DNA of 64,000 nucleotides from Eukaryota sp. TZLM1-RC (GCA_040285825.1 JAUPSS010000003.1:186001-250000), one strand, 5' to 3'. Positions 1 through 64,000 are shown, numbered from the stretch's first letter. The notes: generated from the letters alone by a model not told the origin. Numbers and translations: made by a program.

Positions 1-399
1 CATTTGAGGAGTAGTGGAATTTCGACCCGAGCTAGGTTGGCTAGGAGTGAGGTGGCATCCCTTGTACTCGTTTTACTTTGAGTGGAATGTGAAAAACCCG
101 AACTCTGATGAGGAGGAGTGGAGTGGGTTACACTCGAATTCACTTTTTTTATGTGGAGTACTCATAGCATTTGAAATTATGTAGAGAGGAGGGTTAGAAA
201 CGTCTCCTCTTAAAGATGTCTGGGATATCCCTGACATCGGTTCACCATATACAGCGCTGTTGCTGTTTGCTGTTTGGTGTGCCTGTTGCGCACAATAATT
301 GTTGTTGCCGTTAGCCATTATGCTAGCTGAAATTTAGTGTGTTCAGTAAGGTTAAGATAAAGATAAATTTATTGAATACTATTTTATATATACTAAGGT

Positions 400-810
400 A
401 CTCACTAGTGAGATACCTACAAAAGTCATCTGTTGATTCATTATCTATTTTATATGTTGAAAAGAAGCTACAGCTATTACCGGTATTGTCAACGTTTTGG
501 TCTTTAAAACTATGGCGCATCCAAAAATGCAAAGCTTTGTATATCAAAAAGACCGAATCTGAACACACTCATCAAGAGTTATGGTGCATCTGAAGAAAAA
601 GTTATTAATATAGGAGATAATGGAAGAAAGACAAAGAAATTGAAACATCACTACAATACAACAGGTGTTGGTATAAGCAATTTCTTCAAGAGTTTTGGAT
701 ACACTTTACCACTTTAAAATAAAAACAAACATCATCAAAATGTCCGTGTTGTACAGAAAAAGTCTATATGTTTCTGAAGATACAGAATCCAAGACCATGG
801 AGAATTGATT
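400..810 (+). pseudogene. Fanzor1/TnpB-like nuclease remnant F1 (C-terminal part, frameshifted)
   Basis: Manual translation gives KSYGASEEKVINIGDNGRKTKKLKHHYNTTGVGISNFFKSFGY, then after a frameshift TSSKCPCCTEKVYMFLKIQNPRPWR. This matches the Fanzor1 xGD..G.G..F...GY..TS..C..C..NPRPW pattern. Not in the ORF track. Confidence 0.75.
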
Positions 811-939
811 AAAAAATGCCGAAAGGGTAAAAGACGTCTGCCTTTGAATAGTGAAATCTTTGATATCCATTATCCTTCCTTTCTCTCTTCTGTAATTAGT
901 CAGTGGCTGTTTCTTTTCATCCAGTAGCTCTTTTTTGGC

Positions 940-3204
940 ATGGACCTTCTCAATGATATCAATGCTATTCAGGAGCAAAAGAACAATATTTCTCTTGAAC
1001 TTCAAAATGTTGTGTTAAACCATGCACCGGCTTTTGTTGCTGCTGTTTCAGAAGCAGACCATATTTCTGATTTAGCATCGTCCTTGAAATCTGGAATGTC
1101 TTGTCTATATTCTGCTGTTTCTCAACTAGAATCATCGGTACCCAAATTTAAAGAGTCTTGTTACCCTCCTATTGCACCACACACATCCCCCAGTGATTCT
1201 CCCCTAGCCGCTCATCTCAACAACACTCTTACTATGGGACCTTCACGTTCCTTGACCTCTCGCTTCCCTGAATCACTTTCGCCTCCCGATATCCTGTTTT
1301 TCTCTGAGAAAATTAACGTTTTGATGGTTGAGGAAAGGTTTCCTGAGGCTGTTGATGCCCTCTTATCAACAGAAAAAGAGTTGACAAATCTTTACCACAA
1401 AAGTTCTGATGTTAGAGGTTTCTTTGCTGTTCATTGTGCCCTATCAGCAGCGAAACAGGTGCGGAGTGATTTCATTCCCCTACTAACAGATTCCTTGAAG
1501 CGTTTTTGTGAATCTGAAGTGTCCACCATACTATCTTTACGTATTGAGGACTCTGATCAATCAGCTTTAAGTTCTCCAATGAGACTGTTTTCGACTGCCA
1601 GAATTAAACCATCTGACTCTAATCAACTTCCGATTACCTCACTAACCCCATCAAAACACCAAATAATTAATTTGTTAAGTCGTCTTGGTCATTTATCCAC
1701 AGCAAGGGAGACTTTGTTATCTACTTGTGAACGGTCAGCAAGAATCCTCTTGACCAATTCTCGTCTCTCGTCATCATTTAATTTCCCTAGTTCGATCACG
1801 TCATTGATTCCTGCTGATTTTGACTTGGTTCCTTCCCTTTATTGGACCGTGTTAAAGGTATCAAGGCTTTTTCAATTTTCAACCCACGAATCCCTTTCTC
1901 TAGCTCGCGCTCACAAAGTTGATGATTCACGTGTTGATAAATTGATGGTCTCTAGTTGGCTCTCAATGACTTTGAAAAAATTCCTTCTTGATTTAATTCC
2001 CAGTGATCAAACTTGTATATTGAAGTTACTAGGTTGTTACTTTTCCTTTGTTTTTGCTGCTTTTGAAGTTTCCAATAAGCGGACCTCTACATCAATGAAC
2101 ATCCTACCACTAGTAGTGTCTTTTATCAAGGAGCCTTTAATTTTTAATGGTGTTGGTAACTGGTTGAAGGGCTTAAATTTTTCCTATATTATAGATTTTC
2201 ATGACTTAACGAATGTTTTTGTGACGTTGAATTCTGCCAACATTCATCCCTTTTCTTTAATGAAGCAGAAAGTTTATTTGCTTGACCATTTATTGAACTT
2301 CTTTAGAGTTATTGACATATTGGCTCACATCTTTTTGCAAGTTTCAAAGATAGCTAATTTTACACTATCACGATTGATATACAACACAATCATTGATTTT
2401 TTGAAAAGTTTCCTGGATAATCTGAGTAGTTTGTTTCCCAAATCCACTGGCAGTACTGAACAATTTCAAAATACCTTGACACTGTTTACGTCTTGTATTT
2501 GGGGGGCTTTTACTTTGCCTTCGATGATTGATTATGTCTTTTTTGATTGCGAAGATTCGATCAAATTTGAGCCATCACTTATTGATTGCTTTTGTTCTGA
2601 GGAAGCTGCCCAGACAACATTCGATATCCAACATGTCTTTAACGAACAAAGAGTCAGCAAGCCAAGTAAAATCCACAGTTCTCTTTACCAAAGTACTAAT
2701 AGTTTAATAGAAACTTTAGTTTTAAGGTCAACCTTTGAACACTACAACTTTGGATTAAAGTTGATTGATTTCTGTCAGCCTGTCACCCAGTTTGATTCAT
2801 CTTTAGTCGTTCCTTCTCCATGTGCAAAATCGGTGGTTTGTGATTTTCGGTATGCTCTAGACAGGATTCCTCCTTTCCATTTGATTAGTCTCTTTGTTTT
2901 GAAGAAGGCAATTTATTTGGTTTTTAGAAAGTTTGGCGGCGATTCTTTTTACAACAATCTTGCCAACGCATCAATGGTTGCTGTTTGTCAATTTATCGTC
3001 GATTTGTATTATTTAAAATCTGCTTTTTGGTCTATTCTTCCATCAAATTTTGAAATTTCTTTTCTGAATTCCAAGTATTTACCTTTGGTTGAATCATTTG
3101 AATTTCTTTCTGATCAGCATTGGATTGATTCTAGAATATCTTCTACTTTAGAAACTTTTAATTTTCCTGATTTAAGTGAAATTACTATCATTCAAGATGA
3201 TTAA
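940..3204 (+). CDS. Exocyst subunit Exo84/EXOC8-like helical rod protein
   Basis: 754-aa ORF with a Vps51/Exo84-type N-terminus (LELQNVVLNHAPAFV) and an Exo84 C-domain-like segment (INVLMVEERFPEAV). Confidence 0.6.
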   Translation: MDLLNDINAIQEQKNNISLELQNVVLNHAPAFVAAVSEADHISDLASSLKSGMSCLYSAVSQLESSVPKFKESCYPPIAPHTSPSDSPLAAHLNNTLTMGPSRSLTSRFPESLSPPDILFFSEKINVLMVEERFPEAVDALLSTEKELTNLYHKSSDVRGFFAVHCALSAAKQVRSDFIPLLTDSLKRFCESEVSTILSLRIEDSDQSALSSPMRLFSTARIKPSDSNQLPITSLTPSKHQIINLLSRLGHLSTARETLLSTCERSARILLTNSRLSSSFNFPSSITSLIPADFDLVPSLYWTVLKVSRLFQFSTHESLSLARAHKVDDSRVDKLMVSSWLSMTLKKFLLDLIPSDQTCILKLLGCYFSFVFAAFEVSNKRTSTSMNILPLVVSFIKEPLIFNGVGNWLKGLNFSYIIDFHDLTNVFVTLNSANIHPFSLMKQKVYLLDHLLNFFRVIDILAHIFLQVSKIANFTLSRLIYNTIIDFLKSFLDNLSSLFPKSTGSTEQFQNTLTLFTSCIWGAFTLPSMIDYVFFDCEDSIKFEPSLIDCFCSEEAAQTTFDIQHVFNEQRVSKPSKIHSSLYQSTNSLIETLVLRSTFEHYNFGLKLIDFCQPVTQFDSSLVVPSPCAKSVVCDFRYALDRIPPFHLISLFVLKKAIYLVFRKFGGDSFYNNLANASMVAVCQFIVDLYYLKSAFWSILPSNFEISFLNSKYLPLVESFEFLSDQHWIDSRISSTLETFNFPDLSEITIIQDD

Positions 3205-3446
3205 CTATAGTGGAATCATCATTTTATAATTAGATTTCATATCATTTATTACTGGATATATGTCTTTTTATTTATGCAAATTCATTCATTTTAGTTTTTT
3301 CATTGAACTAATTTAAAAATGTAATTAATTGTAAAAATAGTGGGGATTTGATAATGAACTACATCTAACATGGTAAGATTAGATAAATACCAAAAAAATA
3401 AACTTCAATTTTGATCGTAATATTGAATTTAATCATTAATAAACCA

Positions 3447-3878
3447 TCAATATCTGCCTCTTGTAGCATAACTTCTAGGAGCCATAACAAGACCTTGTCC
3501 CTTTGATGCTCCACGGTACACAGACTCTACAATGTCAATAAATTCTTGGTCATCAGATAGTGGTATTGTCAGTTTATTGTTCTCTCCAGTCCCAATGTCA
3601 ACCATAATGTGACGGTTTCGCCAGAAAAACATCACTGACAGAGGATCAAAGAGTTCATACATTGTATTGAAGTCTGGTACACGAGTAATGTCTACCAGAT
3701 ATATGACAGCCATGTTGATAAGCCTACCAGCAGTACGGTACAATGTTTCGTCCATTTCCATACATCGGGGATCATAATCATGACCAAAACGAATGATTAC
3801 TAAGCGCTCCTTTTCGTAAAGAATTGCTTGATCGACAGACCAACCATCTTCAAGGTGAGGAAGAAGAAATTGGCTCAT
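3447..3878 (-). CDS. DIM1: U5 snRNP thioredoxin-like protein Dim1/TXNL4A
   Basis: Highly conserved sequence MSQFLLPHL..WSVDQAI..RLVIIRFGHD..DFNTMYEL..MFFWRNRHIMVDIGTG. Confidence 0.97.
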   Translation of the reverse strand: MSQFLLPHLEDGWSVDQAILYEKERLVIIRFGHDYDPRCMEMDETLYRTAGRLINMAVIYLVDITRVPDFNTMYELFDPLSVMFFWRNRHIMVDIGTGENNKLTIPLSDDQEFIDIVESVYRGASKGQGLVMAPRSYATRGRY

Positions 3879-3989
3879 TGTTACAGATATTGTCTACTGG
3901 TATAATGGCAATGCAGTGTTGGGAAATGCTATGTCTTTCAATTCCAATTTAGAGTGGGGAAATTCCCCATTTGTACACGATCAATTTAC

Positions 3990-4555
3990 TTACAAAAACT
4001 GTCCACTACACAGATATTGAAACCTTTCATTACCACTCATCCTGGCTTCAGCACTTGCAAACATATTCAGACAAGAGAGCATATTTCTATTGAAAAGATT
4101 TGTTGAGCCGTTGTTACTGAATTTACAAGTCTCACCATTACAAGCTAATAAACCATGACTTTTATCAACGAGAATCTTTTCTCTCTTATAGAATTTGGGA
4201 TTGTTGACACTTAAAACAGTATCATCCTTTTCAAAACAAACATGGCCTTTTGCTGAAGTGAATGAGTTTTGTAGAAGTACAAAGATTACCCTTTGATTTT
4301 TTGAATTTAATAGATACGTTTGCGGAAGAAAAACTGTGAAACTGATCTTCCTCGGTCACAGCGTATTTGAGATGTATCAGTATCAAGGTCTGTTAGCAAA
4401 TAACCTGCAACTGCAGTTCTTCTTTGGTATAAGAAAAATCTGAAAAGGGGCCATTGTTTTGAAACTTTCAGTTTTGTGCTAATTTTTGAAGAATGAGGAA
4501 AATTCTGTTCTTGGCTTATACTCTTTGAAAAACGCTTTGTTTTTTCGTTGTACAT
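3990..4555 (-). pseudogene. Fanzor1/TnpB-like nuclease remnant F2
   Basis: Minus-strand translation FTSAKGHVCFEK..NNPKFYK..SHGLLACNGETCK..LFNRNMLSCLNMFASAEARMSGNERFQYLC matches the Fanzor1 C-terminus (HGLL-C..C..NRD..LN..ERP.YLC). Confidence 0.75.
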
Positions 4556-4729
4556 TATAATATGTGTAAAGATTGGAGTAAAAATAATAGGGGTATTCTA
4601 ATTATGTAGATTATTTTGATAATAAATGAAAGTCACAGTCAACGTCGATAAAGTAAGTTGTTGTGAAGAGTTCAAATTTGAATGAATTCAACAACTCATC
4701 ACATCTTCATCTTAAACTCTACAATATTG

Positions 4730-6045
4730 TTGATTTTTTGAAGTTGGTTGTTTTACATGAACACAATTTTTTGGCCCTGAAGTTCAATGAATTCAGTGCA
4801 AAAGTTTTGTCACAATTACAGGGATGTAAACTGTTCCAAATTCCAGATCATGCTTATCTTAGTCCACATTATGGCGGTTTAAGTTGGGCAAAGGCTTCTA
4901 TTGTTACTTCATGTGCTTTTATTGGTGGATGCAGAAATGTAATATTTGAGTTTTCTGAAAGATTTGCCTATTGGGAAGATTTATTAATGACAACACAAAG
5001 TTCCACTGTTTTTGAATTAAATGATGAAATTTCATAAATTGATGTAGAAAAATGGAGTCAGTGCTTTCCCCAATCATTCAATGGCAATATTCCGGAAAAG
5101 AATTTTTTAAATTTAAAATACACTCTTCGAACATTACAAAAACAATTGACTGGAATGTATGAAAATGATCTTTATAATAATATATGCAGCTCGGCTGTTT
5201 TAAATCAAGATCTTCACTCATTGTTATTGGAAAAGGGTGTCTGTGAAAACCAGTCATCAGTTTCTTCACTGTTTGTAACCATTGTACCACGAAGATTTGG
5301 ACTGTGTGCTAATAATGAAGCAGTTGTAACAAAAATGAGGTTATATTTGAATATTCCCATTAATCAATTGTTATTAAAAGAAAAATGTATTTGTTCGAGT
5401 TCAACTCAGCTCACTTTGCGACATGCTCTGAATTGTTCGAAATTAATAACTTATCGTTCTTCATTACATGATGCTGTTAGAGACACTTTTTTTCATATGG
5501 CACAAACCGCAAGAATTTCGTGTATCAAAGAGCCCCTGCTGAAGGAAACACTTTCTCTGAATAATTTTGGTTCTGATGATAGAGGTGATGTATACTGTGA
5601 TTGGATTGATAACTCTGAAGCTGTTGTTGACTTTGTCTTCTGTTATGTTGCAAATGACACTTTGGTTCACAGAAGAAAACTTAATCCTGTAGGTGCTCTT
5701 GAATTTAAAGCTAAAGAAAAACATAGAAAGTATGATAAAGATATCGAAGAAGCTAATGCTGGTAGAAATACACCACTAGTTTTTATTGCTTTCCCATTTT
5801 CGATAAACGGATGACTATCAGTAGAAGCAGGAATTTTTATGAATGACTTTCAACAAATGGTTCAAGAAAAAACAATGAAAAGATTTGATATTTTTATGGC
5901 GTTCACGGATTCAATTTGCCATTATTAATAAAATACCTCGGTTTTTCAATCGAATTAGAGAAGCTTCAGCTAGACAACAAGCAAAACAAGGTTTTGTAGA
6001 GGAGATCTTGGTTCAATGATTTTCGTCCCTATAGTTATGAATTAA
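4730..6045 (+). mobile_element. 5'-truncated RLE-type (CRE/NeSL-like) non-LTR retrotransposon, family A
   Basis: CxC..H..C zinc motif, HDAVRD, EPLL, RGD..VDFV endonuclease motif and KEKHRKY, with stops. Near-identical copies lie at 13.9, 30.4 and 40.0 kb. Confidence 0.85.
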
Positions 6046-6767
6046 TTTTTATTAAATGTGCATGTTCATAAAATATAGAATTATGAACACAAAAACAAAG
6101 ATTCAATCCAATTTGTACACGCTTTGAGTTGTGAGAAATATCATTTGAACTGATAATTCCTTTAAACGAACAGCAATAGAGTGAACGGATGAAAGTGTTT
6201 TTTTGCAGAAATTACAACTATTTGCTTCTCATCACTGTGCTTTCTGTCATCTGCAGTTTCAATATGATGGAAAGCTATTAAAGTAAAGTTTGTCTTAACA
6301 TCACTATAATGATACAGACAAGGCATGTACACCCTAATAAAAGCACTGATTTTTGATTAAAATTACTTAAAACTGTCCTTTCAGTATTCAAGCTCTAAGA
6401 GAACTCTTCTACTTGAGATGTTCATACCTTTTATGGGGTAAGTTGTGTTTTCATTAGTCTTCAGAAGATGCTTTAAAAACATTTTTTTCCCAATCTACTG
6501 ATTTGTTCAGCCAAAATGAAGCATTAAGTTATTGTTCTTTTCAAAGAAAGTAGACTTTTCAGTGTACATTGAGTTCAAATAAACCTGATGACTTATGAGA
6601 GTGCTGGGGTTGCGAGAAGTGACTCTGTGAATTTGGGTATAAGTGTAACAAGAAGCTAGTGTCTCAAGTATGTTTATCACTGAAAAAAAGAAATAATCGA
6701 AGGCAATTCTTTGTGCCCATAGGTCCTATCCTTAGTCATCCCCTTCCGGTATTCCATCTCTGTGTTA

Positions 6768-7349
6768 ATGAAAAGTTCAATGTCACAAATAGGTAAGCAG
6801 GGCGTAATTATCTCAGGACCATCGAGTGCCGGAAAGGGGACATTCATTGGAAAGCTTATGAAAGACTTCCCCTTCTTTAAACATTGCGTGTCTCACACCA
6901 CCAGGCCGCCACGTAAGAATGAAGTTCACGGAATTGATTATTTCTTTGTGAATGATGAAGAGTTCAACAAGCTCAAGGGTGAAGGTTCTTTTGTCGAAAC
7001 TGCCAAGGTCCACTTTTATCAGTATGGAACTTCCTTCATGGCAATCAATGCATTGGTTGAAGCTGGATTTGTTCCTCTCATGGATATTGACGTCCAAGGT
7101 GTAAAATCTGTCAGAAAAGCTGGACTTGACTTTCTCTTCATCTTTATGTATGCTCCTCTAGATACTTTGCAGGAACGACTCGTGAAACGTGGCACCGAAA
7201 ACGAAGAAACCCTTCACCGTCGTCTCAAGACTGCTCAGATTGAGCTAAAAGTTTTGGAAGACGAACCTCATCTGTTTGATCACATAATGCTCAACGACGG
7301 TGGAATTGAGGAAGGATATTCTAAATTAAAGAGACTCATTAACCTATAG
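6768..7349 (+). CDS. GUK1: Guanylate kinase
   Basis: P-loop SGPSSAGKGT, VSHTTRPPRKNEVHGIDYFFV, YGTS and DIDVQG. The first ATG is at 6768. Confidence 0.95.
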   Translation: MKSSMSQIGKQGVIISGPSSAGKGTFIGKLMKDFPFFKHCVSHTTRPPRKNEVHGIDYFFVNDEEFNKLKGEGSFVETAKVHFYQYGTSFMAINALVEAGFVPLMDIDVQGVKSVRKAGLDFLFIFMYAPLDTLQERLVKRGTENEETLHRRLKTAQIELKVLEDEPHLFDHIMLNDGGIEEGYSKLKRLINL

Positions 7350-7445
7350 TTTGTGTTCAAATATGTTTTGTTTGTGGTTTTAACCGCAAATATAGTATTC
7401 TAGTTTTATTAAAAGACAAGCATTTCTTTACAATTTAGTTTTTTT

Positions 7446-8720
7446 CTACGATCTGTACAATTTTTCATTCCATTGAACAACTTTTCCATCCATTGCCCCT
7501 GAAAACAAGCAAGTATCTTTCCATCCGAATGCAAGACAAGTGATGAACTGTGTATGACCATAATCATCATCAGATCTTGCAGAAGAAGTTTTCTTTCCTG
7601 AATAATCATAAAACCTAATCCGTTTACTCTCATAGGGCACAGCAATTAAAGGAGAAGTAGACGACAATGCAAAGTCACCAATGGTTCCATCACAATTGAT
7701 ATTTTTGACAGCACAAGCAGGTTGTCTAATATCCCAAATACAAAGTTCTTTATCAAGTGAACAAGTAACTAATCTAGTGGCATCAACAGGAGAACCCTTG
7801 GCCGAGGTAATACCTTCTACCCCTGAACCAAAGCAACAGGTTTCAGCCTTGTTCTGTCTAGTATCCCACAACCGCGCCGTCCCATCCATAGAAGCAGAAA
7901 CTAAGAGTGTACTGTTATGTGCAGAAAGGGTGTTCAATTGAAGAATTTCAGCTGTGTGACCAGCTAAAACTCTATCATTAGCACCAGAATGAACGGAAAA
8001 AAGATAAATATTGCTGTCGAAGCTTCCCGTACCAACCACATCAGAAAACATAAATGTAGCTGACGAAACGACATCTGAGTGCTCAAATGTCGTCAATGGG
8101 GACAATGACCTTGAATATGACTCATCACTTGTTGTCTTGTCTAATTCTAATGGCCAAATACAAGCAGTTTTATCTCCAGAGCCAGTAAGTAATAGAGGTG
8201 ACGTTCCATGAAATTTGACAGCATTCACAGCACCTGAGTGCTTCTCAATGACTGCAACAGCTGAAGAAGCAGATGAAGTGTTCCATATGGTGACTGTTGA
8301 GTCCCACGAGCCTAATGCTAGGTAAGGGTTAGAAGCAAACGATGGAGCAGAGACGCAAAGATCCTGAATGCCATCAGAGTGACCATGGTAATGAACAGAA
8401 GGTGTGTAGATAGAACAGTTACTACCTGGTTGACGCACAAAAAGTTTGGAAGAAAATGTTCGCCATCTTGGCTCAGTGTAGGATGATTCAGAGACAGAGA
8501 GTGAAGCAAAATGAGAATGTTGAGCAGGGGAAAGAGGTTCCAAAGATGGACGAGCAGATGGGGAGCTTGAGTCGCTGAGACGAGCCTTCATTTCAGAGTT
8601 TTCGAGTAGCAGCTTTTCATATTCATCTTGAACCTGTTGAAGCAACGAAAACATATTGAAACTGCGAGGATCTGAGGAGCATGTTAAAGAGAGGTCAGGT
8701 TCAGTACTGGCGTGGGGCAT
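7446..8720 (-). CDS. WDR37: WD40-repeat protein, WDR37-like
   Basis: N-terminal coil LLQQVQDEYEKLLLEN followed by WD40 repeats starting GHSDGIQD. Confidence 0.75.
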   Translation of the reverse strand: MPHASTEPDLSLTCSSDPRSFNMFSLLQQVQDEYEKLLLENSEMKARLSDSSSPSARPSLEPLSPAQHSHFASLSVSESSYTEPRWRTFSSKLFVRQPGSNCSIYTPSVHYHGHSDGIQDLCVSAPSFASNPYLALGSWDSTVTIWNTSSASSAVAVIEKHSGAVNAVKFHGTSPLLLTGSGDKTACIWPLELDKTTSDESYSRSLSPLTTFEHSDVVSSATFMFSDVVGTGSFDSNIYLFSVHSGANDRVLAGHTAEILQLNTLSAHNSTLLVSASMDGTARLWDTRQNKAETCCFGSGVEGITSAKGSPVDATRLVTCSLDKELCIWDIRQPACAVKNINCDGTIGDFALSSTSPLIAVPYESKRIRFYDYSGKKTSSARSDDDYGHTQFITCLAFGWKDTCLFSGAMDGKVVQWNEKLYRS

Positions 8721-8751
8721 CTGTCATTGAAGAGTGTATAAGTATGAGATA

Positions 8752-8890
8752 CTGTTTGTGGTTTTCACTGGAAATGTATACTCTGAAATATCAATACCCT
8801 GTAGTTCAACCACATGTCTAAACTTAACCATACGGAGATGATCGGCTTAGATCAAAATACGTTGGATTTGAAGACTCTTATTGAAGTCTT
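8752..8890 (-). ncRNA. Candidate Fanzor omega-RNA scaffold (family A, copy 1)
   Basis: About 135-nt non-coding tail after the nuclease stop, conserved in three copies and containing several hairpins. Similarity ends at AACCACAAACAG. Confidence 0.65.
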
Positions 8891-10493
8891 CTAAAACCTA
8901 GGGGTCTTATTCAGAAAATACTTGCTTACTGCAATCTCCCACTGGTTTCTCGATGTAGAGATATCTCTTGACGAAACCATCCCACATTCTGGACATGCAA
9001 AATAGGCTTTATACTTTTTCCTTTCTCCAGTCTCTATGAAGTAAAGGTCTTCATGGTAAACTTTGCAACAGTTCACCTTGGCTGATGTTCAGTATTCATC
9101 GCCATCCTTCACGGTTGGAAATCGAGCCTGGAGATACTTCAGGAAACGCTTTCTTGGTGTTTTCAATCTTTGACTGGATGGTCCATCACGATTTTCAGCC
9201 ATGTTTTTGATTTTCTGGACAAAATGGCTGCATCTCTTTTGACTATGGATAAAAAAGTCCAAGCGATTTCGGCGAATAGCTTTTCTTTTTCCTTGATGTA
9301 ATGGTGGTCCAATAAACTTTGTCTTTCAGTGTTGTCTCTTTGAGGATTCACATTAAACCACTGTTCCATTTCAGTAGGTTGAGCAACATCCACAAACTTT
9401 GCTACCATTGCAATCAGAAACTAATAATAGCCCTGATGGAATAACAGTTTGGAGTTAGCTGGCTCCACGTAGGAGGGGCGTCATCGAGTGAGGCCTGGGT
9501 GAAAGGACAATGTCTCAATTCAGTGGATTAACAGCTTGTCCAGCTGTCCAACCCACTAGATTACTGTGATTGGGGTCCTCGGTAGGCCTTTGTTGCTTCC
9601 TGGGAGGCATCTCTGGCCTTTTAGAATCACATTCTGCTCATGGTCTTGGATCGCTTAACTATGAGTGCCGTTTAAGTCTTCCACTTCACCTGCACCTCGA
9701 GCTTGCTTCGTTTCATTTTTGCTGTGCCTTTTGCGAGTATCGGTTAATACTGTCAGGAGAAACATCCTCCAGGAATGACAGAATGGTTAATCCAGAGCGG
9801 AGGATAAGAGCAGTAACCTCATTTCATAGTTGCATAATAGATTCTGTGAGGATACGCTCAAAGGTGCGCTGGATTTTATTGTCGGGGACATCACCGCTGT
9901 TGTTCAGCAGAGCTTCCCATTTGGCGCTGATAAGCTTCTGCCACTGGTTGGCAAAGGTGGCAACTCTAGGTGAGAATGTTGCCGGCGCAAAGTAAAGAGG
10001 CATAGGCTTTGGGTGCTAACCACCCGAAGCAACGGGAGCACGTTGTGAAGAAGTTTTGCTTCCAGCACACCAGTCCATCTGTCAAAAAACGGCGGTGTTC
10101 TTCCGTCAAGCGACGGGCTGTCGCAGAAAGAAAAGAGAAATAGCACCACGGTAGAACCCATCGGCCTTCAGTACGGCGACTTGATGAACACAGTGGGGAA
10201 AAAGGCCAGTTCGGGCGCATCGACAGAACGAAAAGGGTGTCGTAAAGAACAGCCTCCCTAACGAAGGCTTCTCGGTTGTGGGGAACCGAGCACAACAAAT
10301 GGTCAAAGCACAGTTTCTAGAACTGCTTCCATGTGAGCCAACTGCTCAGGGCCAGGCGCTGAAATCCCAAAAGTCGAGCCAGCCTACTAGCAAGTACCGC
10401 AGTACGTTGGTTATTCGTAAGCTGATCATACCATTCCGCCTAGACTACAGGAAAGAACAAAGTTTTGACTGCTGCTGCCAATGTGATGGTCAT
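8878..10493 (-). pseudogene. Near full-length divergent Fanzor/TnpB family A, element F3
   Basis: RuvC-I DPNHSNL (~9570), GDEY/TSAKVNCCK RuvC-II region, and CPECGMVSSRDISTSRN Zn-finger/RuvC-III. Many stops and frameshifts. The N-terminus is homologous to F4. Confidence 0.8.
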
Positions 10494-11204
10494 TAGGGCA
10501 GTGGGTGTGACAGTCGAAAAAAAGATTAGTTTCTGTTGTGATAGTCAACAATAGAATTTTGTTTATTTACAATTTGTTACATCCATAAAAACGAGAAGCG
10601 TGTACAGAAAGATAAATCGACACTTTGTTAAATGATTCTGGAACTACTGTAACTATTTTCAATCCCAAAGAGTCAAATAAGATAAAGTTGTTTTTGAAAA
10701 CAGCATTAATTTATTTAACCAAGGGAATTTGTAGGTTCGATGAGTTCGAATAAAGTTTCAACAATTTTGAATGTTATTTTGACTAATCCTTCTCATCAGC
10801 ATGTAACTGATATTTTACCAAGCGTTACGGTCCCAACAACCACATAGGTCTTACCTGAATGTGCCATTTCCACCAATATCATAGATTTATGCACTTCTAA
10901 TCATTTCTGGGCCGTTGTTGATGGTACAATAATTGTTACTTGGTTACGGATACATCGTAATATACCAACTCCTATCGTCACTTGTAGTTCATTAGTTGTC
11001 AATATACACCTTACACCTCTGGTATCGTTTGTTCACTCTCTACGAATCAAATTATTCCAATGTCAACGGACTATGTTCCTGAGCTAATCACTGAACGTCA
11101 TTTTGAGCTTGTCAGCTGAATTTACTAATCAATAAATCAATCAGTAAGTCAAAGTCAAATTATCAGCTTTATTTTCTCTAAAGTCAAGAATTTTTTTAAC
11201 TGAA

Positions 11205-11335
11205 ATATTTATTGAGATAAGAAAAATCTATCTAGAATTCAATATCTTCTAAACAAGCTTCACTATTACTAAACCTACTCACAGCATTACGTTCATATTC
11301 TACACCAATAGCTAAAAGTGCCTTTGAAAGTCAAG
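11205..11335 (-). mobile_element. Non-LTR family B 3'-end fragment
   Basis: Near-identical to 26290-26412. Confidence 0.75.
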
Positions 11336-11399
11336 AATTGGTGAGTTGATTAAGACCTTGTGTGTATATGTCAAGACGATTGCGAATTTTTTGGATTTA

Positions 11400-11620
11400 A
11401 ATTTCAACATTACCATAAATTTTTTTTTCCTTATTTATTTTTATTCAACAACAAATATGAAATACACAATTAAAACTCCACATCCTCAAAACCTGCCTCC
11501 CCTACATCAAAACAATTAATCGCTAAAGATTCAGAAAATTTCCCAAAAGAAGATAGTGAATCAGAAATTAGTGTTACCATTCCCTCAAAAATAGAAAATA
11601 CAATCCTGTTTTGCCAGTAA
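11400..11620 (-). mobile_element. Non-LTR family C 3'-end fragment
   Basis: The reverse complement matches 56335-56430 (GATTGTATTTT..GGGAATGGT..TTTCTGATTCACT). Confidence 0.7.
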
Positions 11621-12518
11621 ACAGGATTACCATAAAATTGTTGTCCTTTTTATTTAATTATTCAATTAACTGTATTAAGTCTCTTTCTAATTTCAATTCA
11701 ATTTGTTCATTAATTTCACCCTTATTCAGTGAAGTGTATATGGTGATGTTGGCTATTGGCCCAATTAAACAATTGTCATCACAGATGGCTATTGCTATTG
11801 GTTAAATGCACTTCTGCCAACAGTTTTTTTATAGTTTGTGTGAATAATATGGTTTCACATCCATTTACACAATAGAATTTATGGGTAATGATAATTAAAA
11901 CAAATAAAGTTTATTTTTTTATTTAACCTATTCAAATTTTAACGAGAACTCTAGTACATCTTTTAACGATATTCTAAACCCAAAGATAGAATATATTCTT
12001 ATTTGATGAAATATTCTGTGAGTTGAAGAAAGAAGCCTGTACTCTTGTCAAATGCTGCCTAATCGACATATAGATTTTTGAATAGACCATTGCCAGTAAA
12101 ACATACCGTTATCCAAGTTCGTTATACACTAGAATGACAGTATTCAACTGGTGACCAGGCGTATCTGCAAAGTTATTATTCAAATCTCTCTTCGTATCCC
12201 AGCGTTTCTGCCCTTGTTCAACATCCCTAACGTTGTAACGACGTAAATCATAGACTCTTTGAATGTGTTGATTTATGTTCATCGCTGCCAGGAGAAGTTA
12301 AATGGTGCGGAATTGACCACTGAAATACAAACAAGTGAAGAAGAAGAGTGAGAGACTTCCGTAACAGTTCACAAGTCCGTATCAAGAGAAGAAATAGTGC
12401 AAGGAGTAAGAAAATGCATTTTGGGAAACAGTCAGGATGGGAATGGATAATTTGCACCTCGCAGTTGATTGTCCAATACATCACTGAAAAAGATTCATCC
12501 TATTATTGTATCGAATCC

Positions 12519-13715
12519 ATGCACAGAGATTCCCCCCAAAAAGCTATGGCTCGAGAACAGTTTCACAATCTCAGGTCTCTACTAAAACAACGATGTTTTG
12601 AATATTCAGACGATTCACAAAACATTGACCTGTGTACTCTAGAACAACTAGTAGACGATCTGCAACTTCCAATAGACGAGGCCAATATTGATCTGGTGAA
12701 ACAACACTGTTGCAATTCCAACACATTAATCAACCTTTCACTTCTCTTCTCAAGGCTTTCCTTTCGTCACAGAGCTGGAGAAGTCAGCTCAATCTGTTTC
12801 GTTCCTCCTCGTGACACCGTGGATGATTCTTCTCTACCGAAAGCTCGTCCCTCGACAGCTCCCCCACGAAGCGCATGCAGTTCATCTTCTACTCTTGATT
12901 TCTCTTTCAGCAGCTCTGTCCCAAAACCCTTTGCTGTCACTCTAAATAAGAATTCTCAGTCCTTGGTTGATCGAACTCTTGCTTGGGAAAAGATCTGTCT
13001 GTTCAAAAAACGATTAATGTGCTTTGATTGTTCAAAATCTGGAATTGTTCCAAGATCTTTGTTTTTTGAGGTATTAGCGACTGTTAAGGTAAAATTAGAT
13101 GGTGACTTGCTAAAGCGGGTTATTTCTGACTGTAGTATGACTGATGAGGGCCAAGAATCAATCAATTACAGATTGTTTTTCGAACTTTATCTCCCATCAC
13201 AAAATTCTATTTTTGATTTGGAGAAGCAAATATCGTTCTTAACTCCCTGGCTTTTTCCGAGCGGCTCCGCTGATGATCAATATAGGTCAGGCTTAATTAA
13301 CGAAAATTACAATCAGTGTCAGTGGAAATCACTTGTCAAAAGGCCAAAAACTGCTTGTATTTATGAACCCCCTTCAACTGTTTCAAAATCAATCGATTCC
13401 CAAGAACTTCTGAATGACAAGGTAAGTTATGCTAAAAGTAGTAATCCTTTGTTAACTTCTATTGAACTAGGAAAATCAAGGAATTTATTGTTCAATTTAC
13501 CTCGGGATATGGTTTATGGATCACCTTATCCAAAGAAAACAGAATCATTTGCTGACCTTGTTGCTAATCAATTCAGCATTGTGAATGCTCCTGTTAAACG
13601 TGTACAGAAATCTTTAAGCAAAACATTTGGTTATTCAAAAGCAAATAGGACCAGTCTACTGCGAGCCAAGTTTATCAAGAACAGAATTGACAAGGAAAAG
13701 AATAAATTCAGATGA
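12519..13715 (+). CDS. EF-hand protein with CFAP77-like C-terminus (ciliary)
   Basis: EF-hand-like segments FDCSKSGIVP and MTDEGQESINY. The segment NPLLTSIELGKSR..LP..MVYG resembles CFAP77. The first in-frame ATG is at 12519. Confidence 0.55.
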   Translation: MHRDSPQKAMAREQFHNLRSLLKQRCFEYSDDSQNIDLCTLEQLVDDLQLPIDEANIDLVKQHCCNSNTLINLSLLFSRLSFRHRAGEVSSICFVPPRDTVDDSSLPKARPSTAPPRSACSSSSTLDFSFSSSVPKPFAVTLNKNSQSLVDRTLAWEKICLFKKRLMCFDCSKSGIVPRSLFFEVLATVKVKLDGDLLKRVISDCSMTDEGQESINYRLFFELYLPSQNSIFDLEKQISFLTPWLFPSGSADDQYRSGLINENYNQCQWKSLVKRPKTACIYEPPSTVSKSIDSQELLNDKVSYAKSSNPLLTSIELGKSRNLLFNLPRDMVYGSPYPKKTESFADLVANQFSIVNAPVKRVQKSLSKTFGYSKANRTSLLRAKFIKNRIDKEKNKFR

Positions 13716-13944
13716 GGTTAGTGTTACTTTTATAAGTTTGGGAGGGTTTTTGTATTTTAAATATGTGTATTTTAAATTTTTGTTATTTCGTTTTTACCAT
13801 TTTTGTGTTCAACTTGAATTATTGAATATATAAATAGACGTATTGTCAACTGAAGTCCGTTCATTTAGACTGTTTACTGTCTTACATAATAAAGACGTCA
13901 CGGAAGTGATTAAACATAGACTGATTTGTGTAAATACCCAATCA

Positions 13945-14745
13945 AAAAAATCAGTCATCAGTTTCTTCACTGTTTGTAACCATTGTACCACGAAGATTTG
14001 GACTGTGTGCTACTAATGAAGCATTTGTAACAAAAATGAGATTATATTTGAATATCCCCATTAATCAATTGTTATCAAAAGAAAAATGTATTTGTTCGAG
14101 TTCACCTCAACTCACTTTGCATCATGCTCTGAATTGTTCGAAATTGATAACTTATTGTTCTTCATTACATGATGCTGTTAGAGACACTGTTTTTAATATG
14201 ACACGAACTACAAGAATCTCGTGTATCAAAGGGCCCCTGCTGAAGAAGCACTGTCATTGAATAATTTGGTTCTGATGACAGAGGTGATGTATACTGTGAT
14301 TGGATTGAGAACTCTGAAGCTATTTTTGACTTTGTCTCATGTAATGTTGCAAATGACACTTTGGTTCAAAGAAGAAAACTTAATCCTGTAAGTGCTCTTG
14401 AATTTAAAGCTAAAGAAAAACATAGAAAATATGACAAAGATATCGAAGAAGCTAATGCTGATAGAAATAGACCTCTTGTTTTTATTGCTTTCCCATTTTC
14501 GATAAACGGAAGACTATCAGTAGAAGCAGGAACTTTTTTGAATGATTTCCAAAAAATGGTTCAACAAAAAACAATGAAAAGATTTGATATTTTTTATGGC
14601 GTTCTCGAATTCAATTTGCCATTATTAATAGATTGCCTCGGTTTTTCAATCGAATTAGAGAAGCTTTAGCTAGACAGCAAGCAGATCAAGATTTTGTAGA
14701 GGAAGTTTTGGTTACATGAATTTCGTCCCATTAGTTATGAGTTTA
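13945..14745 (+). mobile_element. Non-LTR family A 3' fragment
   Basis: Highly similar to 5250-6045 and frameshifted. Confidence 0.85.
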
Positions 14746-15083
14746 TTTTGTTAATTATGGAAGTTCAATAAATTAATTTTACGTAAATACCCTAAAGATT
14801 GCCTAATCACAAAAATACCAAGATTCACAAAAAACATAATTGAATGAATAATTTTGAACAATTATTGGTTGTGCAAAAGTTTGAAGTCCATATGTAGAAT
14901 GGATGCTTTTTACAAGGTTTGGGTCTTTAGACTTCGATTGGATATCTATAGACCATGTTGGATCAAAAACCTTACTTTTGCGTGCAATAAGTTCAAGTTA
15001 GCGTTGTTTCTGCTTTTGTTGAAGCACATGCGGTTTAAACACAAAAAGAAGCTCAATAAAATACACTTTACTATCAATAAATA

Positions 15084-15575
15084 ATGCCTGCTAGGACACC
15101 ATCTCCTTCCCTCTCTGACGAAGAACCTTCCACTCCTCGCTCAACTATTTCTGAGTTCGCCAGTGATCTTGGTGGAACTCTTGGCTTTTCTATTATAGCT
15201 ACACTGGCTGATGGAATTCTGTATGCAATACTTCTCACCATGACGGAGCAAATCACATTCTCAGCTGCTGTGGCCTCTATCCTTGGCGGTATAATACATT
15301 ACTCATGTTGTCGCATGTTTGTTTATGCTCGTTACAAAGAAAGTGTCAATCCTATGTATTCACTAGTTATGTACTTCCTTGTATCCTGGATAGGAGCAGG
15401 GTTACACTCTCTCTTTGTTACTTTTCTTTTTAGATATCTATCTTCTTTTACTTCTTGGTTTATTAGCAAGATTGTCATTTTCTTGTGTTATACCTTTCCT
15501 CTTTCAAAGTTTGTTGTGTTTTCTGGTGGTAAACCAGTGTCAAACAATAGTGATAGGGGATTAGTATCTGTGTGA
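15084..15575 (+). CDS. GtrA-like four-TM membrane protein
   Basis: Four hydrophobic helices with GtrA-type motifs (IATLAD, HYSCCRMFVY, FPLSKFVVF). Confidence 0.7.
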   Translation: MPARTPSPSLSDEEPSTPRSTISEFASDLGGTLGFSIIATLADGILYAILLTMTEQITFSAAVASILGGIIHYSCCRMFVYARYKESVNPMYSLVMYFLVSWIGAGLHSLFVTFLFRYLSSFTSWFISKIVIFLCYTFPLSKFVVFSGGKPVSNNSDRGLVSV

Positions 15576-15709
15576 GTCTTTGTAATGTGTTTTGGTATTT
15601 TGAATGTAAAGATTATTAAGTCATGGACTATGATGTTTTTGTAGAAATTATTTATTCAACAAATATTTAATAGATTTAAACCAATTTATAATACAAATAT
15701 ATACAAAAA

Positions 15710-16363
15710 TTAATGAGGAATTATACAAGAAGCTGGTAAGGAGTAATGAGCATAGTCAACAAATTGCTGATCACAGATGTTCAAGGGGTCAATTCTATCA
15801 ACAATTGTGGAGCTTGAATAAACTTCAAGAGGACTACTTGATGTTAATAACAGAGATGAAGCCCCATTCTGAGAAGACAGCTGCTCACACTTGGATATGG
15901 AAACAACATAGAATGGTGCAATGATGGTAGATTTAGTGGTGGCATATGCATTATCGTTAGTGGAACGTCGGCGTTGCAAAAGACATCGCAAAAGAACTTC
16001 ACGATTGCACAGTGACCGCAGTCGCTCCTGTTTTGAACTAATACGTTGTTTCATCTCATTAAGTTGCTGCGAAGATGATGAAGAAGAAGTACGTCCAGTG
16101 ACAGAACGTTCCACCTGATACATGTCATCAAAACCATTCCAGCTTATTTCTTTGTTGTTAACCTCAATTACCTTAAGGGAGCGCAGAACATTTAAAGCGT
16201 CATAAACCCTTCGTCGTGTATTCTGAGATGAAGACCCTTTGTCTAAAGTATCCTTCACAAGTTCATCAGCCACCTCATTATATGTTGTTTTCTGTTTGAT
16301 GCGTACGGTTTCTGCAACAATTTTAGCAATATCTCTGAGACTGGATTTGTCCTTACAACCCAT
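15710..16363 (-). CDS. TFDP: Transcription factor DP (E2F partner)
   Basis: TTYNEVADELV and RRRVYDALNVL winged-helix motifs followed by the DP coiled coil. Confidence 0.92.
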   Translation of the reverse strand: MGCKDKSSLRDIAKIVAETVRIKQKTTYNEVADELVKDTLDKGSSSQNTRRRVYDALNVLRSLKVIEVNNKEISWNGFDDMYQVERSVTGRTSSSSSSQQLNEMKQRISSKQERLRSLCNREVLLRCLLQRRRSTNDNAYATTKSTIIAPFYVVSISKCEQLSSQNGASSLLLTSSSPLEVYSSSTIVDRIDPLNICDQQFVDYAHYSLPASCIIPH

Positions 16364-16531
16364 AGGAATAGTGGATATGTTCAGTGAGTAAGGAGAAGAG
16401 CTGTCAAAAGAGTTGTTAGAGTATATTGTCTGTGGTTTTCATTTGAAATGCATACCTGTGAATTTCATCTCAAATAGATATCACTCCCTCTTTCACATTC
16501 ACCTCACATTTCATTCACTTTCATAAATATT

Positions 16532-17308
16532 ATGTCTTTAGTTGCATCTGGTACACCCAATTCCGTACAAATCCAACTTTATTACTATCTAGTATTTGGA
16601 GCTCGACGTTTTGGTGCTACTACCATCGGTCTTCCAGTCTGTGAATTACTCTCTTCTCTCTTCACTGAACATTTTGCAGCGGAAGCTAAGAAGAATAAAA
16701 AAGTTGTACATCCTGACACCACTCTCGAAGTAGCCTACAAGCTTACCGGAAATTTTGGTTCTAGAACTGTTGCCTGTCTACAGAATTGGCTTTCTTCAAA
16801 TTCTGGTGGTAATGCTCCTGCTTTCTCTGTTCAGGTCCGTCCCCAGCAAGAGATTAATGTTAAGTTTTACGACGCTTGGTTGAAGGACAAAGAGAAGAAA
16901 GAGATAGAAACTATAACGATAGAACAATTGAAATCACACCCAGCCAATTCAAAGGTGGTACTTGCTGACCACCTGTGGAACACTTGGTTGGAGATAATCA
17001 ACGAGGGAAAGGGAAGCATCACCAGGATTCCTGAGTCCATCATACCCTTCCTGGGTGATGCAAAAAACAATCTGTTTTCGGTTGAATTGGCTGAACAGGT
17101 AGCTCAATATTCAGCCGCTCAATTATTCAAGATTAGAGAACAAGTACTTGAATTACTTGATGTACTTGAGTCTACTTTTCTCAAGAAGTTAAATTGTTTT
17201 GTTATCAGCTTGGGTAAAAGAACTAGTTCAGAAGCTGCCTTATCCAGTGACGTAAATGAAGCTTTCAAAAGAGTGGCTGCTGCGGAAGACACTCAGCATA
17301 CTGATTAA
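16532..17308 (+). CDS. Unknown 258-aa protein, probably transposon cargo
   Basis: Intact ORF with a TCACTTT motif upstream, located inside the putative TIR element. No family recognised. Confidence 0.6.
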   Translation: MSLVASGTPNSVQIQLYYYLVFGARRFGATTIGLPVCELLSSLFTEHFAAEAKKNKKVVHPDTTLEVAYKLTGNFGSRTVACLQNWLSSNSGGNAPAFSVQVRPQQEINVKFYDAWLKDKEKKEIETITIEQLKSHPANSKVVLADHLWNTWLEIINEGKGSITRIPESIIPFLGDAKNNLFSVELAEQVAQYSAAQLFKIREQVLELLDVLESTFLKKLNCFVISLGKRTSSEAALSSDVNEAFKRVAAAEDTQHTD

Positions 17309-17352
17309 TAGTAGTACAATAGTATTGGTTTTTTGAAGATAAAAGTTCTTTT

Positions 17353-17432
17353 TTTTATTTTCAATACAAAATCAATTAAAAGTGTTTTATTTTCAATACA
17401 AAATCAATTAAAAGTGTTTTATTTTTAATACA
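17353..17432. repeat. 32-bp tandem repeat, ~2.5 copies
   Basis: TTTTATTTTCAATACAAAATCAATTAAAAGTG is repeated between convergent ORFs. Confidence 0.9.
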
Positions 17433-17451
17433 TTTTTAATCAAAACTTTAT

Positions 17452-18071
17452 TCAATCCAAATGATCTTTGAAAAAGTTTGCCTTTATACCATGCAAGTAT
17501 GGTGATCTGAATGGGCAAAAATCCTTCCAGCCACTATGGTCAAATAAATTGCTGCAATTAAAATTCATTGTACGTAATAGCTGCTGTGAAAGATTCACAC
17601 CTTGCAGTGGGCTGTGTAACGAATTGTCTCTGACTTTTCTTCTAAGCAGACCAAAAAACGCTTCTATTGGGTTACAATCAGGAGAATACGGTGGTAAAAT
17701 CAAATATTTTAAGCCAGCCAATTTTACAGCCCTGAAAATGTATGCACTTTTATGAATATTAGGAGAGGTTGTTCTTTCACAAGTTGGAGGATAAATGAGG
17801 ACTCTGTTTCGTTTAGTTTGTGACGAGATGAAGGAGTTTGGAAGAGATTGCGTGATGTAGGATTGGGAGTAGATTCAGAACTAGGAAATACTTGGCGTAA
17901 CCAAGTCGATACCGTAGATTGTGCAACGCAGTAGTATTCAGCAACGTCTTGTTGTGTTTTCTCAAGGAAGACTAAGGTGTACACCGCACGAATCTTTGTG
18001 TCTTCGCTAGCGTGTACTTTGAGGCGCCTAAGATCATTACCAGACAACAATAAGTCGATAGTGGCCCCCAT
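17452..18071 (-). pseudogene. IS630/Tc1/mariner DDE transposase, internally deleted
   Basis: An N-terminal HTH (TQQDVAEYYCVAQSTVSTWLR) is joined out of frame to IHK..LPPYSPDCNPIE. The first two catalytic Asp regions are missing. Confidence 0.85.
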
Positions 18072-18308
18072 AGAAGTGAATAAAGGACAGTAAAAAGAAG
18101 ATGTGAGAAATTTATGAAGTGAGAATTAAAATTCACCTATTATTGACCACAGGTGAATCACACAGACTTTCTTCAAACATCATTCAAACTTAATCCAAGA
18201 ACTTACATTCTTGGTGAGATCGTCGACAGACGTTCTAGATTCCTCGAATAATTGGCCCCTAATCTCAGTGAGCCCATTTCTCCTCTAAAACAATACGTAG
18301 CTTTGATG

Positions 18309-20125
18309 CTAGTTTCTTTGTGGACTCTGGAACGCTTCTGGTCTTGTTCCATAGTAGTGCTCACTAATTGCAATTTCTAGATGATTTAGTGATGCAGAAA
18401 TGTCTCTAGACCATACTTGATTACATTCCGGACCACTGAAATAGGCGTTGTGAACTTTAACTTCACCATCAACTTCTCAATAGATCTTTTGGTGTAGCAA
18501 CTTGCAGCAGTTCACATTTGCAGATGTCATATATTCATCTCCGATCTTCACGTTAGCAAATGAACATTGTAACAACTTGAGAAACGCCTTGCGTGGTGTT
18601 TTCACTTTTTGACGTGATGTACCACCACCTTCATTACCAAACCACACCTTTACCTCTCGACCGTTTGCAAATTTTCTCACTTTGTTGATAATGGAGCTTA
18701 ATCTTTTTTGTTTTCTTATAAAGAAGTCAAATGTGTTTCTCCTCAATGCTTTTCCAGCACTCAGATATAATTGCTGTTTTAGCAATGATCGTCTTACGTT
18801 ATTACCTTCATAGTCCTTATAGTCACCGATAGTTGATATTTCAAGCAGATAATGGTTCTATTTCTGCACGTCATAAACATCTATTGATGAGTGGGTCAGT
18901 GAAGCGGAGTGATTGATTTTTCGTTGCTTTGGTGCCAAAAAGATATTGGATACGGTCGGCCCTGAACGTGTTCCAATGGAACCACATAGATTTGAGTGGT
19001 TGGGGTCGATGGCCTAGAACACCATTTCCGTTTCGTCATCAGGTGCCTGCCACTCAGTAGCTTTTGGTTTCTGACGAGGTCTTGGCCGTTCAACCTTGGC
19101 TTGCAAGGCATGTTTTCTATTCCGAGTGGTTTCGTAGTAGTCAAGTTCTCCTCTGGATCTCTTATCAGCCAAGGCTTCTCCGGACAATCTCACTTGTGTT
19201 GTTTTGGGGTGCGGTTTGAAAGTTATACGGACACTATCACCATTAGAAGACATGGTGTAGTCATTAGCTTTTGTTTTAAAAAATTAATAGGGGTTTTTCA
19301 AAATTGTTTGTGATGTGTTTCTGGAGATAAAGTGGTTGAGAACCCATGTGGAAAAGGGGACAAAAATAGGCTTCAAACTAGCGATGGGGGTGAGTCTATG
19401 TCGTCTAAAGGTATGTGCAAAGGCTTGCTCCAGGTGGTTTTGGATTGTTAAGCCGCAACGAAAGATGAAGGTACCATTCTCTTGATTAAGGGTTACTCTT
19501 CGACAAGATAGAAGAGTGTTGTACCTTTGAAGATCACCAACCAAAAAGTTAATCAGAGTAAGAGCCATGGTATGGTGTGTGTTGAGCCAAGAATGAAGAG
19601 GTTCACGAAAGTTCGTGCTTTTGTAAAGAACAGAGCCAGCATAAGTGGCTGGTGCAGGGCATTTATAAACTACTGCATACGAGCGGAAGAAGTTAAGTTT
19701 CCACGACACAAGTCCATCAGCAAGAAGCTGCTGGTAGTTTTTTGCAGCTGGCGGCACTTTGCATCCACTAGTTGTTGTAGAGGCCTACTAGTGGGTAGTG
19801 CATGATTACGACCTGTTCTTGACAAGAACAAGACAGCAAAAGGCCATAATGTAGAAATTCGCTCAAGCTTCTGATACACATGGCCTTTGCCAGCTCTGTT
19901 GAATCGATGTCTGACTTTTGGTTTACAGAGCGCCACAAAGTCAAGACACTGAATCCACAATTGATGCTGAGTCAGAAAATGACTGTCTTCGGGGAAGCGC
20001 ACAGCAAAAACTCTGGCCAGCAAACTGCCGAGGTGAGCCATGGTGGTCACCTTGGTCAGCTGTCCATCAATATAATCACACACTGGCCGCTCAAAGAACT
20101 GATGAAGGGAACAGGCACGTTCCAT
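18309..20125 (-). pseudogene. Near full-length Fanzor/TnpB family A (divergent member), element F4
   Basis: RuvC-I VF*AIDPNHSNL (~19010), GDEYMTSANVNCCK, and PECNQVWSRDISASLN. Homologous to F3, F5 and F6. Confidence 0.82.
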
Positions 20126-21738
20126 GACTGCATAGACCTTACAGAAAACGGAAAAGTTAAATGATATTGAACAGTTTTGAAATTTCTTTTCAAGTTGATG
20201 CTTTACTATCAATAACTGGAACTTGTGCCTTTTGGAGGTGATGAGAGCGCACGTAAATATTCAGCGCCTTTTTTAGAGCAAGATGGTTCTCCAACAACAA
20301 CAAAAATAAAGCCACACCCTCATCAACATTCGGTTTTCAGATAAAATCATTGATTAATCCATTATCTACACTTGTTCAGAATTGAGTTCCCGCTGACCAA
20401 TCAACTTTCACAATGACTGCTGCGACAACTGCGCTAAGTAAGCGCCCCATCATAAAATTTTCATGGTCAGAAGAGTTATCTCACGCCAAAAATTGACATT
20501 TAAATTTTCAATATCTAATACTGGAAAAAAATAGATCATAAACTTTGGAGCATCAATATAAGTTACCATTGTTGGCTTGATAAACAAATACAAAATGTAC
20601 AAAAACGTTAAGTTTATCAAACTTTAATTGGCCAGCAACATTATGACAAAGATCTTGGGATCAGCAAAGCCACTTTAAACTTTACGCTTAGTGGCGTAAT
20701 ACAATTAGACCATGTTAAACATATCCTAGCGGCTATTTCAAGCATTAATATGCTACTTATCAAAAGTTGCATGCTGCATCACCTAAAATTATTGAATGAA
20801 AGCCTCTTCATTCAAAGTGATGAGAAACATCTTACACATTTGTAACTTGAGGCTGAACTCGGTCATTAATTTTCCCAAGTGTTAAATAGGTCAACGTTCC
20901 AAAATGTTGGTTACACACATACAGTGTTCTGGTTGTTCGATTATTCTAGACTGCAACAATGACTAGAAAACTTTTCTTCTTACACTGAAAGAGTTCGCAA
21001 AAACTTTTACCATAAAGCCACATGCTGAAAAGATTAATTGTACCCCAATGGGCATTAACTTCTATGATAAAGGCTTCCACGTTAGAATACCACCTCGAAA
21101 GTAGCATCTGTGAAAAGCAAAAGGTGGCTGAACAAATTTTCGACGAATTGCTTGAATTTGTTTTATCTGTTCCATTGAACGATGAGTTCAGTTCTACAGT
21201 GAGTAGTCATCTAGCTCGATGACATCATTATTGTAGGCAGCACCGCCAACAAGTTCTACGATGGTCTTAAACATGTGCTCAAACATTCACGAACACATAG
21301 AGTTAGTCTTGGTCTGGCCAAGCATCATTTTATAACTTCAAAATGAGAAAGCAGTTTCCAAAACAAGACTAGAACGATTGAATTTTAGGTGAATTTTTCA
21401 AGAGGAAAGACAGTGACAAACGCCCAAAGCCTCATTAGCTCAATCAACTTTATTGAAAAATGGCTTCCTCAAGTAACTGAACATGTTACACCAGTAATCA
21501 AATTGACCCAATAGTAAACCCTGTCGATTGCAGTGGACAGACACTCACGACTTTCACCTAGTAATCATTAAACGCCTAAAAGTTGAGCAGATGTCCCTGA
21601 ACTTTTCTGCTGAATAGAAGCAAATTTTAGTAAGTTGTGATGCTTTTGACGCTGCTATTTCAACATAAATTTTGAAGAAATCGAATACGTTGAGGATCTT
21701 AATACAACAATGTTTGATATGAAATAAAGAACAATCTA

Positions 21739-21821
21739 TGTTGGCGCCCTTAGGCGTTTATAATATGAATAGAAAATAAATCATCTTTACCTTAACCCCA
21801 CTTTTCCAACCTACGGCATCG
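21739..21821 (+). repeat. 5' LTR of copy 1
   Basis: TGTTGGCGCC...GGCATCG, with about 4 differences from the 3' LTR. Confidence 0.92.
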
Positions 21822-24800
21822 ATAATTATTGGCCATTTAGATTATAGGTATACCATTTTGACAACACACAGCCTTTTTACAGAGGATATCTTTAGCAGAT
21901 ATTATGTCAGTTCCTCCCAGCCAGAGCACTGACTTCTTTAAATTTAACATGCAGGAACACGACAGAGAGGCTTTTAGCATACATACATCAACAGCAGAAG
22001 TAGTAAAAACGAATATAGATGAGAACTCGGGCTTGAGGCCACCCTCCGCCCCTCCTCAAAGTAAACCCATGGAATCAGGCACGGAACCACCTCCCCCTCT
22101 TCCAAGTCCGAAATAATGGAACCAGGCTCAGAACCACCTCCCGCCTCTTCAGAGTCCAATAAGCCACAAAAGGTTTCAGGAACGGGACCACCCCCCTCCT
22201 CACCTAAAAACACAGATGTTGGGTCAAGTTCAGAAACTTCGTCTGTCCTGAAAGATTACGAAAAACTTCAATCCGTCTTAGACGAATTGGACGACGAAGA
22301 GAAAGAACTTCGCCAACAAATAATGAAGGATGCAAAGGCTCACCTCGAAACCACGGATTACTGCTTGTTCGAGCAGCTCCCCCCTTTTTGGAAACAAACT
22401 ACAAAATATGGAGAAAACGTGAGATTCCAGACTCTGGGCCATAAAGGAGACCCTATTAGAGTCTACAAGTTCCCTCAAAGCGAGAAAAAAGAGTTAATTA
22501 ATGCATTGGGCACTCTGAATAGGGACACCTACGGATGTGGCGCAGAACGCCGTCCTAGGATAACCGACATGGACAAAGAGATCCATGAAATCCTGGCTGA
22601 ACCAATCAACAATAGACCTGATTGGGAAGCCATTTACTTGGATCAATTCGGGAGAAAGATTAGTTTCTTGGCTATCAAACAAAGGAGCAGAACCGATACC
22701 GACGACATCCTGGAAACAAAATTGCCGGCATGGATAAACTCGTATTTTGATACGATCATCCGTAACTACTCAGAGGTAACGGACGGGGCTCCTACTTGTT
22801 TCAGAGAATATAAGGAACAAGTAGAGGGCATAAATCCAAGCGAATTGGAACCCGTCAGCGACTTTTTGACGCGGACGCTGTTAATAGTATACTTACGGAA
22901 CGCTCAAACGTCTTCACATTTAGGAGCCGTCCCAACAACTTTATTCAACAATTGGGGGAATCTACCACAAGCAAAAAGAAGTTTAGATTCATGGTTACGG
23001 GCGACCAATCAACGGAGCTCCACCAAAGACTTAAGCTTCCAGTAAATGCCCTTATAATATCAGAGAAAGAGCAACCAGTACAAGTCTGTTCCATCGATGT
23101 ACTCCCTGATCACATTCCAACAGTTGATGTGACAGAACGAGTAAACAGACCTACCAGGGTGGTTGAGGAACCATAAACTTCCTCCCAACCTATGCTTAGC
23201 AATGTATCAGAAAACGAAGTCGAGTTGAGCGGGCCTGGTTTAGATGAAACACCTCCCCCTCAACCCCCTCGTAGAAGAATTTTTTCTGAGGAGCCTTTCC
23301 GTTTAGAAAACCTCCAATCTTCAAGGAATATATTGGACATGAGTATAGAGAGTAGTCTTCAGAGACATGTAGACTCTCGACCTAGGTCAGCAGAATACAA
23401 AGCTCCTCACCTATCCGAGAAGGATCCACTCAACAAAATGTCTCTCGTCTGCTTCCTACTAAAGTTTCAAACATGGGATAAATACGGGATAGTCAATAGA
23501 CGCTTCCAAGCCCCTGGTGAATCTGACTGGTCTCGTGCTATTTTGATAGCAACCCAAATATTTGGCGAAAGAAAGGCCCAGATTACCCCTGAGCTCATCG
23601 CATCTCTCCCATCTCACATCAGAGAAGAAATTGATAGGGACATGAAGTAGCCACTTTTAAGAATCGACCCAGCACTGACGAAACGTCTGGGACCCCCTAT
23701 TCATCATTACGACTTATTTAGAAGTATGATGATAAGTACTTGCCCGTCCGGCTTATCAAGCATGATTGACCCCCATCTCATCTCTAGATGGCAAGGCCAA
23801 GGACTTTTGAGACCGGACTTCTCCGATGCAGATCTAATGGTCTTTCTGCTACGCAGGACCCAATTTACCTCTTATCATGAGGCTTGCTCCGCTCTAGCAA
23901 AACCTTACATAAATTGGAGAAACATCCACAACAAAATGAATGCTGACAATGAATTTGGTATGTTCGTCGAAGATTTTGGAGACGTCTTGAGGATGGCCAC
24001 TTACATGGTTGATCCCTCTCTATCTGCATCGATTAGGGGAAGCAGCGGTTCAATAACCCTCTCACCCGCCCTCATTGCAGAATACTTCCTCTTGGGCATC
24101 GATAATTTTGTCATTACCAAGGAACTATCAAGCCATTAGACAAGAGAAGACCTCTGCAATTTTTCAGCAGGTACAACTTTATTAGACCTGATTTTGACCA
24201 CCAGAAGACACTTTTTAGCTTAATGCCAAACAAGGGGAAACAGGCACACCATTGAGCTGCTAAGGAAACAAGCTAAGAGAGAAGCATACATCCCATTAGG
24301 CCTCTCGACCATGAGAACTTACTCTAGGGGAGCAATTCCATCTGGTGCAGGTTCTAAGCGTCGCTCGGGAGGCGGAACCAAAGGAACTCCCCAAACCAAA
24401 TACGTCCCAGAAAGACACGAACAGGAAAAATCTAAGTTTTGTACATTCTGCAACGTCACCGAAGGATCAAGTGTGATTAGGCCGAGGTGCCCGAGGTAGA
24501 CGTGTAATTAGGTTAAGAGGTAGGGGCCGAGGTGGCCATTTCAGAGGACATAAAGGCAAAGGTCAGTATAGACCTATTTATTACATAAATACACAAGAGG
24601 AAACATCATCAACAACATCCCCCCTGAGAACGAGTCAGCTAGTTCGAGCATGACCTCTCACAGACGGATCGACCGTTTCAGCAACAGGGTCAGAAATACA
24701 GGTAACTTTCCCAATCGGAAACAAATCAACGCAATCAATTACAATCAATCAATTGCCGATTTCGGAAAACCAGTCAACAACTCCACAACAGCTCAACAAT

Positions 24801-26254
24801 TCTTACTTAATCCTCTACAATTCCACAAACCCAGCTCTGATATCAACAGTATTTTTGGTATCAATTCTACGGTTAGTGAGAACCACATCAGATCCCAGCG
24901 TTCTCCATTTCTAAAATTGGAGATTTTAATAAATAACTAAATAAATGATTGCAACTATTGATTCGGCAGCGTTTTGTTCGGTTATAACAGAAGATTTGGC
25001 TAACAAATGCAACATGTCAATTAATAGAGATGATACGATTGAGTTTCAACCAGCCAATAACGTATCAAATAAATCACTAGGGAGTGCAAATGGTATTCTG
25101 TCGTTCAACGTAGGAAGCATTGAAACCAGGTACATTATAGACATACTCTTCCCATGATCCCGGGTTCGAACAAATTATAAATAGGGATAGATATGTTAAA
25201 AACACTTGAACTTCAGACAGATGATGGTCTTTTCATTAGATTAGACAAAGTACACCGCATTTTGTTAAATGCAGAATCAGAATTCGACACAAGAATCGCT
25301 CAACATTCGATTAGAACCTTAGATAACTAATTATTGAGTCCTTCCGATTTTGAGGAGCAATTAACTAGATCTGGTTGTGAGATAAAATTAGATGAAGATA
25401 ATAATAAATTAAACTTAACGAGTCTACTAGGAATTTTCAGCGATGTTTTTAGTGAAACTCCAAACAGAAAAGGAATCGATTGTAATCCTCTGACAATTCT
25501 CTTTAGAGATAAAAATGCTATAGTACATAAACCTGCTAGACGGTTAAATCCCAGAAAAATGTAATTAGCAAACAAAATATTTGATGAACTGATTGAAATG
25601 GGCTATGCAGTTGAATCTAATTATAAATTTAGCTCTCCTATCGTTTTAGTTATATATCCTGACGGCAAGAAACCCAGGCTAACTGAAGACTTTAGTGGTA
25701 AAGATGGTGCTAATGCCCACACAATTTCAGTAGAGCCTAATCTACCTAGGATTAGTGTTATTTTAAAATTTTTGTGTAGAGCAAATTTTATTGCCACGCT
25801 TGATTTACCAAAAGCTTTCTGGCAAATGACCGTAGCTGAGAAGGACATTGAGAAAACATCAATCTCAATCCCTGGAAGGTCTATTATGTTTAAAAGAGCT
25901 TGCTTCGGATTAAAGAACATTCCAGCAGTATTCCAAAACGTAATGATGGAAATTTTCCAAATTGATGGCGTTTTTATATATATTGACGATTTCATAATAG
26001 TTGAAACGACATTCGAAGAACTCTATAAGAGATTAGAAAGAGTCCTCCAATGCGCCAGAAATAGACGTGTAAATAAAGGCTTACGTAAATGTAAATTCGT
26101 AACATCTAACCACCCTATTGACATTTTGGGAAGCACCTTTCAGAATAAAACTAGATTTATAAGTAAGAAAAAGATAGAAGCCTTGATGAGAATCCCTAGA
26201 CCAAAATCAGTGAAAGAAGTTCGCTCATTGGTAGGATCCATTATCTATATTAGG

Positions 26255-27240
26255 TATATAACAATGATTCTATTTTGTTTTAAACTGGAATATTTATTGA
26301 GATAAAAAAACCCATCTAGAATTCAATATCCTCCAAACAAGCGTCACTATTACTAAACCTACTCACAGCATTACGTTCATATTCTACACCAATAGCTAAA
26401 AGTGCCCTCGAAATCTTTGTTGGAATAGACTTGAAAATGCAAAAAACAATTCTATTTAACCAGAAAGTGGAATTCATTGTTTTACCAGACCTATTCAGTA
26501 ACACTTTTGTGAAATTTTCAAAAAAGTGCAACCCTGAAGGTCCAATATTGACAAAAAGAGAAATTGCAAACGGCACAAACTGATATTTCACGTGTTCCAC
26601 TCTACCTAACTGTGCCAAAGGTTCTAGGAATACACTAAACGAGCAGCAGAATTTTTGCAAACATCAACTGAGACAACATCTACAACATTGAGAACACCAT
26701 CGATCCCTGAAGCTACTAAATCTGCCCTTCATTTACCAAAGGAATCATCAGTTTGATCTGAAGACAGCTTACGTACTTATGGCTCAATAAATGCCTCTAT
26801 ATTGAAACTTTTGCACATGGCATATAATTAATCACGAACTGAGCCATGAACAATTGAGCGATAAGTTATAAAATACTTACAGTTTAAAATATGGGAAAGC
26901 GTAACAACACTCTTGCAGCGACAAATTAAATCATTTGGTAAAGAACAAGGCCATAGAAAACATCTCATTCTCATTGCAGTGGTCCATTGGTGATCATTAA
27001 GTAGACGGCCATAAATGTTGGGAATCTGGGAGATTAGGCAACTTGAGCAACTGTCTTCAAGATCAATCAAAAAGTTTGCAAAAACGGGATTTTTTTCTTT
27101 AGCCAAGCTAAGACGTACAATATAATCCAAGTTTTCTAAAACTTTCAAGATTTTTTTTTGCAATTTTGCAAAAGTCAGTGGTAAGGAGAGCAAGCTTCTT
27201 GGAGGAAGTTCCACAATATCAATGATTCTATGGAAACTAT
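26255..27240 (-). mobile_element. Non-LTR family B fragment nested in the RT of LTR copy 1
   Basis: CRC..HILNC..RSIVHGSVRD, EAFIEP, VDVVSVD and FWLNRIVF motifs. It interrupts pol between YIR and W-LPG. Confidence 0.85.
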
Positions 27241-27400
27241 GTCTGTTTCCATCGTTTTTTTTTGAGGAGGGGCGGAGGGTGGTTTCGAGCCCGAGTCCTC
27301 GACTTTACTAGTCACTACTACTTCTCCTACTACTACTGTTTGTATGCTAATTGCAACCTGTTATGTTTTTGCATGTTAGTTTTAACGGTGTCAGTGTTTT
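27240..27400 (-). repeat. Inverted fragment of the LTR-element gag 5' region
   Basis: The reverse complement aligns to 21927-22080 and 49615-49760 (CACTGAC..AACATGCA..CTCGGGCTCGA..CCACCCTCCGCCCCTCCTCAAA). Confidence 0.85.
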
Positions 27401-29690
27401 GGCTTCCAGGTATTTCCGAAGTAATAGCTCCAATTAATGAATTAATTAAAGGGAAACCCAGAATAATTAAATGGACTAACGAGCATGACGATTACTTAAA
27501 ACAAATAAAAGATTTAATAGTTAATCACATGCTTTTAGAACTACCAACCCCCGGGAAGTGAGTACTCATTAGTACTGATGCCTCAATTGTTGCAGTAGGA
27601 GGAGTTATTTGGCAAGAAATTGAGCCCTACTCACCTGCAGGAACCCCGTTGAGTAAAGGAAAACTAAAACCTCTGTCATTTTACAGTAGATTGCCTACAG
27701 AAACACAGAAAAAATGGTCCACTTTACAAAAAGAATTATATGCAATACTTTAAATTCTAACTGAAAGTTGCTGAGAGAGCTGTCTTTTGACTAGAGATCT
27801 AACAATTTTCACCAATCATAAGAACATTGCATTCCTGGCAACTGCGCCAGAGAAAAATAGAATTGTAAAGAGATGGTTGCCGATACTGTCTGAATTCGAT
27901 TTTGACATAGTCCATGAACCTGGTGAAGATGACCACTGGACAGATATGTTATCGAGAAACATCGACCTAACTCAAGAGGAAGAACCTTCATCAATTTGCA
28001 GTATTAATAAACCAAACACGATGTACTCAAATTATGAAATACCTCCTCTAATTGACGACTCAGATTCGGAATCTGAAGATCTCCCATCAATCTCGTCACT
28101 TAGCAGACACCAAGATTTACCCATGTTTTCTTCTTGGTTCTCTAAGATTAGATCGGAACAACAGAGCGCATAAACAATAACGCAATCGAAAACGCAATTT
28201 TTGATGAAAATACTCAAATTTGGAAAAATAATAAAAATTAAATTCTGATCCCAAAAAGTCTCAGAAAACAGGCTTTATTGTTAATACATGGATTGGTTCA
28301 ATCTGGCCACCCCAGCAAAAACGACAGTCTACATAAATTGTCTAAAAGCGATTTTTTCTGGCCTGATATGAGAAAAGACCTCAAAAACCATGTCAAAAGA
28401 TGCCCAACTTGTCAAAAAACGGCACCAGTCAAACGAACAAAAACACCTTCCACAGGTTCCCTTTGGGCAGATTGTCCTTTTCTAGATTAAATGTCGATAC
28501 AATTGGACCTCTGAATACTGATAGCGATGGTAATAAATACTTGTTAGTATTTGTAGATTCATTTACTGGTTATTCAATTTTAGTCCCTTTAAAGGAACTC
28601 AATGCCTTAGAGACCACAGACGCATTAATTTGGAACGTTTGCGCAATTTTTGGCATACCTATGTTAATTCATAGTGATAATGGTCCTGAGTTCGCCAATG
28701 AGTCTTTCAAAATAGTGTGTAACAGATTAGCTATTGAGACGAGTAACTCAATACCCCACTACTCTGAAAGTAAGGGACTCGTAGAACGTAAACATAGAGA
28801 TGTTTTACAATGCTTGAGGAAATCATTAATAGAGTTTAATGATTATGGAAATTGGTCTATTTATGTACCCATATCCCAACTATTTATAAATTCTGCTAAA
28901 AGCAGAAAAACAGGTTTTACCTCATACGAACTCATGTTTGGATCTTCGATTAGTCCAAGATCGGACCCTGCAAATATATTAGGAAACTTATCAAAATTCG
29001 ATCCCAATATTCCTTTATTAAATGATATTAGATTGAAAAATATTCGTCTGCAAGAAAAAAGGGAAAAAGCAGAGCGTTACCAAACATTTAATACTCCGAC
29101 TTCAGTAGATAATACTAATTCGCGTTTTATAGTATTTAATATTGGTGATTATGTCCTTCGTAAAACCAAACAGAATAATATATTGCATGGGTCTTGGAAC
29201 GGACCATTTTTAGTAATAGATCATCCTTCCAACTCTACTTTATTATTAAAGAATCTTACCACTGGCTCCGAATTAATGGCCACTAAGAAAGATTGTACAC
29301 CCATAACGCCGAGAATTTTCAGGATATTGAATTCCTTAAGGCAGTCGCAACAGGCGATGCTGAAAAACACGTTATAGAGAAAATCCTCTCAGAATATAGT
29401 TCTGACTCAGGTAGTTTCTGTACTGTTCAATGGTTTGGCGGCAAGACAACTGAAGAGCCTCTCCATTCAGTAAAACATTCAGAAGCTTATAAGTTATTTA
29501 GTAAAGACAAGAGAAGTAGAAAAGTTGGTAAACGTACTTCCAATAGAAGAGGTCCTTCCAACGAGTCTAGCGCCCCTAAACGGCCTAGGCGTAGTAGTCG
29601 AAACAAGAACTAGTTTTAGTTTATTAGTTATTTTGTATTAGTTGAATATTCGTTATAAAGCCGATTGATTTTGAAAAAGGGGAGAAGCAG

Positions 29691-29773
29691 TGTTGGCGCC
29701 CTTAGGCTTTTATAATATGAATAGAAAATAGATCATCTTTACCTTAATCCCACTTTTCCAACCTACGGCATCA
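29691..29773 (+). repeat. 3' LTR of copy 1
   Basis: TG...CA ends, preceded by a polypurine tract and followed by TSD TCTA. Confidence 0.92.
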
Positions 29774-30149
29774 TCTACTGCTTCAGCAGATTGTTAACCA
29801 GCTCGTAGCAATACTGGAACATGGTTCACAAAGATCTTTTCACTATGTTTCTGATGTGGACCGAAGGTTGCTTCGAAAACTACCTTAAAGGAAGCAACTG
29901 ATTATATTCACAGACCATCATTTTGACCTACGGATTGTTTTGACTTTTTGTTTGATGTTGTCCATACAAAAGAGGAAGAGAATGATTGAGCAGAAATGCT
30001 TTCTAGAATAGTACTTTTCTAAGACACTCTCACGGTAAATCATCTGAGTCATTCACTTGAGCAAAAGTTTCAGTCTATTAACATACAGAGAAAACAGACG
30101 AAGTTATTTGCCTATTAGCTAAGGTAGTCGGAATTTGTGTTGAATTTAC

Positions 30150-30345
30150 TGCTGTACATGTGCCATTTATTTGTTTTATTTGGGTAAGGCTACCTGGCAT
30201 CCGTTGCGGATTTCAGTGTAGTTGTAAAAGAATGGTTGGGAAAAATTCTTCAATCGTGTTTACGAACAAAATAAGATTGTGTTTTCCAATTGTAAGGGAA
30301 TGAAGAAAAAGTTTCTGATTCACTTTCTTCTTTTTTAAAGTTTTT
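30150..30345 (+). mobile_element. Non-LTR family C 3' fragment (degenerate)
   Basis: Similar to 56240-56400. Confidence 0.65.
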
Positions 30346-30404
30346 TCTATTCGTTGGATAATAAAAATTAAATTTCTTAATTTATTGAACTTGTACACTT
30401 AACA

Positions 30405-31560
30405 AAATTAACTCATAACTGATGGGACTGAATTCATTGAACCAAGATTTTCTCTACAAAATCTTGATCTGCTTGCTGTTTAGCTAAAACTTCCCTAATT
30501 CGATTGAAAAACCGAGGCAATCTATTAATAATGGCATATTGAATTCGAAAGCGCCATCAAATGGCATCAATTCTTTTCATTGTTTTTTCTTGAACCATTT
30601 TTTTGGAAATCAATGAAAAAAGTTCCTGCTTCCACTGATAGTCACAAAAAGTGAAGAATCTGATGACTGATTTTCACAAACACCTTTTTCCAATAACAAT
30701 GAGTGGAGAATTTGATTCAAAACAGCCGAGCTGCATATATTTTTATAAAGATAATTTTCATACATTCCAGTTAACCGTTTCTGTATTGTTCGAGTAGTGC
30801 ATTATAAATTTAAATATTTTTTTCTGGAATATTGTCATTGAATGATTGGGGAAAGCATCGATACCATTTTTCTACATCGATTTTTGAAATTTCTTCATCT
30901 ACTGCACAAGAAATTTCAACAGACTGTTTTGGCAAAATAGAATTGTGTTTTCTATTTTTAAGGGGATGTTGAAGATGGTTTCTGATGCTTTGCTTTCTCT
31001 TGGATCTCACTATGAGAGAGTTGCATCTAGTGTTTTTGTTCTGGGAGAGATGGATTTTTTAGATGTTGATTTATAGGTTTTGAATAAAATTAAAATTTTG
31101 GTAAAAAAAACTTCACAAATAGTTGAACTTTGCGTTGTCATTAATAAATCATTCCAATCTGCAAATTTTTCAGAAAACTCGGTCATTGACTTTCTGCATC
31201 CACCGATAAAACCACAAGAAGTAAGAATTCATGCCGTTGTCCAAGCTAAACCGCCATAATTTGGACTAAGAAAAGCATGATTACAAATTTGGGACACTTT
31301 ACATCCTAGTAATTGTGACAAAACTTTTGTACATAATTCGTTGAACTTCTGGGCCAAAGGCCCAGTGATAAGAGGATTCCTAGATCGAAATATATGATTA
31401 TAATTGGAATTGAAACAAAGTCTTATAATGGTAAATTTGATATGTTTCTGAACATCCAATATCATCATTTGGTCAATTTTTTCAGAAAATAAATTCAACT
31501 TATCAAACAATTCTTTGGCAACTTCATCATTATTTACTAAAAACGAACCCAAATGACAAA
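30405..31560 (-). mobile_element. Non-LTR family A fragment with internal deletion and an inverted insert (30900-31100)
   Basis: Segments match 4760-5260 and 5815-6045. A plus-strand WQNRIVF-type 3' fragment of another family is inserted. Confidence 0.8.
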
Positions 31561-31729
31561 AAACATCAGTTGACTATAACTTGGCTTGAATTTCAATACC
31601 ATCAACTATTGTTGAAACTGGAGAATTTGAAAGTAAAGCACATTTATGTTGAAAATCATTTAAAAATTCTCAATTTTCCTGTTAATTTCAACGAGTTATT
31701 AATATTTGACATTTTTGTGCTATCAGCCG

Positions 31730-34700
31730 ATGTCTGCGTCAGATCAGGCCACTGTACAAGAACTGTACAATGCTCTACTTGTTGATAACGCTCCATCGCG
31801 TACCCTTCGTCAATTTGTGTCATTTTCGATCTCTCTGTTCAAGGAACAACGTTCTATTGAAACTGCATCCACGATATTGCTGTACACTCACAACTTTCAC
31901 GAAGCTCTTCTAGAAAAGGATACAATCTCTTGCCAAGAACTGACGATCATTGCAATTGAAGAGTTTTTTTGCTTTTATCTCAACTTCTGGCTGCACCATG
32001 CCCATACAATCGAGAACGAGCACTCTGCACGAGATATAGCAATGTTATTCTTTGACCACCCCTTGATGAAGACACTTCACTATCGATCATCTTTTAAACA
32101 CAGACTTGCTAACAAGATTTTCACGGAGAACACTATTAAGTCAATCGCTGCTGTTTTTACAATCCACACGCCAGTTTTCAATCTTCATGCACTTCTGCAT
32201 TTCCTCATCACTGCCGCTCCCTTTGTTCATTCCAACACGACCTCACTTCTTGCTGACAGCGTCATTGACGGCACTTGTACTTACTTTAGCCTAATCTCCG
32301 ATAAGTTACTCTCCGTAGTACCACCTTCTGAGGTGAAAAGCCTGGTTACTCGTATCCGTAACCTACTACAGTCTCTTTTCCCCAAACCCTACAATGATCT
32401 GCTCATTCAACCTGTCCAAGCTTGTTTAATCAAGTCTCTTCTTGGATCTAACCTTCTTGAAGCCAAATTGCTTGGGTTAAAGGAGCTTGGTTGTTTAATT
32501 AAGAGTTTTAAGCAGAATGAGGCTCATTATGTGTCTCTTAAACCAAAAGGACGTGTTTTTGATAGAACCTCTCTTTGTAGTTTCTGTGTTGAACTTGGAA
32601 TTGTTGAAAACATTTTTGGAAATACTGAAGTACATCCTGAATTATTGAAACGATCTGCTGCAGTTGCCGTGTTTTTGGCAGAAAATCGCCAGTTATCCAA
32701 ACAAAATCTAGAATTAATATCTATCCTTTTACGAAGAGCCCACAAGAGTATTCAATCTGACGTTAAGAATGTCCTTCTTGGCATTTGGGTCCATCTTGGT
32801 GATGAAGAAAGGCTCTTTGCTTGGAATGCGTTGAATTTTTCAGTCCAGAATATCAGTGATAATTTGGACTTCCTTCAAGAATTAATCAAGAATTCGACCA
32901 ATTCAATCACTATTGAAAACCAGTTTAGTCTATTACCTCTTTATGAGCTTGTCTGCCATCCTTCTGGTACTTGCTTCTCAATAGCTGATGCTATGGCCGA
33001 ATGTTTACTCTACCTTGGTCCATCTCACCAAGTCTTCCAATTCTACATGACAAAGTTTATGGAGAATCTGAAATCTCATCAATGTAGTGTTGGGGTTTTG
33101 ATGGTTTTTACTCGCCTTTTGCACTTAGTCTCTACTGGTAAAACGTCCTTTATTTTTGTGAAGGACATCTCACCAGAACTTTGTACTTTAGTTTTAGACG
33201 ATTTAGAAACATACATGGGCAAAGTATCTAAATCAGAAGTTGCTACCTCATCAGCTGTTATTATTGAACCTTTTTCTCACAAAGTCAACGTGGAGTCACG
33301 TTTAAACTTCCTTATAACCATTCGCCACCTAGTATCTATTCCCTTCACTGTTACTGAATTAGACAAGCTCTGGAATCTCTTGGTTGTTGAGTCGAAAAGG
33401 GTTTTCGACGTAGAATGTTTGTCAAGTTTTCTTGTAAATATCCACAGAAATGATTTATTATCCAGTGGTTTAGTTGAATTAATTTTCCAAGAACGTATTC
33501 CCCAATTGGACTTTACAATCTTTACAGTTGATATTTGGAATATGCTTTCTTACTTTTTCAACAAAATCAACCTTAATGAAGGTCGTTTGAAACCTGTGGA
33601 TGATTTATTATTTGTTTCTTATGATCAATTAATTGGCTTGGAATTAATTTGGAAAGTATTTCTTTGGTCTACCAATCGCTTGGTGGATTTAGCTTCTGAA
33701 TTATTAATTGAATTATTGAAACCGCACCCTAATTACTCGCAGTTTGCACCTGAATTGTTCCAAAAGTTTATTCAAGAATGTTTTTCCTTACTATCAGACA
33801 ACTTGAATGGGTTTAAGACAGGTAACTCAAGGTCAGAACTAGCCATTACAAGGATTCTGAATCTGTTGCTCGCTTGTCTGGAAGAGTTTGCAGATTTCAA
33901 CCCTATAATACCTCATTCGAAAGAACAAAATAAGTACAAAAATTTTGATTTTACTGTGATTTATCATAATCTGCAACAATCCCAATCATCCAGTAATCAA
34001 CTGCCAAATAAATGTTCCATCTCATTACAGTTACCTGGTAGATCTACTGTAGGCAATCTTAAATCTTGCATATTCAATCGATTAAATATTCTTGGCGAAA
34101 TTCCTCTGAGATTTGTTTATCCTTCTGAACGTTTCATTTGTGATCAAAAACCACTAGGAACATTCAATTTTCCTTCAAAAGCTTCTATCAATGTATTTGG
34201 GCCCTCCTCGGTCAAAATGAAAGTTTTTGAACAAGCATTGACTAAACAAGACTCGCTTACGTGGCACCCATCAATTTTGATCTCTAAGAATGATCCTTTC
34301 TTTACTCTGTTATGGCGTTTGTTATCTCAAGATTCCCACATTTCTACGCTATCCAAGGCAGTTTTGGAGATGCTTCCCAGTAATTCTGAGTTTATTAATC
34401 AATTAATCTTTTTAAAAACACCACTAAATCAAATTATTTCTGTAGAACCTCTAAAACTTCAGTATTTCTCTGATATAATGTTATCTTTAGCCTGTTGCTC
34501 AATCAAGGAGCTTGAATCGGGAACTGATGCAACCAAAGAGTCTTGTATGATTGATGATGAAAAGGAAGTTTATTGGAAAGAACGGTTTATTAGAAATAAT
34601 GAATTTCACTGGCTGTTGAACTTAATTGTGCAGAATTTTGATTTTGTATCACTTGAAAGCATGCATTCTGAACAATGGAGTACTTTGCAGAAGTTGGTAG

Positions 34701-37700
34701 CCTTTGTATCTAGGTTGACTTTACATCAAGATTTCAGCTTTTTGAATTTCCCAACAATTGAGGGGGAATCTTTCACTAGAGGTTCTTTGCCTCTGAAAGC
34801 TATGGATATCTCTTCTCTTCCTGATATGAATTCGCTTGGAAAATTTTGCTGTTGGTTGTATAATACAGCTTCTATGAGACCAGAGGATTTTAATCTTGTG
34901 GAAGCGTGTCTGTTGCTGATTTGTGGTTTTATAGCTGAAAAACCAGAATTGCTCAACACCATTTTTAGTGAAATCAATTTCCAAAATGTTCAATCACGGC
35001 TAATTAGCTCAGATTGTATCTCTATAAGAGAAATGGCACGAGATGCTTTGCTTTTCATAACCAATAGAAGCAGAGAACACGTGTGCTCGAATCCTCCCAG
35101 CGTACCTGCTTGGACTTCTAAGGTGGTCACCATGGTTGATCTAGTGGTTTTCCAGTTGTTTGAAATTGCTCAGAACCTTGACCTTAGCAAAACCAAGGAA
35201 CTTTATGAAGTTATTTTGAGGTCAATTCACCAATTAATTAGTTTCCATTCATGTCAGAATTTTGACAAACTGGCAGATGAAATCCTCAATGGTTTAATTG
35301 AGCAGGGTTGTCAGGAATTTGATTCAAAATCACCTCCTGACTGGCAGTTCATTGGGCGCGTGCGGTTGCTTTCAATCATTTGTCGTGATTGCAAATCAGT
35401 TGCCGTTAATTTTGTCTTACCTCACCCACAATTTACTCAGTTTTTGCTCAATGATTGTCTTTTTTCTACTTCTAATCAAGAAGATCAATCCAGACCTCTT
35501 TGTAAAACGATTGACTCGAAAGGATCTGTTTATAAGTTGTTATTAATTTTGTCAGATTTAGATCAGAACATCAGAATGCTTTGCTTCACAGTTATTGATT
35601 CGAATATGAAATTCTTCAATAGTTTAGAGTCACCTTGGCCAAAGTCTTGGACCTATAACCCTTTGGCAAATGAAAGAAAGGCTAATTGTTTCTGTGGGTT
35701 GCGAAATCTTTCAGCTACTTGCTATCTCAATTCTTTAATTCAGCAATTATATGTGATTCCAGGATTTAGGTACGATGTTTTGAATTGTGACTTCCCTCAG
35801 AGCACTGGTTCCATCAATTCAACAAATAAGGTTGTTCAATTGCAATCATTATTCGCATCTATGGAACTTTCTATTTGCAAGTTTGTTGATACTCAGTCTT
35901 TTGTTGCAAACATGGAAGACCCAGATGGCCAGCCGCTAAATCCCTATATTCAAATGGATCTACATGAGTTCTTAAGTTATCTTTTTGATAAAATTGGGGA
36001 AGAAATGAGGAAATCTAACTTAAAGCTGGACCTTTTTGAGCACTATTTTGGGGGAACCCTTCAACACCAGATCATTAGTCAAGAATGCCCCCACGAATCT
36101 CTACGTAAAGAAAACTTTGTTGCTTTATCGGTGCCTGTTCATGGGAGGTCTTCTCTTGATTCTTGTCTTGATCTTCTGGTTGAGGTTGATGTCCTGGATG
36201 GTTCTAATAAGTTTAGTTGCGAGGATTGTAGTAAAAAAGTGGCCGCTGGTAAGAATTTAGTTTTGGATTCTCTACCAAACACCTTATTTGTTCATCTGCG
36301 GAGGTTTGATTTTGATTTTGAACAAATGAAAAAAATCAAAGTATATGACAGGGTTGAGTTTCCTTTAGAAATGTCCTTTTATAAGTGGTCAAGTCAAGTC
36401 AACGACCCAGATTACTATGATTTTGAGCTCTCTGGTGTTATTGTTCATGCAGGATCCTCTGATAGTGGTCATTATTACTCATTTGCCAGGAACCGAGAAA
36501 CAAATACTTGGTTTCTCTTCAATGATTCCTTCGTTGACGCAGTAGATTTTACCAAGAACTACCAGAATTGGTGCTTTGGGGGCTCTGCTACTGAAAGTTT
36601 CAGGGATCCTGCTACTCTAAGGGATGTTCCCTCAGGAGAAAGTCTGGTTTTTTCTGCCTATATTCTTGTTTATGAGAGGAAGAATAGTGTTACTGATGGT
36701 GGTAACCCAAAAGTTCCTTTGACCAAGTCAAAAACCGTTCCAGAACATTTTTCACGGTCTATTTGGGAGAATAATAATTTATTTCAAAGAAGATTGGCTG
36801 TTTATGAACCTTGTTTTCAGTCTTTCTTTGTTAACCTTTGCAGCTATTCCATCATGAGTTTTTTGAAGAATGTTGCTGGGCAGGGTATGGTTGAAATGTT
36901 TCAGAGACTTTATGCGAAATCCATGGATATTTCAACACAATTAAAGGGAACAAACTCTTCACAAATGTTGTCTAAAAGTAATTGTGACTTGTCAGTTTTT
37001 GATCTTCATGATGCCAACTTTGTTGATTTTTTCAAAAAGTTCAACTTGAGTTCTTTGTTAAGTAAAGACCAAGTTGGTTCTTTGTTTGAAATTTTTGAAA
37101 CTCTCACGAATACCTACTTTTACTCCTTTGTTCACTCTTCTAACAGAGAGTTTCTGCCTCAAATGGAAACTTTATTGGGATTTTTATGCTTGATATCCAG
37201 AGATGTTTCTTTAAATTTTGTAGGTAATATGATTCAATTCTCTGCTGTAAATGGTGTTTTGAGCTCTTTTCCTCATATTTTGATCTCTTCTTCGGTACCA
37301 ATTGTGCGTCAAAATTTTGCTAGAATTTTCAACATTGCTATGTATGTCTGTTTTTCTGTCGAAAAGGATCTTCTTTCGTCACTCAATCAATCTGAAACTC
37401 AGAAAATTGATTGTGATCAATCTGTTGTGGTGAAGTTTATCCATCGTTGGAGCTCTTGCTTGAACTTATCCAGAATTCATTGGAGAAATTATGAAGAATT
37501 TTTCGAGGTACTTTATCATCTTTGTTCGTTAGATCTCTGTATTCCCCAGTTACTGATGAAATTGGACCTACCAACAGAATTGATTAAATATTTGGTTGCT
37601 GATTATACTAATTTCTTTCCCTTTCCGTTCCCTATTGAATTCGAAAAACACTTGGGTGATGATAAAGTTAGAGCTGATTATGACCCTATCTTTAAACTAC

Positions 37701-39921
37701 TCCATGTTATTGTGATCTCAACCAGTCATCCTTGGACTCGAGATTTCTTGGATTTGATCAACACTGATTCTGTTTGGTCAGTCTTTTTTTACATTAATTG
37801 CAATTCCCAGAAATTTGCCCAATTTCTGAATTCTGTCTTGGTAAATATTGAAGTTGTCAATGTTGTTTGTGAAGGTCTTTATCAGGTCTGTGATTGTATA
37901 GGCGATTTTAGTTGTTTTTCAGATGTTTTTATTGTCTTGTTTGATCAATCTCATCCTAATTACGAAGAAAGAGTGGATAAATTCTTGAAAGTTTTCATGA
38001 ATGTTTCTAGTTCCTCTATATCTTCTTCAGCAAAGGCTTCACTTTTCGCTTTGTTAGAAGTTTTGGCGTTTAATAATGAGTATTTTGCCAGGTGTTTGGT
38101 TCAAAAAATTGAAACATGGGGTATATGGATAATCTCCCAGAACGAAGAACTTCAACATCGATGTGGTTTGTTGGCAAAAACTTGCATCAAGTACTCTTTT
38201 GGTGTTGAGATTCTAGTCTATCTACTTGAACAAGCAACAGTGTTGGCTGGACAATTGACTTCAGTTCAGACATTTGAAAATTCTTTCACGGAGCATTGCG
38301 TTTGGTTCTTTGAATCACTCTGCAATTGCCTCAGCTATGAGGGCATCACTTCAAACTTTACCCTTTCTGATCATGCAATTCAGCTTATCTCTGAGTTGGT
38401 TCCTCTTGTTGTGAGTCTTTTGAGTGGATGTGTTTCCTGGGAAGTTCCTCAATCAGACTACATTGTTCTTTTGAGGTTTGTCTTTATTGTTTACAGAAGT
38501 TCAGCTGTCTTTGACAGAGATGAAGTCACTAATGCTTTGTTTATTAGCCTAATTGATGATAATTTTTGAATACTTTGTTGTCAATACCCTTACCGCACGC
38601 TAATTGGAATTTTTATTTACCCGCTGAGTTTTTATACTATTTGTTTGAAATCTGGTTTGTTTTGGTAAATTCTTGCTCAGGAAGTTTAAAAACCTCTCTA
38701 GTCAACGAACTCAGGACTAAATTACTCCCTCAATTCTGTAAACGTTTGACTCACTTGTCATTTGATGCTTGTTTTGCATTGGGTCTTTTGTGTGGTGGGC
38801 TAGTTGAAGTTGCTTCACCTTGTTGTGAACTTTTTTCCGCTGCCTTGAAGCATAATGTCGGAGGAGAACACTTATTATCATTTCTTTACGAAGCAGTTTG
38901 TTCAGCTGAAGCAAGTACACCCAATAACATTTTGGATTGTTTGATCAAGTTATCAGTTGTTCCAGAATTATTAAAACTGCCAGTTGATTTTGACCAAAAA
39001 ACATGTGTGTATCATTTTGAAATTGTTCATGCTGTTTTTTATTATTCAAAGAACTTTCACAAGGAAAATTTCAAGAAGCAGTGTAACAAAATTCTCAGCA
39101 GTACCAGTAATAATCTCCTTAATTACTTCATTCAGGCTTTTGAATCTTCTTCTAAAGAAGATTTTGCGGTGGAAAGCAAGAAATTATTGCTTGGGATTGT
39201 GTTTTCTGCTTGTGAAATTCATCAGCAGTTTCTAATTAACATTGCTTCTCAACTTATTAATGTGTTGAAATCTAACAAGACAGAACATTCCGATTTTGAG
39301 GCTTTAATGACTTTCACTTCCAAATTTTTACTACGATTCACTCATCAATTACGAGGAAAAGCTGATGTAGATTTTTTGGTTTTGATTTTTCTGTGGTCTT
39401 CATTAGTCAATTGTAATATGTTCTTTGCCGTTGAAGCTTTCAAAATACTGGAATCTGTTGGTGTCTCACAACTGGAATTGGAGAATTTGTTATGTCTTTT
39501 AAACACTGTCGACCTTTATCCAATCAATGGCTTGCTTCTGTTTAGGTTTCAGCATATCTTTTCACAACGAGGCCTTTCTTTTGACCTCTCTGACAAATTA
39601 ATTAGTTTATCAACCCAGATTAGTCTCAATTTACCTTTAACAAAGCCACCCACAGAGGTTGAAACCAATTTCATCACCCAATTTTCCAGGAGTTGGAATG
39701 ACGATGAAGAGTTTTTGAAATTTTTAACTAACAGTTCAAATGTCAACTTGGTCAACTTGGTTGACTTTTATGGTAAAGTGGCAGCATTTTGTCTATTTTT
39801 GAAGTTACACAGTTTGGAGGTAGATGCAAAAGTGCAAGATGGTATTACATCATTGCATAGTATTAAGAAGGCAGGGCTGTTGCCCAGCGTATTTGAAAGT
39901 GAATTTGAATCACTAAAGTAG
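31730..39921 (+). CDS. Giant ubiquitin-specific protease, USP9/24/34 family (apparent -1 frameshift at ~38566)
   Basis: Cys box GLRNLSATCYLNSLIQQL, QMDLHEF, and His box VHAGSSDSGHYYS. The ORFs 31706-38569 and 38566-39921 join if one T is added to AATTTTTGA. Confidence 0.9.
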
Positions 39922-40029
39922 TCTGTTGTAGCTGTTAAACAGATTGTAAATAAATAATATTTTTCCCTTTTCCTCATTTTTTACGATGATTAGCAAAGTA
40001 TTTATTGAATTTGCACACTTAATTAAATT

Positions 40030-41212
40030 ATCTCATACTAATGGGACGACTATCATTGAACCAAGATTTCCTCTACAAAATCTTGATCTGCTTGCTGTCT
40101 AGCTAAAGCTTCTCTAATTCGATTGAAAAACCGAGGTAATCTATTAATAATGGTAAATTGAATCCGTGAACGTCATAAAAAAATATCAAATCTTTTCATT
40201 GTTTTTTCTTGCACCAATTTTTGGAAGTCATCCAAAAAGTTTCTGCTTCAACTGATAATCTTCCATTTATCGAAAATGGGAAAGCAATAAAAACCAGCTG
40301 TGTATTTCTATCGACATTAGCCTCTTCAATATCTTTATCATATTTTCTATGTTTCTCTTTTGCTTTAAAATCCAGAGCAGCCACAGGATTAAGTTTTCTT
40401 CTGTGAACCAAAGTATCATTTGCAACATTACATGAGACAAAGTCAACAATAGCTTCAGAATTATTAATCCAATCACAGTATACATCACCTCTATCATCAG
40501 AACCAAAATTATTCAGAGAAAGTGTTTCCTTTAGCAGGGGCTCTTTGATACACGATATCCTTGCAGTTTGTGCCATATTGAAAACAGCGTCTCTAACAGC
40601 ATCATGTAATGAAGAACGATAAGTTATCAATTTAGAACAGTTCAGAACATGGCGCAAAGTGAGTTGAGGTGAATTCGAACAAATACATTTTTCTTTTGAT
40701 AATAATTGATTAATGGGGATATTCAAATATAATCTCATTTTTTTTACAAATGCTTCATTAGTGGCACACAATCCAAATCTTCGTGGTACAATGGTTACAA
40801 ACAGTGAAGAAACTGATGACTGATTTTCACAAACACCCTTTTCCAATAACAATGAGTGAAGATCTTGATTGAAAAAAAGTCGAGCTGCATATATTATTAT
40901 AAAGATCATTTTCATACTTTCCAGTCAATCGTTTCTGTAATGTTCGAAGAGTGTATTTTAAATCTAAAAGATTCTTTTCAGGAATATTGCCACTGAATGA
41001 TTGGGGAAAGCATCGACTCCATTTTTCTACATCAGTTTTTGAAATTTCTTCATTTAATGCAAAAACAGTGGAACTTTGCGTTGTCATCAATAAATCTTCC
41101 CATTCTGCAAATCTTTCGGAAAAGTCAAAGATTGCATTTCTGCATCCACCAATAAAAGCACACAAAGTAAGAATAGAAGCCTTCGTCCAACCTAAACCGC
41201 CATAATGTGGAA
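40030..41212 (-). mobile_element. Non-LTR family A, 5'-truncated copy
   Basis: The reverse complement matches 4860-6040 and carries the same RLE motifs. Confidence 0.88.
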
Positions 41213-41399
41213 ATTGAATCAAGTTCAATTTTTATTTTTTCCGAAATAACTTGTGAGGCACATTTTCTAACCAACAACCAAGGAACTTAAAAGCATCACT
41301 ACTATAATGAATAAGAGGGACAGCAGAATCGTTTATCACAAGATTCTGAGCACAAGAGCCAATCAGAAGGCATTTGCTCGCATTAAGATGGTTTATTTA

Positions 41400-42148
41400 C
41401 CCTTTCTTTGTGGCCATGAGCCCCTACCACAGTAATCTAGTCGGTTAGACAGCTGGTCAAGCATGTGGACCAATGCATTCAAGCATTGTCCTATCACCCA
41501 AGCCTCGCTCAATGACGTCTTCTCTATTGAGCCAACTGACTCCAAACTGTTATTCCGTTCAGGGCTATTATCAGTATCTGACCGCAATGGCAGCAGAATA
41601 TATAGATGTTGCTAAACGTACTGAAATGGAACAGTGGCTTAATGTGAATCCTCAAAGAGACAACACTGAAAGACAAAGTTTATTGGACGACCATCTACAT
41701 CAAGGAAAAAGAAAAGCTATACGCTGTAATCGCTTCGAATTTTTTATCCATCGCCAAAAGAGATGCAGCCATTTTGTCCAGAAAATCAAAAACATGGCTG
41801 AAAATCGTGAAGTGACTATTTGGGTTGGGAAAGGAGGTGATGGACCATCCCGTCAAAGAGTGAAAACACCAAAAAGCGTTTTCTGAAGTATCTCAAGGCT
41901 CGATTTCCAACCATGAAGGATGGAGATGAATTTTATAAATCGTCAAAGTGAACTGTTGCAAAGTTTTCCATGAAGACCTTTACTTCATAGAGAATGGAGA
42001 AAGGAAAAAGTCTAAAGCCTATTTTACATGTCCAGGATTTGGGATGGTTTGGTCAAGAGATATGTCTGTATCGAGAAACCAGTGGGATATTGTAGTAAGC
42101 GAGTATTTTTTGAACACTAGACCCATAGCTTTTAGAAGACTTCAATAA
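41400..42148 (+). pseudogene. Fanzor/TnpB family A, 5'-truncated element F5
   Basis: Degenerate RuvC-I (FVAMSPYHSNL), WVGKGGDGPSRQRVKTP, GDEF, NCCK and WSRDMS. Highly similar to F3. Confidence 0.85.
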
Positions 42149-42284
42149 GAGTCTTCAAATCCAACGTATTTTGATCTAAGCCAATCATCTCCGTATGGTT
42201 GAGTTCAGACATGTGGATATGGTTGAACTATTGGTAATTAACAATTCAGCTAAAGAATGCATTTCCAGTCATAACCACAGACAG
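42135..42284 (+). ncRNA. Candidate Fanzor omega-RNA scaffold (family A, copy 2)
   Basis: Conserved structured tail ending AACCACAGACAG, 18 nt before the next ATG. Confidence 0.65.
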
Positions 42285-42302
42285 TACCCCTGAGTATAAC
42301 CT

Positions 42303-42623
42303 ATGCATTACGTCTGTTATTCCTGCCGAACTTCTCTTTTCACGCAAAAGGACTTACATACACATAGTGTAGACAATTTTCACTGTACGACACTGTTTCT
42401 GTCAGACCCTGTTTGGTTTGATGCATCCTCCAATCAAGGAAAGGTATTCTGTCCTAATCAACGCTGCAAAGCCAAACTCGGTATGTTCAATTGGTCTGGT
42501 GTTCAATGTGGTTGTGGATCATGGGTAGTTCCGGGGTTCAGCATATCCAGTCAAAAGGCGGATTTAGTTAAACCTGTGGACTTGACAAAGTTAGCACAAC
42601 CCTCCACTCGTGAAACCTGCTGA
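42303..42623 (+). CDS. Yvh1/DUSP12 C-terminal zinc-binding domain protein (stand-alone)
   Basis: CYSCRTSLF..H..C..F..GKVFCPNQRCKAKLGMFNWSGVQCGCGSWVVPGF. Confidence 0.88.
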   Translation: MHYVCYSCRTSLFTQKDLHTHSVDNFHCTTLFLSDPVWFDASSNQGKVFCPNQRCKAKLGMFNWSGVQCGCGSWVVPGFSISSQKADLVKPVDLTKLAQPSTRETC

Positions 42624-42650
42624 GTTTTTGTTTCTGAAACTCTCATTAAT

Positions 42651-43004
42651 ATGGTGAGTTGCTCTGATTCACCGATGTCTGAATTTGTTCCCTCCACCCC
42701 TGTGCTTCATGAACGCAAGCTTCCTCGACGACCCAGTCTCATTGGTGATGTTGTCGAGTCTACGTCTCCAGCGAATTTTGACCACCACACATTGAGTGAT
42801 CATCACTTATGGTCAGCACCAGTAGTCAGAGCACTTAAACGTCCTGTTCAGCTAGCTGCTGAAAAGAGGCAAGAAGCCTCTAGTCCAGGCGCCCCTCCTT
42901 GTCTGAGTGTTCCTGTGCTTAGCAGAAAAACTGCATTTCTCACAATAGATGTGGTTAATAAACCATCAAAGGAAGCGTTGGTGTTGCCCAAGTACCCACG
43001 GTAG
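42651..43004 (+). CDS. Hypothetical Pro/Ser-rich protein
   Basis: 117-aa ORF with coding-like composition. No motif recognised. Confidence 0.45.
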   Translation: MVSCSDSPMSEFVPSTPVLHERKLPRRPSLIGDVVESTSPANFDHHTLSDHHLWSAPVVRALKRPVQLAAEKRQEASSPGAPPCLSVPVLSRKTAFLTIDVVNKPSKEALVLPKYPR

Positions 43005-43544
43005 TTTAGGAACATTATTTTAGTAATTCTTTTCTGTATTTTAGTTTTAAATATAATTTAGATTCTTGTAACTATCTGAACTACCAGCTCTTTTCAAGAC
43101 ATGGTCAATTATCGCGATTTTTCAACAATATTTTCAGGCACCTGTAGTGGGTAAATTATCCAACAACAATTATATTCTATTGATAGATGTTATCTCAAAA
43201 TCTTTATTTAATAATATGTATTTCTATCATTAACATGGCTGTTGAACAAGTCTAAACAATGTTCAAGAGTGTATTGTTGTTATCAGCATCTAGTTATACA
43301 ACTCAAAGGAAATGAAGTTGACATAAAATACTTACCCCTGATTACCCAATTTTAAACTTTTGCCAGATATCTTCGTACCAACACATCAAAAGAGAGAATT
43401 TACATAGTTTACAATTATTAATAAAGAACACAGAATAATAAGAAAAAAAATAGGTAACTGATGTAGACACCATAACAAAAAAGTTGCATTCGATTGAAAA
43501 ACCAAATTCAAGTTTAGCAGAGTTGAATTAATAATGAGACATTA

Positions 43545-45110
43545 TCATATGGGAATTAAAACCAATTGAAAATGAACAGAAACACGACATGAGGACTTCT
43601 CAAATTGAATTAAATCAGATCTCAGTAATGAGCTCAGTGTGTCAGAGTAACTTAATATAGGAGCGCTAAAATCATGATGATCAATAACAAAAACAGAAAC
43701 TTCGCAGGTGTAAAGTTCAATCAAGCAATCCTCAGAATAATCAGTTGCAGTCGAACAGTTAAAAACTGGAGAACTGCCTTTAACAAATGAACTAAAAAGA
43801 TTAACAGTATTTCCAATAAGAACTGCAATTGAGTGTTGGGAATCGTGAGGGAAACCCGACCCATCAAGAACAGAAACCATCAATCTAATGAAAGGTTTTG
43901 ATTGATCAATCAACTGTGACGCATCAATTAAAGAGTTTGATTGAATGAATTCTGTTCGTTCAGGTGACTCTGGTCTAACTAACCTTCCTTTTTCTTTTTC
44001 TTTTTCTTTCTCTTCCTTATTTGACATTAAAGCATCATTTACTTGTTTTAGCTCAGCGATTTGCTGCTTTAATTCTGTATTCTCTTTATCCAAATGTTCA
44101 TTTTGTTGTTGTAACTTTGACACAATTCCATGCTGATTTCCTAATAGCTTAGAAAGCTTTTCAGAACTTCCTTCAAGATCACGAACTCTTGCCGTTAGTT
44201 TCTGGTTCTCTTCTGCAAGTTTACGTGAATCAACCCCAACTTCACTTTGACGGCTGACCCGAGCGCCGGCAAGACTTCTACGGAATTCTTCTTCTTTTTG
44301 AATCAATAGTGCCTGCATTTCAGCCAATCTGGCCTCCAATGTGCTTTTTTCTGCTTCTTGTGCCTCAACTTCTGATCTCAACTCAGCATTGGTGACTTCA
44401 AGCTGCTCAATGCGTGAACTGAGTGTTGAACACTCATATTCGCTGTAACAAAGTCCTTGAATTCTCAATCGTTGTTCCTTAACTGTTTGATTAAGGGAAG
44501 CAACCAATTCTTCAAGCTCCCTACACCGCTCTTCAGAGTCTACCAAAGACTGTGAAATCTTTTGATGGCGATCCTTAAGGAGTACTTGCTCGGTTTGGAG
44601 CTGGGTAATTTCTTTTTGTAGGGGTAATATCCTTGGATCATTTTCAGGAATTGCCAGTGAAGCGAGAGTTGAGGAATCTGCTAACTGTCGTAAATGGTTG
44701 GAAAGCCTTTGGTTGTCATCTTTAAGGCAGGTGATTCTATGGTCAGCTTCTATGAGTTTTCGCTTAAAGAGGGATAGTAAAGAACGAAGTTTTGCGTCCG
44801 AAACTGAAGCAGGGGGAGAATCTTCTGGTAATGCCAACTCATTGTCTGTTTGAATTTCACGACTGTATGACGAAATAGGTGGTGGTGCAGCTTCAGGAAG
44901 TTGTTTTGGAGTTGCTATTCTGGTAGAAGGTGCAGAGAGAGGTCGAGGACGACGAGGTAGTGACTTTGATCTCACTGATGAAGATAAACGGTCTCTATTT
45001 TTCAGCTTACAGAGCTTATTCTCGAGTTGGGAACAGTGCTTGGATTTTTCCTTGAGACGTAGTTCAAGATCATCCACATAATCTTCTAGCTCCCTGTCCC
45101 GTGGGGACAT
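43545..45110 (-). CDS. Coiled-coil + C2-like domain protein (RPGRIP1L/Fantom-like, tentative)
   Basis: Long coiled coil, an N-terminal RELED motif and a C-terminal beta-rich C2-like region (SPVFN). Confidence 0.55.
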   Translation of the reverse strand: MSPRDRELEDYVDDLELRLKEKSKHCSQLENKLCKLKNRDRLSSSVRSKSLPRRPRPLSAPSTRIATPKQLPEAAPPPISSYSREIQTDNELALPEDSPPASVSDAKLRSLLSLFKRKLIEADHRITCLKDDNQRLSNHLRQLADSSTLASLAIPENDPRILPLQKEITQLQTEQVLLKDRHQKISQSLVDSEERCRELEELVASLNQTVKEQRLRIQGLCYSEYECSTLSSRIEQLEVTNAELRSEVEAQEAEKSTLEARLAEMQALLIQKEEEFRRSLAGARVSRQSEVGVDSRKLAEENQKLTARVRDLEGSSEKLSKLLGNQHGIVSKLQQQNEHLDKENTELKQQIAELKQVNDALMSNKEEKEKEKEKGRLVRPESPERTEFIQSNSLIDASQLIDQSKPFIRLMVSVLDGSGFPHDSQHSIAVLIGNTVNLFSSFVKGSSPVFNCSTATDYSEDCLIELYTCEVSVFVIDHHDFSAPILSYSDTLSSLLRSDLIQFEKSSCRVSVHFQLVLIPI

Positions 45111-45186
45111 TTAAGACAAAGCGGTTGTTGAGCAAGAGACTTTGGTAGCAAAATGCCGTGTAGTTAAAATAATTTGATTAAACAAA

Positions 45187-45338
45187 CTATCTGTGGCTTT
45201 CACTGGAAATGCATTCTTTATCTGCAATGTCAATTTCCAATACTTCAACCATATTCACATGTCTAAACTTAACCTTACGGAGATGATCGGCTTAGATCAA
45301 AATACGTTGGATTTGAAGACTCTTATTGAGGTCTTCTA
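45187..45338 (-). ncRNA. Candidate Fanzor omega-RNA scaffold (family A, copy 3)
   Basis: Same conserved tail, ending AGCCACAGATAG. Confidence 0.65.
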
Positions 45339-45870
45339 AAAGCTACGGGTTTAGTGTTCAAAAAATACTCGCTTACTGCAATCTCCCACTGGTTTCTCGA
45401 GGCAGACATATCTCTTGACCAAACCATCCCACATCCTGGACATGTAAAATAGGCTTTAGACTTTTTCCTTTTTCCATTCTCTATGAAGTAAAGGTCTTCA
45501 TGGAAAACTTTGCAACAGTTCACTTTGGCAGATGTATAGTATTCATCTCCATCCTTCACGGTTGGAAATCGAGCCTTGAGATACTTCAGAAAACGCTTTC
45601 TTGGTGTTTTCACTCTTTGACGGGATGGTCCATCACCTCCTTTCCCAACCCAAATAGTCACTTCACGATTTTCAGCCATGTTTTTGATTTTCTGGACAAA
45701 ATGGCGATTTTTCGGTAATGAGAAGGAAATTAGCAAAACCCACAGCAAGGTAGAGTTTTTCAGGATGTCCAGCCAGCCTTTGAAATTTGTTGAGGCTCTC
45801 TCGGAACAGTCTCTCTTTTCGTCTGCGGTTATCAAATTTAATTATTTTCCATTTCTGGCGATTACTTTCC
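45323..45870 (-). pseudogene. Chimeric Fanzor remnant F6 (family B middle + family A C-terminus)
   Basis: 45705-45870 matches 59810-59975. 45323-45705 matches 41765-42148 and keeps DEYYTS, CPGC and SRD motifs. Confidence 0.85.
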
Positions 45871-45871
45871 A

Positions 45872-46195
45872 AGTAAAGAAGAAAGTCTCAGATATTAATG
45901 CTCCTCCTCGTAAAGGAGTCTATATTCATGGTCTTTCATTAGAAGGAGCAAGATGGATGTTCAAGCTGGTTGTCTCGCTGAATCAGAACCTCAGGTACTT
46001 TTGGATGAAGTTCCAGTGTTTTATTTAAAGGCCACGACCTTGGATAAACGAACCCAAAACACCAAGTAATTTTTCGAGTGTCCTGTCTATTCAACATCCA
46101 TTAGGGGTCCTACTTTTGTTTGGACGTTTTACCTTAGTACCAGAGCTCCAGTTTCTATCTGGAGGCTTGCAGGAACGGCGTTGTTATTGAGTTAG
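45872..46195 (+). pseudogene. Dynein heavy chain extreme C-terminal fragment
   Basis: PRKGVYIHGLSLEGARW / LAESEP..VPVFYL / FECPVYSTSIRGPTFVWTFYL..WRLAGTALLL*, with one frameshift and one stop. Confidence 0.88.
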
Positions 46196-46296
46196 TTTTT
46201 TGTGTTATTATTTTAGAAGAATTAACTGTATATCAAATCAACTAATGGATTATTTCCTATTGTTTAAATGGATCCAAAGAATGAGCAAAGACAACT

Positions 46297-46383
46297 TTGT
46301 TAGCTTTCACAATGATTGTTAGCTTTCACAATGATTGTTAGCTTTCACAATGATTGTTAGTTTTCACAATGATTGTTAGCTTT
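46297..46383. repeat. 19-bp tandem repeat, ~4.6 copies
   Basis: TTGTTAGCTTTCACAATGA units with no spacers. Confidence 0.95.
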
Positions 46384-46839
46384 GATAACGAGAAATTCAA
46401 ATTGTTAAGATTCATCAGTTCATCTTTAATTGCTATCATAATTGCGCACTGCTATCACTGTCTATGACGACAAGTGAAGGTAGCAAGAGTTTAAATATCC
46501 GCAAATCAATTATTTATAAATAATTTTTTAAATGTCCATAAACGCCATTATCAATAATGTTTTCTCCTAAAACAAGAGCCAACCATAAATGCAAAGTAGT
46601 TTCCACCCTAAACAAAAATGAGGTTCTAAATGGGATGTAAAGACATTCGGGTATGAATGAATCAACATCAGAGTCTTGATTATCCATGTTTTCATAACCA
46701 GATAGGTCAAAAAAGGAAGCCATCACAGTGGGAAAAGGATTTTAAAAAAGAGAAATTATGTAAAACTGCTGCTGTGCAAGTGACTGTAAAAATCACCTCC
46801 AATTCAAACATCCTCATCTTCTTGGACTTTATTCTCCAA

Positions 46840-46848
46840 CATCACTTT
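46840..46848 (+). promoter_or_regulatory. Initiator-like motif CATCACTTT (TCACTT core)
   Basis: The same 9-mer precedes the AKR ATG (49241-49249, minus). TCACTT also precedes the ORFs starting at 16532, 18071 and 60622. Confidence 0.55.
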
Positions 46849-46850
46849 TG

Positions 46851-48273
46851 ATGTCTCTCAACAGCGAAGAGATTAACATATTAATATACCGCTATCTACA
46901 GGAAGCTGGTTTGTACCTAAATATATGTACTAATTCAAGGTCTGCATCATACTGCATTTACACTTTCGCAAGAGGGACTTCTCTGGAGAAGCCCACACAG
47001 GACTGCTGAAATTACTCCTGGAAGTCTCATTGCTTATTTGCAGAAGGGACTCATGTATGAGGAAATTGAGACTCATCTCAATAGTGATGGTACAGAGAAA
47101 CGTTGTAGTCAGCCATTCTCATTGGTACATCCTCATGTTTGTTCTGACAGTATGGAAATGGATGGCAAAATGGATAACTCTCTTGTCCATATTGAACCAA
47201 ATAAGATTGCATATCTAGATGGTCACGAGAACACTATTCTAACTGTCAAATGGTCACCGTCTCCAAAAAGGCCATTCATTCTATCTTGCTCAACAGATGG
47301 CACTGCTAGGCTTTGGCCAGTTGATGTAAGACATGAGGTCCTTAAATGTGCAGAAAAGGGTTCGGAAGGAATGATTGTTGCTAATCATCAAGACGGGGCC
47401 AACCAATGTGACGTTACTTGCATAGCATGGTCTTCCAATGGTCTTTTGTTTGCTTCGGGAAGTGCCGATGGCCTAGTTCGTCTTATTGATATCACCACAG
47501 ATCTCCCCAAGTTCAAGTACACCATGTCTGCTCACACAGGTTGTGTCATCTCTGTTTGTTTTAATAAGAAGGCAGATCTGTTGGCTTCATGTTCTACTGA
47601 TCAATCTGTCATTATTTGGGATGTTGTCAGTGGTGAAGTACAACAAACTTTCAAGGTTCATTCAGGTCCAGTTATGGATGTTCAGTGGAGAAGCGACACT
47701 TCCTTTGCCAGTGCTTCTTGTGATGGTACAATTGTATTTTCTAAACTTGGTGAGACCCAACCAAAACAAATTTTTAAACATAGGGCAGATGTTAACGTTG
47801 TCGTTTGGGATTCTCATGGTGTAAATCTGGCATCTGCTTCTGATGATTCAACTGCTAAGATATGGACTGTGCTGTCTGATCACCCAGTGCATACACTTAA
47901 TCATCCTGCAGCTGTGTTTGTTATTCAGTGGAGGCCGGAACCCAAGAGCCAACAAGGAAGGGTTCTTGCCACTCTTGCTAGTGATAATACTATGAGGGTT
48001 TGGGATACTGAAAGAGGTAAGTGCTTACATTTATTGAAGTTTGAAGACCCAGTTTTTTCTTTATCATTTAGTCCTGATGGAGAACATATTGCTGTTGGTG
48101 GTACACGGTTTTTGTTTATTTATGAGGTATTGTCAGGTAACTTGATAAGGGATCTGGATGTAGGCAGTGAGATTTCTGAAATAACTTGGTCACCAGAGTG
48201 GTCTGGAAAGCAATTTGTGACTCTCTGTCTTACACAGCAAATGCGAATTGCCCTTGTTGAACCGTTTTCGTAG
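46851..48273 (+). CDS. TBL1: LisH + WD40 protein TBL1/Ebi/Sif2 (two exons, 46851-46908 and 46940-48273)
   Basis: MSLNSEEINILIYRYLQEAG|LHHTAF LisH domain, PGSLIAYLQKGLMY and WD40 repeats. Splicing out 31 nt restores the frame. Confidence 0.9.
46909..46939 (+). other. 31-nt spliceosomal intron
   Basis: GTTTGT...TACTAATTCAAG, phase 1. Its removal restores the conserved LisH motif. Confidence 0.9.
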
Positions 48274-48359
48274 CATTGGTTTTATTTAGGTTTAATTTTG
48301 TATTTTTGGTTAAAGTTTCATTAAATTTAACTCTATGTACAATTTGTGATTTTTATTCA

Positions 48360-49235
48360 CTAGTGCATTTTGCACCAAAGGGGAGTATTTATAGGCACAT
48401 TTCCATCAAGGATGTTGATTTTTTCAACTTCTTGTTTAGTCAACCTGAAATTAATTGATATATTGCTAGATAATCTTTCCACTGAGCTGGATTTTGGTAG
48501 AGACACAATTCCCTTCTCATGAAGCCATCTAAGTACCACTTGGGAAACAGTCGTCCCATGGTTGCTGGCAATTTCGGTAAGAGTACCATTTCTCATCAAT
48601 TCAGGAGTCCTTTTCCTACACAGAGGAGAGTAAGCTTCTACAAGGATACCATTAGCTTTACAAAAGTTTAGAGTATTTTTGTTCTGGTAGAAGGGATTTA
48701 CCTCTATTTGGTTAACAGCTGGATATACACCAGTTTCCTCTCTCAAATTCTCCAACTGCAGTGGCCCAAAGTTGGAAACGCCTACTTCTCTAACTAACCC
48801 GTTGTCTTTAAGCTCTAACAGTTTATGCCAAATGTCCGACATTGCTACATCATCTACACAATCCATGTCACCATCACACGTTTTGGGGAAAAGTTCCACG
48901 CCTGTTCTGAAAGTTCTTGGTGCGTGAATGAGATATAAATCAAGGTAATCTAGTTGCAACTTATCAAGTGATTCCTGGAAAGCATCTGCTACTCGATGGT
49001 GGTCTGTGGACCAAAGCTTGCTAGTTATAAAAAATTCAGAGCGATCGATTGAAGAATTTCTAATTGCATCACCCACGGCATTTTCGGTGCCGTATACTTT
49101 GGCAGTGTCGAAGTGTCTATAACCAATATCAATAGATTGAGAGATGATACTTACAGGATTGTTAAGCTGATATGTGCCTAATCCGATAGAGGGGATATCA
49201 ATATTGGATTTAGTGGTAAAAGAAGGTGTTAACAT
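48360..49235 (-). CDS. Aldo-keto reductase
   Basis: IGLGTYQ, GYRHFDTAKVYGTE, LDYLDLYLIH, GVSNF and LPKSSSVERL. Confidence 0.95.
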   Translation of the reverse strand: MLTPSFTTKSNIDIPSIGLGTYQLNNPVSIISQSIDIGYRHFDTAKVYGTENAVGDAIRNSSIDRSEFFITSKLWSTDHHRVADAFQESLDKLQLDYLDLYLIHAPRTFRTGVELFPKTCDGDMDCVDDVAMSDIWHKLLELKDNGLVREVGVSNFGPLQLENLREETGVYPAVNQIEVNPFYQNKNTLNFCKANGILVEAYSPLCRKRTPELMRNGTLTEIASNHGTTVSQVVLRWLHEKGIVSLPKSSSVERLSSNISINFRLTKQEVEKINILDGNVPINTPLWCKMH

Positions 49236-49428
49236 TGTTCAAAGTGATGAATAAGAGTAATAAGTATCTCATAAATCGATTTTCACATCTTTTCCTGCTT
49301 CAATATTTCACAATCATTACCTCACAATCATAGGCCAATCTCGCAAGAATGATAGCAGAGAACACGAAGAATGAGAGAGAGATATGTGTTTCACTATAAC
49401 TTTCACCAAACTTACCATTTGGACGTCT

Positions 49429-52400
49429 TGTTGGCGCCCTAAGGCTTTTATAATATGAATAGAAAATAAATTATCTTTATCTCAACCACTTTTGCAACCT
49501 AAGGCAACAATAATTATTGGCCATATTAGGTTATAGGTATACCACTTCGTTATAACACAGCTTTTCTACAGAGGATATCTTCAGCAGATATCATGTCAGT
49601 CTCTCCTCGCCAGGACACTGACTCTTTTAAGATTTTCATGCAACAGCACGACAGCGATGCATATAATACATTCACAACAATAGGAGTAGAAGCAAAGAGT
49701 GAGGATTCGGGCTCGAGACCACCCTCCGCCCCCCCTCAAGAGAAACCAATGGAACCAGGCACGGAACCACCTCCCGCCTCTTCCAAACCAAAAACAACGG
49801 AACCAGGCACGGAACCACCTCCCGCCTCTTCCATGTCCAACAAACCAGATAAGGTTTCAGGAACGGGACCACCCCCCTCCTCACCTAAAGAAAATGTTGG
49901 GTTAAGCTCGGATACTTCGTCTGCCTTAAAGGACTACGAAGAACTCCAGTCCGTTTTAGAAGAAATGGACGACGATGAAAAAGAGCTTCGCCAACAGATA
50001 ATGAAGGACGCGGAAGCTCACCTTGAACCAACAGATTACTGTTTGTTCGAGCAGCTCCCTCCCCTTTGGAAGCAAATATCAAAATCTGGTAGAAATGTGG
50101 GATTCCAGACTCTGGGCCATAAAGGGGACCCTAATAGAGTCTACGAATTCCCTCAAAATGAGAGAAGAGAACTCATTAACGCGTTGGACACTTTGAGTAG
50201 AGAGACCTATGGACGCGGGGCAGAACGACGTCCTAGGATAACCGGTATGGATAGAGAGGTCCATGTGATTCTAGCAAAGCCTATCAAAGATAGACCTGAT
50301 TGGGAAGCCATTCACTTAGATCAGTTCGGGAGAAGGATCAGGTTCTTAGCCATCGAACGAAGGAGACATCCTGAGGATGACCACTTACATGGTTGATCAC
50401 TCCATATCTGCATCAATTAGGGGAAGCAGTGGTTTAATAACCCTCTCACCCGCCCTTATTGCAGAATATTTTCTCTTGGGTATAGATAATTTTGCCATCA
50501 CCAAGGAGCTGGCAAGCCATTGGACAAGAGAAGATTTATGGGACCCTTCAACAGGTACAACTTTGTTAGACCTGATTTCGACCACCAGGAGACACTTTCT
50601 AGCTTGGTGCCAAACAACAGGAAATAGGCACACCATGGAACTTTTGAGAAAACAAGCTGAAAGAGAAGAAGACATCCCATTAGGCCTTTCGACCATGAGA
50701 ACGTTCTCTAGAGGAGCAACCCCATCTGGTCCAGGTACTAAACGTCGCTCGGGAGGCGGATTCAAAGGAACTCCCCAAAACAAATATGTCCCAGAAAGAC
50801 ATGAACGAGAGGGATCTAAGTTCTGTACATTCTGTAACGTCACCGAAGGAAATAACCCTATCGGTCACACGGTTTTCGAATGCAAAGACCCTCGTTGTAC
50901 CAGGAGCAAGGTACCAAAAGAATTGAGGTTTAAGATCGGCGAGGCTGATCAGCCTGCGAGAAGTGGCAGTGTAGTTAGAGGCCGAGGTGGCCGTGGTAGA
51001 CGTGTTTCTAGGTTTAGAGGTAGGGGCCGAGGTGGCCATTTTAGAGGACATAAAGGTAGAGGTCAATATAGACCTATTTATTACATAAATACACAAGAGG
51101 ATACATCATCAATATCATCCCCTTCTGAGAACGTGTCAGCTAGTTCGAGCATGACCTCTCACAGACGGATTGACCGTTTCAGCAACAGGGTCAGAAATAC
51201 AGGAAACTTTCCCAATCGGAAACAAATCAACGCAATCAATCATAATCAATCAATTGCCGATTTCGGAAACCCAGTTAACAACTCCCCAACAGCTCAACAA
51301 TTCTTACTAAATCCTCTACAATTCCACAAACCCAGCTCTGATATCAATAGTATTTTTGGTATAAATTCTACGGTTAGTGAGAACCACATCAGATCCCAGC
51401 GTTCTCCATTTCTAAGATTGGAGATTTTAATAAATAATATAAAGATGATTGCAACTATTGATTCGGCAGCGTTTTGTTCGGTTATAACAGAAGATTTGGC
51501 TAACAAATGCAACATGTCAATTAATAGAGATGATACAATTGAGTTCTTGCCAGCCAATAACGTATCAAGTAAATCGCTAGGGAGTGCAAATGGTATTCTG
51601 TCGTTCAACGTAGGAAGCATTGCGCACCAGGTACATTATAGACATACTCTTCCCATAATCCCGGGTTCGAACAAATTATTAATAGGGATAGACATGTTAA
51701 AAACTCTTGGGCTTCAGACGGATGATGGTCTTTTCATTAGATTAGACAAAGAACACCGCACTTTGTTAAATGCAGAATCTGAATTCGACTCAAGAATCGC
51801 TCAACATTCGATTGGGACCTTAGATAACCAATCATCGAGTCCTTCCGATTTTGAGGAGCAGTTAACTAGATCTGGTTGTGAGATAAAATTAGATGATGAT
51901 AATAATAAATTAAAATTAACGAGTCTACTAAGAATTTTCAGCGATGTTTTTAGTGAAACTCCAAACAGAAAAGGAATCGATTGTAAACCTCTAACAATCC
52001 CCTTTAGAGACGAGAATGCTATAGTACATAAACCTGCTAGACGATTAAATCCCAGCAAAATGGAAATAGCAAACAAAATATTTGATGAACTGATTGAAAT
52101 GGGCTATGCAGTTGAATCTAATTATAAATTCAGCTCTCCTATTGTCTTAGTTATATATCCTGACGGCAAGAAACCCAGGTTAACGGGAGACTTTAGCGGT
52201 AAAGATGGAGTCAATGCCCACACGATTTCAGTAGAACCTAATCTACCTAGGATTAGTGATATTTTAGAATTTTTAAGTAGAGCAGATTACATAGCCACGC
52301 TTGATTTACCAAAAGCTTTCTGGCAAATGAATGTAGCAGAGAAGGACATTGAGAAAACATCAATCTCAATCCCTGGAAGGTCAATTATGTTTAAAAGAGC

Positions 52401-55182
52401 TTGCTTCGGATTAAAGAACATCCCAGCAGTATTTCAAAATGTAATGATGGAAATATTCCAAATTGATGGCGTTTTCATATATATTGATGATATTATAATA
52501 GTTGGAACGACTTTCGATGAATTCTATAAGAGATTACGAAGAGTCCTCCAATGTGCCAGAAATAGACGTGTAAATATAGGTTTACGTAAATGTAAATTCG
52601 TAACATCCAAACACCCTATTGATATTTTAGGAAGCACCTTCCAGGATAAAACCAGATTTATTAGTAAGAAAAAAATCGAAGCCATTGGACATTAACCTTG
52701 ATGAGAATCCCTAGACCAAAATCAGTGAAAGAAGTTCGCTCATTGGTAGGATCCATCAATTATATAAGAGATTGGCTTCCAGGTATTTCCGAAGTAATAG
52801 CTCCAATTAATGAATTAATTAAAGGGAAACCCAGAATAATTAAATGGACTAACGAGCATGACGATTACTTAAGACAAATAAAAGATTTAATAGTTAATCA
52901 CATGCTTTTAGAACTACCAACCCCCGGGAAGTGAGTACTCATTAGTACTGATGCCTCAATTGTTGCAGTAGGAGGAGTTATTTGGCAAGAAATTGAGCCT
53001 TACTCACCTGCAGGAACCCCGTTGAATAAGGGAAAACTAAAACCTCTGTCATTTTACAGTAGATTGCCTACAGAAACACAGAAGAAATGGTCCACTTTAC
53101 AAAAAGAATTATATGCAATACTTTAAATTCTAACTGAAAGTTGCTAAGAGAGCTGTCTTTTGACTAGAGATCTAACAATTTTCACCAATCATAAGAACAT
53201 TGCATTCCTGGCAACTGCGCCAGAGAAAAATAGAATTGTAAAGAGATGGTTGCCGATACTGTCTGAATTCGACTTTGACATAGTCCATGAACCTGGTGAA
53301 GATAACCACTGGGCAGATATGTTATCGAGAAACATCGACCTAACTCAAGAGGAAGAACCTTCATCAATTTGCAGTATTAATAAACCAAACACGATGTACT
53401 CAAATTATGAAATACCTCCTCTAATTGACGACTCAGATTCGGAATCTGAAGATCTCCCATCAATCTCGTCACTTAGCAGACACCAAGATTTACCCATGTT
53501 TTCTTCTTGGTTCTCTAAGATTAGATCGGAACAACAGAGCGCATAAACAATAACGCAATCGAAAACGCAATTTTTGATGAAAATACTCAAATTTGGAGAA
53601 ATAATAAAAATCAAATTTTAATTCCAAAAAGCCTCAGAAAACAGGCACTATTATTAATTCATGGATTGGTTCAATCAGGCCACCCCAGCAAAAACGACAG
53701 TCTACATAAACTGTCCAAAAGCGACTTTTTCTGGCCTAATATGAGAAAGGACCTCATAAACCACATCAAAAGATGCCCAACTTGTCAAAAAACGGCACCA
53801 GTTAAAAGAACAAAAACACCCTCCACAGGTTCCCTTTGGGCAGATCGTCCTTTTGCCAGACTAAATGTTGACACAATTGGACCTCTGAATACTGATAGTG
53901 ATGGTAATAAATACTTATTAGTATTTGTAGATTCTTTTACTGGATATTCAATTTTAGTCCCTCTGAAGGAACTCAATGCCTTAGAGACCGCAGACGCTTT
54001 GATTTGGAACGTTTGCGCAATTTTTGGCATACCTATGTTAATTCATAGTGATAATGGTCCTGAGTTCGCCAATGAGACTTTTAAGATAGTGTGTAATAGA
54101 TTAGCTATTGAGATGAGTAACTCAATACCCCACTACTCTGAAAGTAATGGACTCGTAGAGCGAAAACATAGAGACGTTCTACAATGCTTGAGGAAATTAT
54201 TAATAGATTTTAATGATTACGGAAATTGGTCTACTTATGTACCCATATCCCAACTATTAATAAATTCCACTAAAAGCAGAAAGACAGGTTTTACACCTTA
54301 CGAACTAAAGTTCGGATCTTCGATTAGTCCAAGATCGGACCCTGCAAACATATTAGGAAACTTATCAAAATTTGATTCCAATATACCTTTATTAGACGAT
54401 ATTAAAATGAAAAATACTCGTCTGCAAGAAAAAAGGGAAGAAGCAGAGCGTCATCAATCATTAAATACTCCGATTTCAGTAGACAATACTAATTCGCGCT
54501 CTATAGTATTTAATATTGGTGACTATGTCCTACGTAAAACCAAACAGAATAATAAATTACATGGATCTTGGAACGGACCCTTTTTAGTAATAGACCATCC
54601 TTCCAACTCCACTTTATTATTAAAGAATCTTATCACTGGCACCGAATTAAAAGCTGCCAAGAAAGATTGTAAAATCTATAACGCAGATAATCCTCAGGAT
54701 ATCGAATTTCTAAAGGCAGTCGCAGCAGGCGATGCTGAGAAACATGTTATAGAGAAAATCCTCTCAGAATATAATTCTGACTCAGGTAGTTTCTGTACTG
54801 TTCAATGGTTTGGCGGTGAGACAACAGAAGAGCCTCTCCATTCAGTTAAACATTCAGAAGCTTACAAGTTGTTCAGCAGGAATAACAAGAAAATTGGAAA
54901 ACGTACCTCTAGTCAACGTAAGAGTACCTCCAATAACTCTACGCCTTGCAAGAGGCCTAGACGCAGTACTAGAATTAGGAAGTGATGCTAATTCTCAGTT
55001 TAGATTAGGTTATTTGTAGTTATTTAGTTATTTAGTTATTTGTTTATAGTTTAGATTCATATTTATATAAGCCTATTAGCTCTGAAAAAGGGAAGAAGCA
55101 GTGTTGGCGCCCTAAGGCTTTTATAATATGAATAGAAAATAAATTATCTTTATCTCAACCACTTTTGCAACCTAAGGCAACA
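49429..55182 (+). mobile_element. Ty3/gypsy chromovirus-like LTR retrotransposon, copy 2 (recent, defective)
   Basis: Identical 81-bp LTRs at 49429-49509 and 55102-55182, TSD GTCT and a PPT. Encodes a CTFC..GH..C knuckle, protease, RT and an integrase-chromodomain ORF. Has a gag deletion and pol stops. Confidence 0.96.
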
Positions 55183-55499
55183 GTCTTAGAAAAAATGCAA
55201 TGAATTCTATTTTATTTTCTTTATTAGAAGTAATTGAATCTTTGATTCGAAGTCATTTAGTTTGTTCTGCTGATTTTGGTGGAATAGATAAATCTTTCAT
55301 TTTGTGTAAAACAGCATTTTTAGGTGGTGGAAAAATTTTGTTTTTGAATTTTCCAAAGGTTCTCTTATGATTTTCATCTGATCAATAGTGGATCTAATGT
55401 TTACTCAAATAAATTTCAATTTGAATCAGGTAATTTGCCCAGTGATAGCTGGATTCAGTGCCTTCCTCAGAATGTTCAAGAAATTCTGAACCGAGCACT

Positions 55500-56450
55500 C
55501 CCATATTTACGTTTTTAATATACGCAATACAAAACGATACGTTCCCTGAAAAAGCTTCAGCACCATCTGGTTAAAATATACGAAAGCTTGGATTATGAAG
55601 TAAGACTTGGCTTGGCCAAAACTGAAAATCCCGCTTTCCAAAAAATTTTAAGGACATTCGCAATAGTTCTGCTGCTGCTTTAGTTACTCAAATTCCCTCT
55701 GTTTATGGAATTTTTTAAAAAACAATAAATGGCTTTTAAACATGCGTTTTCGTTGTTTTTTATGCCAAACAATTTGCCCAATCATTTAACAAGTAAATGT
55801 GGTAATCCTCTTTTGTTTAATCATCTTTTGAGCTGTAAACATTTTATTACAATTAGAAGTAAAGTACATAATAATGTCAGGGACCAAATTTATTTCATGT
55901 GCAAATCATATCGAATAGATATCTTGTAAGAGCCTTTGCTATCACAATTAATTCTTGATGACCCCAATATTGACCATACGCGCTACAACAGAGCTTCTAT
56001 GGGTCTTACAAAAGGTGATTTGAATTGTTCCCGGCTTAAATGGAAGCTTTCCCATTTTAGCTGCCGAGTCCCTTGACCCTTGTAATTCTTCTAACGAACG
56101 AATCATTAGTTCAGATGTAAATAATCCTCTTCCTGCTGGCAAAAAATACAAAATTGCTAAATACGGAAAACCTATTTCTTCTGTCAATGAAAATTCACAT
56201 GCACAATCTAATTTATGCCTCTTTCTTTTTTGCTTGCTTGAATCTTTAGGTAAGGCTGCTATGGCTTTCCTTGAGGATTTTGTTGTAGTTGTAAAGGAAA
56301 GAACTGGAAGAATTTTCAATCGTGTTTACTGGCAAAACTGGATTGTATTTTTTATTTTTAAGGGAATGGTGAAATTAGTTTCTGATTCACTCTCTTCTGT
56401 TGGGAAATTTTCTGAATCTTTACAATAATTTTTACAATCCAACCTCAACT
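55500..56450 (+). mobile_element. Non-LTR family C 3' part (degenerate)
   Basis: NHLLSCKHF..RSKVHNNVRD, EPLL, KIAKY and FNRVYWQN motifs. Confidence 0.8.
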
Positions 56451-56689
56451 AAATCATCAATTATCTTTATTAATTCAAAATCACCACAACCACTTGTGTG
56501 TTGTAATTATATCTCCTGAATATTTGATGTGGAGCGTTTGACAGGAATAATGTCAATATTTGTTTTTTAAGTGTGTTTGAAATTAAGTGTGTTGGGTAAA
56601 TAGTTATGATAGACAAAACTTTCCAAAGGTACGCTCCATCTGTGTTTCATCAGTTGGAATGAATAAGCGTTTTGATCGCCGTTTGTCGT

Positions 56690-57025
56690 TGAATCGTATT
56701 GTTTAAAAAGGCTGGTTCTAAGGTCTTTTTGATTGATGAGTTTCGAACCAGTTGCTGTTGTTTCAACTGTAAGAAAGCGGAGAAAACACTTGAAACATTC
56801 CGATGGTGCAGAAATCCTAGGCCATGGAAGAGGCAGCATGAGATGTCTATTCGTCACAAGCTTACCATGAGTAAATCATACGAAAGTTTGTGGCATAGAG
56901 ATCGCAATGCTTCGCTAAATAAGTTGGCGGTGATGTGAGCACATGTAAAAGGTGGAGATAGACCAGAATACCAGAAAGGAGAAAATCTTCTATTTCACAA
57001 AAACTCAGTCTCTCTACATTAGTGT
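56690..57025 (+). pseudogene. Fanzor1 C-terminal remnant F7
   Basis: LFKKAGSKVFLIDEFRTSCCCFNC..NPRPWK..WHRDRNASLN..GDRPEY, containing RuvC-II Glu and RuvC-III Asp. Confidence 0.9.
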
Positions 57026-57038
57026 AAAGAGGACACTT

Positions 57039-57068
57039 ATTTCATTGTTATAGACAATATCTGTAAGA
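57039..57068 (+). promoter_or_regulatory. Conserved pre-ATG motif CATTGTTATAGACAATATCTGTAA (also at 3879-3896 and 59178-59207 on the minus strand)
   Basis: GACAATATCTGTAA is identical at three loci, 2-9 nt upstream of ATG, each downstream of a Fanzor remnant. Confidence 0.75.
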
Positions 57069-57854
57069 ATGACTGGTCATGGTCCATCCTCATGGAGGGA
57101 GCTCATCAAACAATACGATGCTGAACGCAAGCGTGCAATCTACTCTTCAACTCCACACATTATCACACATAAGCAAATGGTCAAAAACTTCAATCCAGTA
57201 ACACAAAAATTCTCTGACCAGACTACTGAAATGCTTATGCAAAAAAAAGAGCAAGTTCTTCCTCCTTGTAGCTCAAACAACAAGTCTTCCATAACATTCG
57301 ACACAAGTGGATCAATACCAAGAATTACTCCTAGGGAAAAAAGTAATAAGTTTGAAAAAGCAAAATCAAGTTACAGTGCTGTTGATTATAACATCATCCG
57401 TCCTCCCTCTCAACTGGACTCATCAACTAGTACCACACAAAGGAGAAAGCAAAGTTCTGTAGACTATAACATCATTACTCCCCCTAATGAATTGGTACCT
57501 TTCCGAAAGCGCAAAATCCCACAGTTTTCAAGTGGAAGAAGGACTCGCAATTTACGTTTACTGCGAGACCGTTCAACTAAAGATTTAGGTATGATTTTAA
57601 GCAATGTTTATAGTGATAGAGAGACTCAGAAGCAAGATAATCATAAAACAATTAAACGGATATCAGAACTCTCTCAATACAGTAATCATAAGCAATCAAT
57701 CAAGGTGTCGAGTAGGCGGTTTGAATGCAACGAAACGCTAAATGATCATAATCTAATTACAGGGATTCCTTGTAGAGGTTTGGATTCACGAACTATTACC
57801 AATATTAAAGTTAACCAAAACCCCAGTGTAAGGGAAATTTTACTTTGTGAGTAA
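57069..57854 (+). CDS. Hypothetical protein with (D/F)YNII-type repeats, possibly ciliary
   Basis: 261-aa basic ORF with repeats VDYNIIRP, VDYNIITP, DHNLITG and FNPVTQ. Confidence 0.6.
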   Translation: MTGHGPSSWRELIKQYDAERKRAIYSSTPHIITHKQMVKNFNPVTQKFSDQTTEMLMQKKEQVLPPCSSNNKSSITFDTSGSIPRITPREKSNKFEKAKSSYSAVDYNIIRPPSQLDSSTSTTQRRKQSSVDYNIITPPNELVPFRKRKIPQFSSGRRTRNLRLLRDRSTKDLGMILSNVYSDRETQKQDNHKTIKRISELSQYSNHKQSIKVSSRRFECNETLNDHNLITGIPCRGLDSRTITNIKVNQNPSVREILLCE

Positions 57855-57922
57855 CTGGTATTTCTATTGAGTGGATTCTTTGTTTGGATGTTGATTTTTA
57901 AAACATGTAAATTCAAAGGAAA

Positions 57923-59170
57923 TTAAGTTTTTTTATAAAACAATATATAAGCTTCACTGTTCAAAACCAAATTTTGGTCCACTTGCTTGTAATTTTCATC
58001 AGAAAAGTAATGCCAAGTATCAGAATCACCAAGACGTGTATAAGCAACATAATGTCCAAAGTCTAAACAACCTGAATGACTGACAACAGCTTGCAATTGA
58101 AAATTGTAATCTACTCTTTCTTCATCTGAATTTGAATCTGAATCTGGAGTAAAATCAGAAAAATCTCTTGAATTTAATACCAATGGAAATTCAACAAAAG
58201 TCGAATCCTTTTCAAAACCAAAACCACTGGCTTTGAATCTTTTGATGTGAAATATCAAAACAATTGGTAAATTAAATGGAAAATAAAACTGCTTAATGGC
58301 AGGTCGTTTTCTTAGTTTCTTTCTTGGAACTCTTGGGGCAAATTCATCATCGGAATCATTGGAAAAAGGCAAACTTTGCTTTAGTTCAATTTCAGCTTTA
58401 TGTTTCAAATCCAAAGACGAATCTTGACATTCTAAAATCTTTTTTGCTTGACGTTTTCGTTCTCTAGAAGTACAAATTCTACAAATAAAAGCATTGTCAC
58501 CATAAAGACATTCAGGGTGACAGAAGAATCGCAACAATTCAACAAGATCTGGGTTCTCTTGCGAACTTCTGAAGGGACTGGGTGGAGAAATGGAGAGAGA
58601 TTCAAGGTTGATGTTAGGGTTAGGCGATAAACCAGGTTTTCCTCTCCTATTTCGCTTTGGACTTGAAAGTAAAGAAAGAGAATAATTATAAAACACTTCT
58701 TTTTTTGTGGTGACAGTTTCACAGGACATACAAGTAATTTTGGAAATGGATGTGAAAGAAAACAAAGACTTAAATTTGGGACCATCAGATTCTGCTTGTT
58801 CCGTCTCAACAGCGCAAGTAAGAGCCATGAGCAGTTCAAACGCATCATGTTGACCATAATCAGAGAATACTGGGAATTTACGAGCTATATGGTCATAGAG
58901 AGAAAGTGGAGAAAGAATGGAAGGTGAAGATGTATCCCAATATTGAATATAAAGTCTATGTAGAGCAGAGTTAATGGTAGATCCACATGTGAGAAACGTA
59001 TCAAGTTCAGGAAGTGCAAAAAGTGACTGTAGGACAGCATTAAAAAAACAAGAAAGGCCACTAGATCTGAGACCTCTCTTACCGGGCTCGCCTGAAGTGA
59101 AACATCGTGTGGTAGACGTCTTGTACTGTTTCTGATGCTTCTTTGTAGAACGGCGGTGTTTTTTACCCAT
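57923..59170 (-). CDS. Ubiquitin-specific protease (USP16/45-like)
   Basis: GLRSSGLSCFFNAVLQ, QHDAFEL, HIKRF, HSGCLDFGHYVAY and EAYILFY. Confidence 0.92.
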   Translation of the reverse strand: MGKKHRRSTKKHQKQYKTSTTRCFTSGEPGKRGLRSSGLSCFFNAVLQSLFALPELDTFLTCGSTINSALHRLYIQYWDTSSPSILSPLSLYDHIARKFPVFSDYGQHDAFELLMALTCAVETEQAESDGPKFKSLFSFTSISKITCMSCETVTTKKEVFYNYSLSLLSSPKRNRRGKPGLSPNPNINLESLSISPPSPFRSSQENPDLVELLRFFCHPECLYGDNAFICRICTSRERKRQAKKILECQDSSLDLKHKAEIELKQSLPFSNDSDDEFAPRVPRKKLRKRPAIKQFYFPFNLPIVLIFHIKRFKASGFGFEKDSTFVEFPLVLNSRDFSDFTPDSDSNSDEERVDYNFQLQAVVSHSGCLDFGHYVAYTRLGDSDTWHYFSDENYKQVDQNLVLNSEAYILFYKKT

Positions 59171-59179
59171 TGTTAATTG

Positions 59180-59535
59180 TTACAGATATTGTCAATAACA
59201 ATGGAATTAGTACTCTTTCAAGAAGATGGAACTGGAAGTGGATCAAATTTACTGTGAATTTTACTTATCATACATTCCCCTATAAAATTCGCTCCTTTTT
59301 TCACCTTTCTCAATGTCTACTCACAGGCAGTAAGAGACATGTAGCATCATTTGACAAAGACAATCATGATCTTCATCAATGGGCTACCTCACTTAAATAT
59401 ACCTACTGCTTTCACAGAACAAAGCCTCGCGACTTGTTGTATCTAAGTGGATCTATCAAATGCTACTAAGGTATTTGTAGATCGGTCTCAACAGTTTTTC
59501 AAAAGTTTTTGTTTCTGTATGCTCACGTTCCCTAT
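59180..59535 (-). ncRNA. Candidate omega-RNA of Fanzor family B
   Basis: About 350-nt non-coding tail with nested stems GTAGCATTTGA/TCAAATGATGCTAC, CACTTAGATA/TATTTAAGTG, GCTTT/AAAGC and ATGTCT/AGACAT. Confidence 0.55.
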
Positions 59536-60622
59536 TCATCTTCTCAACAGAGATTCTGGGCAAATGTATCTTTCCGGCCACAATTCTGCTTTCTTCTTAA
59601 TTTGAATATTTTTTGCAGCGGAAATATCTCTGTCATATACTATTTGACACTCAGTACAAATACGCATCTGCCATGAGCCTACTTGAATATTCCCGGCCAT
59701 GCAACAACTTGACAGTTTCCTTGTATTAAATTCACTGGTTGGCAAGTGCTTCACGTCCTTTTGATAACACAATCATTTTCTGAAAGCCCTTGCTGATCCA
59801 TATCGATTGACTTTTCGGCAATGAGAAGGGAAATTAGCAGAACCCACAGCAAGATAGAGTTTTTCAGGATGTCCAGCCAGCCTTTGAAATTTGTTGAGAC
59901 TCTCTCTGAACCGTCTCTCTCTCTTCGTCTACGGTTATCAAATTTAATTATTTTCCCTGCCAAATACACTTTCCTCCTGACCAAATTCCAATGGTTCAAA
60001 TATTGGTTGAAATTTTGAACGGAATATTGGTGGGGAGAGTGTTTACTGGTTGAAAGCTTTGTCATGTATCTTCTGCCAGTTGGACAAGGGATAACTCCAC
60101 ATTGATTATCAGTTAAGAAGTAACCACATAATCTAGATTGTCCCAGATCAACGCCGATAAGGGGCCTTTCAGGTAAAATTTCGACTGGATGTCTACGTCT
60201 TCGACGGGGCATTTTTTAGTACCCTTCAACTGTGTTTCTCTGGTTTTGTTGGCATTAGGGTCACTTTTCATTTCATTTTTTGGTCTTCTTTTCTTTTTCG
60301 GTGGTTCATCCAGCTCACCTGTGTTTTCTGAGTCATTACTTTTACCTTCAAAGGTCAAAAGCAGTTCATTACCATTAGTTTTCAATAAAAAAATTTTAAA
60401 TCTATTTTTCCAACTTTTTCTGTTTATATTGAATTTTTGGTAAGGACATTGTTTAAATATTCGTTTCAGACATGTATTTTTGATAAACTTTGTTTTGGAA
60501 GATGATCCTTCAATAAGTGGAAATTTTTTCACAGATTGGAAAACATGTGAAGGTACCTCATGAAATTTAGAACATTTATGAGAAGCTTCAGGTATTATTC
60601 CAAATTTCTTCCAGCAATGCAT
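59536..60622 (-). pseudogene. Fanzor/TnpB family B element F8
   Basis: RuvC-I LIGVDLGQSRL, RuvC-II SEFNT.K..SCC, and CTECQIVYDRDISAAKNI. Frameshifted. Confidence 0.88.
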
Positions 60623-61483
60623 ATGAGAAAAGAAAGTGAGTAAGTATTGTTAAATTTTTAGATTAAAGAGAAATAGCTCACGAATTTCCTTTGATGAAAA
60701 GGTGATTTTTCATGTGAAAAGTAGGGAAGCAGTGGTAGGAAATCTTTGAAGGAGATTCAAGATAAACTTACATGCATTTAACAAAAAGAATCTTTCTCTT
60801 GAATTATTCAGATTAAAATTGATGTAATGAATTTTGCCATGAAGAAACAAGAGACCTGTCTCTTGGGCATTCAGGAAGAAATCCACTGTAAAAGATATAG
60901 AATAATTGGCGTTGGCCTTTAGAGGTGGATGGAACCAGAAGAACCAGTGGTGATGGTGGTCATAAAAAGATACCATACATCCTGTTCCACTAAAGCTCAT
61001 CATGCCAACGGAAAATTTAGAAGAAAAGATTGAAGCAGTAAAGAAGCTTCATGACAAATATCGGTGACCAAAGGAAGGTCAGTCCGAATTTGTTGCACCA
61101 CCGCAGGGGTCAGCAGCGAGTTAAGTGCACAAGACAGAGTGAATACAAGTGACACAGAGTGAATGTTTGTCATGTAGTGAGAATAAACAGCTCATCTATC
61201 AAATTGTAAACTTGTTACCCCATGTTCGACTTCTTGTCGCCTGTTCTGGGAGGTTTTTAACCCTCAACTTTGTTTTGGGAGGTTTTCACTATTCTTACAC
61301 TTTCCCCTCATTTCATAAACTAGGTTCTTATTTCCCTCACTTAACTTCTTTTTTCGAGCTTTAGGACTCCCCTGTAATCTTTCAACTTCTTTATATTACT
61401 CCCTCATTTCATGCCCCACTACTGGCCCTCCATAAACTGCAACTTATGCTGCTCTACCACCGACGCCTCAACCGGTACAGTTC

Positions 61484-61741
61484 ATGTACACACCTCCTGC
61501 TCCTCGCTCATCCGGTAATAATACCAGGAAAACTTTCCTTGAAAGCTTTGATTGGAAGTTGAACAAAATTGTTAGTCATTCATCAAACAAAAACGCTGTT
61601 GTCCCTAGCGTTTTACTTGGTTTGAAGCTTTCTAATGGCATCTCGAAGGAAAATGTTAACATTGAGCTAAACGAACGAGAGCTGGAAGCCCTTGTCAATA
61701 ATGTTGAATAAATCTCTGTTCATTTAGACAATCTATTATAA
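61484..61741 (+). CDS. COMM-domain protein (possible premature stop at 61709-61711)
   Basis: FDWKL..VS.SS..PSVLLGLKL..NIELNERELEALV. The COMM-like tail ISVHLDNLL continues past the TAA. Confidence 0.7.
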
Positions 61742-62569
61742 AGTAAGTTATTTTGTAAAAAAAATAGTTGATGTTTTTTGTTGTTTATTTGAACATTATT
61801 GGCACGTTATTACGCAAAGAAGCTCCTGAACTGTGTGTTCTAGGTTTTCTGTGTTTTATGTCTACACCATTAAGTAAAAGTTGAAAACTAAGGCCCATAA
61901 ATGTCGTAGGGAGAAACCAGACGTTGGTGGAAGATTTGGTTGGTGAAAAAAATACACCAAAATGCAACCAAAGTGAAAACCACAGTAAATTTTACTGAAC
62001 AATTTTAGTGAACAACAATTTTTTTGAACAATAGCTGGAAGCACAGTGGCATGAGATAAGAAAGAGTGGTGATTAGACTAGCAGAAAGCAAAAACTAAGG
62101 CAGGGAATTATGAGGGGGATTAGAGTCAGGGTGGCTGGTGAGGGGGATTTTTATTCACCCGAAAAGACCACCATAATAAATTTTATCTGAAGGAAATTCC
62201 CCTATTTGTTAAATATAAAGCATTTTTGTTATTCTGGAATGCCGAATTGCATACTCATTATGTCCTTTGTCCATTTGCGTTCTCCTTACATGGCTCTCTT
62301 GGTCCAATTGCTGTATCTCTTGGTTGTTTTTTATTGAAAATGTGAAACTTGATACAGAAAGAGTTTTGATAAGACGTTTTTGTAGAACAGAATTGTAATT
62401 TCAATTTTCAAAGGTGTTGTCTCCATGTTATCTCCTGCTTTCTTATCTTTTGGTCGGTTTTATGAAAGAATAACTTCCAGTCAATTTCTTTGGCTGATTT
62501 GGGGTATGAAAATATAGAATTTAAAGTTTGTTCTTTGGTTTTTCATTGGAATAAGTAATTTAGAATAAA

Positions 62570-64000
62570 GAAAGGAAAACGGGCTAAAATGGTGAAAAAT
62601 TTGGCTAACTAGGTGAAGAATGTCATCATGAATCTTCTTTTACTAAAAAGGTGAAACAACCATTCTTCTCAATAGAAACTGTTCAACTGCTTTCAGAAGA
62701 ATCGATAATGAAAATAGCATCCATCTAACAGTACACAATTCATGAACAGATTTTGGGTCATTTCAATATTATTGTGATTAACCAAACAAAGAAACAAAAA
62801 TATTTCAGATTTGGAACTATCAAAGATTGAAGCCAAAAAAATAATTAAAGATATGGATAATTCGAATTACACTTTGGAACAGAAAATTAGGTTCAATTAC
62901 CTAAATTTCTTTTATTCAACTCTACAAAATCTTGATAATGAGCTTGGTCAAAGAAGGATTCAATTTCCAGATAATAAATCAATGAATCGAGTTTTCCACT
63001 ACACAGCCAAACAAATTGCCATTAATTATGGCAATAATCTCAGCAAATACCTTCATGAATATATGTTGCGCTGGTTAAACATTATCCCCTTGAAGAAGTT
63101 CAGACTAGAACAAATTCAGGAAAATCATTTGATGAAAGACTTATTGCCTAAACTCAACAAAGTCAGGGAAGCCATTATCGGTGTAAATTTTGATGAACTT
63201 CCTATCAATGATCACATTGTTTTTCCCTTTCCCCAGTCAGAGTTGACTTTGAAGTTTTTTGCTTATGTGAAACATTGTTTTATTCCCACTTTTATTAAGA
63301 ATAAAAATCTTTATTATACTCAATCAGCCAAGCCATTGCAATTTCTGTCTTAGGCTATATATATTAACAGAAGCATTCAATCTTTCTGTTCCCATGATGG
63401 CAATCCTTTGTCAGTGAATAATCCTTTTCCATTGACAACTACATTGATTCCACAGCGTATAAGACTCGACACTCATTGGCTCAATGAAAGATTTAGCAAG
63501 TTTCAGAGGAAGAGCAAATGACATAAGATCATCAATTTTTACCGAAATACTAACTGATAAGGTATTAGATTCTTACAAACGTGAGACTAAAAGTTGCGTT
63601 CAATTGAAATTCTCCTCAATTGTAACAGATGGGATTGCTTGTTCAGTGGTCTTAACTGGTAAAGACCTGATTGCTGGAAATGGAAATGTTTTCAAGAATT
63701 TTACTTCCAAGACGTACCCAGAACGATACATACATTCCCTGTCTGCTGAAAATGTCGAGAAGTTGAAGTTAAAAGATAAAAGAATAGTTGCCATCGACCC
63801 TAACGAGTACGATTTAATGCACTGTGTTTCTCCAAATCCTGCTGTAACTATTACCCCAGAACAAATTTCACAAAATGTGTTCTATAAAAAAGACAACTTC
63901 CAGAAATCAGAAGCAAAAAACGCAAAAGTATTAAAAGAAGAGAGAAACAATTACAAAATCTATCAATCTATTCCAACTCTGACTCTCATTGCACGGCTAA
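62570..64000 (+). pseudogene. Fanzor1 element F9, N-terminal two thirds (runs off the window)
   Basis: NLYY..AKPLQFL, PFPLTTTLIPQRIRLDT, SIVTDGIACSVVL, and RuvC-I RIVAIDPNEYDLMHCV at 63781. Contains stops and frameshifts. Confidence 0.85.

Follow-up and report, generated by a model that had tools for sequence, protein, structure and literature searches.

The question raised by this locus is why decayed Fanzor/TnpB elements should stop directly before the start codons of host genes and point in the same direction as those genes. The window, that is, the whole 64,000-nt stretch of DNA that was analyzed, originates from Skoliomonas litria TZLM1-RC (GCA_040285825.1), a free-living metamonad flagellate with a compact genome; three assembled skoliomonad genomes and RNA-seq are in existence (Williams et al., 10.1101/2023.05.03.539051). 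Fanzors are among the commonest repeats here, at approximately one per 8 kb. The explanation that fits best, which we regard as evenly poised between right and wrong, is that Fanzor families lie in promoter-bearing spacers, that their right ends now serve as host leaders, and that their orientation is mostly geometric.

To detect Fanzor remnants, all six-frame pieces of the window were scanned with an HMM of the Fanzor C-terminal region, which covers RuvC-II, the Zn finger, and RuvC-III. Exactly eight remnants (F1–F8) were recovered, and the RuvC/TnpB identity proposed in the preliminary description, for which an HMM had been named as the test, was borne out for F2–F8 (E values, 1e-12 to 1e-58) and weakly for F1 (E value, 0.064), which has an NPRPW motif in common with F7. 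The C-terminal signature by which Fanzor/TnpB proteins are recognized was found, namely RuvC-II and RuvC-III with the TNB Zn finger between them. The Pfam domain Cas12f1-like_TNB (PF07282) matched F6 (1.9e-7), F7 (7e-5), and F8 (5e-6) as well as the full-length relatives P0014, P0015, P0018, and P0019, and motifs such as AIDPN, GDEF/Y.TS, and SRD.S were legible in P0014 as well as in the remnants of the window. At least four families are represented, where at least three divergent ones had been claimed. All eight copies are broken by stops or truncations, and each is followed on its 3' side by an intact ORF on the same strand (8/8), as had been described; this was counted for the favored explanation (Table 1). 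The DP gene following F4 was supported by a Pfam match, while the previous labels "Exo84" (Exo84_C; E value, 0.043) and "Yvh1 Zn" lacked solid Pfam support.

Table 1. Fanzor remnants, associated signals, and following start codons in the window (coordinates counted from its first nucleotide).
Feature	Position	Strand	Description	Next ATG	Host gene
F1 + leader	508..939	+	Zn-finger piece 723-809; HMM E 0.064; ~130 nt to ATG	940	754-aa ORF
F2	3879..4355	-	C-terminal remnant 3993-4355; HMM 8.7e-13; family-specific 3' region to ~3955	3878	DIM1
F2 flank	3941-3929, then 3894-3879	-	older tail piece TTGAAAGACATAG, then GACAATATCTGTAACA block, between F2 family DNA and DIM1	3878	DIM1
F3	8721..10502	-	near full-length, decayed, P0014-like; tblastn covers P0014 residues 3-532; HMM core 8894-9325	8720	WD40 gene
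F3 tail	8756-8893	-	terminal motif 8783-8756	8720	WD40 gene
F4	16364..20260	-	decayed; coding 18312-20260 (tblastn); HMM core 18312-18857; tandem terminal motifs 16483-16456 and 16457-16430	16363	DP/E2F gene
Tc1-like element	~16514-18122	+ (ORF)	nested within F4 3' region; ORF 16532-17308
F5	41401..42302	+	5'-truncated; coding 41401-42145 (tblastn); HMM core 41449-42145; tail end 42280; tandem spacer	42303	106-aa Zn-rich ORF
F6	45111..45887	-	C-terminal remnant 45326-45887; HMM 7e-58, core 45326-45841; tail end 45191	45110	521-aa coiled-coil ORF
F7	56693..57068	+	C-terminal remnant 56693-56992; HMM 2e-22, core 56693-56935; terminal block GACAATATCTGTAAGA 57053-57068	57069	ORF57069
F8	59171..60826	-	decayed; coding 59524-60649; HMM core 59539-59772; family ends: right 59252, left near 60826; GACAATATCTGTAACA block 59193-59178	59170	USP (UCH)
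F9 + F10	61958..64000	+	tail-like motif 61958-61985; repeat R 62019-62181; F10 (another Fanzor) from 62811, RuvC-I motif near 63800-64000, runs beyond window end

The right ends have in common a hairpin of ~60 nt terminating in ATGCAT-N6-TGAAAnCnCAG. From the last base of ...CnCAG to the ATG, the distance was 22 nt for F5, 35 nt for F3, 66 nt for F4, 80 nt for F6, and 81 nt for F8, in agreement with the earlier statement that a motif lies close to the ATG. Re-examination of F1 gave the same picture as before: a terminal motif was sought and none was recognizable. Alignment demonstrated that F3, F5, and F6 share a conserved tail of ~135–200 nt, and the terminal hairpin is retained with family-specific stem sequences (PSSM; folds with z of -2 to -5, F6 being -2.2), which was counted for the favored explanation. 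The tail had no match in Rfam. The hairpin is likely the 3' end of both the omega-RNA scaffold and the transposon.

An exact block search also placed a GACAATATCTGTAA[CG]A block 2 nt from the ATG at F2, 2 nt at F7, and 9 nt at F8. The last 77 nt before DIM1 are outside the F2 family, according to alignment with an F2-like copy at locus L001, and the 81 nt between the right end of F8 (ends defined from the copies at L010 and L011) and the USP ATG are outside the F8 family and hold, besides the block, a TAACAAT duplication. The same tail and block as in F7, with an ATG next, were found outside the window at L009 (7195-7287), and the block thus ends at an ATG at four loci (DIM1, ORF57069, USP, and L009). 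The ATG at L009 opens a frame of seven codons only and may belong to the block itself. Geometry alone leaves the ATG-flush block at four loci unaccounted for, and this was counted against the favored explanation.

DIM1, which shares 81–84% identity with its orthologues, still uses the ancestral ATG as its start, with Fanzor-derived sequence only 2 nt away. Comparison with a related genome, as had been proposed, revealed an empty locus: the DIM1 orthologue of the sister species RCL is Fanzor-free and has a divergent spacer of 58 nt. Both observations were counted for the favored explanation. Because the interval between tail and ATG at DIM1, ORF57069, and USP holds no non-Fanzor DNA, we strongly infer that the leaders of these three genes are element-derived, and their promoters are probably so too; the earlier suggestion of promoter or leader donation is firmest here. 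More generally, the sequences suggest that the elements donate leaders or promoters, that their right ends are selectively retained, and that promoter spacers are preferred.

The strands of the window genes alternate, giving six convergent, five divergent, and two tandem spacers. According to the gene tables, spacers without transposable elements (TEs) in the same genome measure 57–470 nt, and the divergent ones among TE-free spacers measure 94–181 nt. The six convergent spacers of the window are avoided by every TE class; this and the spacer lengths were counted for the favored explanation. Divergent spacers hold six of the seven judgeable window cases, and any element's 3' end in such a spacer automatically faces a co-oriented gene start. 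Shared orientation therefore stems largely from the geometry of divergent spacers. In tandem spacers, three elements were co-oriented and one was opposed. Fanzor-free host promoters were searched for a tail-like motif, and none resembled it except for a loose likeness 5' of RCL histones H3 and H4; this absence was counted against the favored explanation.

To widen the sample, 13 further right ends were taken from loci of three skoliomonad genomes, which were fetched via Fanzor proteins regardless of context. A co-oriented intact ORF came next in 10 of them, in S. litria and in a sister species alike, which was counted for the favored explanation. The distance from ...CnCAG to the ATG was measurable in eight of the 10 (5, 24, 27, 40, 45, 57, 71, and 78 nt); the Alg6 case at L001 and the L012 case, with a gap of ~600 nt, had no recognizable motif. 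Three cases were contrary (the F7-like copy at L010, the 723-aa Fanzor at L003, and L006) and were counted against it. Measured against the present TE-inflated non-genic DNA, the chance per element was 0.022. Under a fairer null, with right ends as likely to face the start of a gene as the end of one, p was 0.004 for the 8/8 in the window, which was itself picked for the pattern, 0.046 for the 10/13 outside, and 0.0007 for 18/21 overall. The assertion that ends lie systematically at ATGs is upheld by these counts and tempered by the largely geometric orientation, the three exceptions, and the 3:1 ratio in tandem spacers.

In ~6 cases, a newer element lies behind an older tail, or between older tails, and points the same way. 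These comprise the tail at L003 7375 followed by FzA, L010 8918 followed by a Fanzor, L006 9464 followed by a Fanzor, the F7-like copy at L010 followed by repeat R, the two F4 tails, and the ninth tail-like motif of the window, which precedes F10 with no host gene; this motif and F10 come in addition to the eight pairs of the preliminary description. The stacks are left over by geometry alone, and were counted against the favored explanation for that reason. The link between motif and ATG survives later TE insertion in the tail, namely of the Tc1-like element in F4, a plausible identification with short and weak inverted repeats, and of a LINE at L008, whose target duplication reads GTGTGAA; this survival was counted for it. 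The placeable left ends lie near a divergent ATG (~42 nt at L008 and ~100 nt at L009), which was counted for the same explanation, and their uncertain boundaries were counted against it.

The favored explanation would proceed as follows. Several Fanzor families would colonize very short promoter-bearing spacers, mostly divergent ones between genes on alternating strands, and the right-end hairpin would come to rest within one leader length (5–81 nt) of the next ATG. The host gene would thereafter be transcribed from or through the Fanzor right end, whose last tens of nucleotides would be retained by selection, while the nuclease gene would decay or be overwritten by LINE, LTR, and Tc1 insertions. 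Use of the right end by host transcription is proposed as the reason why right ends survive while nuclease genes decay and why newer Fanzors stack behind older tails. Guides reading start codons would be an automatic result of this position, and any use of them is hypothetical.

Pure geometry with purifying selection is an unlikely alternative, in which insertion is random and only insertions in the middle of tiny promoter spacers survive. Each end of an element would then necessarily come within tens of nucleotides of a gene start, the right end would be of no use to the host, and no separate mechanism would underlie the pattern. The prevalence of divergent spacers, their small size (including the 58 nt of RCL DIM1), the even spread of motif-to-ATG distances from 5 to 81 nt, the proximity of the L008 and L009 left ends to divergent ATGs, and the modest 10/13 and 3:1 ratios are consistent with it. 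However, the 2–9 nt between block and ATG at DIM1, ORF57069, USP, and L009 leave no space for a native promoter, and gene-adjacent remnants are always 3' pieces and never recognizable 5' pieces. Random insertion is also at odds with stacks that take a single orientation (convergent, none; back-to-back, one pair) and with convergent spacers in the window that are of similar length and Fanzor-free.

It is also possible, if improbable, that docking is active and end-specific, with insertion machinery that delivers the right end to DNA near a start codon or to a position immediately behind a Fanzor tail already in place. The route could be an IS200/IS605-like mechanism, in which the terminal hairpin guides single-strand insertion at specific sites, or capture at breaks made by Fanzor. 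The block directly followed by an ATG at four independent loci, one with a 7-nt duplication, argues for docking, as do the tails stacked in one direction (L003, L010, 61985–F10, F4, and L006) and a 13-nt direct repeat on both sides of FzA at L003. A hairpin plus motif ~540–820 nt 5' of the ORF in three of nine elements checked resembles IS200/IS605 left ends, but it was absent from the other six and may just as well represent the tail of an earlier element in a stack, as it clearly does at L010. Docking is further opposed by the three exceptions, by the seven-codon frame at L009, whose ATG may be part of the block, and by the gene tables of the loci, where no transposase ORF (Y1/HUH TnpA) was present beside any copy. 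Target duplications and flank motifs at right and left ends were not consistent, and comparison of P0014-type and F8-type left flanks found no common motif and no fixed target of 4–5 nt, so a TAM is not derivable. A combined reading, in which an end-specific insertion or homing step actively docks right ends at ATGs, is doubtful as well. The terminal hairpin, and in one lineage the GACAATATCTGTAA[CG]A block, would be set flush with the ATG; the element would take the place of the leader or promoter, and the guide of its omega-RNA would cover the first codons. Because such codons in a housekeeping gene cannot mutate freely, this would amount to a start-codon-anchored, RNA-guided selfish system.

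RNA-guided homing, a form of drive, is very unlikely. In this reading, elements whose guide covers a conserved start-codon region would persist, since an empty allele could not mutate away from cleavage, a situation akin to that of homing endonuclease genes in conserved sites. Guides of TnpB and Fanzor come from the right-end flank (PMC10530073). From this rule, the preliminary description took the guides to be leaders or start-codon regions, and the flank does consist of leader or first codons at L002 (5 nt), L009 (6 nt), F5 (22 nt), and L011 (24 nt), with RuvC motifs legible in intact relatives. Most guides of 16–20 nt, however, would stop short of an ATG that is 35–81 nt away, covering non-coding leader instead. 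Homing would be served just as well by right ends that face gene 3' ends, yet these are rare, and every copy in the window is dead. Regulation in trans, whereby intact Fanzors elsewhere would draw guide RNAs from the tails of dead copies and so bind, repress, or activate host gene starts, has the layout in its favor (a conserved tail beside a host leader outlasting the nuclease gene) and reported bacterial precedents in RNA-guided TnpB-family transcription factors (10.1101/2023.11.30.569447; PMC12259090), but is most improbable, as no nuclease-dead Fanzor was found, the intact relatives appear to retain catalytic motifs, and the flanked genes have no functional tie.

Compared with known systems, the elements are closest to TnpB/IS200-IS605 OMEGA and eukaryotic Fanzor, with which they share a RuvC plus Zn-finger (TNB) gene, a conserved 3' region that reaches the right end and is predicted to be structured and non-coding, a guide that would come from the right-end flank, coexisting families, and many copies without a transposase (Bao and Jurka, 2013; Jiang et al., 2023; Saito et al., 2023; PMC10530073). 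They differ in that most right ends lie 2–81 nt from a host ATG, in their extreme density, and in that neither an accompanying transposase nor inverted repeats nor a TAM could be defined. No published account of a start-codon-proximal Fanzor position was found in a literature search. Bacterial IS with outward or hybrid promoters and eukaryotic TEs that donate promoters or leaders sit directly 5' of a gene, as here, with an end kept by selection, as is suggested for the Fanzor tails; here, the donor would be an omega-RNA/right-end hairpin, and its promoter activity is suggested solely by the absence of other upstream DNA. Promoter-targeting transposons (Tf1 in fission yeast, P element, Hermes, and mPing) similarly insert in 5' nucleosome-free regions and not in 3' spacers. 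They are not known to have a fixed gene-facing end and usually lie tens to hundreds of nucleotides upstream of the transcription start, whereas here one specific end adjoins the ATG, flush at four loci. TldR and Cas12f-sigma aim a TnpB-family guide at promoter-proximal host DNA, where the predicted guides here would also point, but these are bacterial, nuclease-dead, and encoded apart from their targets, whereas the relatives here appear to retain catalytic motifs, and the flank itself would act as the guide region. A selfish nuclease whose recognition site, a putative one in the present case, falls in conserved host sequence beside the insertion is also a feature of homing endonuclease genes and of TnpB-assisted retention (Meers et al., 2023). 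The present case differs in that its predicted guides would mostly cover non-coding leader.

In this free-living metamonad, the Fanzor end that would define the guide adjoins the ATGs of essential genes, DIM1 among them. Should the right end provide host leaders, the case would clearly exemplify how transposons that carry RNA-guided nucleases can rewire promoters when a genome is compact; active docking, if it occurs, would mean that the TnpB family has a targeting logic of a new kind.

A custom HMM built from the C-terminal RuvC-II, Zn-finger and RuvC-III regions of full-length relatives and the window pieces was run on all six-frame segments of the window. It matched the decayed Fanzor remnants F1–F8 and nothing else, F1 weakly, so that the eight visible 3' ends of the preliminary description form a complete and unselected set. 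The Pfam Cas12f1-like TNB domain matched F6, F7, F8 and the full-length relatives. At least four nuclease families, against the at least three proposed, were distinguished by C-terminal sequence: F3, F5 and F6, with F4 and the full-length P0014 type as relatives; F7 and F1; F8; and F2. An ORF survey of the window confirmed that each remnant is followed by an intact ORF on its own strand. Outside the window, a 723-aa protein of locus L003 lacks a Pfam match, but its C-terminus is clearly that of a Fanzor in the custom HMM search (5e-16). A 991-aa Ulp1-protease (C48) protein is encoded 127 nt ahead of another L003 Fanzor and may share its element. A large inverted duplication in L001 comprises a P0014-type Fanzor and the downstream RbAp48-like gene, whose annotated start (8286) seems to be placed too far 3'; its ATG is probably the one at 8010, which directly follows the Fanzor tail.

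A 28-nt signature, in which (A/T)ATGCAT and TGAAAnCnCAG are separated by six variable bases, recurs in the tails (the non-coding 3' parts of the elements) of different families and of the sister species. It makes up the 3' arm of an approximately 60-nt hairpin, the stems of which vary by family with the pairing kept; fold z-scores were -2 to -5 (L003, L009, L002 and F6). As described previously, the tails adjoin host start codons, with 22 (F5), 35 (F3), 66 (F4), 80 (F6) and 81 nt (F8) from the last base of the motif to the ATG. Rfam gave no match in the window or L001–L003, and no tail-like general host promoter motif was found in approximately 45 gene upstream regions. The tail was also considered as an intron or 3' splice site (...ACCACAG) of the metamonad type, which was dropped because no 5' site matches and the motif is a hairpin arm, and as a Helitron-like end (CTRR, target between A and T), which the flanks do not fit. 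Histone genes of the sister strain TZLM3-RCL (RCL) carry GTGTT-GAAAA-ACAC stem-loops at their 3' ends, and TCAAAA[AC]CACAAA, loosely resembling the Fanzor terminal motif, lies 38–50 nt upstream of H3 and H4.

The block GACAATATCTGTAA[CG]A has three copies in the window and no more; the ATGs of DIM1 (after F2), ORF57069 (after F7) and USP (after F8) follow them at 2, 2 and 9 nt, respectively. A fourth copy, in L009, is preceded by the same 45 nt of F7-family tail and followed directly by ATG. Comparison with further family members places the block in the F7 family, and its copies at F2 and F8 are the leftover of an older tail, between the end of the newer element and the gene. Between the block and the USP start codon lies a 7-nt tandem duplication (TAACAAT), without which the junction would match the GTAACAATG junction of DIM1. 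A repeat termed R begins with block-like sequence (GAACAATAGCTGGAAG), is found at two loci, each time after a different Fanzor tail, and may be the left end of an element of the type of F10, the Fanzor running off the window end.

Loci outside the window were reached through Fanzor proteins from a whole-library search, with context ignored. The layout was found in 10 of 13 of these cases (p = 0.046 against one half), 14 of 15 in Skoliomonas litria (strain TZLM1-RC, the source of the window) and 18 of 21 overall (p = 0.0007), where the samples are small and the window itself had been picked for showing the pattern. L009, in which a 50-codon ORF starts 6 nt past the tail, is among neither the ten agreeing nor the three failing cases. 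In L008, a 5'-truncated LINE with a GTGTGAA target duplication sits inside the terminal hairpin; beyond it, cut off from the Fanzor body, the final 15 nt of the tail remain upstream of the FG-nucleoporin gene at the tabulated distance. A block of approximately 360 nt common to L002 and L003 (89% identity overall, long identical stretches, no Rfam match) lies 70–140 nt upstream of two Fanzor ORFs, the remaining DNA being too diverged for blastn; its possible identities are a promoter or 5' module that the two have in common and a non-coding RNA.

Fanzor elements, their neighbours and associated features in the window and in skoliomonad loci outside it
Locus	Positions	Feature	Neighbour or context	Distance to ATG (nt)
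L001		Fanzor	RbAp48-like WD40 downstream	27
L001		F2-like Fanzor	Alg6 downstream; no tail motif found, hence no distance	
L008		Fanzor	FG-nucleoporin downstream	71 after subtracting LINE inserted in tail
L010		Fanzor	DEAH helicase downstream	40
L011		Fanzor	THH1-domain gene downstream	24
L011		Fanzor	449-aa gene downstream	78
L002 (RCL)		Fanzor	PDCD2 downstream	5
L003A (RCL)		Fanzor	163-aa gene downstream	45
L003B (RCL)		Fanzor	161-aa gene downstream	57
L012 (RCL)		Fanzor	co-oriented gene downstream; no motif	~600
L010		F7-like remnant (exception)	faces 3' end of helicase gene	
L003	10494-12665	723-aa Fanzor (exception)	convergent with neighbour	
L006		Fanzor (exception)	no co-oriented gene within 1.7 kb	
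L003		tail stack	old tail before Fanzor FzA; 13-nt repeat flanks new element	
L010	8918	tail stack	before next Fanzor	
Window		tail stack	F4, two tails	
Window	61985	tail stack	before F10	
L006	9464	tail stack		
L010		tail stack	F7-like tail directly next to repeat R; R also comes after the 61985 motif	
Window; L010	62019-62181; 5665-5828	repeat R		
L001	1344-3936; 5393-7982	inverted duplication		
L003	3758-6733	Ulp1-protease protein		
L002; L003	7581-7935; 7511-7864	~360-nt block		
L002	14740-16570; 15215-17195	histone genes		
L008	11040-13107	LINE		
Window	4657-5811	abundant repeat		
Window	21862-29610; 49530-54982	LTR retrotransposon, two copies		
Window	42303-42623	Zn-rich 106-aa ORF	after F5	
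Window	42623-43545	sixth convergent spacer		
Window	46853-47037	LisH-like exon and intron	WD40 gene at 47038	
Window	59171-59186	TAACAAT duplication	USP	

The window is compact and intron-poor. Its host ORFs are, in the first half of the list, a 754-aa ORF (weak Exo84_C match), DIM1, guanylate kinase, WD40, CFAP77-like, GtrA-like and DP/E2F, and in the second half a USP9X-like giant, the Zn-rich ORF, a coiled-coil protein, TBL1-like WD40, aldo-keto reductase, ORF57069 and UCH protease. Near-perfect strand alternation produces six convergent, five divergent and two tandem spacers. Besides Fanzors and the LTR retrotransposon, the window holds four copies of a LINE-like repeat and one Tc1-like element. 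Transposable elements (TEs) of all classes are absent from all six convergent spacers, five of which measure 68–243 nt and the sixth approximately 540–920 nt, and every divergent spacer shows TE expansion. According to gene tables, TE-free spacers in the S. litria genome measure 94 and 181 nt (divergent), 209 and 470 nt (tandem) and 57–243 nt (convergent); three loci retrieved with Fanzor fragments are on the window's own contig. The abundant repeat was ruled out as a Fanzor, its L008 copy reading as a LINE reverse-transcriptase C-terminus; the repeat and its copies had no Pfam match, and an Atlas search assigned no family, its sole lead being zf-RVT below threshold (0.87). The genome thus has few introns rather than none: one WD40 gene apparently has an upstream LisH-like exon (ATG near 46853), after which comes a short intron containing an ACTAAT branch-like motif. 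The Zn-rich ORF, previously called a Yvh1 Zn domain, starts directly after F5 with no phosphatase domain upstream, and is either a stand-alone gene or part of a longer gene split by the Fanzor insertion.

The systematic co-orientation proposed earlier stood as a count (8 of 8 in the window and the ten cases outside), but six of the seven judgeable window cases lie in divergent spacers, where the 3' end of any element points at a co-oriented gene start. F5 is the sole judgeable window case in a tandem spacer, divergent spacers again dominate outside the window, and the tandem cases (three co-oriented versus one opposed) decide nothing. An element landing in a short divergent spacer necessarily has both ends near start codons; the placeable left ends lie 42–100 nt from the divergent ATG (L008 and L009), with uncertain boundaries. 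The reading of an L009 ORF (u169) as a divergent host gene that abuts the left end was withdrawn, since the ORF belongs to a repeated 5' region also present in L001. Since all TE classes avoid convergent spacers, preferring promoter spacers, or surviving nowhere else, is not Fanzor-specific. What is Fanzor-specific is that a TE end touching a gene is always a Fanzor right end. That the layout is pure geometry without function is unlikely in our view: the 2–9 nt between Fanzor-derived block and ATG leave no room for a native promoter, the F7-type block is flush with the ATG at four loci, and tails are stacked in one direction. The gene-adjoining pieces are moreover always 3' pieces, with later TEs on the 5' side or within the tail and the motif–ATG link unbroken.

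We give about an even chance to a reading in which Fanzor elements would settle in short promoter spacers, the hairpin end would turn into the leader or promoter of the host gene, and selection would retain this right end as the remainder decays and further copies pile up behind it. Active docking by a specific end has a low probability: the 13-nt repeat flanking FzA is the only target-site duplication, with none at the other 12 ends, and no transposase, target motif or general target duplication was found. Guide-based homing anchored on conserved start regions is very improbable, as a guide of 16–20 nt would end before the ATG in most copies, and we attach almost no weight to trans-acting regulation. 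A literature search found no published description of this Fanzor layout, and in the genome paper transposon homologues receive no more than a brief mention.

Empty orthologous sites were obtained in part. DIM1 orthologues share 84% identity in TZLM3-RCL (GCA_040285805.1) and 81% in GEM-RC1 (GCA_040285855.1). The RCL locus is empty of Fanzor, with a divergent neighbour 58 nt away; in GEM-RC1, no Fanzor coding sequence could be detected in the 2.9 kb of unannotated upstream DNA, where a tail-like motif is present but weak. The 754-aa ORF has no detectable homologue besides itself. Leader or promoter donation to housekeeping genes, as suggested in the preliminary description, is strongly indicated at DIM1: with 2 nt between Fanzor-derived sequence and the ATG, and given that this gene is conserved and starts at its ancestral codon, its leader reads as Fanzor DNA, and on the same sequence grounds its promoter very probably is Fanzor DNA as well.
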